Source of the DNA: Monocercomonoides exilis PA203
Lineage: Eukaryota > Protista > Preaxostyla
Assembly: GCA_001643675.2 (NCBI GenBank)
Contig: LSRY02000033.1
Coordinates: 930,001-994,000 of the forward strand
Direction of reading: 5' to 3'
Length of the DNA: 64,000 nucleotides
Position numbers and translations under genes: made by a program. The notes under the pieces are model-generated. The model did no database searches, was not told the DNA's origin, and saw only the letters and a list, made by a program, of their open reading frames with translations. The first letter of the stretch is position 1. Each line of letters opens with the position of its first letter. Below are positions 1 through 64,000 of this stretch, one piece after another.

Positions 1-2
1 CT

Positions 3-2150
3 TCTCATTCGATCCATCCATTTTCAAACACTTTCGATTTTTGCTCTGCAACAGATTCTGCTAACTTTGCATTAAATTCGAATGGATCAAAAGGCATTTC
101 ATCGCCAAGTGCTCCAGCTGAGCGCGGAATCATCCTTCCTCGAAAGCTACAAAGGCAGCAGGCACAGTCTAATGTGGTGCACAATTCTGGACTGCTTTCT
201 TCTCTTCTAACTTTCAGAATGTATGCTGACAGGATTGAGTACATTCCGTCTGTTTCTCTATTTGCGGAGGAAGAGGAAGAGGAAGAGGAGGCGGAAGAAG
301 AGGAACAAAATGAAGATCATAAGGCGCAGGAATGTAATGGAGGAGAATCTTCTCAAGAACAAAGCAATATCAGTCAACAAGGCGAGAGTGAAATCAACAA
401 CAATTCATCTTCACATGCTCCGTCTTCAATAATTTCTGATTCAATGCCAATAAATCTGTTTTATCAACCTCCACCACCTTCATTAATGCAATCCAAATTT
501 GTTCCACCAACATTTCCTCTTCATTGGCATTCATCTTATGAGACTGATATTGGCAAGCAGACACAATCTCGTCACACATCCTCCTTTATGACTGTTGCAT
601 CATTGACTTCTCCAAGAGGCATCAATTCTTTGTCGAATGATTCTGCTCAGCGCTTTGCACAGAGCAGCAGCTTTATTCCACCAAAGAACATGAGATGCAT
701 TGCGCTTCTTCCTCGGTTCATACTCGAAAATCTGTTTATCACAACTCTGAACATCCTCAAAGTTGCATTCAACGAAAAAGCAAATGCTGACGATACTTCT
801 GTTGAGCAGTCAGCCTCTTCTTGTACTTCATCTGCTTCATCTTCCATTCATAACAACACTGCTTGTATCTCTTCGCACTCTTGCTCTATTTCTCAAGCAA
901 CAAATTGCGATATGACTAATGCCAAGACTTTTTCACAGCATCTGCTAACCACTTCGAGCCCTCTTTTGCTTTGTCTTCTCAGCATCGTTTGCAGCGGAAC
1001 TCTCCCAACAGTTCTTTATGAACCAATTGCAGCACTTTTCCATGCAAAGATCATCAACCCTCGCAATCCATCGCTTGCGCTGCCTGAACATTACACAGAA
1101 AAAGGATGGAGTGGCTCTGCGTCAGACTCAAAAGGAAAGAACGATGCTTTCTCTTTGCTGGGTGGCACATCAGAAGTGGAATCCTCTCTTGCATTGGCAT
1201 CGTTGGCTCTGCTGCACTCTGGTTCCGAACGTCTGGCGCTTTTGAATGACGATGGAGACGAGATGAGAAATGAGGTGGCAGAAAGCGACGGTTCGAACAT
1301 TTCTGAAGAGACGGATGCACAAACAGTCGGAAGCATTCATTCAGCATCAGGTGAAAGTGAATATAGAGGATTTGTTGAATTGAATGACGAGTTTGGATTT
1401 GGAGAAGGAGAAGTTGTTGAGGAAAACGAAGGGTCTGATGATGAACTTGACGAAGAAGATGGACTTTTGAACTATTCATCTCTTTTAAGTGGGACAAAAA
1501 CAACAACATTTGAAAGTACCTCCAAGCTGAACGAAAAAGAAAGCGCCAAACAGAAAAAAGCAGTGTTATTAAGAATGATACCGTTGCTCAATGCAACAAC
1601 AACGAATTCTTATTCTTCATCAGTGCTTATCAATCAACAGCAGTCGTTTTCGCATCATCCATCCAATAGTTTCACAAATCAATCATCTTATCATCCATTT
1701 GCTTTTGTGATGTCATCGCAGTTTCATCCTCGCTTGGTGCGTGTTACAAGAATGGTTCCTTCGATTGCAATTGCGTTATCGCCATGTGGAGCAATTGCTG
1801 CAGCAGAAGGCGAATCAATTACAGGAATAATTGTATCTGTGATTGAAGGACTCATCCAAAGACATCACACACATTTACAAACTTGTTCTTTATTATTATT
1901 ATCATCTTCTTCTTCTTCATCTTCATCTTCATCTTCATCTTTGACAGAAGCATCAACCAACTTTGTTAGTTGTGTTTTAGAAGGACTGAGCTGTTTGTGC
2001 TCTGTTCCACTTGTTTGGAAAGGCGAGGGAGCATCTGGGTGTTGCTGGTCTGTGAATAAAGCTGTGCAGAAACTGCTTGGCGAAAAGAAGAAAGAAATAA
2101 GGCGAGCAGCTGCTGATACCATCTGCAGATGGAGCTTTGTTTCAAATTAA
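3..2150 (+). CDS. 3' part of a large HEAT-repeat-like protein, putative MMS19/MET18-like (CIA targeting complex); gene begins upstream of the window
   Basis: The frame is open from position 3 to TAA at 2148-2150. The C-terminus VLEGLSCLCSVP...WSVNKAVQKLLGEKKKEIRRAAADTICRWSFVSN resembles the MMS19 terminal motif (V..AL.K.LDDKKR.VR..A......W near the end). The rest is low-complexity Ser/Glu-rich sequence. The family assignment is by recalled motif only. Confidence 0.45.
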   Translation, partial: SHSIHPFSNTFDFCSATDSANFALNSNGSKGISSPSAPAERGIILPRKLQRQQAQSNVVHNSGLLSSLLTFRMYADRIEYIPSVSLFAEEEEEEEEAEEEEQNEDHKAQECNGGESSQEQSNISQQGESEINNNSSSHAPSSIISDSMPINLFYQPPPPSLMQSKFVPPTFPLHWHSSYETDIGKQTQSRHTSSFMTVASLTSPRGINSLSNDSAQRFAQSSSFIPPKNMRCIALLPRFILENLFITTLNILKVAFNEKANADDTSVEQSASSCTSSASSSIHNNTACISSHSCSISQATNCDMTNAKTFSQHLLTTSSPLLLCLLSIVCSGTLPTVLYEPIAALFHAKIINPRNPSLALPEHYTEKGWSGSASDSKGKNDAFSLLGGTSEVESSLALASLALLHSGSERLALLNDDGDEMRNEVAESDGSNISEETDAQTVGSIHSASGESEYRGFVELNDEFGFGEGEVVEENEGSDDELDEEDGLLNYSSLLSGTKTTTFESTSKLNEKESAKQKKAVLLRMIPLLNATTTNSYSSSVLINQQQSFSHHPSNSFTNQSSYHPFAFVMSSQFHPRLVRVTRMVPSIAIALSPCGAIAAAEGESITGIIVSVIEGLIQRHHTHLQTCSLLLLSSSSSSSSSSSSSLTEASTNFVSCVLEGLSCLCSVPLVWKGEGASGCCWSVNKAVQKLLGEKKKEIRRAAADTICRWSFVSN

Positions 2151-2424
2151 TGTTAAATTTCAGATTCTGAAGAAATTACTATTGAGCTCATGTGTCATTT
2201 CACTTTCAATTCAACATTTTATAAAAAATTTGTTTGAATATTTTTTTCTGTTTATTCGTATTCAAAGTTTATTCAAATCAAAATGTTAATTTTCAAACAT
2301 AAATTGTGAAATGAAATAACATTTTAAGTTTTATCTTTTTTTGTGAAGTGAATTTTTCTTTTCTCTTTATTTTTCCAGAAGTGCTAACTTTTTTTGTCCC
2401 TTCCTTTGAACAAGCGCATATTTC

Positions 2425-5400
2425 TCAGAAGAATTCAGACACTTGTTTTGGTTTAATCAGCACACGACCGCTTGATGCTTTTGAAGGTGCAACAAACGCC
2501 TTTTCTCCAGCAATCTTAGTTCCAGTTGAGTCATAACCACGTTGCTGCCTCTTAATTTCTTTTCTCTTTTCAGCCTCTGCTTTGAGCATCGTTTGCTTGG
2601 CAGTCGCAATTTCAGTCAGAATCTTGTTCTCTTTCGCCCACATCGATGGCGGAGCAAACTGTGTGATCTTTGCAGTTGACAGGATGTTTGACGAGTTGAT
2701 TATGTTGGTATCAGGATTCGCTCCTTCTTTTGCTTCCTCTGAGCTTGCTGCTGGTGCTGGCTGCACAAATGAGGAAATTGTTCCCAGAGGAGCAGGAATG
2801 GGGTAATCTCTTGGCTCTTCTTCATCTTCTTCATCTCCCTTTCGATATATCTTGTTTCTGGACTTCTTCAACAACTTCACTTGCATCTCCCGCACTTCTT
2901 CCTCTGAGCCTTGATGCATGTATGTTTTCTGTAAATAATACAACAGAATTCAATGAATCACAAAAAAACAATTGGGGAAGATAAATTTGAAACGAAATTA
3001 ACTCTTAATTTACACTAAAATCAAAATTTATAGCAAACCATTTTTGAAGGAGGCTCTTTCAACGCAAAGTGCTTGGCAACATGGCCAAGATGGAGAGATT
3101 TCACATAAAACACATTCCGAGTGGATCTGTCGTGTGTAGCATATGAACGCAAGAATGATCGATAAGCATCGACAGCCATGCGAAGAAGAGAAGGATCAGA
3201 GTTAACAACAGACTCTGCAGTGTTCTGGAGAATAGCAGCTGAACATAACATTCATTAAAAAGAACGATACAAGCAAATTTTTTTTCAAAAAAAACATAGA
3301 AAAATCAAATGTATTAAGCATTCATATTGATTTATTAACAGATAACTCAAACCTGCATAGACAGGATCAGGTACACCCACAGAATCGCCAAAGCGTCGCA
3401 TCAGTTCAGCTGTCGGAAAAGTGATCATCGACAGTGCACTTTTCTCTGGTTTTGGATGTTCTGTCGAACTTTCTTTGCTTTCCTCTTTTTGCTTTTCGTC
3501 TTTTTCTACTTCCTCTTCCTTGCCGTTATCTTCTTCTTCCTTCCTTTTTTCCTCTTCCATTTGCTTTCTTGCCCTATCAGCCTCAATTCTTTCCTTCAGC
3601 CATCTCTCCTTCTCTGCAATCACCGCCTTCCACCCGTCCACCTCTTCAGGCCTTAGAAACAGAATGCTCTGTCCAGTGTGCCCAGCCCTGGCTGTTCTGC
3701 CTGCACGATGGATGTATTCTTCAACTGTCGCTGGCGGATCGTACTGGATAATGACATCCACATCTGGAAAGTCCAGCCCTCGGGCAGCAACATCTGTGGA
3801 GAAGAGAATGGCTCGCTTGCTTGGCGCTGAAGAAGACGAGCTTTGCTTGTCTTGTGAATCATTTGAGGAAGTTGATTGCGAAGATGACTCGTCAGACGAG
3901 GCAGACGACGAGCTATCACTTTCTGATGAATTTTCGTCTGATTCGCTCTGCTCGTCCTCAGAATCTGAATCAAATCTGTCTTTCACTTTCTCTTTCTTCT
4001 TTGCTTCCTTCTTCAGTCTCTCTTTCTCCTTCTTTTTTTCTTCCTTCAATCTTCTCCTTTCTTCCCTTTCTTTCCTCCTCTCTTCTTTCTCCTTCCTCTT
4101 TTTCTCTTTTGCCTCCTTCAAATGCTGCCTCTCATACTTCGACTTCACTTTTTTTGATCCGCACTTCAGAAAAGCAGCAACAGACGCCTTTCTGTCGAGC
4201 TGTGACATGTCTCCGTGCAGCATAAACACAGATGTCTGAGGGAAGATTGGGTCTCCATGCACTTGCGTTTCCAGCCCTGCCATCATCTCTGCCTTAAACG
4301 TCTCAAACGGATCTTCTTCTTCTTCTTCTTTCTCTTCCATCTCATTTTGCTCATATTGATCTTCTTCGTTCTCGTCGTCGTACTCTTTTCTCATGCTCTG
4401 TCTGTCATCATCATTTCTCTCATATTTCATCCTCTTCTGCTGCCCCATCATCGCACTTCTGCCTCCTTCCGCTTTCCCATACTTTGCATCATCCATTGAA
4501 GTTGACAGTCCTTGGCTGGCCCTCCTCTGCTTCTTTGCTTCTTCTCTCCTCCGAATTCTCTTCTGCGCAATCTCAAACGAAGGCAGCTTGAGCGACGAGA
4601 AAAGAGCTTTGTGGAATTCAACAGACGCACAAGTTGACAGAAACACTAGTATTTTGCGTGCTCCCATCGGAGTGAAAGGCGAAGGTGGATGCAGCGGGCG
4701 GTCTTTAAGGCCAGATGCCTTCATCTGCATTGCCTGCAGTTGAGAGGCTGGCGGCAGCATCACTTTTTCTCTGAGCAGAGTGATGAGTGCAGCAAGCCTC
4801 AGTTTCGAAGGACAGACGAAGCACATTTGTGTGAGAGTGGCTGGAAGAGTGTAGAGCGAAAGGGTAGACGCTATTCTGGTAGCTGATGTATCGTCGACGC
4901 TGTTGTGGTCAACGTCAATGCGAACTGGGTTGCTCAACACCTGCTGCGCAAACCTTGATAGGTTTGGACGAAGTGTTGCAGAAACTAACACAATTTGTAT
5001 GTGTGTTGATGGCTCTGAAGGTATTTCGCTGATTGTGGACGACTTTTTTGAGGAAGCCGAAGCCGAAGAAGTAGATAACGAAGGTGATCCACTTTCTGTT
5101 AACATCAAATGAGATTGAGAAGAATCTGTCATCGTTTTCTTAAATGGCCTCTTAGACTTCGAAGCAATTATTGAAAGGATTTGTTGCACCGTAGGCTCAA
5201 AGCCCATATCCAACGTTCTGTCTGCTTCATCAATAATAATCGCTTCAAGGGACTCAATGCAAAATGATCTTGTTGAAAGAAGATGATCAAGGAGTCGCCC
5301 TGGAGTTGAAACAAGAATTGTAATTCCTTTTCTCAAACGAGCCTTTTCAGATGCTCTATTTTCTCCTCCTGTCAGAGCGGAAGTAACAAGCCAGTGATAT

Positions 5401-5786
5401 GGAATAGTAAGTTTTTGCGCAACTAAAAGAATTTGCTGACAAAGTTCTCGAGTCGGAGCAATTATTAGGACTACGAACGCAATTAATCATTGACTAAAGT
5501 TAGTTAAATAATAATTACAATAAAAACCTTTTGTCCCTTCTGATCTGTTTATGCGTTGAGGTCTGTTACCTAATTTTATTATGACTGGAAGAAGAAATGC
5601 AAGTGTTTTTCCTGAACCAGTTTCACTTTTTATAAGCATGTCTTGTCCGGAAACAAGCGGTAAAAACGATTTTTGCTGCACAATAGATGGACGCTTTATT
5701 TCCATTTTTTCTGATAAAAGTTTTATAACTCTTTCTGGGACATGGAAATCATTAAATGAATTTTTTTCACTTTCCTCGGCAAACAT
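2425..5786 (-). CDS. DBP7: DEAD-box RNA helicase of the DBP7/DDX31 subfamily; 4 exons (5786-5528, 5470-3353, 3238-3039, 2928-2425)
   Basis: Motifs [14 protein letters not shown] (restored by splicing intron 5471-5527), [33 protein letters not shown] and [10 protein letters not shown]. The C-terminal SFLRSYATH...[12 protein letters not shown] is typical of DBP7/DDX31. GT-AG introns at 5471-5527, 3239-3352 and 2929-3038 keep the frame. Confidence 0.88.
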
Positions 5787-6702
5787 AAACTAAACAAAAA
5801 TAAAAATCGGTAATTAATAAGATTAAATAAAATGCTTATCAAATATTAGAAATATCATACGGATCAGCTGAACAGTAGCAATTGGAAAGCAAAATAAAAA
5901 CTTGGAATACTAATTATGTATCTAATCAAATTCTGAAGAAATATTTTAACAAGCACAAAGGTATATATATTATTCATAGAATTTTTATCAAATAATTATA
6001 TAATAATATTGGAATTATGTCACATTATAAAATTAGATAAATCACAATTTTGCAATTTATTGAAGCAATGCGAATATCACATCAAAGTTTTTGAGAAAAA
6101 GTTAATCGATGAAGCTATTCTTTTAATTTTGTTATTTATTTAAGTGCTTAGTGGAAACTTTTATCAATGGCTTATCAAATTTTGTGAAATGCAAATTTCT
6201 TTGAACTTTTTATTCAACAATTTCAATACAAATAAAAGTCAATTTATTTCTTGATCTTCTTAATGCTGTTTCATGTTTATTTGGACATTATTTATTCAAG
6301 TTAGTGTTGTTAAGTGAAACAAATTTTAATACATTTAAATGTATTTCAAGAATTTCGCACTGATGTTTTAACCTTTTTGATATGCACAAAAAAATGGATT
6401 TTTGTTTATCGCTCAACACGAATGTTTTCTTTTAGAATTTTCCGTTGTAAGAATCCATCTTAAAAAACTGAACTACACCAATAATCTAATTGCTTAACAA
6501 AAGTTGTTTTCAATTTTCTTCATTTCGGAAGATTGAAAAACAAAAACCAAAATTAAACAATACTCACTGAAGGAGCATGCAAACAATATTCTTCACTTCA
6601 TTAACGCTTGGTGCGAGATTCAGTTTCAAATATCAAAGAAAATCACTAATAAAGTTTCATAATTTTTTTTTATTAAAAGCAAATAAGCTCCACACAATTT
6701 CT

Positions 6703-7198
6703 TTAAAGTAGAAAACAATAAAATAAATATTGTACAACAAACAAATAACACAAAAAGCATAAGGATGACAATAACAAAAGAAAACAAAACTTGAAAATCC
6801 AAATAGCTTTTAATATGATGTGAAGAAAGGAGGAAAATAACTTATAAGAATAATGAAAGCAATATGACATTGGTTCGTAATATGATTCTCCAATCCAATT
6901 ATTTTTCACCCCAATCTTAAATGGGAATGCTTTGTCTAACAATTAAAAAAGAAAAAAAAAAATGAAAGGTACTCGTTAAAAATAAGTCAAACATTATCAA
7001 AAATATGACGATTGCCGAGACAATGCAGATGAAGAATGAGTAGAGTCCAGCATCATTAATTACCATGCTAAAAGAATTTGAAGGCTTTGCAAGTCCTGTT
7101 CCATCTGCTCCAACAGCAACAAGAATAGTGGCTATCAACGGTATGATACCGTATACGATCAAAATCCAAGCCATCACGCAGCTGAACTTTTTCTTCAT
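6703..7198 (-). CDS. Small putative membrane protein with two hydrophobic helices; probably spliced, 3' end uncertain
   Basis: ATG at 7198 gives MKKKFSCVMAWILIVYGIIPLIATILVAVG...LYSFFICIVSAIVIFLIMFDLF. A probable short intron near 6936-6972 joins it to KAFPFKIGVKNNWIGESYYEP. No family recognised. Confidence 0.4.
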
Positions 7199-7245
7199 TT
7201 CGAAATGTTTTAATATGGTTCTAAACCCTTTACAGTTAAGATTCA

Positions 7246-8112
7246 ATGCAACGAGAAGAACTTTCAGACCAAGAACTTCTTGAGCTTTTTAATTTGGTGT
7301 GCATCTTTATGAATGGAAATAGTTAAATTTCATTTTCTTTGTTTTCTTTGATTCCGCTAACTTATTTTCCATTTTTTTGGCACTTTATTTAAATAAATCA
7401 ATATTTTTAATTTTTGCGTTTCTGTAAACATCTTAGGTCGACCTTGACCACAGCGGATCTATTGATCATGAAGAATTGATAACTTTACTGGAGAAAGTTG
7501 GTTTTGGAGATGATCCAGAAGAGGTGAAAGCAATTGTTGATAGCGTTGATAAAGATGGAAATGGGTTTGACTTAAATAATTGTGTAAATTTCGCATGAGC
7601 CCAAATTAACTTGTACATTATATGCGTGAATTTTATATGATGATATAACTTATCGTCAATTTTTTATTTGCAGTGATATTGATCCATATGAATTTATTGC
7701 TGGATTTCAGAAAAAGCTTGATTTTGACGCAAAAAAACTAAAGGCTTGATCGCTTTTTTGCGATGCTTTCTGCAATAATTCTCAATTTCATTCACATTTT
7801 GAAAATAGCAAGCCTTTGCTTTCTTTGCAAAAGGAACACCAAAAGGCGTTATAAAGACTGCTCATCTCATCGATGCTCTTTCACAATTTTCTGATTTAAA
7901 AGATTCTCCAGAGCAAGGTATTTTTTCTAATTTTATTTATCCGCATCTAATTTGGTATTTATTAATCATTTAATTTACAATTGATTTATTTGAAACAAAA
8001 TCAATTTTCAGTGGAAAAATTGATAAGAGTTATGATTCCGGAAAACGTTAAGAAGCTTCCAAATGAGATTGATTACGGAAGTTTTGTTGATGCTATGGTG
8101 GATGGCTCATGA
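7246..8112 (+). CDS. Calmodulin-like EF-hand protein; 5 exons (7246-7296, 7437-7564, 7674-7743, 7809-7917, 8012-8112); not in the ORF track
   Basis: Spliced translation: MQREELSDQELLELFNL|VDLDHSGSIDHEELITLLEKVGFGDDPEEVKAIVDSVDKDGNG|DIDPYEFIAGFQKKLDFDAKKLK|QAFAFFAKGTPKGVIKTAHLIDALSQFSDLKDSPEQ|VEKLIRVMIPENVKKLPNEIDYGSFVDAMVDGS*. Two canonical EF loops (DLDHSGSIDHEE, DKDGNGDIDPYE) and a degenerate C-lobe. Confidence 0.88.
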
Positions 8113-8554
8113 AGTTTCACTTTAGCTGATATTTCAGTTCATGTTTATCAATTTCACTTCAACCACCTCAGAAATTTTGCTTTTAATTTTTTTAATTCTC
8201 TTTTAATTTTTCTTTTCATATGCTTACTCCCCTCACATCTCCCATTTGTAATATTTTCAAAATTAAGTTTTCTTTGTCTTGTTTCAATTGTCAAAAAATG
8301 AATGAAAAATAGCCCCCTGATGCATATTAATCGTAAAAAAATTAGTCTGTCAAAGTGCATCAAGTTTGAGTAAATGTTCCATGATTTTCTTCATCAAAAA
8401 TCATTGAATCTTTAATATCAGAATAAGAAGGCAAATTACTCATTCTTTTCCAAGGTCCAAAAATACTTCCATTTTAAGAGCCAGCACAATCAATGCACCG
8501 ACCAGTAGTCAAGCATGGCGCTTTCAAATTTTTTAATCAATTTTTAAATATTGT

Positions 8555-11500
8555 TCAACCTTCGTAATCTTCGGTTTCCTCGTCACTCTCATCATCCCGC
8601 TCATCAGAATGCATTCCTTCCATCACCCTCTCATCCATCCTTCTCCGGCTCATCTGGCAGGCTTTTCTGATATCGTTGGGAGTGATACACAGCAGTGCCT
8701 CCAGCGACAGCATCTCCTTGTTTTCAGCCACAAACGAAGATCTCAGCCTTTTTATCATGTTCTCAGTCATGCGCCTCACCTGCTCGTCAGGGTGCTCCAG
8801 CATCAATGCCAGCTGTGAGGCAATGCTCGACTCCTGAATCCACAGCGAGATGGGAAGCAGAACGAAGTCTGGGTCTGTCTCAGCGCCTGTGCTGAACAAG
8901 GACATCGTGTTTGCACGTGGATATCCTTCGCCTGCCATGTCGTGCTGGTGCAAGAAGGCACGTGCTCTGTCCATCTCCCGCTTCTTCAGATGGCAGTAGT
9001 CTCCTTTGCCATGCAGAAACAGGTTGTAATTGAAGACGGACAGCAATGCATCAAGCAGCTGCCTCATCAAGTTCAGCTCATTCGTCTTCACACACAGCTC
9101 CAGCATCTCTCCAAAGCCTATTAACATGTTGCGCCCATTTTCTTCCTCAAATGCAGAGAGTGACTGAGACATTGCAAAGAAGGGCTCATCTGCACGCTTC
9201 CCAAAAGAGGAGGTTGTTGGCGGAATGAGCGACCATGTCTCGACAGCTTTCTTTGGCCCTTTGGTGCTCATCGCATTACGCACAAAAAGAGATTTGGGTG
9301 TTGAAACGATGTTGAGTGAATCACCAGAATCTGACAGATCAATCCCATCTTCTCGCATTCCTAGTGCCCTTTCTTCGTTGTGAATCATGCTGCTTGCACC
9401 GAATCCAATACCCGCTCCATCTTCAACTCTTCCTCCTCCTCCTCCTCTTCCATCTGCTCCATTGCTTTGATTCAAGAGCATATCATTATCTTCGTCGATG
9501 TCCATTTCCATTGCCTGCTCATTTTCTCTGACCAAATTCTCCTCAAACTCCAACTTCATCAGCACACTTTTGCTCTGATACTCTGCCTCGACAATATCCA
9601 CCTCGTCCCATCCGCCGCGCAGCACATTGTCGATAATCCAGAAGTTCATGGAGATCATGTTGCACAGAACATAACATGCCTCCTTCTTTGCTATCAAAAA
9701 CGCTCCTTCCATTTGCGTTTGCAGTGATTGAGAGTCCTTTTTATGCTTTCGCGTTTTTGATTTCGGATTACTGTAAGAAGAGAGAAGAAGATTATACAGT
9801 GGCCTCTGTTCTGTCTGTTGCTGCTGCTTTATTTGCTCCTGCTGGAAAAGCAAGTCCATCAATTCTGTCCCGTCCCCTTTCCTTGAAGCAGATGCATCGC
9901 TTTTTGATTCTCCATCCTCTTCGCTGCTATCACTGCTATCACTTTCGCTGTCACTCATTTCGAAGCTATAATCATTTTCATTATGTCTTCTATACTCCTT
10001 TGCAAGCCTCGCATAATTTGATGCCTCGTTCTCGTCTCTGCTTTCTGTTCCGTCGATTGCCAGGTCTTCGAACTGTCTGCCTCGCATAATCAGCACAAAC
10101 AGCGGAATCAGACCAGAGCGGATGACTGCATTCTGTTCTCTCCGTGTTCCTGCAGCGATGTTTGAAAGCAGCCAGCAGATGTCCTTTTGCAGCTGGAGAG
10201 ACGTTTCAAAGATGATCATGGCACCAGCAGGCATCGATCGCAGCTGGGAAGAAGGAACAAACATCGACGACAACTCAGAAGGAGTTGGAGATGCAGAAGA
10301 AGGAGGAGCAAGAGAGGAGGCTGATGGGAATGGCTGAATAGATGCTGCACTGTAATTGGAAAAGGGATTCATGGAATCCGTCTTTGAAGAAGATTTGCCT
10401 GCAGAAGGTATTTTGGGAATGAACAATTCTGCATAAGGCATCGGTGGTGAGGGTAGCGCTGGAAAGTCATCTTGTGTATTCTCCACAAGTGTCAAATCAG
10501 CAGTCTGCTTTGCTGTTTGTTCGCTGCTCTGTTGATTGACAAATGGCGACGAGGAATGTTGAGAGGCTGAGGAGTTGAACAACGGAGCGGAAAAGGAGGG
10601 AATGACCGAAGCATTAAAAGTGCCTGGTGAAGAATCCATTGCTGATCCACTCAATCCCATTTGAGTCTGCTGCCCTGATTGTGCAGCCAGTTGGACTGTT
10701 CCAACTTTTATTGTTGGTTCAGCTTGATCAGGCGACTCTGGGGAAAAACCAGATTTTGTGTCATTTTCGTCCATTGTTCCATTTGTTTCCCTTGAGGCTG
10801 AAGATGTTACCAGAGAAGCAGAAAAGCCGGGTGTTAAGAACAGCGGCTGTTTGAACTGGTCTTGTGGCTGCGGCGAGTCGAGTGCCTCTTCAAAGCGCTG
10901 CCTTCCCATCGTGAGGATGCACAGCATTTGGCTGAGTGTTCGGATCAGCCCGCAGCGGAGCATTGGAGTGGTGACGTTGAAGGAGCCACGACTGAAGTTG
11001 CAGAGGATCTTGAGTGTTGGTGCCACAACATATAATGTCGGATGGCTTTTAAAAAACATTAAGAAATTTAAATTGTGAAGGATTTCGAGAGAAAATTATA
11101 AGTCAAAAATAGGTGTAATTAAAGAGAGACTGTATTCATCAAAATTGAAGCATACTGAAGAAGTTTGAACAATTGCTTCAATATTTGCAAATGCAATATA
11201 TCAACCAACATCTCTTTTTCAGCCAATATGATAAGAAATTAGAGAAATTGATTTCATTTTATGCATTTTGCAATTTAAATTGAGATTATTTTCAAAATAA
11301 CAATAAGCAATAAACTTGTTACGAATACAATTTCTGCAAACCGGCATCGCATGTTAGCCTCTGAAAGGCGCAAAGAACGAGGTTCAATATTTTGACGTCT
11401 GCATAATACAATCCCATCGACATAGGTTTTAATATTGGCTCCACCTGAACAAAGTACAAATGCAATAAAAGATAAACAATTTTTTTGAGAAAAATGGGGA

Positions 11501-12649
11501 AAATTACATTAATTAGCAAAGATAAAATGTAGTAGAAAGAAAATAAATCAAAATATCTCGTTTCGCTTTTGTAAAACAGTCTTTTAACATACTCTTTCAT
11601 ATTTCACATCCCTTTGGCAAAGCTGGCAGCATGCAAAAAGAGTGTTCCGAATCACATTTTCAGATTGCGATTTGAAGAAATACACAATTTGAGAAGTAAT
11701 TTTCATTGAAAGAAAGGAATTAAGCGCATTCTGGCTGCATGCACACATATTTCTTTAAAAAGAAGAAAGAAAGAAAGAAAAAATTATCAAAAATAGTTGA
11801 TATAATAATTAATTTCTTTTTGAAAGCAGACAAATGCAAAATACCCTATCGCAAGAACGGCAGATTCAACAATCACGTCATGCTTCGACTGATAAAATTT
11901 GTCACTTTTTTATTCTCACAAAAAATTAGAACATTAGCATACAAAAAGAAGATTCATCAAATTCACGACTCCCCCAGCTTTAATAATTTCATCCACATCA
12001 CTTTGTGAATTAGCAGTTATTCCCACCAAAATATTGCAAGCTTCTAATTGGATTGGAGGAAAATTCTCATTTGCAAGAAGATGAACAATCGACCGAATAG
12101 CATTGAGGTTTGACAAAAGAATTGCAGATTCACGACCTTTGGAAAATAGCTTTGTTTAAAAAAAATCAAATAAATCAATGAAATGCATACTTATCCCAAG
12201 TAGCTGTGAAATTGACTTACAGCTTTGATACTGGAGTTCTGGATCAGGTGATAATAAATTTTGAACATCATTCGGCAATTTGTCTGCCTGGTGAATAAAA
12301 TTTGTTATTTACAAAAATATAAAATTTTGAACGAACTAATTGGAGAAATAATTGAATTTTTTCTGTTTTATTTGAAAACTGCGCATCGACTCTTATACGA
12401 CGAAGGTGTTTTGCCCGTGATTTTACTCGAAGAGATTCATTATCTTGATATCGTTTTTTTTGTGAACGTTCTCTTTCGTAATCTTCAAGTTTTCATTCGT
12501 TTTTTCACATTTATATTGTCGGAATAAATCGTTAAAAAAAATAAAGAAAGAAAGAACAGGTGTACAAAAATAAAAGTGAAGATTTAATTACCTTGTTGAC
12601 GCTCTTTAAACCTTTGTTCTGCTCTTTCAGACCGATCAAAGAAAATCAT
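8555..12649 (-). CDS. Importin-alpha-like ARM-repeat protein with large low-complexity insertions; several short 5' exons (boundaries not all resolved) and a long last exon ~11059-8555
   Basis: ARM signatures FPPIQLEACNILVGITANSQSDVDEIIKAGGVVNLMNLL, QKDICWLLSNIAAGTRREQNAVIRSGLIPLFV and AKKEACYVLCNM. A basic IBB-like segment (KRERSQKKR...LRVKSRAKHLRRIR) lies at ~12380-12520. Candidate ATG at 12649. Confidence 0.75.
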
Positions 12650-12950
12650 TTGATTAAAAAATTATTATACTCTTCAAAAATTTTTTTGTTAATCCATTAC
12701 AAACTAATTAATGTCTCATAAATTTTTATTTATAAAATCACGCTATTTTTTCAAAGATTTTCTTTGCGGAAAATGTTTTGCTTAAAAAAATATCTCATCG
12801 AAAACAAATAAATTGAAAAAATTCATTTTAATAAATAAAAATTTCATGGTATGAAATGATAAACTTTTTCAGACTTGCGTCACTTATTTTCCCTGTATTG
12901 AAAAAATACGATTTAAAATTGATTAATTGCAACTTTAGAAATTCTTTCAT

Positions 12951-13960
12951 TCATTGTTTTGAAATGATAAAAATGCAACATATCCCCAAAAACCGAATCA
13001 ATATCTTCCCTGTTCGAAAAGACTGATTTGAAGTGGAATGGCTCTTTATGTTCTGGAAAAAAGACGAAATGGAAGAATTGACAAAAAAGATAAAAAAACT
13101 ACACGAGTCATCAAGCCCATTGAGAACCAGACCATATCTTTTCGCATTGCTTGAAGGCGAAATGAAGCAAAAGAGCTGGAGAGAAGAAATCTCCAACAAG
13201 CAAACTCCTTTCTTTTTTCTGCGCTTCCTCCCAGAAATGCATCTGCAACCAAAGAGGATCTCGCAGCTCTACATCCAGCATCTGTTCATTTGCCATAACA
13301 ATTGCAATCCCCATGGGAATGTCGAACGGTTCTATCACCAAGACAAACAAAGCCATCTTCTCCTTCCCTCTTGGTCTTTATTCAACCTCATCTTCAACAC
13401 CCTTTTCGAATTTCGCTGCACCCTGCTCAAAATAATGAAGGCACACACGCTTAATAAGCAAAGAAAGCAGACGCACACAAATGCAATGCTTCTGCCTTCA
13501 AAACAGACTCTGCTTGTTGGAATTTTGAGCAATTGGTGCTCCGAGTCCATTTGTCCATCGCTGTCCAGGGTAATATTAACATCCCCTTTTCCCCACAGAG
13601 AAAATAGAAGTCAACAACAATCTTCTTTGCTCCGACCTTCTCGCCTTGGACTCCCACAGCACAAACGAAAAGACAAAAAAAGGCTTGCCCAGCTCCATCA
13701 GCAAAATCTGGTCAGTTCAATGCCTGTACAAAATCCCATGCACGCAAAAGGAGTAAAATATTCGCATCCATAACAGGCACAAATGCTTTTGGGAAATCAC
13801 AAGATTTCTTGTTCTCAATTCACAAACAAATGTTGAATCATTGTTCAATAACTCATCAACAAATTTTCGCCAACCGTTCATAAATAAATCATGTAGCTGT
13901 CTGGCGCACGTGTCATCGCTGATAACATTCTGTTCAAGACATCACAACATTTTTTATCTC
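12951..13960 (-). pseudogene. Probable decayed gene relic at the outer end of the left arm
   Basis: One minus-strand frame runs ~300 codons with only a few stops (CLEQNVISDDTCARQLHDLFMNGWRKFVDELLNND...MALFVLVIEPFDIPMGIAIVMANEQML...). The right-arm copy has different stops and indels. No family recognised. Confidence 0.35.
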
Positions 13961-14010
13961 AATCATTGTATCTTATGGGCGCAGGGCATCGACAAGTGGG
14001 TTGATCAGAA

Positions 14011-15924
14011 ATGGAACAAAACGCAAAAGCCGAGCTAGCAGAAGAAAAGAAGCCTGAGGGCGCAGAGGCCGGAGAAGGGGCAAGCGGCGCGCCCGGGGCA
14101 CCGCTGTCGAAGAATGCGCAGAAGCGTCTGGCGAAGCTGGAGGCGGCGCAGAAGAAGAAGGAGGAGAAAGAGGCGGCGAAGCGGGAGGCGGCAGCAAAGC
14201 GCGAAGCAGAGGGGAAGGGGAGCGCGGGGGAGGGGAAAGGGAGCCACGCAGACGAGGAGGAGAATGTGGACCCGCGGTTCTACTTCGAGAACCGGAAGAA
14301 AGTGATATATGGAGAGTCGAAGGACGAGCGGAACCCGAACTACCCGCACAAGTTTGGGGTGACGCTGAGCATCGGGGAGTTCATAGAGAAGTACGGGGCG
14401 CTGGAGGCAGGGGCGCGCGTGGAGGCAGACACGGTGTCGGTGGCAGGGCGGATCATGCTGCTGCGGCGGCAGAGCGCGAAGCTGGTGTTCTACGACATCC
14501 ACAACGACGGGCAGAAGATCCAGCTGATGTGCGACCTGCGGGCAGCGGAGAGCGCAGAGGAGTTTGCGGCGGTGCACGACAAGCTGCGGCGCGGGGACTG
14601 GGTCGGGGCGGTTGGGCACCCGGGGAAGACGAAGCGCGGGGAGCTGAGCCTGTTCCCGAGCAAGGTGGTGCTGCTGTCGCCGTGCCTGCACATGATGCCG
14701 CGTGTGGTGAAGGACCAGGAGCTGCGGCACCGGATGCGGGAGCTGGACCTGATGTTCAACCCGGAGAGCCTGGCGCGGTTCAAGACGCGGTCGAGGATCA
14801 TCACGTACATGCGGCAGTACCTGAACGAGCGGGGGTTCCTGGAGGTGGAGACGCCGATCCTGAACACGATAGCGGGCGGGGCGACGGCGAAGCCGTTTGT
14901 GACGCACCACAACACGCTGGACATCGACATGTACATGCGTGTGGCGCCGGAGCTGTATCTGAAGCGGCTGATTGTGGGGGGCATGAACCGGGTGTACGAG
15001 ATCGGGCGGCTGTTCCGGAACGAGGGGATGGACCAGACGCACAACCCGGAGTTCACGTCGTGCGAGTTCTATGCGGCGTTCCTGGACTACAACGACCTGA
15101 TGGAGCTGACGGAGGAGATGCTGAACGGGATGGTGAAGATGCTGAACGGCGGGCGGGAGACGGTGGTGCTGCGGGACAAGGAGGACCCGGAGAAGCTGGT
15201 GGAGGTGTCGTTTGCGCGGCCGTTCCGGCGGGTGTCGTTCATGGCGGAGCTGGCGAAGGAGATGGGGGTGGAGTTCCCGGCAGACCTGTCGACGCCGGAG
15301 ACGAACGAGTTCCTGCGGAAGCTGGCGAAGGAGCGGGAGGTGCCGTGCACGCCGCCGTTCACGACGGCGCGGCTGCTGGACAAGATGACAGAGAAGTATC
15401 TGGAGCCGTCGTTCAAGAACCCGACGTTCCTGTGCGACCAGCCGGCGATCATGTCTCCGCTGGCGAAGTACCACCGGGCGAACCCGCAGTGGACCGAGCG
15501 GTTTGAGCTGTTTGTGAACCACACGGAGCTGGCGAACGCGTACACGGAGCTGAACGACCCGGTGGTGCAGCGGAAGCGGTTTGACGCGCAGGCGGCAGCG
15601 AAGGCGCAGGGAGACGAGGAGGCGACGCTGATCGACGAGTACTTCTGCCGCTCGCTGGAGTACGGGCTGCCGCCCACAGCCGGGTGGGGGTTCGGGATCG
15701 ACCGTGCGGTGATCATGCTGACGCAGGCGCCGACCATCCAGGATGTGATCCTGTTCCCCACGCTGCGCCCCGAGATTGTCAACCCCACGCAGCTGCTGGC
15801 TGCGGAGGGCGCACAGACAGCCTCGTCCTCAACCACCCCTTCATCCTCGTCTTCATCTTCATCCTCGTCTTCCTCTTCCTCCTCAACCTCTCCTGCACCC
15901 TCTGCACCCTCAACCTCCTCGTGA
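14011..15924 (+). CDS. KARS: Lysyl-tRNA synthetase, class II, eukaryotic type; intronless; copy 1
   Basis: Eukaryotic N-terminal extension ([11 protein letters not shown]), YPHKF, OB-fold VAGRI...[17 protein letters not shown], motif 2 [19 protein letters not shown], motif 3 GWGFGIDR and VILFP. Confidence 0.98.
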
Positions 15925-16571
15925 ACACCCTGAACTGAACAACAATGCGCAATGCCCTTGGAGAAGGGCCTGAAGAGCCAGAAGAATCGGAAGAGCTGGA
16001 GCGGAGAGGAAAGGAAAGGCAAGCGGTCATCTGATTGTTTTTAGTCATTTCAGCACATCAAAGACAAAGATTATTTTGAGAATATGTTTTTCTGTCAGCT
16101 TTCATTTGCTTGTTTGTGTCTTTTTTGTGCCAGGAGAAAAAAAAAGTTTTGAAAAAGAAAAAGGGCAGAAAGCTCGTTTGTTTGCGATTCGCTTTTGGAC
16201 TTCATTGTTTCGTGATTTTCCTCCGTGTTTCCACGCAAAGGCAACGAAAAATAGAATTGAAGTGAATTCATCAGGAAATAATCCGGGTATGAAATGTGCT
16301 GCAGTCCACAGCACAGAAAACACGAAACAGCAGAGTTTCGCCAGCGCCACTGGCTGCAGCGCTTGGTTCATTGCACAGCCAACAAAAAAAGCAGCAGGAC
16401 AGGAAGAGCAGAAAGAGCAGAAAGACATTCAGTCATCCGCAATCTTCTGCTGCCCCGCAAAGCAGTTTGCTTTCCATCAATGATCGAGCCTGCCCAATGT
16501 TGTTTTCAAAACACAAAGCATTATTTTTTTATTGCCAAACCTTGTTTAATTTTTCTGCGAGCTGGCAGCCG

Positions 16572-19500
16572 ATGGCGATTCGGCATGTTGTAGCGATAGC
16601 AATGGCAGTGCTCTGCATTGCGCAGGGTTCTGGTGCTGACGCGTGGAAAAGGGGCACGGGGCCAGGGAAAAGCAATTTTGTCAAATCGTTTGATTCTGAG
16701 GCTCCGAGAGAAGAACGGGCACGCAAAAGCAGAGGAACGGAGACGCCTTTGCATGGACACGCAATCTCTGGAAAAGAGCCAGGAAGCGACCTTCGTGTGG
16801 CGGAAGGGACAGAAATAATGATGAGCGCTTTTTTGCGGAACAGCACGGCGAGGGTGGTGGGGGTGCAGCTTGCTCGGGTGCGGGAGGCAAGCAAGATGTT
16901 TTGTGTGGAGGAGGGTGTGCTGGAGGCGTGGGGGTGCATGGTGGAGGGGCGCGATGTTGAGAAAAGGAGTGCTTTTGAGAGCAGAGGCGGGGTGGTTGAG
17001 TTTGGGAATGTGACGATTGGTGGGCGCTGGAAGGGGATGCATGTGGCGCCTCTGGTGGAGGTGGTTGAAGGGGTTGGAACAGGGTTAGGTGCAGCAGGCG
17101 GGGTGAGTGTGAAGATTTCAGAAACGAGGCTTTGCTCGTTTGGAGTGGTGGCAGGGCCGCTGCTGCAGGGGGAGGAGGTGTGGGGGTGGGGGTGCGAGTT
17201 TGTGAACATCAGCAGAGAGGCAGGGGCGAAGGGGGTTGGGGGAGGGGTGTTTGGGAGGAGTGTTGTGGGGAGCTGTGTGTTTCGGAGGGTTGAGGACGAG
17301 CTGTATGGGGGGATTGTGGGGTCGATGGCCTTGGGAGACTCGGTGGAGGAGGGGAACACGACACACACGGGGTGCTGGCGGAAGGCAGGGTGCTACGAGA
17401 GCCATGTCGGGTGGGGCAGGCGGAAGGACATCAGCACGCACTATCCGCGGTGCCGGTTTGTGGGGTGCGAGTGGCGGGAGCTGGGAGAGGCGATTGAGGG
17501 GGGAGCGATCTACGCAGCGAACACGCAGGCGCCGCTCACGGTGGAGGTGGAGGAGTGCGGGTTCTACGGGGCGCGGGCGCTGCTGAACGGCGGGGCGATT
17601 CTGCTGCGGGGCAGGCGGCAGGGCTGGGGCAGAGGGAGGAACGAGGGAGGAGGAGAGAGTTGGCTGCAGTGCAAGCTGAGCGGGAGTGTGTTTGTGAACT
17701 GCAGCTCGTCAGCTGGGAGCGGGGGAGGAGTGTCGGTGGAGTGTGTGAGCGGGTGCGAGGTGAGGAGGTGCCGGTTCAGCGGGTGCAGAGGGCTGAGGGG
17801 AGGAGGCGGGGTGGCGCTGGCAGACAGGGAGAAAGGGGCGGGAGAGGCAGTGGTGGTGGTGGAGATTGAGGGGTGCGAGTTTGAGGGGTGCGGGGTGGAG
17901 GAGGCGAAGGGAGGCGGGGTGTGTGGGGAGGAGGTGTGGGTGGTGGTGCGGGAGTGCTGGTTGATGGGGTGCTGGGCGCAGTCGGAGGGCGGGGGGATGC
18001 ATGTTTGTGTGCAGACGCCTGTGGATGGGGGTGGAGCAGAGGCACAGGCAAACTCCCAAAACGGGGAAAAGAGAGGAAGACAAGGGAACGAGTATGGAGA
18101 GGCGATTGTGGGGCACTCGCTGTTCTCAGACAACAAGTGCCGGGCAGCCGCAGTGGAGGAGAGGCTGGGGCTGGATGTGTATCTGGACATTGTGTCGCTA
18201 ACAGACAGACACGCGTTTGTGGGGTGCTTCTCTGCAACGAAAGAGGAGGCAACTGTGATTGAGGCAGTATCATCATCATCAGCAGCAGCAACAACAACAA
18301 CAAAAGATGAGCAGAAATCCTCTGATAACACCATTTCACAAAGCACACTTCACGAAACACTTCACTCATTCGACTCATCATCATCTTCTTCTATTTCTTC
18401 TATTTCTTCTTTGCCATCATCATCATCATCGATGGCGAAATCAAGCATTTCACAGAACTCATCGACATCGCCTCCTTCAGTCAGTGGGTGTCCGATGAGA
18501 AAGGCGCAGCAATCTGGAGAGGGGAGGAGGAGCGCATGGGGTCGGCGGGTGTTTGCTCGGCACCTGTTGGACACGAGGGGAGAAGGGGGAGGAGAGGAGA
18601 GGGATGTTGGGCTGGAGTGGATGCGGACGACGATGGACAGGGTGTATGTGAGCAGGAGCGGGAGCGACGAGGTGGGGTTTTGCGGGTGGGACGAGGAGCA
18701 CGGGTGCGAGACGATGGGGAAGGCGCGGGGGCAGCTGTACTGCTGGGGTGGAGAGGAAGGGAGCGAGGGGTGTGTGGATGAGGAGAGCGGGGGAGAAGGC
18801 GGGGGTGGCAGAGGCAGAGGAAGAGGCAGAGGCAGAATGAGGAATGAAGAGGAAGAGGTGGGAGCGAGAGAAATGGTGATTGTGTCTGTGGATGAGAAGA
18901 AGGAGTGGGAAGGGGTGGATTTTGGGGAGAAGGCGGTGGATGTGAGCGGGGCAGGGGCAGCGGTGACGCGGATGTGGACGCGGGTGATGAGGGAGGGAGC
19001 GTGGGTGGTGCGTGTGGGAGGAGGGAGGGTGCGTGTGAGCGGGGTAGGGGTTGAGCAGGCAGGGGCAGAGCGGGAGACGGGGGTGGTGGGGGTGGAGGGG
19101 AGCGGGAGCGCGGAGGTGCGGAAGGTGGAGGTGGTGGGGGCAGGGGGTGGGGGTGTGGTGTTTGGGGTGAGCGGGGCAGGGAAGCTGGTGCTGGTGGGGG
19201 TGGCTGTGCGGGATGCAGCGCTGGTGTCGGGGGCGGTGGTGTCTGTGGGGGCGGGAGGAGCGCAGGGGGTGCGGCTGGAGTCGTGCTCTTTTGTGAACAT
19301 CAGCCGGGGCGGGGGGAGCGGGGGCTGTGTGCTGGACGGGGAGGGCGGTGCGTTCGGGGTGGTGTGTGCGGACTGCACATTTGCGCTGTGCAGTGCAGCG
19401 GGGTCGATGGCTGGGGGCGGGGTGGGGGTGTGGTCGGAGGGGGCGACGGAGGCGGCTGAGCTGTGGCGGTGCACGCTGTCGTCGTGCCGGGCAGCAGCAG

Positions 19501-22500
19501 GGGCAGCAGGGTCGGGGGCAGCGGAGGGGCGAGGCGGCGGGGTGCATGTGCGGGTGAGCGAGAGCGGGGGGTTTGTGCTGCGGGAGCTGCAGTTTGTGGG
19601 GAACGAGGCGACGCATGGGCGGGATGTGTTTGTGGTGTGCCCGGTGCTGCGGAACGTGGTGACGGAAGAGGCGTTTGCGTTCCGGCGGGGGATTGCAGAC
19701 ACGAGAAACTCGCTGTGCGGGACAGATGCAGAGTGTGAGGATGTGGACCTGGTGTGGCTGCTGACGGGGGTGAAGCATGAAGGGGTGGTGTATGTGCACT
19801 ATGCGCTGGCTGGTGGTGGAGGAGGAGGGCAACAGCCGAAGTGCGGGTTCGACTCGGCAGTGGAGTGCGGGACAGAGGAGGTGCCGTGCGAGCGGCTGGC
19901 AGTGGCGTGTGGGCGGTTTGCGGAGGGGAGCGTGGAGAAGCGACTGGTGGTGAAGGGGGAGTGTGTGATGGGGGGCGTTGGGGATCTGAGCGGGATGGAG
20001 GTGGAGCGGTGGGTGGGTGAGGAAGAGGGGGGCGCAGAGCCTGCGGTGGTGTCGTTTGCGGTGCTGGGCGGGGCAGGGGGAGAGGTGCAGGGGATCGGGA
20101 ACGGGGGTGTGCTGGGGGTGAGGGAGATCCGGTTTGTGCTGTATTCGGAGGTGGAGCCACCAGACGGGGCGCTGATTGAGACGCATGGGGAGCGGGCAGA
20201 GTTCAGAGACTGTGTGTTTGAGGCGCATGGCGGGGCGGGGGAGATCGGGTATGTGCTGGGGCGAGGGGTGCGGGGGCTGTTTGGGATGGAGCGGTGTGTG
20301 GTGCGGGGGAGCGGGGTGACGAGGTATGTGGGGAGTGTGTTTGAGCTGGAGACGTCGATTGGGGGCGGGGTGTTTGTGGAGACGCGGGTGGAAGGGCTGG
20401 CTGTTGGGGAGGGGAGCGTGTGGCGGGTGCGGAAGAACACGACGGAGACAGGGCGCGGGGTGGTGCAGGAGGGGCTGCGGCTGGAGGAGTGCGAGGCGGA
20501 GGAGGTGAAGGGAGGGGCAGGGGTGCCGTGCCTGGTGAGCTTTGAGGAGGGGTGCATGATGGGAGTGGAGGTGGTGGGGGGTGTGGTGCGGGAGTGTCTG
20601 TCGGCGAGCTCAGCGAAAGGCGGGGCGATGCTGGTGGGGGTGGCGGGGGAGCACCGGTTTGTGCTGAACGGGACGGTGGTGGAGTGCTCAGAGATTGGGG
20701 AGCGGGGAGCTGGGCGGCTGGCGTATGTGGAGTGCGGGGCAGGGGCAGAGTTCCTGTTTGTGCACCCGACGTTCACTCCGCTGGCGAGCACACTGAGCGA
20801 GTGCTTTGTGCGGGTGAGCTGCGGGGAGATGGCAGACGCGGATGTGGTGCGGGGGTTTGAGTGCGACATCTTCCTGTTCTCGGTGGGAGGGAGCAGCACG
20901 TTCTACGGGGTGGAGTTTGGGGACGAGAGGCTGCTGGCGACGCTGCTGGACACAGTGCTGAGGAGCCAGACGCACGAGGTGGTGGTGTCGGGGGAGACAG
21001 GGGCAGACACGGCAGGGTGCGGGGGCAGGGCGCAGGCGTGCCGGACGTTTGACTACGGGTGGCGGCGGGTGAGGGCGTGGGATGCGTTGGAGGAGCTGCC
21101 GAGGCTGCGGGTGAACGGGACAGGGATGGTGGGGCGGGAGGTGTATCTGGGGTATCGGGTGATTGAGGGTGCAGAGGAAGGGGTGCAGGCGCGGCTGGTG
21201 GTGGGGAGTGCTGTGCTGAGGCGGAGCAGCAGTGCAGGGGCAGTGTTCACGAACGCAGAGGAAGGGAAGCTTTCGTGTGTGGGGGTGGAGTATCCGCGGG
21301 TGCTGGAGCTGGGGCAGAGGGTGCTGTTTCTGGTGGTGGGCGGGGTGCTGGAGGTGGAGGACGGGCGGGTGGTGTGCAGGAGTCGAGAGGGTGTGGCGGG
21401 GGAGGCAGAAGCAGGCGGGGCAGCAGAGTTCCAGCTGGTGCGGGGAACAGGCGGGGAGCTGCGGGTGAGGAACACGAGCATCGGGTCTGAGTATGTGGGG
21501 AGCGTGTTTAAGGAGGCGGCGATGGAGGTGGCGGGGATGGTGTGCGAGTTTGTGGGGGTGAACGTGTCGAACATCGGAGCGCCGGAGAGCGGGGAAGGCG
21601 GGGCGCTGGCGGTGGATGTTGGGGCAGCGGGGTCGCTGAAGCTGAACAGCGGAGCAAGTGGCGCAGCAGCAGCAGCGGTGGGGTGTGTGTGCTCGGAGTA
21701 CAGCGGGCGGGGCGGGTTTTTGTATGTGGAGTGCGGGTCGAGTAGTGCAAGCGTGGAGATTGGGGCGATGGGGTTCAGCAGGAACGAGGCGCGGTGGGGG
21801 AAGAACATTTATGTGCGGGCAGATCGGCTGGAGGATGTGGTGAAGGAGGAGCAGATGGGGTTTGGGTGGGAGGTGTGGAAGGGAGAGGAGGAGGCGTTCT
21901 GCGGGGATGAAACGGGGGGCGGGGCAGGCGCAGGGGTGGTGGTGAACCTGCTGGTGTATCTGATGGGGCTGCAGTATGGGGTGGTGCATGTGTCGGAGAC
22001 AGAGGGGAGGGGGTATCCGGGGTGCGGGAGCGCAGGGGCGCCTTGTGCGACGTTTGAGCAGGGGGTGGCCAACTCGGCGGCAGAGGGCGGGCGGCGGACG
22101 ATGCGTGTGGTGCGGGGGGTGGGGGTGGCGAGGGGGTGCGATGTGTCAGGGTTTGCGATTGAGTCGAGCGGAGACACGGCGGCGAATGTGACGCTGGCGG
22201 GGAGCGTGGCTGGGAGCACAGAGCGGGCGGTGCTGACGAACGAGGGGGTGCTGTCGTTTTTGCGGGTGCGGTTTGTGGTGCCGCGGGAGTTTGCGGGCAA
22301 GCAGAGGGTGCTGGTGGGGACATACACAGCAGCAGGGTCGGTGGTGGTGGAGGAGTCGCAGTTCGACTTCACGGGGGCAGGGCCAGGGAAAGTGCAGTTC
22401 AGCCTGCTGGAGATAGTCGGGGGTGTGGGGGAGGTTGTGGGGTGCACAGTGTCGGGGGTGAGCTTTGGTGTTGAGATGTTTGTGTTTCGGGAAGAGGAAG

Positions 22501-25500
22501 CATTTGTGGAAGAATTGTTGAATGGGGTGAAAGGGGGGAAGAGAGGGAAGGGAAGGAGGAACGAAGGGTGGGGAATGTTTGAGGTGCTGGGGTGCAACTT
22601 CACGAATGTTCGGACAGAACTGAACGGGAGTGTGGTGAGCGAGGGGGCGCAGGGTGCTGGGTACAGGATAGCGAACGGGACGGTGCAGAGCTGCCATACA
22701 ACAGAGAACGGGGGCGGATGCTTTGTGGAGATTGGGGCGGGGAGCAGGGTTTCGGTGGAGGATGTGGGGATGGTGTGGTGCGGGGCAGATGAGCGGGGCG
22801 GGGCGGTGTATGTGCGGATCGGGAGCGGGGCAGGGCACGAGGAGCTGGGGCTGGGGCTGCACCGGGTGAGCTTTGCGGGGAACTCGGGGGCGGCGGGAAG
22901 GGATGTGTTTGTGGAGTGCCTGAACATGGAGCGGCAGGTGCACTACTCGGCGTTCACGCTGACGAGGGAGCAGTTTGAGGGGGCGAGCGGGTACGAGATC
23001 CGGGGGTGCGACGGGCTGGTGGGGTGCGGGGCGGGAGACGGGGTGGATCTGTTTGAGGTGATCCGGTTCCGGCGGGGGAGGGAGGTGTTTGCATCGTCGA
23101 CGGCGGGGGGCAGGACAGAGCAGCGGATGTGCGGGACGGAGGAGGCGCCGTGCGGGACGCTGGCGGTGGCGGCAGAGCATCTGGACAACGAGGCCGGGAA
23201 GATGCTGCATGTGGTGGGGAGGGTGGAGCTGCGGGGGCAGGCGGTGCTGGAGGATGTGGGGGTGCAGCGGTGGGGCGAGGGGAGCAGGGCAGAGGTTGGG
23301 ATTGAGATTGGTAAGGCTGGGGAGGAGGAGGAGGAGGGAGAAGAAGAAGAAGGAAATGGGAGGGCAAACGGGGTGGACGAGGCGCTGCCGCTGATCATGG
23401 CGCACGGGGAGGTGAGGTTTGAGGAGGTTGGGATTGAGGTGAGGGTTTTGAGGGGAGGCGGGGCAGGCCACCCGGCGATCATCGGGACAGACGGGCAGCT
23501 GGCACTGGTGAAGTGCGAGCTGTGGTGTTCTGGTGGAGGAGGAGGAGGAGAGGAGTCATCGCAGCTGGTGGGGTGTCCGCTGATATTTGCAGATGGGAGT
23601 GGGGGAATGGGGAGGAGCGGGGGGTGTGTGCTGGTGGTTGAGGAGTGTGTGGTGAGGGGGGAAGGGCAGAGGCAGAGCGACCCGGAGGCGATTCGAGGGC
23701 GGAGGGCGCGGGTGGAGGTGGGGAGCACAGCAGTGAGCGGGGTGTTTGGCGCGGGGAGCAGGAGCGGGCTGTGCCGGATGGAGTCGCAGCTGGTGCTTGT
23801 GGAGGAGTGCGAGTGCCGGGTGTGGAACACGAGTGTGGTGAACTCGTCGAAGGGCGGGATCGGGCAGCGCGGGGGCGTGGTGGTGGTGGACGGGGTGGAG
23901 TTTGGGGACAACAACCCGCTGATCGAGGGGTATCCGTCGGTGCGGCGGAACATGGCGTGCAGCGGGGGCGGGGTGGTGGAGGTGCGGGGCATCCGGAACG
24001 GGGAGCGGGCGGGGGAGAGCAGGTCGTGGTGGATCATGGAGGAGGGGTGTGTGGTGGAGGGGGCGAGTGGAGGGGCAGGCGGGGTGTACTTCCGGCCGGT
24101 GCTGACGAACGTCAGCTGGACAAGCAGCGGGGGGCAGGCGCGGCTGGAGTTTGTGGGGCGGGAGCTGGTGCAGTGCGGGCTGTACTTCCAGATAATTGTG
24201 CGGGGGGCAGACGGGGGCGAGCGGGTGAGGACATACCGGTTTGAGAGCACAGGGCAGAACACGGAGCGGCGGGGGTACGGGAGGATCGGGCGGGAGGTGA
24301 TTGAGGAGAGCGGGGCAGAGGAGGAGGTGCTGGCGCGGGTGGTGTATTCGAGCGAGGAGCTGGCTGTGGAAGAGCGGGGAGGCGGGGAATGGGGAGAAGG
24401 GAGGGCAGGGGAGGAGGCAGGAGAGGAGGAGGCAGGGGAAGGCGGAAAGTTCTATGCGACAGCAGCGATTGTGCTGAAGGAGAAAGGGGCAGGGGCAGGG
24501 AGGAGGCAGAGCCTGTATGAGCGGTATGGGTGGCCGATCATCCTGTTTATGGGGATGAGTGCAGTGGGGGTGGTGGTGGTGGTGGTGATTGTGGGGTGCT
24601 GTGTGCGGCAGTGGAGGCAGGGGAAGGAGCGGGAGCGGCGGCTGGTGGAGTCAGGGTCGAAGGTGCTGGGGCAGAACCGGGAGATGCAGTCGGCAGCGTT
24701 TGAGCGGGTGAGGCGGTACGGGGCAGACGGGGCGGAGGTGGGGGAAGAGGATGTGGAGGTGGGGGTGCTGCTGAGTGCGCTGGCGCAGGACAAGGAGATG
24801 GCAGAGGCAGCGCGGAAGAGCAAAGCGGAGAGTGGAAATGCTGAAGGTGCTGAAGGTGCTGAAGGTGCTGAAGGAAGTGCTGGAGAGGAAAGAGGAGAGG
24901 GGCATGATGGACAGGAGGGAAATGAAGGAAATGAGGGAAATGAGGGACAAGAAGGACAAGAGGAACAAGAGGGAGGAGGAAGAGAAGGGGAGGAAAGCAA
25001 TGAAAGCAATGAGAATGAAGGAAGGGATGAAGGAAGGGATGGAGGAAGGGATGGAGTGAGGGAAGAGGGAGGGGAAGAAAGAGAGGGAGAGGGGAGGAGA
25101 GGAGAGAGTGGAATGGGAATGGGAACAGGGATGAGGGAGGAGAGGAGGGGAAGTGTGTGGCTGGGGAGGAGGAGGAAGATCCCGTGCATCAGGTGCGAGA
25201 GCCCGTTTGGAGGGGTGATTGTGGATGAAGGGCGGACGCTGGCGCGGCTGCTGCACTGGGAGGAGGAGGAGTCAGGGGCAGGAGAGGAACCGGCAGCAGG
25301 AGAGGAGGGAGGGCTGTGGGAGGAGCTGCGGAGAGGGTTTGGCGGGGGCAGTGCTGAGGAGCGGGCGCGCTGTGCAGCGAAGGTTGTGTTCTGGGTGGTG
25401 AACGGGTGCCAGCACATCCTGCGGAGCGGGGAGTCGGGGATGCTGCTGATGAACCTGAGCCCGTGGGCAGTGATGGTGAGCGGGGAGGATGTGGTGGTGA

Positions 25501-26708
25501 AGCGGTATGGGAGCAAGCGGCGAGGAGAGGCGCGGCGGTCGGAGGAGCGGGCGCTGCGGTACAAGGCGCCGGAGCTGTTTACGCGGGAGGACTGTGGGGA
25601 AGGGAGGAGGAAGAGGGAGCAGAGGGCGCGGGCAGAGGCAGAGAGGAGGGCGAGGATGGAGAGGGAGAGGATGGAGAGGGAGAGGATGGAGAGGGGGAGA
25701 ATGGAGAATGAGGGAGGAGAAAGAGGAGTGGAATGTGCAGGGGAGCGGGAGGTGCGGGAGCTGGGGTCGGAGGTGTTTGGAGGATGGAGCGGAGAGGAAG
25801 GGGGAAGAGAAGATGTTGTGGAGGTGAACGAGAAGGTGAGGTTCAGGGCAGATGCGACAGAAAAGTCGGTTTCGTTCACAGTTGGGATGCTGCTGCTGGA
25901 GATGATGAGCGGGCGGCGGCCGTTCTGGGAGGCGGAGTCGGAGTTTGGGGCAGGGAAGGAGGTGTACCGGGGGAAGGGGCAGGAGTATGGGCGGCGGGTG
26001 ATGGAAGAGATTCTGGCAGGGGGAAGAGGAAAAAGAGGAAGTGGAGGTGGAGAAGGAGGAGGAGGGGAAAGCACAGCGCTGAGGCTGTCTGTGTTTGATG
26101 CGCTGATTGAGCAGTGCCTGAGCACAGAGGAAGGAGAGCGGCCTTCGCTGAACGAGATCAAGCGGGAGCTGATGAACCTGTTTGAGGCGGGGTCGAAGGA
26201 GCTGAGTGGAGAGCATGCATTTGTGGATGACGAGGAAGAAGAGGAGGATGAGGATGAGGATGAGGATGAGGAAGAGGGAGAAGAGGGCGAAGAGGGTGAA
26301 GAGAGAGAAGGAGGAGGCAGATACTGTGGAAGAGGAAGAAGTGGGGCTGAAGAAGGGCAGAGAGATGCACAGAGTGGAAGCGAAGAAAGAAGAAGAGAAA
26401 GGAGAGAGGGATTGGAGCAAGTGAGGGAAGAGGGAAGGGAACAGAGGAGGGAAGAAGAGAGAGAAGAGGAGAGGGACAGAGAAAGAGAAGAGCGAGAAAA
26501 GCTGGTGCGGCTGATAGAGGAGACGCGGCGGAAAGGGCAGCAGCAGGAGGAGGAGGAGAAAGAGGCGGTGAAGCGGGAAGAGGCGCGGGTGAAGGAGCGG
26601 CTGGCAGAGAAGCTTCGGAGGAGATGGGCGATGGGAGGGAGGCGCTCGGAGAGAGGGAAAGGAGAGGCAGACAGGGAAGGGGCAGATGGGGAAGAGGGTG
26701 AGGAGAAG

Positions 26709-26739
<31 letters not shown>

Positions 26740-27482
26740 AATACCGAGTGTCAGCCGGGAGGAGGGAGGAGAGGAAGAAGCGGGAGGAGCGGGAGAACGA
26801 GCGGAACATGTGGATGCGGGAGCTGGCGCAGGCGCAGCGGCGGGAAGAAGAGAAGAGGAGGGAAGAAGAGAAGAGGAGGGAGGAGGAGGCGCGGCGTGGA
26901 GAGGAAGAGGCAGCAGCGCGGGAGAAGGCAGCGGCAGAGCGGAGGAGGGCAGAAGAGGAGCAGGCAGCGGCAGAGGCGGCGAGGCGCAGGGAGGCGGGGG
27001 AGGTGATTGTGCGTGTGTGGAAGGAGCGGCAGGAGGTGTGGGCAGCGAAGAGGGAGCTGCGGGAGCTGCGGCAGGAGAAGCGAGAGAGAGAAGAGCGGGA
27101 GCGGAAGAGGAGGGAGGAAGAGGAAGCGGAAGCGATGGGGGAGGAGGGGGCAGCAGAGGCAGAAGAGAGGGCGCAGCGGGAGCGGGAAGAGCTGGAGGAG
27201 CTGGAGGAGATGAGGAGGAGAGAAGAGGAAGCAGAGGCAGAGGGAGAGGCAGAGGGAGAGGAAAGGAAGAGAAAGGAGGAAGAAGAAAGAAAAGAAAAAG
27301 AGGAAAAGGAAAAAGAAGAAGAGAGGAAGAAGAAAGAGGCAGCGAGGACAATTCTGAAGTTGTGGAGGAGGTGGAAGGAAGGGAAAAGAAGAGAAGAAGG
27401 AGTGGATGGAGATGAGGATGGGGATGGGGATGGGGAGCCAGAAGAGGCAGGGGTGCAGGAGGAAGGGAATTCTGGAGAGTGA
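16572..27482 (+). CDS. Giant (~3636 aa) type I membrane protein: signal peptide, repetitive beta-helix/Pmp-like ectodomain, TM helix, degenerate TKL-like kinase domain, Glu/Arg coiled-coil tail; copy 1
   Basis: ATG at 16572 gives signal-like MAIRHVVAIAMAVLCIAQGSGA. Repeated GGAI/GGGV and CGxxxxPCxT motifs. TM helix WPIILFMGMSAVGVVVVVVIVGCCV at ~24530-24605. Kinase C-lobe remnants RYKAPE, EKSVSFTVGMLLLEMMSGRRPF and LIEQCLSTEEGERPSLNEI. One uninterrupted ORF of ~11 kb. Confidence 0.85.
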
Positions 27483-28084
27483 GGCGAATGGGAAGGGAAG
27501 TTGACGAGCAGGAGAAGAAGGGGTTGTATTCGGCCTCGCCATTATTATCATTATTATTATTCTCGAAATTATAACAGAAATTATTATTATTATTATTATT
27601 GATATTATTGATATTGTTATCCTTGTTGTTGATGATGTTAGTTGACTAAACTTTTCATATTTTTGTGTGTTTTGGTTTTTTTGTGTTTGTGGCCATTGTT
27701 GCTGCTGCTGCAGAAGATTGCCGAAAGTGTTGTTGGCCACTTTGCCAAGCTATTTTTGTTTTCTTTTCTAATTTGTGATTTTTTTTTTCAGTTCTATTTT
27801 TTTTAGTTTTTCTCTCGCTTTTCCGTTTTTGCACGTGTTGTATTGGTGTGCTTGGTGTTGAAGACAGCTTGATGTGTATTTGCAGGCTTTGGCCTGATTT
27901 TTGTCTGCTGCAAAGAAAAAAAGAAAAAAAGAAAAATGAAACTGAAAGTGCGAGCAAATTCGGCAGCTGAGACTGCAACAGCAAATGAAAAGAAAAGAAA
28001 AAAGAAAAAAAGTTGTTTTTTTCTCTCTCACTTTTTCCCCTCTCCTGTGTATTTCAAGTGGAATTGGGCTTTTCCTTGCTCTGA

Positions 28085-28156
28085 AAGGCCAATGGCCAAA
28101 GACCAATGGCCAATGACAAATGGCCAAAGACAAATGGCCAAAGACCAAAGGCCAAA
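28085..28156. repeat. Short degenerate tandem repeat (AATGGCCAAAGAC-like units) between the convergent genes
   Basis: Visible repeated aatggccaaagac/aatggccaatgac units. The right-arm counterpart (~46181-46280) has more units. Confidence 0.7.
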
Positions 28157-28748
28157 CACTTTTCCCCTTCTTCTGCTGCCTCTCAAACAGAAACACAACA
28201 CCAGCCAACCAGCAGGCCCTGTCTTGAGCAAAGGCTCGCAGGCGAAGTGCTGAAGTGCCAAAGGAAAAACTGCCAACACAAAAAAATAAAATAAACAGAA
28301 AAGCAAAGACAAATACAAATACAAACACAGCAGCCAAGTGGGTGAATGGACAAGCACCAAGCAAGCAAACAGACAGACAGACAAACAAACAAAATATAAA
28401 GCAAAATAAAATAAACGCAAATCAATATATAAATATACAAATATATAAGGAAGTCGATTGATAGATGAATAAATAAATAAGCAAATAAATAAGTGCCTCA
28501 GAACATCAGCGAAGGCAGAGTGCAGCTGCCCCTGGCCAGGCAAAAGCAAAAGAGCCGGCCACCCATCAGCACCCAGATGCAGCTGCGTATCAACAGCGAG
28601 ACAAACAAACAGAAAAACAGACAAAGACAGAAAAGACAAAGTAAAGTGAAGTGAAGCTCTGCCAAACACTCACTCACGCACTCACACACACACATCCATC
28701 CTCATTCTCATTCTCTTTCTCTTTCTCTTTCCTTTATGCTTTGCTCCA

Positions 28749-28821
28749 TCACGCGCTCTCTGTTGTTGCCACACTCGGCTCTGCCACAGCTTTCTCTGTC
28801 TCTGCCTCCATCACAACCCCT

Positions 28822-28853
<32 letters not shown>

Positions 28854-31800
28854 CTGCACTGCACAGCATGCACGCACAAACTCCCCCATCGAGATGACCA
28901 GCACCCGCGCCGGCCCCTCCACCACTGTCGCTGTGTACGGCACATGCCCCACTGGCAGCTCTCCCTCCCGAAACAGCGCCGTCGACGGGCACGAGTGGAA
29001 GAACAGCGACGTCAGCGCTGTCGACGGCGAAGACAGACTCGGCGAAGATGAAGAAGAAGATGAGGAGGAGGAGGAGGATGATGATGATGATGATGATGAA
29101 GTGGATCCTGAGGCTGCCGACTCTCCTGCCCCTTCCAACCTGCCCCCACTCTCCACCCCATCTGCCCGCGGTGCTTCAACCTCTCCCCTGATCTGGTCTT
29201 TCGTGAAGAAGCACTCTCTGTTCAGGATCGTCCACGGCTGCCCAAGATCGCACATGATCGTCTTCCTCCCGCCTCTCCGCCCTCTCTCTCCCCTTCTCCC
29301 TCTTCCTCTTCCTCTTCCTTTTCCTCCTTTTCGTCCTTCCTTTTCTCCACCCTCTTCCCGCTCCTCTCCTTCCGAGCTTCCCCCGATCTCTGTCTCCATC
29401 TCTGTCTCTGTCTTCTCCTCCTCTCCCTCTTCTCCCTCTCCCTCTCCCGCTCCCTCCCGCTCCCCTTCCTCCTCCTCGTGGATCACCTCCAGCCGCCCGC
29501 TCAGCACCACCACCAGGTCTGCCTCCTCCTCCCCCTGGATGCACACCTTGCACACCGCCGGCGCACTCAGCGACGAGAACACATCATCCTCCTCTTCCTC
29601 TCCTCCTCCCTCTCCTTCCTCTCCTTCCTCTGATCCCTCTGCCAGAAGCGCTGTCGTCGAGCTCATCGTCAGCGACGACCCACCCACCAGCGAAGGAGAA
29701 GGCGATAGCAATGGCGATGGCGATAGCAGAGGCGAGGGCGATCCAAACGGCGACCCTGCCAGCCCCGGCGACTGTGCTGCCGACATCCCCGCCGACCCGC
29801 CCGGCAGCAGCGGCGCTGTGGACGACACGGTCGACGTGGACGACACTGTCGATGTGGACAGCAGAGGCGTCAGCGATGTGGCTGTGGCTGTCGAGCTCCC
29901 GCCGCACCCCGACCCTTCAGACGACGCCGTCGATGATGATGATGCTGCTGCTGACTCTGCTGGCATGGGCAGGCTGTGCATGCTGCTGTGGCCGAACCCC
30001 TGGCCGTGCAGATGGCCAGCGTGGCTGGCGTGGCTGGTGTGGCTGGTGTGGCTGTGGTGCCCGTTGTGGTGGTGGTGGTGGTGGTGCAGATGGTGCGGCC
30101 CTCCTGCCCCCATCGTCCACCCTGCAATCTCAAACCCTTGCGACCGCTCAACCAGCCTCACAACATCCTCTTCCCGCCACTCCCCCATCATCGGGATGTT
30201 CGCCCGCAGAAACTGCCCAATCCGCTTCGCCTCCTTCCGCACCTCCTCCGAGCACTCCACCCACATCTGCATCCGGAACCGCTTCCGCCGGCTCAGCCGG
30301 TGCACCCCACCTGCCCCGCCTCCTCCCACACCCCCTGGCACAGGCGATCCTGCCGGACTCGGTGGCGCATTCACACCCACATTCACACCCACCTCCGCTC
30401 TTCCCAGTGAACTCACAGACATCGAGCTCTGCATCCCCATCCCCATCCCCATCCCCATCCCCATCCCCATCCCTCCCTGTCGACGCAGGAACGACGATGT
30501 GTACGGCACAAGAACCATCTCCCCTTCTCTCCCTTCTCTTCCTCCTCTCCCTTCTCTTCCTTCTCTCCCTTCCATCTTCTCCCCATTCTCCTCCTCCTTG
30601 TTCTTCTTCTCCTCTCCACTCTCTCTTCCCTTTTCCTTATCCCTTTCCCTTTCTCTTTCTCTTTCTCTTTCTCTTTCCCCATCCTTCTCCTCATCCTCCA
30701 TCTCAACAACAACAGTCCTGCTCTTTCCCTCTGCCCCCATCTTCTCCCCACTTTCCTTCATCCCCGCATTCCCCTTGCTCCCCTCCTTCGGCTTTGTCTT
30801 CACACTCACCTTCCCCTCTTTCTCCTTCTCTTCTTCCTCTCCTCCTTCTCCTCCTTTTCCCTCCTCTCCTCCCTCACCATCCTCCCCACCCTCGCCTCCT
30901 TCCCCTGCCCCCGCCGCGCATTCCGCCTCGCTGCATGCACCCCCAGGTCTTCCCACTCGTCCCCCACAATCTCGCTCACCACATCTTCCCGCGTGATGAT
31001 CCCCACGTTCTCGTAGAACGGGTCTCCTTCCCCGAGTCGTTCACCTGATACACCACCGCCATCGCATTCTTCCCCTTCTTCATCGCCCGCATCACCTCCG
31101 GCAGCCGCACATCCGCCCCAACCATCGCCACCATCTGCCCAAACGACCCAAACACCTGCTCCAGCTCCACCTCTCCTTCCCCGCTCATCAGCAGCACATC
31201 CTTCGCTGCCACAAACCCCACAATCGAGTCTTCGCTCTGCTCATACACCGGAATCCTGCTGTGCCCGTCCCCCACAATACGCTCAATCGTCTCTTCCGTC
31301 ACCCGCTCTCCAAGCTGCTCCCACCCCAAATCCCACAAAACCCCAGAAAATCCCACAAAACCCCACAAGTTCCACAAGTCCCCCATCCAACCAACAAGCC
31401 CCAAGCAGCAGCCAGTCATTGAATAAAATCAACAATCATCATCATCATCATCATCAAAAAAAATGAATGAAAATAAAATAAAAATAAAATAAAATAAAAT
31501 ATTCAGCATATGCATTTGCTTTCGCTCACTCATCCCACTCATCCCACTCACTCCACTCACTCCGCTCATCCATCACTTCCATCACATCCCATCACATCCC
31601 ATCCCATCCCATCACACCTCCAGCATAAACACATCCTTCATCGGCGTCATGATCTCGGCCGCTGTCTTCGTCGAGAAGTCAAACGAGTTCGACACCAGAA
31701 TAAAGTCTGAGTCTTCAATCCGGTCTTCCTGGTACAGCGCCCGGATCTTCTCGTCCGACGCATGCAGCTCAATCAGCTTCTTCAGCTGCGCCTTGTTGTA

Positions 31801-32842
31801 TGTGTTCCCGATCTCCACACCCAGGATGCAGTCCAGCAGCTTCCCCACCGGCACCACAATGATCGACAGCAGAATCATAATCAAAAAGATCAGCCACCAC
31901 AGCGCCGCCCCAATCTGCAGCCCGTACCGCGTGCACACAGCCTGCGGCAGAATCTCCCCAAACGTCACCGTCAGGATCGTCGTCAGGATAAACGCCACCG
32001 TCCCGCCCCCAACCTCTTCCATCAGCAGCGACACTCCGGTGTTCACCATCACTAACATCAGTCACACATACAGCACACACAATGGCACACATAGCATCCC
32101 CAACAAAAAGAAAAAGGAAAAGGAAAAGGAAAATCTCAAAAAGCACTGAAAATGCTCCATCACACACCATTCCCCAGAAGCAGCGTGCACAAAAGAATGT
32201 TTCCTGTTCCGCCCCCGCGCCATCCAGCACACGCCCCCCAAAAAAAGAAAGAGCAACAAAATGAATCAAAAAAAGCAAAGAAATTTATAAGAAAATGAAA
32301 AAGAAAAAAAAAAAGAGAAAGAGAAAGAAATCACAGAATGTTGCAAACTCACAAAATAAACCAAATAATAACAAAAATAACAATGAGAATGTGCAGCAGC
32401 ACCGCCAAGGGCACCACAGCACAACCAAAAGATTCGTGGCAAAACTCGCAAAACCCACTCCACACACCGCTCTTCCGGATCTTCATGATCTTCGCCGCCT
32501 GCCTCCGCTCGCTCTCGCTCCCCAGATCAATCAGGATCTGCAGGTTCAGCTTGTCCAGCGCAAGGAGCCCCAGATTCAGCCCTAACCCCAGTTCAGTTCC
32601 CATCGCCAACACCAACCACAAAAAACACCAGTTAAATCCCCGCATCCTCAAATGCCCTCCACAAAAAAACATGCTCTGCCCACACCTGAAAACATTGCTG
32701 AGAAGCACAGCAGCACCGCAATCGCCACAATTTTCAATGCAAACACCCATGTCGGCTGCCCCTCCGCTGCCTCCGAGCGGTGGAACCCCAGCATCCGCGG
32801 GCATGCAAATCCTATCACGCTTGCTATCGTCGATATCCGCAT
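28749..32842 (-). CDS. CNNM/CorB-family metal (Mg2+) transport protein (DUF21 + CBS pair + cNMP-binding-homology domain); 5 exons; copy 1, with two apparent 1-nt homopolymer frameshifts
   Basis: DUF21 motifs FSAMFSGLNLGLLALD, GNILLCTLLLGNV and TFGEILPQAVC. CBS motifs IMTPMKDVF, GHSRIPVY and GIITREDV. CNBH-like IQGEEEADLVVVLSGRLEV...YTATV. C-runs at 31030-31033 and 30908-30912 are one base shorter than in the right copy. Confidence 0.88.
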
Positions 32843-35402
32843 CAGTCACGCCTGTACGCTCCTAAAGCCTTCCGAATAAATCGGAGATCAATCATTTACC
32901 ATATTATATTTTTTCATTTTCTGTAGGAATAATTATTGAAAGATGTTACCCAGTTGAAATATGGACAATATTAAAAAATTGAGATAATAATATAAGAAAA
33001 TTTAATTATTAATGAAAAAATAAATATGACAGATGAATCAAACCTTCAATGATGATAATTAAACTGTTGTTATTTTTGTGGAAAGAACTTTCGTCAAAAA
33101 GCAGAGTTTCTGAAACAAATACGGACGAAGAGATGAATTCACAAATGAAGCAAATGACAGATTTTACATCTGATGGTAGAACCAATTTGTTTGCATACGA
33201 AAAATACAAAAAATCTGAGAAAATTCGAATTTTGTTTAATCAATTTGAGAAATAATCCTTTCTCTTCTTTCTCGACATACTTGCAAAATAAATAACTTAC
33301 CTCGCAAACAGTTCCAAAAACATAGTTTGCCTTATTCATTCATTTTTTCGAAGTGAAATATCATTCAAAAACATTCACATGAAAAAAAGAATTGGTTGAG
33401 CGAAAAATTATTGTTCATATGGGTAATTCTTTTTGAAAAGACGCAAATGAATAATTTTCAAGTAAATCAAAATTTTCATATTTTGCTCAAATTTAAGTGA
33501 ACATACCCCAAACTTCACTTATGTTGTATCTATTTCTGAATTAAGCCATTTCACTCGTTCCAAAGAAGATTCGTGAGTGGAAACAGAAATTTGAGCAAAA
33601 TGTGAAAAAAATGTTTTATTTGAAAATAAAACGTTTGCGACTTTTCAAAAAGAATAACCCATATTGAAAAAATAATTTTCCAGTCAAAAATTGAGTATAA
33701 TCACATTGTGTTTTGCACAGATTTTTGTGATCATATTAGATTGTGATTATATTCCATGTGATAACATTCGGAATAGAATGAATTTTGAACAAAATGCAAA
33801 AGAAGAAGGAAATAAACTCAAAAGTCGATTTTTAGTGGAATTGATGTTCCAGAAACTCTAATAGGAGGATGTTGAATAATTGTGGGAATTATTTCTGAAA
33901 AGAAAAAGCTCATTTTCCATTCATTTTTGAGAAGAAATATTGTCAAAGGTTCAGTTATTCAAAAAGATTGTTGTTGGGTACACAGTGGAAAGGATGACAT
34001 AAGAAATGTGTAACTCTGAATGAAATGGGACAATGTTTATTTTTCTTTTTTGAGAAAATTTTCATATTTTTATAATGATTCTGTTCGTGCTCGTAACAAC
34101 ATTTCTTGAGAAGTTCACGATGTTATTATCAAGTTATAGCTTCGATTTTTGTTCATTTCACAAGTGCAAACAGAAATTTGATCAAAATAAGATTGTTTTA
34201 TTTAATTTGAATATTTCACTTTTGCGGCTTTTCATAAAGAAAATTAACATGTGGGGAAAAATATTTTCCTTCAGGCATTTTCATTGAAAAATTATGTCCT
34301 TTTCATTAACATTTTGAATACAAAAGACACAATAAAAATGGTTCGTTTTTTGAAATTCGTGAAACGATGGAAAACTCGACGTTTTGATTTCAACGATTCC
34401 TATTTACGGATATGAAAATCAAATTTATTTTGAAATCTGAGAAAGTTTAGAAATGTTATAAGAAAAACAATTTTTTCATGCTTTGTGCATAAAAAGCTTG
34501 AAAGGCCGTATTTTCCCCCATGTTGATTGATTGAACATCATCAAAAGCCATTTTTAAAAAGAGATGAACACTTTCACTAACCACACTGAAGGTTTCTGGT
34601 TTTTTTTTTCACAAAAGTCAACATCCACATGGAGATTGATATGCAAGAATTCACACATATGGATTCTTTTGCTTTCAAAAGGCAAAAATGAAGATGCCAT
34701 TTCACGATTTAATACACGTTTACAGTCAATCGCGTACATGAACAAATGAAAGTTTGAATAGAAAATATTTTGATCAGTTAACGATTCTTTTCTTTTTCTG
34801 ATGGAATAAAAAATATCAATGATCCGGAATGACATAAGTTAAAGCGCATTACACACCTAAAGTTATTATTTACCATTTTGTTATTATTCAAATTTTGGTG
34901 TTGCACTTTTTTAATTTTTCATGAACAAACGTTTGTGAATTATCATTCTCAATTCATTTATTTTCTAATAGCGAAAACCACTGATACTATTGTTCTTAAC
35001 ATTTCAACAACAAAGAGACATTATTTTAATTTTTGTTAATTTTTTTTTCTTTTTTCGCATTAAAACAATGAGTTATTTCCGCATATTGGGATTGAAAAAA
35101 AAGAAAACAGATTTTTTTCTAAATTGAGTTTTAATTGTGTTTTCTCATTTATTTTAGAATATGTATTTAAAACTGATCCACTTTATTATTAACAATTGCA
35201 TGTGAGATATTAAATACAATGAGAATAACATCTTGGATTATCATTTTTTGACTTGAACCATAAGTTATTTTGTTATATTTGATTTCAAAAAATGTTTGTT
35301 CAAGAACTTATAATAATTATATATTTTAAAATAATTTGAATTCTTTTTGAAAAACGAAAAATATATTATTTCAATTAATGTTGTCAGCCTTCAAAAAAGG
35401 TG

Positions 35403-37809
35403 ATGGATAAAAGAGGTGTGAATAATTTTTAATAAATTTCCCAACAATATAAAGATGCTTTAATAAAACATTTGCACAGAAACCAGAACAAAAAATGATC
35501 GTTATATCAATCCAAAGAAAAAAAGGAACACAGTAAAGAAAAAGAACTCTTTATATTTTGATCCATCAAAAAATGCGTTATATCCCGGAAAAGAAGCAGA
35601 ATTAAAGAGGAAAAGCAAACCTACAAATGGAGTGTTTGATCCAAAGATAAGAAAAGACAGCATTGCATGGGAAGAAATGAGAGAAATTCGTGAAAAACGC
35701 ATGGCGGAAAGAAAAAGAAAAGAAGATGAAAGAATGAAACTTCAAAATCAACGCAAAAAAAGAGAAACAGTGGATGATAATTTTAATCAAAAGATAAAAG
35801 AGCCAACTCAAGAAGAAATCATTAAACCTTCTTGTGAAAAAAATAGCAAAGTTTCAACAAAAGCAGATCAAATCAATGAAGAAAAATCTCCAAAACGAAA
35901 AAGATTAATTGACTTGATTCATGAACAACAACAAAGAGAAAAAGAAAAGAAAAAAGAAATTGAAAAACGGAACATTTTCATGCAATTGTTTAAAAATGAA
36001 AAATGTGATGATGAAAGTGTTGACAAAGATGAACAAAAGGAACAAAAAATAATTGAATATGCTCTAGAAAAGAAAAGGGAAAGCGATAATTTAATGGAAA
36101 ACGACATTATGAATGGAAAAGATGACAGCTATGATCTGGACGAGAAGTGCGCTGTCGAATGGAAAGAAAAAGGAAGAGTTTTACCAGAAAGAATAATTTC
36201 ACAAAAGAGCTCGATAAAACTTAGCGGCATAAGCAAATTTGGTAGTAATGAAACAATAGAAGATGAAAATGCAGACATAATTGAGAAGGCAAATTTATTG
36301 GAGAAGGAAATTACAGAAATAAGAGAAAAGCGAATTGCCTCGTTGGAAAGAGAGTATAAGATGAAACAAGAAGAAATCGAAAAAAGGAGAAAACAACATG
36401 AAGAAGATTGGCTGAAAAGAAAAAAAGAAGAAGAAGCACGATATGAAGAGATAAGAAGGAAAAGAGAAAAAGAAATGGAGATTTATAGCCTTTTGGCAAA
36501 GGAGAGAAATAGAGAGCAAATAGAGATGAGAAAGAGAGAAGAAGAAATTCAAAAACTGCTATTGCAAAAAGAGCAAGAAAACAGAATGAAGAAGCTCAAA
36601 GAAGAAGAAGAAGAAGAAGAAGAAGAAGAAGAAGAAGAAGATTTATGGAAAGATTTTGCAAATCAAAAAGAGGAAAATGAAGCTACTCATTTCACACCAG
36701 CACGAGGAGAAGAAGAAATAAATGAAGAGTTTGAGAGAAAATTAGAAATAGAGTTGAAATCAGATCAAAGCTTAAGAGATGCACATGCGGAGAATATTGA
36801 CATAGACAATGAGATTCCCGATGAAGTGAAAGAACAAGAAAGTGAAAGTTTCATTGACGAAGAACTTGATATGAAAGAAAAAGAAAAAGAAAGGAGTGAA
36901 AAAAAAGAGAGGCATAAAAGTAAACGAGAAGCACAATGCAACACCAACGAATATGCATTGCTTAAAAAGCAACTGGAAGATTTAGCGAAAGAGGAAGCGA
37001 AACTGTCAACTGAGTTGGCAGAGGAAAAAGAGAGAATTAATCAGCTGAAAAAGAAGGAGGAGGAAGAGAGAAAGAAAATGGCAGCCAAGCGAGCAATAGA
37101 AAAGAAAAGGAAAGCAAAAGAAAAGGAAAAAAAGAAGCTAATTCTTGTGAAAGCTTTGGAAAAAGCTAAAATGAAAGCAAAACTTCATCGCTATCTTTAC
37201 GAGTTGAAATTTAAGCAACAAAGCGATGACGACGAATCAATCACAAAAAGAAGGCACGGAATGAAAAGCAATAAATGCAATTATAACAAACAAAGGAGGG
37301 ATTTCTTCGATGAAACAGAAGCAAGCGACGACAGCAGCATTTTTGAAGAGAAAGATACAACAATATCAAGCGATGAATTTGCTTCAACAAGAAAAAAAAG
37401 CAAACATGAAGAAAGCAAAGAAGAATACAGTTGGAACTCAGAAAGCGATTATTCAGATAAAAGCAGTGAATTCGGCAGTGAAGATGAATCTACAGAAAAG
37501 AGTTCAAGTGAAGAAGATGAAATAGAAAGCTTTTTAAGTGATTCATCAAAAGTTCGCTTTAAGAAGAAAAAATCACACGAAAATAGCGAAAGTGAAGAGG
37601 AAGAGGAGAAAGAGGAGGAAGAAGAGGAAGAGGAAGAGGAAGAGGAAGAGGAAGAAGAAGAAAAGTTTGATGATGATTCAAACGAAAGCGATTCGTTGAG
37701 CGAGTATGATCAACAAAAGTCAGAGACATCCGAACAATACGTGAAAGATCTTAGTAAATGGATGAATACATCTGAAAATTGGTCTCAATCGAGCTCAGAT
37801 GAAAAATGA
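35403..37809 (+). CDS. Glu/Lys-rich predicted coiled-coil protein of unknown function; exons 35403-35415 and 35480-37809
   Basis: ATGGATAAAAGAG|GTGTGA...CACAG| splices in frame to the 725-codon ORF. Long charged helical tracts, poly-Glu (GAA)n at ~36600-36640 and an acidic Ser-rich tail. Confidence 0.7.
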
Positions 37810-38489
37810 TTTCAAAAATAGTTTTTGTCACTTTTCATAATTCAAAAATGTTTCAGATGTCAACCTTTATTCGTCAGTCAAGAGGTGATTCATTTCTTTA
37901 TTCTAAGTCAATTAACAAATCTTCGATCTATTTTTATCTCAGAAATCTTCTTCAACTGCAATTATGAAAATACAAATGATAAATGCGACAGAAAGTTTTT
38001 TTGTGTCAAAGTGCGTAACTCCTTTGAGATTATTGATTGCTTTCAACGAAATTGCTAACCGTCAGTCATGCATTGCACTTTAAGTCATTGAAGATGCTGT
38101 CATTTTGAGGTAGATTTTTCATTTGAACATAAATGAAATAGCCTTCAAAATCGAATATAATTGTCAATTCAAAAAACACTTGCAATCAAAGGTGGAATAT
38201 ATTTGCTCTGCTTTAAGAAAATGGAATGAAAGTGAGAATAAATAATTGGATACTATGAATGAGAGAAGCTCGGCAAATGAATAACAAACAAATCAAAAAC
38301 GCGCAAAAAGAAACAGAATATAATGAGAACACTTATTTTCTATTCAGAAATGAAAAATAACATTTAGGTGATTACAAGACAATTACAATGCGCTTTCGTG
38401 ATGAGCGATTGATTGTTGTTGAAAATGATTTCATGTTGACTCTCTTGCATCCTCACATGCAATGTTGCTTTTTATTTATTTATTATTAT

Positions 38490-40198
38490 TTACTTTGTTT
38501 CGAATGATGGCGGAGGGATCGGAGTTGGACGAGGATAGTCTTTTGGCTGTGGGAACATTCCCTGCAAAATGTACCCATCGACAACTTCCTTCACGAGCAC
38601 TGGGGTCATCTGCGAAGACATATTCATAAGCATTGAAAACAACCATTGTATGTTTTTGCATCGTTTTTGAAGCAATAATTATTTGACAAATAACAATTTT
38701 AAGAATAAGAATAATAATAATAACGATAATAATAATAATAATGTTATAATTTTAAACCAATTTCGAACATAAAAATAAAATATAAATTAATGTCAAAGTT
38801 GTAAATGTCTTCAAACTCAAAAAAATATCCCCAAAAAATAAAAGAAAAAAATTTTTTCTCACAACAAAATCACACCATTGGATGCTGATATACGAATCCA
38901 GTTCCCTCGATTTTTGTTCCGTCTACGGAAAGAGGTGTGTTGTAAAGAAGTTCCTGAGGCAGGAAAGGAGACAGTGGAGTGTTGGTTATTGAAGCAGCCT
39001 GTATGCAAAGTTCAATTTTATTTTGCCATAGTTGAACGCATCAATATTTGAGTGGATTGTCGACAGTACGAATTAATAATATTTTGCAAAGTTTAAAAGT
39101 TTTAAAGGTGAATATAATTGAAAACAAAAAATAAAAGAAAAACATTACACAAACCTTACACATCTCACTCCATGGCTGGCAATGCTTGTCATTCACTCCT
39201 TCAACAGTTGACTTCATATTCAACTTTGCCATCGTTGACATAGCACTTCCAACGAACCCAGTCTCAATTCTGAACAAAATGCCCAAAAAGTCATTAATTT
39301 TCCCTTGGTCTGTGTCTGTTTTATCAGCAAGGTTGTAGACTTCTCCTGGGTTTCCACGCAGGCACAAATGAAGAATAGCGCCACACACATCACGGACATG
39401 AACTGTATGCATTTTGAGATCAGCGCTCCAAAGGAACTTCATCTTTTCTCCGAGATGCTTGTAAACAGCTGCACAAATGAATCTTGGTGCTAAATGTTAC
39501 AAAACGTGCGTATTTTACCAAAGCATTAATAGAAATAAATAAAACAAAACAGTTAATTTCACACTGAGCCCTGAAGTATCAGCTGGACCATAAACAATAG
39601 CTGGCCTGATGATAATTAATGGAATGGACATTTTTTTCAGCTCGTCCTCAGCTTGCTTGTGATACAATGCAAGCTTTGTCCATGGCTTAACTTTGGAAGT
39701 TTCTTTTGCTGGCTTTTTATCTGCATCGTAAATCTGCGCAGTGGAAACATGAATAAATTTTAAAGGCTTATGCTCTTCAACATTTCTTCCAACATTAACA
39801 GCAAGATCAAAAATATGTTGCTTGTATACAGTATCGTCTTGTCCATATTTTGTTTCTGCTGCAAGATTCACAACATAATCGAAATGATCATCTTTAAATG
39901 CTCTTGTGCACTGCATTGGATTGCTTAGATTGCATTGAATTCGTTCAACTGATGGATGCTGAATATATTGCATAAAGTGGTCGCTCAAAAAAGCCGTCTC
40001 TGGAATTGCCTTATCAGCAACCCTAATCTTTGAAGCAGCGTTTTGATCAATAAGATGCTTTACCAGATTACGTCCGATAAAGCCCAATCCTCCAAGAATC
40101 CTGTTTCAGATATTTAACAAATCAAAAACATTTATTATAATCATTTTTAAAATTTATATCATTCGTACACACAAGAATTTTGGTTTGGATTCAGCCAT
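38490..40198 (-). CDS. NAD-dependent epimerase/dehydratase (extended SDR fold); 5 exons (40198-40173, 40100-39565, 39489-39155, 38998-38876, 38609-38490)
   Basis: Spliced N-terminus MAESKPKFLILGGLGFIGRNLV (GxxGxxG), plus VVNLAA, FIHVSTAQIY, IIRPAIVYGP, VHVRDV and GEVYNLAD. Four GT-AG introns preserve the frame. Confidence 0.9.
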
Positions 40199-40373
40199 TT
40201 TCCTTCAGATGAACTGTTCGATTTTAAATGGGATATTTTGATCAAACTCAAAACAGAAATTCCTTATCAATTTATCGTGAGTGTACGACTTTTTATAGAA
40301 ATATCACTTTAACCGAATTGAAAAAAATTGGATTAATCTAAATGAGAATTAAATAGATCAAAAATTTAGATTG

Positions 40374-40974
40374 ATGCGGTTTGCTTTATAGTCAAAAACT
40401 GTGATTTTCAAATTTCATCATTTTCCCTCATATTTATTAAGTGTTGAACGTTGCTCGTTTTCTTGGCACAAGATTTATCCAGGACACGGAATTCGTTTCG
40501 TTCGTGGTGATTCACGTCTTTTTATCTTTGCTGGCTCAAAAGCTCGCTGCTGTTATGACATCAAACGTTCCTCACGTAATACTAAATGGACAGGTGATTG
40601 GAGAAAAGCTCACAAGAAGGATGTTTCAAAATTGACCAAAAAGCGTGTTAAGCGCAGAGCCGTTCGCTTCCAGAAGGATATAGTTGGAATGACACTTGAG
40701 GAGATACGTAACACAAGAAAGGCGAAAGTTATCGAAAAGGTGAAAGGTGCTGATGCAGCGGCACTTCGGTTTGACTGTTTTATTCATTTTTGGGGATATT
40801 TTATTTATAAATGTTTTTAGTGAATTGAAGGAGCGAAAAGCAAAAGTCGCCGGAACAAAGAAAGTATCTGCAAAACAAGTTAAACCAGGCAAGCAAGCAA
40901 AGCAGGGTAAACAAGTGAAGCAAGCTCCTCCAAAGGCTGCTCCACCAAAGAAAATTAAAGCCACAAGTCGTTAA
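40374..40974 (+). CDS. RPL24: 60S ribosomal protein eL24; exons 40374-40378, 40442-40768, 40821-40974
   Basis: MR|VERCSFSWHKIYPGHGIRFVRGD...WTGDWRKAHKK...RFQKDIVGMTLEEI, followed by a Lys/Ala-rich tail. The first coding exon is 5 nt (ATGCG). Confidence 0.93.
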
Positions 40975-41496
40975 ATGAATTTTAAGAAATAATTCCTTTT
41001 ATAAACATTTCAAAACATATTTGTTCATATCAAAGATAATTCTAATTGACATTTTTTTCATTGTTTATCAAATTAACAAATGAATTTTAAAATTTAAAAT
41101 ACATTCTGAATCAAATATAATAATAAGAAAATGAAATAATTCACCTTTTCAGAATTATAAATGAAAATAATTTGCACGTTGAATTATCAGTCATGATATG
41201 AAATTTCAATTATGAAAAATATATTTAAAGAACTTTTGAAGATAGCATTTTAAAAATTAAATTTTGTGATATTTTTCACAATAATAACTAAAAAAAACTG
41301 AAGCAATGAAAAATAAAAAAATAAAAAAACATCAATCATTTTCGATTTGTTCCTCAATAATTAATAATAAAAAACATGAAATAAAAAAAACCAATTAACA
41401 CTTTCTGTAATGAACACAAATGCTCAAAATTATAATATGGAAAGTGATTGATCTCCGATTTATTCGGAAGGCTTTAGGAGCGTACAGGCGTGACTG

Positions 41497-44400
41497 ATGC
41501 GGATATCGACGATAGCAAGCGTGATAGGATTTGCATGCCCGCGGATGCTGGGGTTCCACCGCTCGGAGGCAGCGGAGGGGCAGCCGACATGGGTGTTTGC
41601 ATTGAAAATTGTGGCGATTGCGGTGCTGCTGTGCTTCTCAGCAATGTTTTCAGGTGTGGGCAGAGCATGTTTTTTTGTGGAGGGCATTTGAGGATGCGGG
41701 GATTTAACTGGTGTTTTTTGTGGTTGGTGTTGGCGATGGGAACTGAACTGGGGTTAGGGCTGAATCTGGGGCTCCTTGCGCTGGACAAGCTGAACCTGCA
41801 GATCCTGATTGATCTGGGGAGCGAGAGCGAGCGGAGGCAGGCGGCGAAGATCATGAAGATCCGGAAGAGCGGTGTGTGGAGTGGGTTTTGCGAGTTTTGC
41901 CACGAATCTTTTGGTTGTGCTGTGGTGCCCTTGGCGGTGCTGCTGCACATTCTCATTGTTATTTTTGTTATTATTTGGTTTATTTTGTGAGTTTGCAACA
42001 TTCTGTGATTTCTTTCTCTTTTTTTTTTTCTTTTTCATTTTCTTATAAATTTCTTTGCTTTTTTGATTCATTTTGTTGCTCTTTCTTTTTTTTGGGGGGC
42101 GTGTGCTGGATGGCGCGGGGGCGGAACAGGAAACATTCTTTTGTGCACGCTGCTTCTGGGGAATGGTGTGTGATGGAGCATTTTCAGTGCTTTTTGAGAT
42201 TTTCCTTTTCCTTTTCCTTTTTCTTTTTGTTGGGGATGCTATGTGTGCCATTGTGTGTGCTGTATGTGTGACTGATGTTAGTGATGGTGAACACCGGAGT
42301 GTCGCTGCTGATGGAAGAGGTTGGGGGCGGGACGGTGGCGTTTATCCTGACGACGATCCTGACGGTGACGTTTGGGAGATTCTGCCGCAGGCTGTGTGCA
42401 CGCGGTACGGGCTGCAGATTGGGGCGGCGCTGTGGTGGCTGATCTTTTTGATTATGATTCTGCTGTCGATCATTGTGGTGCCGGTGGGGAAGCTGCTGGA
42501 CTGCATCCTGGGTGTGGAGATCGGGAACACATACAACAAGGCGCAGCTGAAGAAGCTGATTGAGCTGCATGCGTCGGACGAGAAGATCCGGGCGCTGTAC
42601 CAGGAAGACCGGATTGAAGACTCAGACTTTATTCTGGTGTCGAACTCGTTTGACTTCTCGACGAAGACAGCGGCCGAGATCATGACGCCGATGAAGGATG
42701 TGTTTATGCTGGAGGTGTGATGGGATGGGATGGGATGTGATGGGATGTGATGGAAGTGATGGATGAGCGGAGTGAGTGGAGTGAGTGGGATGAGTGGGAT
42801 GAGTGAGCGAAAGCAAATGCATATGCTGAATATTTTATTTTATTTTATTTTTATTTTATTTTCATTCATTTTTTTTGATGATGATGATGATGATGATTGT
42901 TGATTTTATTCAATGACTGGCTGCTGCTTGGGGCTTGTTGGTTGGATGGGGGGACTTGTGGAACTTGTGGGGTTTTGTGGGATTTTCTGGGGTTTTGTGG
43001 GATTTGGGGTGGGAGCAGCTTGGAGAGCGGGTGACGGAAGAGACGATTGAGCGTATTGTGGGGGACGGGCACAGCAGGATTCCGGTGTATGAGCAGAGCG
43101 AAGACTCGATTGTGGGGTTTGTGGCAGCGAAGGATGTGCTGCTGATGAGCGGGGAAGGAGAGGTGGAGCTGGAGCAGGTGTTTGGGTCGTTTGGGCAGAT
43201 GGTGGCGATGGTTGGGGCGGATGTGCGGCTGCCGGAGGTGATGCGGGCGATGAAGAAGGGGAAGAATGCGATGGCGGTGGTGTATCAGGTGAACGACTCG
43301 GGGGAAGGAGACCCGTTCTACGAGAACGTGGGGATCATCACGCGGGAAGATGTGGTGAGCGAGATTGTGGGGGACGAGTGGGAAGACCTGGGGGTGCATG
43401 CAGCGAGGCGGAATGCGCGGCGGGGGGCAGGGGAAGGAGGCGAGGGTGGGGAGGATGGTGAGGGAGGAGAGGAGGGAAAAGGAGGAGAAGGAGGAGAGGA
43501 AGAAGAGAAGGAGAAAGAGGGGAAGGTGAGTGTGAAGACAAAGCCGAAGGAGGGGAGCAAGGGGAATGCGGGGATGAAGGAAAGTGGGGAGAAGATGGGG
43601 GCAGAGGGAAAGAGCAGGACTGTTGTTGTTGAGATGGAGGATGAGGAGAAGGATGGGGAAAGAGAAAGAGAAAGAGAAAGAGAAAGGGAAAGGGATAAGG
43701 AAAAGGGAAGAGAGAGTGGAGAGGAGAAGAAGAACAAGGAGGAGGAGAATGGGGAGAAGATGGAAGGGAGAGAAGGAAGAGAAGGGAGAGGAGGAAGAGA
43801 AGGGAGAGAAGGGGAGATGGTTCTTGTGCCGTACACATCGTCGTTCCTGCGTCGACAGGGAGGGATGGGGATGGGGATGGGGATGGGGATGGGGATGGGG
43901 ATGCAGAGCTCGATGTCTGTGAGTTCACTGGGAAGAGCGGAGGTGGGTGTGAATGTGGGTGTGAATGCGCCACCGAGTCCGGCAGGATCGCCTGTGCCAG
44001 GGGGTGTGGGAGGAGGCGGGGCAGGTGGGGTGCACCGGCTGAGCCGGCGGAAGCGGTTCCGGATGCAGATGTGGGTGGAGTGCTCGGAGGAGGTGCGGAA
44101 GGAGGCGAAGCGGATTGGGCAGTTTCTGCGGGCGAACATCCCGATGATGGGGGAGTGGCGGGAAGAGGATGTTGTGAGGCTGGTTGAGCGGTCGCAAGGG
44201 TTTGAGATTGCAGGGTGGACGATGGGGGCAGGAGGGCCGCACCATCTGCACCACCACCACCACCACCACAACGGGCACCACAGCCACACCAGCCACACCA
44301 GCCACGCCAGCCACGCTGGCCATCTGCACGGCCAGGGGTTCGGCCACAGCAGCATGCACAGCCTGCCCATGCCAGCAGAGTCAGCAGCAGCATCATCATC

Positions 44401-45481
44401 ATCGACGGCGTCGTCTGAAGGGTCGGGGTGCGGCGGGAGCTCGACAGCCACAGCCACATCGCTGACGCCTCTGCTGTCCACATCGACAGTGTCGTCCACG
44501 TCGACCGTGTCGTCCACAGCGCCGCTGCTGCCGGGCGGGTCGGCGGGGATGTCGGCAGCACAGTCGCCGGGGCTGGCAGGGTCGCCGTTTGGATCGCCCT
44601 CGCCTCTGCTATCGCCATCGCCATTGCTATCGCCTTCTCCTTCGCTGGTGGGTGGGTCGTCGCTGACGATGAGCTCGACGACAGCGCTTCTGGCAGAGGG
44701 ATCAGAGGAAGGAGAGGAAGGAGAGGGAGGAGGAGAGGAAGAGGAGGATGATGTGTTCTCGTCGCTGAGTGCGCCGGCGGTGTGCAAGGTGTGCATCCAG
44801 GGGGAGGAGGAGGCAGACCTGGTGGTGGTGCTGAGCGGGCGGCTGGAGGTGATCCACGAGGAGGAGGAAGGGGAGCGGGAGGGAGCGGGAGAGGGAGAGG
44901 GAGAAGAGGGAGAGGAGGAGAAGACAGAGACAGAGATGGAGACAGAGATCGGGGGAAGCTCGGAAGGAGAGGAGCGGGAAGAGGGTGGAGAAAAGGAAGG
45001 ACGAAAAGGAGGAAAAGGAAGAGGAAGAGGAAGAGGGAGAAGGGGAGAGAGAGGGCGGAGAGGCGGGAGGAAGACGATCATGTGCGATCTTGGGCAGCCG
45101 TGGACGATCCTGAACAGAGAGTGCTTCTTCACGAAAGACCAGATCAGGGGAGAGGTTGAAGCACCGCGGGCAGATGGGGTGGAGAGTGGGGGCAGGTTGG
45201 AAGGGGCAGGAGAGTCGGCAGCCTCAGGATCCACTTCATCATCATCATCATCATCATCCTCCTCCTCCTCCTCATCTTCTTCTTCATCTTCGCCGAGTCT
45301 GTCTTCGCCGTCGACAGCGCTGACGTCGCTGTTCTTCCACTCGTGCCCGTCGACGGCGCTGTTTCGGGAGGGAGAGCTGCCAGTGGGGCATGTGCCGTAC
45401 ACAGCGACAGTGGTGGAGGGGCCGGCGCGGGTGCTGGTCATCTCGATGGGGGAGTTTGTGCGTGCATGCTGTGCAGTGCAG

Positions 45482-45513
<32 letters not shown>

Positions 45514-45586
45514 AGGGGTTGTGATGGAGGCAGAGACAGAGAAAGCTGTGGCAGAGCCGAGTGTGGCAACAACAGAGAGCGCGTGA
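41497..45586 (+). CDS. CNNM/CorB-family metal transport protein, copy 2; exons 41497-41653, 41758-41871, 42130-42165, 42282-42714, 43019-45586; one apparent 1-nt frameshift at 42374-42376
   Basis: Same DUF21/CBS/CNBH motifs as copy 1. The 36-nt exon 42130-42165 supplies GNILLCTLLLGNV. tttgggagat has G3 where the left copy has G4 (TTT GGG GAG, FGE). Confidence 0.9.
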
Positions 45587-46868
45587 TGGAGCAAAGCATA
45601 AAGGAAAGAGAAAGAGAAAGAGAATGAGAATGAGGATGGATGTGTGTGTGTGAGTGCGTGAGTGAGTGTTTGGCAGAGCTTCACTTCACTTTACTTTGTC
45701 TTTTCTGTCTTTGTCTGTTTTTCTGTTTGTTTGTCTCGCTGTTGATACGCAGCTGCATCTGGGTGCTGATGGGTGGCCGGCTCTTTTGCTTTTGCCTGGC
45801 CAGGGGCAGCTGCACTCTGCCTTCGCTGATGTTCTGAGGCACTTATTTATTTGCTTATTTATTTATTCATCTATCAATCGACTTCCTTATATATTTGTAT
45901 ATTTATATATTGATTTGCGTTTATTTTATTTTGCTTTATATTTTGTTTGTTTGTCTGCCTGCCTGTCTGTCTGTCTGTTTGCTTGGTGCTTGTCCATTCA
46001 CCCACTTGGCTGCTGTGTTTGTATTTGTCTTTGCTTTTCTGTTTATTTTATTTTTTTGTGTTGGCAGTTTTTCCTTTGGCACTTCACCACTTCGCCTGCG
46101 AGCCTTTGCTCAAGACAGGGCCTGCTGGTTGGCTGGTGTTGTGTTTCTGTTTGAGAGGCAGCAGAAGAAGGGGAAAAGTGTTTGGCCTTTGGTCTTTGGC
46201 CATTTGTCATTGTCCATTTGTCTTTGGCCTTTGGTCTTTGGCCATTTGTCATTGTCCATTTGTCTTTGGCCATTGGCCTTTCAGAGCCAGGAAAAGCCCA
46301 TTTCCACTTGAAATAAACGGGAGAGGGGGAAAAGTGAGAGAGAAAAAAGCAACTTTTTTTCTTTTCATTTGATGTTGCAGTCTCAGCTGCCGAATTCGCT
46401 CGCACTTTCAGTTTCATTTTTCTTTTTTTCTTTTTTCTTTTTTTCTTTGCAGCAGACAAAAATCAGGGCAAAGCCTGCAAATACACATTAAGCTGTCTTC
46501 AACACCCAGCACACCAATACAACACATGCAAAAACGGAAAAGCGAGAGAAAAACTAAAAAAAATAGAACTGAAAAAAAAAATCACAAATTAGAAAAGAAA
46601 ACAAAAATAGCTTGGCAAAGTGGCCAACAACACTTTCGGCAATCTTCTGCAGCAACAACAACAACAATGGCCACAAACACAAAAAAACCAAAACACGCAA
46701 AAATACAAAAAGTCAAATCAACTAACATCATCAACAACAAGGATAACAATATCAATAATAATGATGATAATTTCTGTTATGATTTCGAGAATAATAATAA
46801 TGATAATAATGGCGAGGCCGAATACAACCCCTTCTTCTCCTCTTCGTCAACTTCCCTTCCCATTCGCC

Positions 46869-49800
46869 TCACCCTCCAGAATTCCCTTCCTCCTGCACCC
46901 CCGCCTCTTCTGGCTCTCCATCCCCATCTCCGTCTCCATCCACTCCTTCTTCTCTTCTTTTCCCTTCCTTCCATCTCCTCCAAAACTTCAGAATTGTCCT
47001 CGCTGCCTCTTTCTTCTTCCTCTCTTCTTCTTTTTCCTTTTCCTCTTTTTCTTTTCTTTCTTCTTCCTCCTTTCTCTTCCTTTCCTCCTTTTCCTTTTCT
47101 TTCTCTTCCTCTTCTGCCCTTCTTCGCTCCTCTCCCTCTGCCTCTCCCTCTGCCTCTCCCTCTGCCTCTGCTTCCTCTTCTCTCCTCCTCATCTCTTCCA
47201 GCTCCTCCAGCTCTTCCCGCTCCCGCTGCGCCCTCTCTTCTGCCTCTGCTGCCCCCTCCTCCCCCATCGCTTCCGCTTCCTCTTCCTCCCTCCTCTTCCG
47301 CTCCCGCTCTTCTCTCTCTCGCTTCTCCTGCCGCAGCTCCCGCAGCTCCCTCTTCGCTGCCCACACCTCCTGCCGCTCCTTCCACACACGCACAATCACC
47401 TCCCCCGCCTCCCTGCGCCGCCCCGCCTCTGCCGCTGCCTGCTCCTCTTCTGCCCTCCTCCGCTCTGCCGCTGCCTTCTCCCGCGCTGCTGCCTCTTCCT
47501 CTCCACGCCGCGCCTCCTCCTCCCTCCTCTTTTCTTCTTCCCTCCTCTTCTCTTCTTCCCGCCGCTGCGCCTGCGCCAGCTCCCGCATCCACATGTTCCG
47601 CTCGTTCTCCCGCTCCTCCCGCTTCTTCCTCTCCTCCCTCCTCCCGGCTGACACTCGATATTCTCCATCATCATCATCACCATCATCATCCTTCTCCTTA
47701 CCCTCTTCCCCATCTGCCCCTTCCCTGTCTGCCTCTCCTTTCCCTCTCTCCGAGCGCCTCCCTCCCATCGCCCATCTCCTCCGAAGCTTCTCTGCCAGCC
47801 GCTCCTTCACCCGCGCCTCTTCCCGCTTCACCGCCTCTTTCTCCTCCTCCTCCTGCTGCTGCCCTTTCCGCCGCGTCTCCTCTATCAGCCGCACCAGCTT
47901 TTCTCGCTCTTCTCTTTCTCTGTCCCTCTCCTGATCCCTCTCCTCTTCCCTCCCCTGTTCCTTCCCTTGCTCCAATCCCTCTCTCCTTTCTCTTCTTCTT
48001 TCTTCGCTTCCACTCTGTGCATCTCTCTGCCCTTCTTCATCCACACTCCTTCCTCTTCCACAGTATCTGCCTTCTCCTTCTCTCTCTTCACCCTCTTCTT
48101 CCTCATCCTCATCCTCTTCCTCATCCTCATCCTCCTCTTCTTCCTCGTCATCCACAAATGCATGCTCTCCACTCAGCTCCTTCGACCCCGCCTCAAACAG
48201 GTTCATCAGCTCCCGCTTGATCTCGTTCAGCGAAGGCCGCTCTCCTTCCTCTGTGCTCAGGCACTGCTCAATCAGCGCATCAAACACAGACAGCCTCAGC
48301 GCTGTGCTTTCCCCTCCTCCTCTGTCTCCTTCTCCTTCTCCTCCTTCTCCACCTCCACTTCCTCCTCCTCTTCCCCCTGCCAGGATCTCTTCCATCACCC
48401 GCCGCCCATACTCCTGCCCCTTCCCCCGGTACACCTCCTTCCCTGCCCCAAACTCCGACTCCGCCTCCCAGAACGGCCGCCGCCCGCTCATCATCTCCAG
48501 CAGCAGCATCCCAACTGTGAACGAAACCGACTTCTCTGTCGCATCTGCCCTGAACCTCACCTTCTCGTTCACCTCCACAACATCTTCTCTTCCCCCTTCC
48601 TCTCCGCTCCATCCTCCAAACACCTCCGGCCCCAGCTCCCGCACCTCCCGCTCCCCTGCACATTCCATTCCTCTTTCTCCCCTCTCATTCTCCATCCTCG
48701 CCCTCTCCATCCTCTCCCTCTCCATCCTCGCCCTCCTCTCTGACTCTGCCCGCGCCCTCTGCTCCCTCTTCCTCCTCCCTTCCCCACAGTCCTCCCGCGT
48801 AAACAGCTCCGGCGCCTTGTACCGCAGCGCCCGCTCCTCCGACCGCCGCGCCTCTCCTCGCCGCTTGCTCCCATACCGCTTCACCACCACATCCTCCCCG
48901 CTCACCATCACTGCCCACGGGCTCAGGTTCATCAGCAGCATCCCCGACTCCCCGCTCCGCAGGATGTGCTGGCACCCGTTCACCACCCAGAACACAACCT
49001 TCGCTGCACAGCGCGCCCGCTCCTCAGCACTGCCCCCGCCAAACCCTCTCCGCAGCTCCTCCCACAGCCCTCCCTCCTCTCCTGCCCCTTCCTCTCCTCC
49101 CCCTGACTCCTCCTCCTCCCAGTGCAGCAGCCGCGCCAGCGTCCGCCCTTCATCCACAATCACCCCTCCAAACGGGCTCTCGCACCTGATGCACGGGATC
49201 TTCTTCCTCCTCCCCAGCCACACACTTCCCCTCCTCTCCTCCCTCATCCCTGTTCCCATTCCACTCTCTCCTCTCCTCCCCTCTCCCTCTCCCTCTCTTT
49301 CTTCCCTCTCTTCTGCCCTTTCATCCCCTCCCTCTTCCCTTCCTCCATCCCTTCCTTCATTCTCATTGCTTTCATTGCTTTCCTCCCCTTCTCTTCCTCC
49401 TCCCTCATGTTCCTCTTGTCCTTCTTGTCCCTCATTTCCCTCATTTCCTTCATTTCCCTCCTGTCCATCATGCCCCTCTCCTCTTTCCTCTCCTCTTTCC
49501 TCTCCTCTTTCTTCTCCAGCACTTCCTTCAGCACCTTCAGCATTTCCACTCTCCGCTTTGCTCTTCCGCGCTGCCTCTGCCATCTCCTTGTCCTGCGCCA
49601 GCGCACTCAGCAGCACCCCCACCTCCACATCCTCTTCCCCCACCTCTGCCCCGTCTGCCCCGTACCGCCTCACCCGCTCAAACGCTGCCGACTGCATCTC
49701 CCGGTTCTGCCCCAGCACCTTCGACCCCGACTCCACCAGCCGCCGCTCCCGCTCCTTCCCCTGCCGCCGCTGCCGCACACAGCACCCCACAATCACCACC

Positions 49801-52800
49801 ACCACCACCACCCCCACTGCACTCATCCCCATAAACAGGATGATCGGCCACCCATACCGCTCATACAGGCTCTGCCTCCTCCCTGCCCCTGCCCCTTTCC
49901 CCTTCAGCACAATCGCTGCTGTCGCATAGAACTTTCCGCCTTCCCCTGCCTCCTCTCCTGCCCTCCCCTCTCCCCCTTCCCCGCCTCCCCGCTCCTCCAC
50001 AGCCAGCTCCTCGCTCGAATACACCACCCGCGCCAGCACCTCCTCCTCTGCCCCGCTCTCCTCAATCACCTCCCGCCCGATCCTCCCGTACCCCCGCCGC
50101 TCCGTGTTCTGCCCTGTGCTCTCAAACCGGTATGTCCTCACCCGCTCGCCCCCGTCTGCCCCCCGCACAATTATCTGGAAGTACAGCCCGCACTGCACCA
50201 GCTCCCGCCCCACAAACTCCAGCCGCGCCTGCCCCCCGCTGCTTGTCCAGCTGACGTTCGTCAGCACCGGCCGGAAGTACACCCCGCCTGCCCCTCCACT
50301 CGCCCCCTCCACCACACACCCCTCCTCCATGATCCACCACGACCTGCTCTCCCCCGCCCGCTCCCCGTTCCGGATGCCCCGCACCTCCACCACCCCGCCC
50401 CCGCTGCACACCATGTTCCGCCGCACCGACGGATACCCCTCGATCAGCGGGTTGTTGTCCCCAAACTCCACCCCGTCCACCACCACCACGCCCCCGCGCT
50501 GCCCGATCCCGCCCTTCGACGAGTTCACCACGCTCGTGTTCCACACCCGGCACTCGCACTCCTCCACAAGCACCAGCTGCGACTCCATCCGGCACAGCCC
50601 GCTCCTGCTCCCTGCGCCAAACACCCCGCTCACTGCTGTGCCCCCCACCTCCACCCGCGCCCTCCGCCCTCGAATCACCTCCGGGTCGCTCTGCCTCTGC
50701 CCTTCCCCCCTCACCACACACTCCTCAACCACCAGCACACACTCCCCGCTCCTCCCCATTCCCCCACTCCCATCCGCAAGTATCAGCGGGCACCCCACCA
50801 GCTGCGATGACTCCTCTCCTCCTCCTCCACCAGAACACCACAGCTCGCACTTCACCAGTGCCAGCTGCCCGTCTGTCCCGATGATCGCCGGGTGGCCTGC
50901 CCCGCCTCCCCTCAAAGCCCTCACCTCAATCCCCACCTCCTCAAACCTCACCTCCCCGTGCGCCATGATCAGCGGCAGCGCCTCGTCCACCCCGTTTGCC
51001 CTCCCATTTCCTTCTTCTCCCTCCTCCTCCTCCTCCTCCCCAGCCTCTCCAATCTCAATCCCAATCTCTGCCCTGCTCCCCTCGCCCCACCGCTGCACCC
51101 CCACATCCTCCAGCACCGCCTGCCCCCGCAGCTCCACCCTCCCCACCACATGCAGCATCTTCCCGGCCTCGTTGTCCAGATGCTCCGCTGCCACCGCCAG
51201 CGTCCCGCACGGCGCCCCCTCCGTCCCGCACATCCGCTGCTCTGTCCTGCCCCCCGCCGTCGACGATGCAAACACCTCCCTCCCCCGCCGGAACCGGATC
51301 ACCTCAAACAGATCCACCCCGTCTCCCGCCCCGCACCCCACCAGCCCGTCGCACCCCCGGATCTCGTACCCGCTCGCCCCCTCAAACTGCTCCCTCGTCA
51401 GCGTGAATGCCGAGTAGTGCACCTGCCGCTCCATGTTCAGGCACTCCACAAACACATCCCTTCCCGCCGCCCCCGAGTTCCCCGCAAAGCTCAGCCGGTG
51501 CAGCCCCAGCCCCAGCTCCTCGTGCCCTGCCCCGCTCCCGATCCGCACATACACCGCCCCGCCCCGCTCCCCTGCCCCGCACCACACCATCCTCACATCC
51601 TCCACCGAAACCCTGCTCCCCGCCCCAATCTCCACAAAGCATCCGCCCCCGTTCTGTGTTGTCTGGCAGCTCTGCACCGTCCCGTTCGCTATCCTGTACC
51701 CAGCACCCTGCGCCCCCTCGCTCACAACACTCCCGTTCAGCTCTGTCCGAACATTCGTGAAGTTGCACCCCCGCACCTCAAACATCCCCCACCCTTCGTT
51801 CCTCCTTCCCTTCCCTCTCTTCCCCCCTTTCACCCCATTTAACAATTCTTCCACAAATGCTTCCTCCTCCTCCTCCTCCCGAAACACAAACATCTCAACA
51901 CCAAAGCTCACCCCCGACACTGTGCACCCCACAACCTCCCCCACACCCCCGACTATCTCCAGCAGGCTGAACTGCACTGCCCCTGCCCCTGCCCCCGTGA
52001 AGTCGAACTGCGACTCCTCCACCGCCACCGACCCTGCTGCTGTGTATGTCCCCACCAGCACTCTCTGCCCGCCCGCAAACTCCCGCGGCACCACAAACCG
52101 CACCCGCAAAAACGACAGCGCCCCCTCGTTCGTCAGCACCGCCCGCTCTGTGCTCCCAGCCACGCTCCCCGCCAGCGTCACATTCGCCGCCGTGTCTCCG
52201 CTCGACTCAATCGCAAACCCTGACACATCGCACCCCCTCGCCACCTCCACCCCCCGCACCACACGCATCGTCCGCCGCCCGCCCTCTGCTGCCGAGTTGG
52301 CCACCCCCTGCTCAAACGTCGCACACGGCGCCCCTGCGCTCCCGCACCCCGGATACCCCCTCCCCTTTGTCTCTGACACATGCACCACCCCATACTGCAG
52401 CCCCATCAGATACACCAGCAGGTTCACCACCACCCCTGCGCCTGCCCCGCCCCCCGTTTCATCCCCGCAGAACGCCTCCTCGTCTCCCTTCCACGCCTCC
52501 CACCCAAACCCCATCTGCTCCTCCCTCACCACATCCTCCAGCCGACCTGCCCGCACATAAATGTTCTTCCCCCACCGCGCCTCGTTCTTGCTGAACCCCA
52601 TCGCCCCAACCTCCACGCTTGCACTCCTCGACCCGCACTCCACATACAAAAACCCGCCCCGCCCGCTGTACTCCGAGCACACACACCCCACCGCTGCTGC
52701 TGCTGCACCGCTTGCTCCGCTGTTCAGCTTCAGCGACCCCGCTGCCCCAACATCCACCGCCAGCGCCCCGCCTTCCCCGCTCTCCGGCGCTCCGATGTTC

Positions 52801-55800
52801 GACACATTCACCCCCACAAACTCGCACACCATCCCCGCCACCTCCATCGCCGCCTCCTTAAACACGCTCCCCACATACTCCGACCCGATGCTCGTGTTCC
52901 TCACCCGCAGCTCCCCGCCTGTGCCCCGCACCAGCTGGAACTCCGCTGCCCCGCCTGCCTCTGCTTCCCCCGCTGCCTCCCCTCGACTCCTGCACACCAC
53001 CCGCCCGTCCTCCACCTCCAGCACCCCGCCCACCACCAGAAACAGCACCCTCTGCCCCAGCTCCAGCACCCGCGGATACTCCACCCCGACACACGAAAGC
53101 TTCCCTTCCTCTGCGTTCGTGAACACTGCCCCTGCGCTGCTGCTCCGCCTCAGCACAGCACTCCCCACCACCAGCCGCGCCTGCACCCCTTCCTCTGCAC
53201 CCTCAATCACCCGATACCCCAGATACACCTCCCGCCCCACCATCCCTGTCCCGTTCACCCGCAGCCTCGGCAGCTCCTCCGACGCATCCCACGCCCTCAC
53301 CCGCCGCCACCCGTAGTCAAACGTCCGGCACGCCTGCGCCCTGCCCCCGCACTCTGCCGTGTCTGCCCCTGTCTCCCCCGACACCACCACCTCGTGCGTC
53401 TGGCTCCCCAGCACTGTGTCCAGCAGCGTCTCCAGCAGCCCCTCGCCCCCAAACTCCACCCCGTAGAACGTGCTGCTCCCTCCTGCCGAGAACAGGAAGA
53501 TGTCGCACTCAAACCCCCGCACCACATCCGCGTCTGCCATCTCCCCGCAGCTCACCCGCACAAAGCACTCGCTCAGTGTGCTCGCCAGCGGAGTGAACGT
53601 CGGGTGCACAAACAGGAACTCTGCCCCTGCCCCGCACTCCACATACGCCAGCCGCCCAGCTCCCCGCTCCCCAACCTCTGAGCACTCCACCACCGTCCCG
53701 TTCAGCACAAACCGGTGCTCCCCCGCCACCCCCACCAGCATCGCCCCGCCTTTCGCTGAGCTCGCCGACAGGCACTCCCGCACTGCACCCCCCACCACCT
53801 GCACTCCCATCATGCACCCCTCCTCAAAGCTCACCAGGCACGGCACCCCTGCCCCTCCCTTCACCTCCTCCGCCTCGCACTCCTCCAGCCGCAGCCCCTC
53901 CTGCACCACTCCGCGCTCTGTCTCCGTCGTGTTCTTCCGCACCCGCCACACGCTCCCCTCCCCAACAGCCAGCCCTTCCACCCGCGTCTCCACAAACACC
54001 CCGCCTCCAATCGACGTCTCCAGCTCAAACACACTCCCCACATACCTCGTCACCCCGCTCCCCCGCACCACACACCGCTCCATCCCAAACAGCCCCCGCA
54101 CCCCTCGCCCCAGCACATACCCGATCACCCCCGCCCCGCCATGCGCCTCAAACACACAGTCTCTGAACTCTGCCCGCTCCCCATGCGTCTCAATCAGCAC
54201 CCCGTCTGGAGGCTCCACCTCCGAATACAGCACAAACCGGATCTCCCTCACCCCCAGCACACCCCCGTTCCCGATCCCCTGCACCTCTCCGCCTGCCCCA
54301 CCCAGCACCGCAAACGACACCACCCCAGGCTCTGTGCTCCCCTCTTCCTCACCCACCCACCGCTCCACCTCCATCCCGCTCAGATCCCCAACACCCCCCA
54401 TCACACACTCCCCCTTCACCACCAATCGCTTCTCCCTGCTCCCCTCCGCAAACCGCCCACGCCCCACTGCCAGCCGCTCGCACGGCACCTCCTCTGTCCC
54501 GCACTCCACTGCCGAGTCGAACCCGCACTTCGGCTGTTGCCCTCCTCCTCCACCACCAGCCAGCGCATAGTGCACATACACCACCCCTTCATGCTTCACC
54601 CCCGTCAGCAGCCACACCAGGTCCACATCCTGACACTCTGCATCTGTCCCGCACAGCGAGTTTCTCGTGTCTGCAATCCCCCGCCGGAACGCAAACGCCT
54701 CTTCCGTCACCACGTCCCGCAGCACCGGGCACACCACAAACACATCCCGCCCATGCGTCGCCTCGTTCCCCACAAACTGCAGCTCCCGCAGCACAAACCC
54801 CCCGCTCTCGCTCACCCGCACATGCACCCCGCCGCCTCGCCCCTCCGCTGCCCCCGACCCTGCTGCCCCTGCTGCTGCCCGGCACGACGACAGCGTGCAC
54901 CGCCACAGCTCAGCCGCCTCCGTCGCCCCCTCCGACCACACCCCCACCCCGCCCCCAGCCATCGACCCCGCTGCACTGCACAGCGCAAATGTGCAGTCTG
55001 CACACACCACCCCAAACGCCCCGCCCTCCCCATCCAGCACACAGCCCCCGCTCCCTCCGCTCCGGCTGATGTTCACGAAAGAGCACGACTCCAGCCGCAC
55101 CCCCTGCGCTCCTCCCGCCCCCACAGACACCACTGCCCCCGACACCAGCGCTGCATCCCGCACAGCCACCCCCACCAGCACCAGCTTCCCTGCCCCGCTC
55201 ACCCCAAACACCACACCCCCACCCCCTGCCCCCACCACCTCCACCTTCCGCACCTCCGCGCTCCCGCTCCCCTCCACCCCCACCACCCCCGTCTCCCGCT
55301 CTGCCCCTGCCTGCTCAATCCCCACCCCGCTCACACGCACCCTCCCTCCTCCCACACGCACCACCCACGCTCCCTCCCTCATCACCCGCGTCCACATCCG
55401 CGTCACTGCTGCCCCTGCCCCGCTCACATCCACCGCCTTCTCTCCAAAATCCACCCCTTCCCACTCCTTCTTCTCATCCACAGACACAATCACCATTTCT
55501 CGTGCAACTGCCTCTTCCTCTTCATCCCTCATCCTGCCTCTGCCTCTGCCACTGCCGCTGCCACCCCCGCCTTCTCCCCCGCTCTCCTCATCCACACACC
55601 CCTCGCTCCCTTCCTCCCCACCCCAGCAGTACAGCTGCCCCCGCGCCTTCCCCATCGTCTCGCACCCGTGCTCCTCGTCCCACCCGCAAAACCCCACCTC
55701 GTCGCTCCCGCTCCTGCTCACATACACCCTGTCCATCGTCGTCCGCATCCACTCCAGCCCAACATCCCTCTCCTCTCCTCCCCCTTCTCCCCTCGTGTCC

Positions 55801-57791
55801 AACAGGTGCCGAGCAAACACCCGCCGACCCCATGCGCTCCTCCTCCCCTCTCCAGATTGCCGCGCCTTTCTCATCGGACACCCACTGACTGAAGGAGGCG
55901 ATGTCGATGAGTTCTGTGAAATGCTTGATTTCGCCATCGATGATGATGATGATGGCAAAGAAGAAATAGAAGAAGAAGAAGAAGATGATGATGATGAGTC
56001 GAATGAGTGAAGTGTTTCGTGAAGTGTGCTTTGTGAAATGGCGTTGTCAGAAGATTTCTGCTCATCTTTTGTTGATGATGACGATGATGATGATACTGCC
56101 TCAATCACAGTTGCCTCCTCTTTCGTTGCAGAGAAGCACCCCACAAACGCGTGTCTGTCTGTCAGCGACACAACGTCCAGATACACATCCAGCCCCAGCC
56201 TCTCCTCCACTGCGGCTGCCCGGCACTTGTTGTCTGAGAACAGCGAGTGCCCCACAATCGCCTCTCCATGCTCATTCCCTTGCCTTCCTCTCCTTTCCCC
56301 GTTTTGGGAGTTTGCCTGTGCCTCTGCTCCACCCCCATCCACAGGCGTCTGCACACAAACATGCATCCCCCCGCCCTCCGACTGCGCCCAGCACCCCATC
56401 AACCAGCACTCCCGCATCACCACCCACACCTCCTCGCCACACACCCCGCCTCCCTTCGCCTCCTCCACCCCGCACCCCTCAAACTCGCACCCCTCAATCT
56501 CCACCACCACCACTGCCTCTCCTGCCCCTTTCTCCCTGTCTGCCAGCGCCACCCCGCCTCCTCCCCTCAGCCCTCTGCACCCGCTGAACCGGCACCTCCT
56601 CACCTCGCACCCGCTCACACACTCCACCGACACTCCTCCCCCGCTCCCAGCTGACGAGCTGCAGTTCACAAACACACTCTCGCTCAGCTTGCACTGCAGC
56701 CAACTCGCTCCTCCTCCCTCGTTCCTCCCTCTGCCCCAGCCCTGCCGCCTGCCCCGCAGCAGAATCGCCCCGCCGTTCAGCAGCGCCCGCGCCCCGTAGA
56801 ACCCGCACTCCTCCACCTCCACCGTGAGCGGCGCCTGCGTGTTCGCTGCGTAGATCGCTCCTCCCTCAATCGCCTCTCCCAGCTCCCGCCACTCGCACCC
56901 CACAAACCGGCACCGCGGATAGTGCGTGCTGATGTCCTTCCGCCTGCCCCACCCGACATGGCTCTCTTCGCACCCTGCCTTCCGCCAGCACCCCGTGTGT
57001 GTTGTGTTCCCCTCCTCCACCGAGTCTCCCAAGGCCATCGACCCCACAATCCCCCCATACAGCTCGTCCTCAACCCTCCGAAACACACAGCTCGCCACAA
57101 CACTCCTCCCAAACACCCCTCCCCCAACCCCCTTCGCCCCTGCCTCTCTGCTGATGTTCACAAACTCGCATCCCCACCCCCACACCTCCTCCCCCTGCAG
57201 CAGCGGCCCTGCCGCCACTCCAAACGAGCAAAGCCTCGTTTCTGAAATCTTCACACTCACCCCGCCGGCTGCACCTAACCCTGTTCCAGCCCCTTCAACT
57301 GCCTCCACCAGAGGCGCCACATGCATCCCCTTCCAGTGCCCACCGATCGTCACATTCCCAAACTCAGCCACCCCCCCTCTGCTCTCAAACGCACTCCTTT
57401 TCTCAACATCGCGCCCCTCCACCATGCACCCCCACGCCTCCAGCACACCCTCCTCCACACAAAATATCTTGCTTGCCTCCCGCGCCCGAGCAAGCTGCAC
57501 CCCCACCACCCTCACCGTGCTGTTCCGCAAAAACCCGCTCATCATTATTTCTGTCCCTTCCGCCACACGAAGGTGGCCTCTTGGCTCTTTTCCAGAGCTT
57601 GCGTTTCCATGCAAAGGTGTCTCCGTTCCTCTGCTTTTGCGTGCCTGTTCTTCTCTCGGGGCCTCAGAATCAAACGATTTGACAAAATTGCTTTTCCCTG
57701 GCCCTGTGCCCCTTTTCCACGCGTCAGCACCAGAACCCTGCGCAATGCAGAGCACTGCCATTGCTATCGCCACAACATGCCGAATCGCCAT
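46869..57791 (-). CDS. Giant (~3640 aa) receptor-like pseudokinase, copy 2
   Basis: Same architecture as 16572-27482. Differs by scattered substitutions and in-frame indels in low-complexity tracts, and the ORF is intact. Confidence 0.85.
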   Translation of the reverse strand: MAIRHVVAIAMAVLCIAQGSGADAWKRGTGPGKSNFVKSFDSEAPREEQARKSRGTETPLHGNASSGKEPRGHLRVAEGTEIMMSGFLRNSTVRVVGVQLARAREASKIFCVEEGVLEAWGCMVEGRDVEKRSAFESRGGVAEFGNVTIGGHWKGMHVAPLVEAVEGAGTGLGAAGGVSVKISETRLCSFGVAAGPLLQGEEVWGWGCEFVNISREAGAKGVGGGVFGRSVVASCVFRRVEDELYGGIVGSMALGDSVEEGNTTHTGCWRKAGCEESHVGWGRRKDISTHYPRCRFVGCEWRELGEAIEGGAIYAANTQAPLTVEVEECGFYGARALLNGGAILLRGRRQGWGRGRNEGGGASWLQCKLSESVFVNCSSSAGSGGGVSVECVSGCEVRRCRFSGCRGLRGGGGVALADREKGAGEAVVVVEIEGCEFEGCGVEEAKGGGVCGEEVWVVMRECWLMGCWAQSEGGGMHVCVQTPVDGGGAEAQANSQNGERRGRQGNEHGEAIVGHSLFSDNKCRAAAVEERLGLDVYLDVVSLTDRHAFVGCFSATKEEATVIEAVSSSSSSSTKDEQKSSDNAISQSTLHETLHSFDSSSSSSSSSSISSLPSSSSSMAKSSISQNSSTSPPSVSGCPMRKARQSGEGRRSAWGRRVFARHLLDTRGEGGGEERDVGLEWMRTTMDRVYVSRSGSDEVGFCGWDEEHGCETMGKARGQLYCWGGEEGSEGCVDEESGGEGGGGSGSGRGRGRMRDEEEEAVAREMVIVSVDEKKEWEGVDFGEKAVDVSGAGAAVTRMWTRVMREGAWVVRVGGGRVRVSGVGIEQAGAERETGVVGVEGSGSAEVRKVEVVGAGGGGVVFGVSGAGKLVLVGVAVRDAALVSGAVVSVGAGGAQGVRLESCSFVNISRSGGSGGCVLDGEGGAFGVVCADCTFALCSAAGSMAGGGVGVWSEGATEAAELWRCTLSSCRAAAGAAGSGAAEGRGGGVHVRVSESGGFVLRELQFVGNEATHGRDVFVVCPVLRDVVTEEAFAFRRGIADTRNSLCGTDAECQDVDLVWLLTGVKHEGVVYVHYALAGGGGGGQQPKCGFDSAVECGTEEVPCERLAVGRGRFAEGSREKRLVVKGECVMGGVGDLSGMEVERWVGEEEGSTEPGVVSFAVLGGAGGEVQGIGNGGVLGVREIRFVLYSEVEPPDGVLIETHGERAEFRDCVFEAHGGAGVIGYVLGRGVRGLFGMERCVVRGSGVTRYVGSVFELETSIGGGVFVETRVEGLAVGEGSVWRVRKNTTETERGVVQEGLRLEECEAEEVKGGAGVPCLVSFEEGCMMGVQVVGGAVRECLSASSAKGGAMLVGVAGEHRFVLNGTVVECSEVGERGAGRLAYVECGAGAEFLFVHPTFTPLASTLSECFVRVSCGEMADADVVRGFECDIFLFSAGGSSTFYGVEFGGEGLLETLLDTVLGSQTHEVVVSGETGADTAECGGRAQACRTFDYGWRRVRAWDASEELPRLRVNGTGMVGREVYLGYRVIEGAEEGVQARLVVGSAVLRRSSSAGAVFTNAEEGKLSCVGVEYPRVLELGQRVLFLVVGGVLEVEDGRVVCRSRGEAAGEAEAGGAAEFQLVRGTGGELRVRNTSIGSEYVGSVFKEAAMEVAGMVCEFVGVNVSNIGAPESGEGGALAVDVGAAGSLKLNSGASGAAAAAVGCVCSEYSGRGGFLYVECGSRSASVEVGAMGFSKNEARWGKNIYVRAGRLEDVVREEQMGFGWEAWKGDEEAFCGDETGGGAGAGVVVNLLVYLMGLQYGVVHVSETKGRGYPGCGSAGAPCATFEQGVANSAAEGGRRTMRVVRGVEVARGCDVSGFAIESSGDTAANVTLAGSVAGSTERAVLTNEGALSFLRVRFVVPREFAGGQRVLVGTYTAAGSVAVEESQFDFTGAGAGAVQFSLLEIVGGVGEVVGCTVSGVSFGVEMFVFREEEEEEAFVEELLNGVKGGKRGKGRRNEGWGMFEVRGCNFTNVRTELNGSVVSEGAQGAGYRIANGTVQSCQTTQNGGGCFVEIGAGSRVSVEDVRMVWCGAGERGGAVYVRIGSGAGHEELGLGLHRLSFAGNSGAAGRDVFVECLNMERQVHYSAFTLTREQFEGASGYEIRGCDGLVGCGAGDGVDLFEVIRFRRGREVFASSTAGGRTEQRMCGTEGAPCGTLAVAAEHLDNEAGKMLHVVGRVELRGQAVLEDVGVQRWGEGSRAEIGIEIGEAGEEEEEEGEEGNGRANGVDEALPLIMAHGEVRFEEVGIEVRALRGGGAGHPAIIGTDGQLALVKCELWCSGGGGGEESSQLVGCPLILADGSGGMGRSGECVLVVEECVVRGEGQRQSDPEVIRGRRARVEVGGTAVSGVFGAGSRSGLCRMESQLVLVEECECRVWNTSVVNSSKGGIGQRGGVVVVDGVEFGDNNPLIEGYPSVRRNMVCSGGGVVEVRGIRNGERAGESRSWWIMEEGCVVEGASGGAGGVYFRPVLTNVSWTSSGGQARLEFVGRELVQCGLYFQIIVRGADGGERVRTYRFESTGQNTERRGYGRIGREVIEESGAEEEVLARVVYSSEELAVEERGGGEGGEGRAGEEAGEGGKFYATAAIVLKGKGAGAGRRQSLYERYGWPIILFMGMSAVGVVVVVVIVGCCVRQRRQGKERERRLVESGSKVLGQNREMQSAAFERVRRYGADGAEVGEEDVEVGVLLSALAQDKEMAEAARKSKAESGNAEGAEGSAGEERGEERGEERGEGHDGQEGNEGNEGNEGQEGQEEHEGGGREGEESNESNENEGRDGGREEGGDERAEEREEREGEGEGRRGESGMGTGMREERRGSVWLGRRKKIPCIRCESPFGGVIVDEGRTLARLLHWEEEESGGGEEGAGEEGGLWEELRRGFGGGSAEERARCAAKVVFWVVNGCQHILRSGESGMLLMNLSPWAVMVSGEDVVVKRYGSKRRGEARRSEERALRYKAPELFTREDCGEGRRKREQRARAESERRARMERERMERARMENERGERGMECAGEREVRELGPEVFGGWSGEEGGREDVVEVNEKVRFRADATEKSVSFTVGMLLLEMMSGRRPFWEAESEFGAGKEVYRGKGQEYGRRVMEEILAGGRGGGSGGGEGGEGEGDRGGGESTALRLSVFDALIEQCLSTEEGERPSLNEIKRELMNLFEAGSKELSGEHAFVDDEEEEEDEDEEEDEDEEEEGEEREGEGRYCGRGRSVDEEGQRDAQSGSEERRRERREGLEQGKEQGREEERDQERDREREEREKLVRLIEETRRKGQQQEEEEKEAVKREEARVKERLAEKLRRRWAMGGRRSERGKGEADREGADGEEGKEKDDDGDDDDGEYRVSAGRREERKKREERENERNMWMRELAQAQRREEEKRREEEKRREEEARRGEEEAAAREKAAAERRRAEEEQAAAEAGRRREAGEVIVRVWKERQEVWAAKRELRELRQEKREREERERKRREEEEAEAMGEEGAAEAEERAQREREELEELEEMRRREEEAEAEGEAEGEAEGEERRRAEEEEKEKEKEERKRKEEEERKEKEEKEKEEERKKKEAARTILKFWRRWKEGKRREEGVDGDGDGDGEPEEAGVQEEGNSGG

Positions 57792-58456
57792 CGGCTGCCA
57801 GCTCGCAGAAAAATTAAACAAGGATTGGCAATAAAAAAATAATGCTTTGTGTTTTGAAAACAACATTGGGCAGGCTCGATCATTGATGGAAAACAAACTG
57901 TTTTGCGGGGCAGCAGAAGATTGCGGATGACTGAATGTCTTTCTGCTCTTTCTGCTCATTCTGCTCTGCTGCCTTTTTGTTTGGCTGTGCAATGAACCAA
58001 GCGCTGCAGCTGGTGGCGCTGGCGAAACTCTGCTGTTTCGTGTGTTCTGTGCTGTGGACTGCAGCACATTTCATGCCCTGATTATTTCCTGATGAAATCA
58101 TTTCAATTCTATTTTTCGTTGCCTTCGTGTGGAAACACGGAGGAAAATCACGAAACAATGTTTGCGATTCGCTTTTGGATTTCAAACGAGCATTCTGCCC
58201 TTTTTCTTTTTCAAAACTTTTTTACCCCCCGAGCACAAAAAAGACACAAACAAGCAAATGAAAGCTGACAGAAAAATATATTCTCAAAATAATCTTTGTC
58301 TTTGATGTGCTGAAATGACTAAAAACAATCAGATGACCGCTTGCCTTTCCTTTCCGCTCCGCCCCAGCTCTTCCGATTCTTCTTGCTCTTCCGGTTATTC
58401 CAGTTCTTCAGGCCCTTCTCCAAGGGCATTGCGCAGCATTGTTCAGCTCAGGGTGT

Positions 58457-60370
58457 TCACGACGAGGTTGAGGGTGCAGAGGGTGCAGGAGAGGTTGAGG
58501 AGGAAGAGGAAGAGGAAGACGAGGATGAAGATGAGGATGAAGGAGTGGTTGAGGAAGAGGCTGTCTGTGCGCCCTCCGCAGCCAGCAGCTGCGTGGGGTT
58601 GACAATCTCGGGGCGCAGCGTGGGGAACAGGATCACATCCTGGATGGTCGGCGCCTGCGTCAGCATGATCACCGCACGGTCGATCCCGAACCCCCACCCG
58701 GCTGTGGGCGGCAGCCCGTACTCCAGCGAGCGGCAGAAGTACTCGTCGATCAGCGTCGCCTCCTCGTCTCCCTGCGCCTTCGCTGCCGCCTGCGCGTCAA
58801 ACCGCTTCCGCTGCACCACCGGGTCGTTCAGCTCCGTGTACGCGTTCGCCAGCTCCGTGTGGTTCACAAACAGCTCAAACCGCTCGGTCCACTGCGGGTT
58901 CGCCCGGTGGTACTTCGCCAGCGGAGACATGATCGCCGGCTGGTCGCACAGGAACGTCGGGTTCTTGAACGACGGCTCCAGATACTTCTCTGCCATCTTG
59001 TCCAGCAGCCGCGCCGTCGTGAATGGCGGCGTGCACGGCACCTCCCGCTCCTTCGCCAGCTTCCGCAGGAACTCGTTCGTCTCCGGCGTCGACAGGTCTG
59101 CCGGGAACTCCACCCCCATCTCCTTCGCCAGCTCCGCCATGAACGACACCCGCCGGAACGGCCGCGCAAACGACACCTCCACCAGCTTCTCCGGGTCCTC
59201 CTTGTCCCGCAGCACCACCGTCTCCCGCCCGCCGTTCAGCATCTTCACCATCCCGTTCAGCATCTCCTCCGTCAGCTCCATCAGGTCGTTGTAGTCCAGG
59301 AACGCCGCATAGAACTCGCACGACGTGAACTCCGGGTTGTGCGTCTGGTCCATCCCCTCGTTCCGGAACAGCCGCCCGATCTCGTACACCCGGTTCATGC
59401 CCCCCACAATCAGCCGCTTCAGATACAGCTCCGGCGCCACACGCATGTACATGTCGATGTCCAGCGTGTTGTGGTGCGTCACAAACGGCTTCGCCGTCGC
59501 CCCGCCCGCTATCGTGTTCAGGATCGGCGTCTCCACCTCCAGGAACCCCCGCTCGTTCAGGTACTGCCGCATGTACGTGATGATCCTCGACCGCGTCTTG
59601 AACCGCGCCAGGCTCTCCGGGTTGAACATCAGGTCCAGCTCCCGCATCCGGTGCCGCAGCTCCTGGTCCTTCACCACACGCGGCATCATGTGCAGGCACG
59701 GCGACAGCAGCACCACCTTGCTCGGGAACAGGCTCAGCTCCCCGCGCTTCGTCTTCCCCGGGTGCCCAACCGCCCCGACCCAGTCCCCGCGCCGCAGCTT
59801 GTCGTGCACCGCCGCAAACTCCTCTGCGCTCTCCGCTGCCCGCAGGTCGCACATCAGCTGGATCTTCTGCCCGTCGTTGTGGATGTCGTAGAACACCAGC
59901 TTCGCGCTCTGCCGCCGCAGCAGCATGATCCGCCCTGCCACCGACACCGTGTCTGCCTCCACGCGCGCCCCTGCCTCCAGCGCCCCGTACTTTTCTATGA
60001 ACTCCCCGATGCTCAGCGTCACCCCAAACTTGTGCGGGTAGTTCGGGTTCCGCTCGTCCTTCGACTCTCCATATATCACTTTCTTCCGGTTCTCGAAGTA
60101 GAACCGCGGGTCCACATTCTCCTCCTCGTCTGCGTGGCTTCCTTTCCCCTCCCCCGCGCTCCCCTTCCCCTCTGCTTCGCGCTTTGCTGCCGCCTCCCGC
60201 TTCGCCGCCTCTTTCTCCTCCTTCTTCTTCTGCGCCGCCTCCAGCTTCCCCAGACGCTTCTGCGCATTCTTCGACAGCGGTGCCCCGGGCGCGCCGCTTG
60301 CCCCTTCTCCGGCCTCTGCGCCCTCGGGCTTCTTTTCTTCTGCTAGCTCCGTTTTTGCGTTTTGTTCCAT
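58457..60370 (-). CDS. KARS: Lysyl-tRNA synthetase, copy 2
   Basis: 637 aa like copy 1. I see three amino-acid differences: KAELA/KTELA, RLAK/RLGK and MTEK/MAEK. Confidence 0.98.
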
Positions 60371-60419
60371 TTCTGATCAACCCACTTGTCGATGCCCTGC
60401 GCCCATAAGATACAATGAT

Positions 60420-61430
60420 TGAGATAAAAAATGTTGTGATGTCTTGCACAGAGTGTTATCAGCGACATCACAAGCACCAGGCAGATGCATGATTTATTTA
60501 CGAGAACATAGTGAAAATTTGTTGTTGAGCCATTGAACAATGATTCAACATTTGTTTGTGAATTGAGAACAAGAAATCTTGTGATCTCCCAAAAGTATTT
60601 GTGCCTGCTGTGAATGTGAATGTTTTATTCCTTTTGTGTGCATGGGATTTTGTACAGACATTGAACTGACCAGATTTTGCTGATGGAGCTGGGCAAGCCT
60701 TTTTTGGTCTTTTCGTTTGTGCTGTGGGAGTCCAAGGCGAGAAGGTCGGAGCGAAGAAGATTGTTGTTGACTTCTATTTTCTCTGTGGGGAAAAGGGGAT
60801 GTTAATATTTCCCTGGATTTTGATGGACAAATGGACTCGGAGCACCAATTGCTCAAAATTCCAACAAGCAGAGTCTGTTTTGAAGGCAGAAGCATTGCAT
60901 TTGTGTTAGTCTGCTTTCATTGCTTATTAAGCGTGTGCGCCTTCATTATTTTGAGCAGGGTGCAGCGAAATTCGAAAAGGGAGTTGCGGAAGAGGCTGAA
61001 CAAAGACGAAGAGGAAAGGAGAAGATGGCTTTGTTTGTCTTGGTGATAGAATCGTTAAGTCACATCTCGACTTGCTGTTGTTATGGCAAATGGGCAGATG
61101 CTGGATGCAACGCTGTGAGATCCTCTTTGATTGCAGATGCTTTTCTGGGAGGAAGCACAGAAAAAAGAAAAAGGAGTTTGCTTGTTGGAGATTTCTTCTC
61201 TCCAGCTCCTTTGCTTCATTTCACCTTCACTCAGCGCGAAAGGATATGGTCTGGTTCTCAATGGACATGATAAATTGTACTGTTTTATCATCTCTTTTGT
61301 AAATCCTTCCGTTTCGTCTTTTTTCCAGAACATAAAGAGCCATTCCACTTCAAATCAGCCTTTTCGAACAGGGAGAGCATTGATTTGGTGATTGGGGTGT
61401 GTTACATTTTTATCATTTCAAAACAATGAA
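60420..61430 (+). pseudogene. Probable decayed gene relic, right-arm copy
   Basis: Homologous to 12951-13960 but with its own stops (e.g. TAG TGA at ~60508) and indels. Confidence 0.35.
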
Positions 61431-61921
61431 TGAAAGAATTTCTAATGTTTGAATTTACTGGGTTCTGAAGCTTTCCGTTGACTGAAAATCTTTTTAAAGT
61501 TAAAGGCCAAACTATCAAAATAAGTTAGATGATTCATATTTAAAATAAGAATCCAGTTTTGTTCAATAATTGCAAGAACTGTTGCAATTTTTTAATGTTG
61601 AATATTTCACTGTTTAGATATTTAACACTACTTCAATAAATTGTCACAGGCTTGTGTAATTAAATTTGTGTGTGCGTGTGTTCGAGTTGAAAATAAAAAT
61701 CGAAAAAAACCGCCAGGAGTAACAAAACAATAAGCATTGAAAATCAAATGCTTCTTTCAACGGAAAAGGAATGCTATAAAAACAGCTTGAAAACTTGTAA
61801 ATACTCAAAAGAGAATGAAAAATAAGCAAACTTATATTCAACATAAACTTTAAAAGATGATAGCTGAATTGAAAATAAAGAATTAACAATGTTGTTATTA
61901 TCAAATAGGTATAGTCTAATT

Positions 61922-64000
61922 TCATGAAAGAGAATGATCTGTACCAGCAGGAGCAGGTGAATGAGGCGGAGGGGATGTGGAGGCAGGCGGAGCAGGCGCA
62001 GCGGATGAGATGTATGTTGCGAGTGCTGTTTCGTTTTCGTTGAATCTCGTATCCTGCCTCTGAAGCTCTGTCTCCACAAGCAGCTTGTAAATTTCATCCC
62101 ACACTTTGTGACAGGCCTTGCCAGATGAAGAATTCACTTCCACTTTTTCATCTGTCGTTCTCTGCAAACTTTGCTCGTCTGCCTCATCGTCCAAAATAAG
62201 CATCATCTGCTTCTGGAAGCATTCGTCTCTGTCCTTCCACACATCTCCGCTCTTGCGCTCCTTCGCAACCTCTGCCGTGCTGTTCCAGTTGAGCCCTTTC
62301 TCCTCCACCGCCCTTTTCATATGCAGCATCCACCCATCCAATTTTGCCAGTTCTTCTTCGATTTCCTCAGAGTTGTCTTTCATCTCGTCCACAACACGCG
62401 CCAAGTGTGTCATCTGCGCAATGAGCGGTGCAGCTGGCGGTGGCGGAAGCGGAAGAAGAAGAGGAAGCAGCTGGTGTGCTGAATCAAACGCAATCAGTTC
62501 CTCCATCGCTGCCGAGTCCTCTTCACTCGCAAGACGCTGCAACTCAGTCTCAGAAAGATGCTCAGCCATTCTTTTCTTCGCTCGCTCTTCTCTTTCTTTC
62601 TTCTGCTGCTGCATTAGCTTCTCTTTCTCCTGTTGTATTTCATCCAGCTCCTCTTGTCTTCTCCTCTTCATCTCTTCAACGACTGCCATCCATTTCTTCA
62701 CTTGTTCCCTTCTTCTTTGCTTGTAGTGGAGAGACCAATAGATGCATCTGATGAGCTTGGCGTCTGACAGAAGAGAGAGCGAAAGAGGAAGCGAGCGAGT
62801 GTACAGAAGCTGCTCAAAAAGAGTGTAAAGCTCTGTGTGCAAGATAGAATTGTAAGGGAACTTGAACATGATGCGGACAAGCGGACAGAGAAGAGATTGA
62901 GAAGAATGTGAAGAAGAAGAAGAAGAAGAAGAAGATGGTGATGGTGATGTGGATGAAGATGAGTCGTTTGTTAGATCAAATTTCTGTGAAAAAAAGCCTT
63001 TTCGAAGGAAAGCATCGTCAATAGACAGTCCATAGCCACTTCGGATGATTGCAGAAAGCAAAGCGATTACTGTTCATATAATGTGCAAAGCAAACATAAA
63101 TGAATAAAATATAAAACAAGCAAATTGGTGGAATTTCGCAATTTGAATTAGCAGAATGAAAATCAAGAATAAAGTGACGGTGAAATTTAAGGAAAAGTTC
63201 AAAAACAATTTTAAATAAAAGGAGCAGATAATAAAGAATAAGCATTTGCAAAGTCTATTTATCAAACCTTTCAATCTGTAAAGTCCTAAACTCTGAGTTT
63301 TCAGAAGAATGGGCGGGGGAGGGTAGTTTACTACTTCTATTGTTTCATCATTAGATTGATAATTCAGATTATCAGCATGTGTTTTTAGGTGACATTCCTC
63401 TTCTTTTTTCAAATGTTCGTTTTCGTCTCCTTTTCCTTGGCAATTTTTATTGCCTGGCTCAGCCATGTTCAGCCATTCCACATTCAAGCAGCTCACAAAG
63501 CACGGAATTTCAGCCAAAATCCATCTCTTCAGAAAAGATGGCACATCCGCGTTGAACTCAACAGGCTTTTGCTCATCATAAACTGCCCTTTTGTGCTCTT
63601 CAGCTGTTTGTTTGGTGCCATCTGAATCTTCTGATGTGCCTTTGGAAGAGTCTTCTTTTATTTCTTGCTGTGCATTTTGTGTGTTTTGTGTGTTGTTTGC
63701 AGTTTCTGCTTCGTCGGCTGCTTCGCACCAGAACTGGTAATTGAATTGATTGCAGAACACGAAATCGATCAGAAGCTGAACAGCAGTAACAGCAGAAGAG
63801 ACAGGAATGCAAGGACAGCCACAGCTGGTGGCTTTGTCGCATTTCAATGAGGATGATGTGGAGGATGTTTCAGAGGAAGTTGCAGAAGAAGATGTTGAAG
63901 AAGAAAGGCGAATTGGAAAATAATTATTTTCTATCAATTTTGATCTGTCATGAGAGTCATGTCGGTTAAAAGTTGCAATTTGAAGCAATAAGTTCATCTC
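61922..64000 (-). CDS. 3' part of a SAPS/SIT4-associated (PP6 regulatory subunit)-like protein; intron 63070-63267; gene starts beyond the window and the true 3' end is uncertain
   Basis: SLGLYRLK|VIALLSAII, MFKFPYNSILHTELY and QMTHLARVVD match the SAPS motifs LG..RL.++.L+, FF.Y.WNNFLH..V and YMGHL..IAN. Confidence 0.7.

Follow-up and report, generated by a model that had tools for sequence, protein, structure and literature searches.

A 48.5-kb gene-bearing palindrome with zoned arm-to-arm identity in the assembled nuclear genome of Monocercomonoides exilis

Layout and gene content of the palindrome

Monocercomonoides exilis is an oxymonad, a protist that lacks a mitochondrion. The window, that is, the whole 64,000-bp stretch analysed here, corresponds to C29:930001-994000 of the ONT assembly of this organism (82,301,135 bp in 101 contigs), and the same assembly was used for the genome searches. 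Two arms of about 20 kb lie within it in inverted orientation, on either side of a unique spacer (Table 1). This arrangement had been proposed in a preliminary description of the sequence, and self-BLAST returns exactly the same coordinates, in two collinear inverted matches: 12931-27337 pairs with 61449-47055 (96.2%, 14.5 kb) and 27258-32913 with 47087-41426 (97.7%, 5.7 kb). Over aligned columns, arm A and arm B are 97.7% identical. Self-BLAST of the 64-kb window found no repeat of at least 100 bp between any other parts of it and no counterpart of the spacer, and tRNA and Rfam scans of the window gave no matches.

The junctions are sharp at all four positions, and the sequences flanking them are unrelated, as had been described from inspection. 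The genome search covered three junction flanks, namely those to the left and right of the palindrome and the one at the right end of the spacer, and each proved to be single-copy; the arm stretch 12931-14000 occurs exactly twice, with no third copy. In the assembled sequence, then, the palindrome is confirmed as real: the arms and spacer form a true inverted segmental duplication within the nuclear DNA of M. exilis.

Table 1. Features of the palindrome, in window positions
Feature	Positions	Strand	Remarks
Arm A	12931-32913		19,983 bp; inverted match to 41426-61449
Outer edge upstream of LysRS	12931-14010	+	diverged, non-coding; arms 90.6% identical
LysRS, copy A	14011-15924	+	637 aa, class II, single exon; Pfam tRNA-synt_2, 293 bits, and N-terminal OB-fold anticodon-binding domain, 46 bits
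LysRS core, putative second homogenised tract	14389-15824	+	2 differences in 1,436 bp
Giant receptor-like gene, copy A	16296-27482	+	ORF of 3,728 aa; probable start 16572, signal-peptide-like
Inner zone, putatively homogenised	28378-32894 (mirror ~41445-45964)		4,509 aligned bp, 0 substitutions
CNNM/CBS metal-transporter gene, copy A	28749-32849	-	multi-exon; 5' end 64 bp from spacer
CNNM copy A, exon ORFs	32349-32849, 31612-32058, 30976-31419, 28749-30956	-
Inner edge, apparently unconverted	32895-32913		3 mismatches in last 19 bp of homology (84% identity)
Spacer	32914-41425		8,512 bp, unique, AT-rich (27-36% GC)
MITE-like hairpin dispersed repeat	33417-33664		~250 bp; 100-nt arms, 78% complementary
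Coiled-coil-like gene	35632-37809	+	725 aa, E/K-rich, low complexity; no Pfam match
NAD-dependent epimerase/dehydratase	39041-40087	-	at least two exons, 39515-40087 and 39041-39442; Pfam Epimerase, 60.2 bits
Ribosomal protein L24e (RPL24e)	40401-40974	+	two exon ORFs, the first 40401-40820; Pfam Ribosomal_L24e, 76.7 bits
Arm B	41426-61449		20,024 bp
CNNM, copy B	41490-45586	+	mirror of copy A
Giant receptor-like gene, copy B	46869-58067	-	ORF of 3,732 aa, intact
LysRS, copy B	58457-60370	-	637 aa; 634/637 aa as in copy A

The order LysRS, giant ORF and CNNM is mirrored, with the giant ORF on the plus strand in arm A and the minus strand in arm B, and CNNM the reverse. The synthetase is a class II LysRS with eukaryotic cytosolic relatives, the best being those of Blattamonas (71%) and Paratrimastix (58%), and the two arm copies are its only matches in the whole genome. 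The region upstream of it, 12931-14010, had been taken to hold the relic of a gene. It appears instead to be diverged non-coding DNA: the ORF at 13033-13773 has no significant Pfam match, and its reading frame is interrupted by 12 stops in arm B.

The giant gene belongs to a large family of ORFs of 2,000-4,200 aa. In its predicted product, the ectodomain resembles a beta-helix, a TM segment lies at aa 2746, and there is a kinase C-lobe in degenerate form. The whole ORF gave no Pfam matches, and pieces of it matched Beta_helix at 22.5 bits and Pkinase at 13.9 bits, both under the curated cut-offs; "receptor kinase" is accordingly a description of the predicted product and does not denote family membership. 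The CNNM exons were searched one by one, as the stretches 28749-29590 and 29640-32849 and with the models left unjoined; the CNNM match scores 63.7 bits, and the CBS match is weak. A paralogue on contig C69 has its exons laid out in the same way.

The spacer holds the three genes previously listed for it, RPL24, an epimerase and a coiled-coil gene, all recovered as ORFs and the first two also by Pfam. Two further copies of RPL24e lie elsewhere, on contigs C40 and C58. The MITE-like repeat, which has at least 40 copies genome-wide, with matches on both strands, is 500 bp inside the spacer from the left junction, and the centre of symmetry is 3.6 kb away.

Are both copies of each gene working, as had been suggested? 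For two of the three genes the answer appears to be yes. LysRS and the giant gene are intact in both arms and are under purifying selection, with dS 0.028 and dN/dS 0.07 for the former and dS 0.043 and dN/dS 0.43 for the latter (chi-square 47.6 against neutrality). The giant proteins are 97% identical, and all 18 indels between their ORFs are multiples of 3. The two CNNM copies differ only by 1-bp homopolymer indels, which break their frames differently and are probably consensus errors. Such leftover errors in identical zones, producing false CNNM frameshifts, bear on the quality of assembly and annotation.

Zoned identity between the arms

In total, 457 sites differ between the arms, and these are very unevenly placed. 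The outer 15.4 kb carries 454 substitutions (97.0% identity), with the non-coding parts about 8-10% diverged and gene dS at 0.03-0.04. The inner zone, which comprises the whole CNNM unit, has none, where about 136 would be expected (P(0) ~e^-136 at 3% divergence). The step in identity is at 28365-28377, with indel-rich sequence just outside it. Two smaller features lie within the outer part. The LysRS copies are 99.2% identical; ordinary purifying selection accounts for most of their conservation, as the dN/dS of 0.07 indicates, and in the core of the gene about 15 synonymous differences would be expected from the dS of the neighbouring gene, against 2 seen. The longest identical tract within the giant gene, 415 bp, exceeds the 99th percentile (312 bp). 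At all three places, the mosaic of identity goes beyond the neutral expectation. The tracts, drawn from a comparison of two sequences with no outgroup, are unpolarised. In addition, the absence of substitutions from the inner zone could be exaggerated, as Canu correction and ten rounds of Pilon may erase sparse paralogous variants.

We consider it likely that the arms are an old inverted duplication that has been patchily homogenised, mostly near the spacer, by arm-to-arm exchange, and from the pattern of identity we infer gene conversion as the homogenising process. A single duplication would have placed a second, inverted copy of a block of about 20 kb, comprising the LysRS upstream region, LysRS, the giant gene and CNNM, on the far side of an 8.5-kb single-copy segment. 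The arms would subsequently have diverged as true paralogues, and intrachromosomal recombination between them would later have made some of their parts alike again. The tract converted last would be the 4.5 kb beside the spacer, with the entire CNNM transcription unit; it would end on one side 19 bp before the homology boundary and on the other in the indel-rich intergenic DNA past the CNNM 3' end. The LysRS core would be an older or separate conversion tract. Diverged, indel-rich intergenic DNA probably stops heteroduplex extension, and conversion would for this reason be gene-sized and patchy. The 3 mismatches in the final 19 bp fit an old boundary beyond the reach of conversion.

The preliminary description had called the palindrome self-correcting. 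While the signature of arm-to-arm copying is clear, this term overstates it: since three quarters of each arm have drifted to 97%, correction would be local and episodic, not arm-wide. As to the invertible core also suggested for the locus, no site-specific recombinase domain (2-micron FLP type) was detected among the ORFs scanned in the window, so any inversion of the spacer would need general homologous recombination. If inversion does occur by way of the identical inner zone, it would leave every gene-promoter pairing unchanged, and thus no regulatory "switch" is implied.

Similar palindromes, a search for which had been recommended, were verified at two other places in the genome, with the same zoning, identical inside and diverged outside. 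The palindrome at C80:1358938-1372467 has 6.7-kb arms and a 153-bp spacer; its inner 5.6 kb is identical, its outer 1 kb is 4-10% diverged, and it has MITE copies within its arms. That at C28:378957-464674 spans 86 kb, with 29-kb arms and a 27.3-kb spacer, 3 mismatches in the inner 6.4 kb and 2-4% mismatch over the outer 23 kb. In both, the inner junctions show 100% identity that ends in a sharp break. Each of the three palindromes is interior to a different megabase contig.

Alternative explanations and arm composition

The alternative that survives best, though we think it unlikely, is that the inverted repeat has expanded inwards. The palindrome would at first have ended near 28377, and a single-copy CNNM at one end of a larger spacer would later have been copied, inverted, to its other end by a repair event, in the manner in which plastid IR boundaries shift; the identical zone would then be young rather than converted. 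The abruptness of the identity step at 28365-28377, with indel-rich DNA just beyond, is in keeping with this, as is the fact that the young-looking zone abuts the spacer in all three palindromes, with sharp, fully identical inner breaks on C28 and C80. However, a fresh copy should match to its end, and the 3 mismatches at the inner edge of the present arms resemble the old outer edge, and neither chance nor microhomology would account for 16 matches in 19 positions. Expansion would also require three independent events of similar size (4.5-6.4 kb).

An assembly artefact is still less probable. The second arm or its placement could be wrong, through a haplotype mis-join, an ONT fold-back chimera or a repeat-induced mis-join, or the inner identity could stem from polishing. 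The genome is a heavily polished Canu assembly of roughly 12.9 Gb of ONT data (read N50 8.9 kb), and its authors state that multi-copy regions polish poorly (PMC8767320); the inner-zone differences are, moreover, solely 1-bp homopolymer indels that break CNNM differently in each copy. Against this, a fold-back chimera would give identical arms and no spacer, and what is found is 457 codon-respecting differences around an 8.5-kb, unique, gene-bearing spacer. Alleles would need homologous outer flanks and spacer ends, and these are unrelated and single-copy. The read N50 exceeds the 4.5-kb identical zone. Because the outer zones, the spacer and the flanks are unique, an assembler could be in doubt only about which way the spacer faces, and the locus is a palindrome either way. 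The same architecture also occurs inside three different megabase contigs. Sequencing runs of the source sample itself contain 0.76-0.86 of the words of 27800-33400, which is not independent evidence. Thus, real divergence between the arms and unique junction flanks make a haplotype mis-join, a fold-back chimera and transposon arms all unlikely.

A mobile origin, with the arms as the giant TIRs of a DNA transposon or as a cargo-carrying element inserted twice in opposite orientations, is highly improbable. The spacer does contain a MITE-like hairpin, but this is 500 bp within it, off the junction and off centre. The preliminary description had reported seeing neither a transposase nor a target-site duplication. 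The scanned spacer and flank ORFs gave no domain of a transposase or recombinase, the whole giant ORF gave no Pfam match, and the outer junctions have no target-site duplication, nor any TIR or repeat. The stretch 12931-14000 is limited to its two arm copies, and the searched junction flanks are single-copy in the genome. Seeding of a fold-back by the MITE is likewise unsupported at this locus, where the MITE is neither at a junction nor at the centre of symmetry. A regional centromere of the S. pombe or Candida tropicalis type was rejected in view of the coding arms, the lack of a third copy of 12931-14000 and a core with genes for RPL24e and an epimerase and an ORF of 725 aa.

The arms are also unusual in composition. 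Their genes have a GC3 of 0.73-0.88 and are strongly G3-rich, and their non-coding DNA has 39-43% GC, against 27-29% outside. LysRS has a GC3 of 0.88 and a G3 of 0.62, compared with 0.50 and 0.20 in Blattamonas. In CNNM exon 2, GC3 is 0.82 versus 0.44 in the paralogue from the same genome, and 55 of the 64 synonymous differences between them favour G/C in the arm copy. The C28 arms are enriched in GC and G3 more mildly, and those on C80 are ordinary (GC3 0.40). A foreign (LGT) origin of the GC-rich block was rejected, as the nearest LysRS relatives are from Preaxostyla and the CNNM exon layout is that of the native paralogue. A 34-place G3-periodic pattern, designed to find further G-rich islands, has 173,274 matches in the genome, mostly in acidic GAR/GAT tracts.

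It is tempting to propose, very tentatively and in the knowledge that it may well be wrong, that the arms are zones of strong, strand-asymmetric, G-favouring biased gene conversion (or of transcription-coupled recombination) that rewrites the codon usage of housekeeping genes. If this were true, palindromes would be engines of compositional evolution in the AT-rich genome of M. exilis. Alternatively, the causality may be reversed, and palindromes may form at G-skewed, R-loop-prone gene clusters. An AT-rich protist genome with palindromes that differ in age provides a natural test of GC-biased conversion.

Comparison with known systems

The kind of structure described here is already known; the host is new. 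Palindromes or inverted duplications of Monocercomonoides are unmentioned in the literature searched, and neither "inverted" nor "palindrom" appears in the text of the M. exilis genome paper (PMC8767320). In this model amitochondriate eukaryote, both of the LysRS genes that the genome contains would sit within a recombining palindrome, and palindromic duplication may be one route by which the giant receptor/kinase family has grown.

The plastid IR has flip-flop isomers, copy correction, and expansion and contraction at the single-copy boundary. The scale of the two is alike, with arms of 10-30 kb and a single-copy region between them; unlike the plastid IR, the present locus is nuclear and its arms are not uniformly identical.

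The palindromes of the primate X and Y chromosomes (P1-P8 and the X palindromes) carry intact genes on large inverted arms around a unique spacer, with multi-kilobase arm-to-arm conversion tracts, rare inversions and a GC content raised by conversion (PMC3723533, PMC8981503). The locus in M. exilis likewise has long gene-bearing inverted arms and a unique spacer on one chromosome. However, primate arms are from >99% to 99.9% identical throughout, whereas in M. exilis homogenisation appears confined to the inner 4.5 kb and the core of LysRS, with the rest at 97%. The primate cargo consists of testis genes, and that of M. exilis of a housekeeping gene (its sole LysRS) and a member of a receptor family; the host is a gut flagellate that looks asexual. 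The shift in composition far exceeds that of primate palindromes and is strand-asymmetric, involving G and not G+C.

Fold-back or template-switch repair of double-strand breaks produces inverted duplications in yeast and in cancer amplicons (PMC10622511). Like such products, the present palindrome has sharp junctions and no transposon hallmarks, and this is a plausible mode of origin. No short inverted repeats able to prime fold-back are evident at the ends of its spacer, and fold-back spacers are usually tens to hundreds of bp, as in the C80 palindrome, whereas this one is 8.5 kb. The three palindromes of M. exilis differ in spacer size, from 153 bp to 27 kb, but share their zoning, with identical inner parts of 4.5-6.4 kb and outer parts that are 2-10% diverged. 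As a group, they point to a process at work across the genome, in which homogenisation is nucleated where arm and spacer meet.

A gene-bearing palindrome and its contents

The window contains a large inverted repeat, with arms A and B flanking a spacer, at exactly the coordinates that the preliminary description had proposed from the sequence alone; both a repeat search and self-BLAST of the window confirm it. The repeat search returned 24 collinear inverted segments, which self-BLAST merges into two matches. Besides the arm pair, self-BLAST found no repeats of 100 bp or more joining other parts of the window, and neither a tRNA scan nor an Rfam search of the window gave a match. The DNA beyond each of the four junctions is unrelated between the sides. 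When searched against the genome (101 contigs, 82,301,135 bp in all), both outer flanks and the spacer's right end match a single place each, and the arm sequence 12931-14000 matches exactly two.

Features of the C29 palindrome (window coordinates) and of related loci; C28, C29, C40, C58 and C80 are contigs of the M. exilis assembly, and the window corresponds to C29:930001-994000
Feature	Position	Length	Observation
Arm A	12931-32913	19,983 bp	
Spacer	32914-41425	8,512 bp	
Arm B	41426-61449	20,024 bp	inverted copy
Inverted match 1	12931-27337 with 61449-47055		96.2% (self-BLAST)
Inverted match 2	27258-32913 with 47087-41426		97.7% (self-BLAST)
Outer zone	12931-28377		97.04% identity between arms
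Inner zone, adjoining spacer	28378-32894		0 substitutions in 4,509 aligned bp
Inner edge	32895-32913	19 bp	last 19 bp of homology; 3 mismatches
Inner-zone homopolymer-length differences, CNNM exons	30907, 31029, 31379, 31956		
Inner-zone homopolymer-length differences, CNNM introns	32239, 32268, 32312		
MITE-like hairpin in spacer	33417-33664	248 bp	100-nt arms, 78% complementary
RPL24e copies elsewhere	C40:524013-524402; C58:1712310-1712702		89% and 85% aa identity to first exon ORF
Blattamonas nauphoetae LysRS locus	JARBJD010000003.1:616768-638507		neighbours Snf7/Ist1, 383-aa kinase, Metallophos, EF1
C80 palindrome	C80:1358938-1372467	13.5 kb	arms 1358938-1365624 and 1365778-1372467 (6.7 kb); spacer 153 bp
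C28 palindrome	C28:378957-464674	85.7 kb	arms 378957-408244 and 435571-464674 (29 kb); spacer 27.3 kb, AT-rich

Three genes are present in each arm: LysRS, a giant receptor-like gene and a CNNM/CBS gene. LysRS encodes, in one exon, a class II lysyl-tRNA synthetase of 637 aa (Pfam score 293 bits). Its two copies agree at 634 residues, and the genome has no further LysRS match. Since its closest relatives are those of Blattamonas nauphoetae (71%) and Paratrimastix pyriformis (58%), the gene is regarded as native. The Blattamonas LysRS was found on one contig, where no repeat occurs within the 21.7 kb examined (10 kb either side) and the neighbours include none of the arm or spacer genes of M. 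exilis. Given that these neighbours are all different, the arm gene order is not ancestral at that distance. A stretch upstream of LysRS, earlier taken for a relic, proved to be non-coding DNA and not a gene remnant.

The giant gene ORFs (3,728 aa in arm A and 3,732 aa in arm B) begin with a signal-peptide-like sequence. Their ectodomain is rich in G, V and E and gives a below-threshold beta-helix match (Pfam), and they also contain a single TM segment and a kinase C-lobe that is degenerate. Many ORFs of 2,000-4,200 aa form a family with this gene, to which they are just 23-30% identical. In the cytosolic part (25131-26195) an APE-like motif and the C-lobe are kept, the Pkinase score being 13.9 bits, far below cut-off; the catalytic-loop and DFG-like motifs look degenerate, and a low-complexity stretch of about 500 aa, rich in E, R and K, comes next. 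The kinase-like region is probably a pseudokinase.

The CNNM/CBS gene is multi-exon. Its 5′ end lies 64 bp from the spacer junction and its transcription runs outward from there; its exon layout is that of a paralogue on contig C69. Multi-exon genes were analysed one exon at a time. The spacer holds a 725-aa E/K-rich ORF, an epimerase and RPL24e, and the last has two more copies in the genome, of which the C40 match includes a TGA. At least 40 copies of the 248-bp MITE-like element are spread across contigs, and a second, partial one lies in the spacer at 34163-34241.

Zoned identity of the arms and its origin

An alignment of the arms shows 457 differing positions and 37 indel events, and these differences are zoned; 16 variants tell the LysRS copies apart, and 256 the giant-gene copies. 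A divergence of 3% would give the inner zone about 136 differences, against the zero substitutions observed; differences there are limited to six 1-bp indels, each in a C or A homopolymer, and a 6-bp AAAGAG unit. Four of the homopolymer indels frameshift CNNM exons, different ones in copies A and B, and would mislead gene prediction. Because zero substitutions surround them, the inner-zone indels are probably ONT consensus errors that polishing left in this duplicated stretch. The assembly was made with Canu 1.8 from 12.9 Gb of ONT reads (about 150x, N50 8.9 kb) and polished with Nanopolish and then ten rounds of Pilon, and the genome paper describes such errors for multi-copy regions (PMC8767320). 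The step in identity, at 28365-28377, falls in an indel-rich, tail-to-tail intergenic region about 370 bp beyond the CNNM stop codon; therefore, the identical zone is essentially the CNNM transcription unit. The LysRS core is a second quiet tract, with 2 differences in 1,436 bp where about 15 synonymous ones are expected. In the giant gene, identical runs reach 415 bp, a length above the 99th percentile of a uniform model.

Two similar palindromes were verified elsewhere in the genome. On C80 the arms are identical over their inner 5.6 kb and diverge by 4-10% over the outer 1 kb; on C28 there are 3 mismatches in the inner 6.4 kb and 2-4% mismatch in the outer 23 kb. A near-identical zone of 4.5-6.4 kb adjoins the spacer in all three verified palindromes (C29, C80 and C28). 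The C80 arms each carry a 709-aa ORF and a copy of the MITE-like element of about 250 bp that lies in the C29 spacer, and the C28 arms carry about ten ORFs, including a Nar1/Fe-hydrogenase-like gene.

The likely explanation is an old inverted duplication whose arms would have been locally re-homogenised by intrachromosomal gene conversion. Conversion would be most recent and most frequent beside the spacer, and its tracts would stop where intergenic divergence and indels abolish homology. The preliminary description had proposed a self-correcting palindrome. A gene-bearing palindrome with a signature of arm-to-arm conversion is borne out, but the homogenisation is local and centre-weighted, the outer zone having drifted to the identity given in the table. 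The main rival is inward repeat expansion, as at plastid IR boundaries, which is compatible with the inner junctions on C28 and C80, both of them perfectly sharp. In C29, however, the last 19 bp of homology are diverged, which argues for an old inner boundary at 32913, just short of which conversion halted; expansion is thus an unlikely source of the identical zone.

That the palindrome is an assembly artefact is less probable still. A head-to-head mis-join of alleles needs homologous flanks, but the flanks are unrelated; a fold-back chimeric read would yield identical arms without a spacer, whereas the arms differ and a spacer is present. The arm differences look evolved rather than erroneous, and they behave accordingly: all 18 indels in the giant ORF are multiples of three, the LysRS copies have a dS of 0.028 and a dN/dS of 0.07, the giant gene copies have a dS of 0.043 and a dN/dS of 0.43 (chi-square 47.6 against neutrality), and non-coding parts are 90.6-96.5% identical. 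Since the outer zones, spacer and flanks are effectively unique, the orientation of the spacer is the sole possible assembler error, and the locus is a palindrome either way. Source-sample DNA runs contain 0.76-0.86 of the words of 27800-33400, and four metatranscriptome runs contain 0.43-0.48 of them, neither being independent proof of structure; the latter content is compatible with CNNM expression. A transposon origin of the palindrome is very unlikely.

Base composition of the arms

LysRS, the giant gene and two CNNM exons have a GC3 of 0.73-0.88 and a G3 of about 0.6, the outermost two CNNM stretches being less extreme (GC3 0.60-0.64, G3 0.41-0.51); flank and spacer genes have a GC3 of 0.29-0.51 and a G3 of 0.14-0.32. 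The sense-strand GC skew of the arm genes (14011-32849 and its mirror) is +0.5 to +0.6. Unlike them, the Blattamonas LysRS (GC3 0.50, G3 0.20) and the C69 CNNM paralogue have ordinary composition, exon 2 of the latter having a GC3 of 0.44 and a G3 of 0.30, against 0.82 and 0.63 in the arm. Arm CNNM and this paralogue have 64 synonymous third-position differences, of which 55 favour G/C in the arm copy, 46 of them G, and intron G content is 24-31% in the arms versus 13% in the paralogue. Non-coding GC is 39-43% in the arms versus 27-29% outside, about 12 points higher but still AT-rich. Distant giant-gene paralogues elsewhere in the genome have 40-48% GC; genome G+C is 37.2% (PMC8767320). GC3 reaches 0.45-0.73 in the C28 arm ORFs (0.23-0.44 in the C28 flanks), and the C80 arm gene is ordinary (GC3 0.40, G3 0.25).

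GC-biased conversion is documented in primate palindromes (PMC8981503). Here, the G and GC shift far exceeds the arm divergence of at most 10%, and a large part of it may therefore be older than the duplication. Moreover, plain gBGC predicts no sense-strand excess of G over C. For these reasons, a causal link between palindrome and G-rich composition seems doubtful, and we do not adopt it as the explanation.

Spacer inversion and known palindromes

A crossover between the arms inside their perfectly matching 4.5 kb would flip the spacer, a rearrangement of a kind that a human Y palindrome rarely undergoes (PMC3723533). Since inversion would leave each gene its own promoter, no switch function is implied. 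The text of the M. exilis genome paper does not mention inverted repeats or palindromes (PMC8767320), and no paper linking Monocercomonoides with palindromes was found in the literature searched. The C29 locus is a palindromic segmental duplication with probable arm-to-arm conversion, which is a known kind; what is notable is its host, its carriage of the cell's only LysRS genes, its G-rich composition, and a centre-weighted homogenisation common to other palindromes of the genome.
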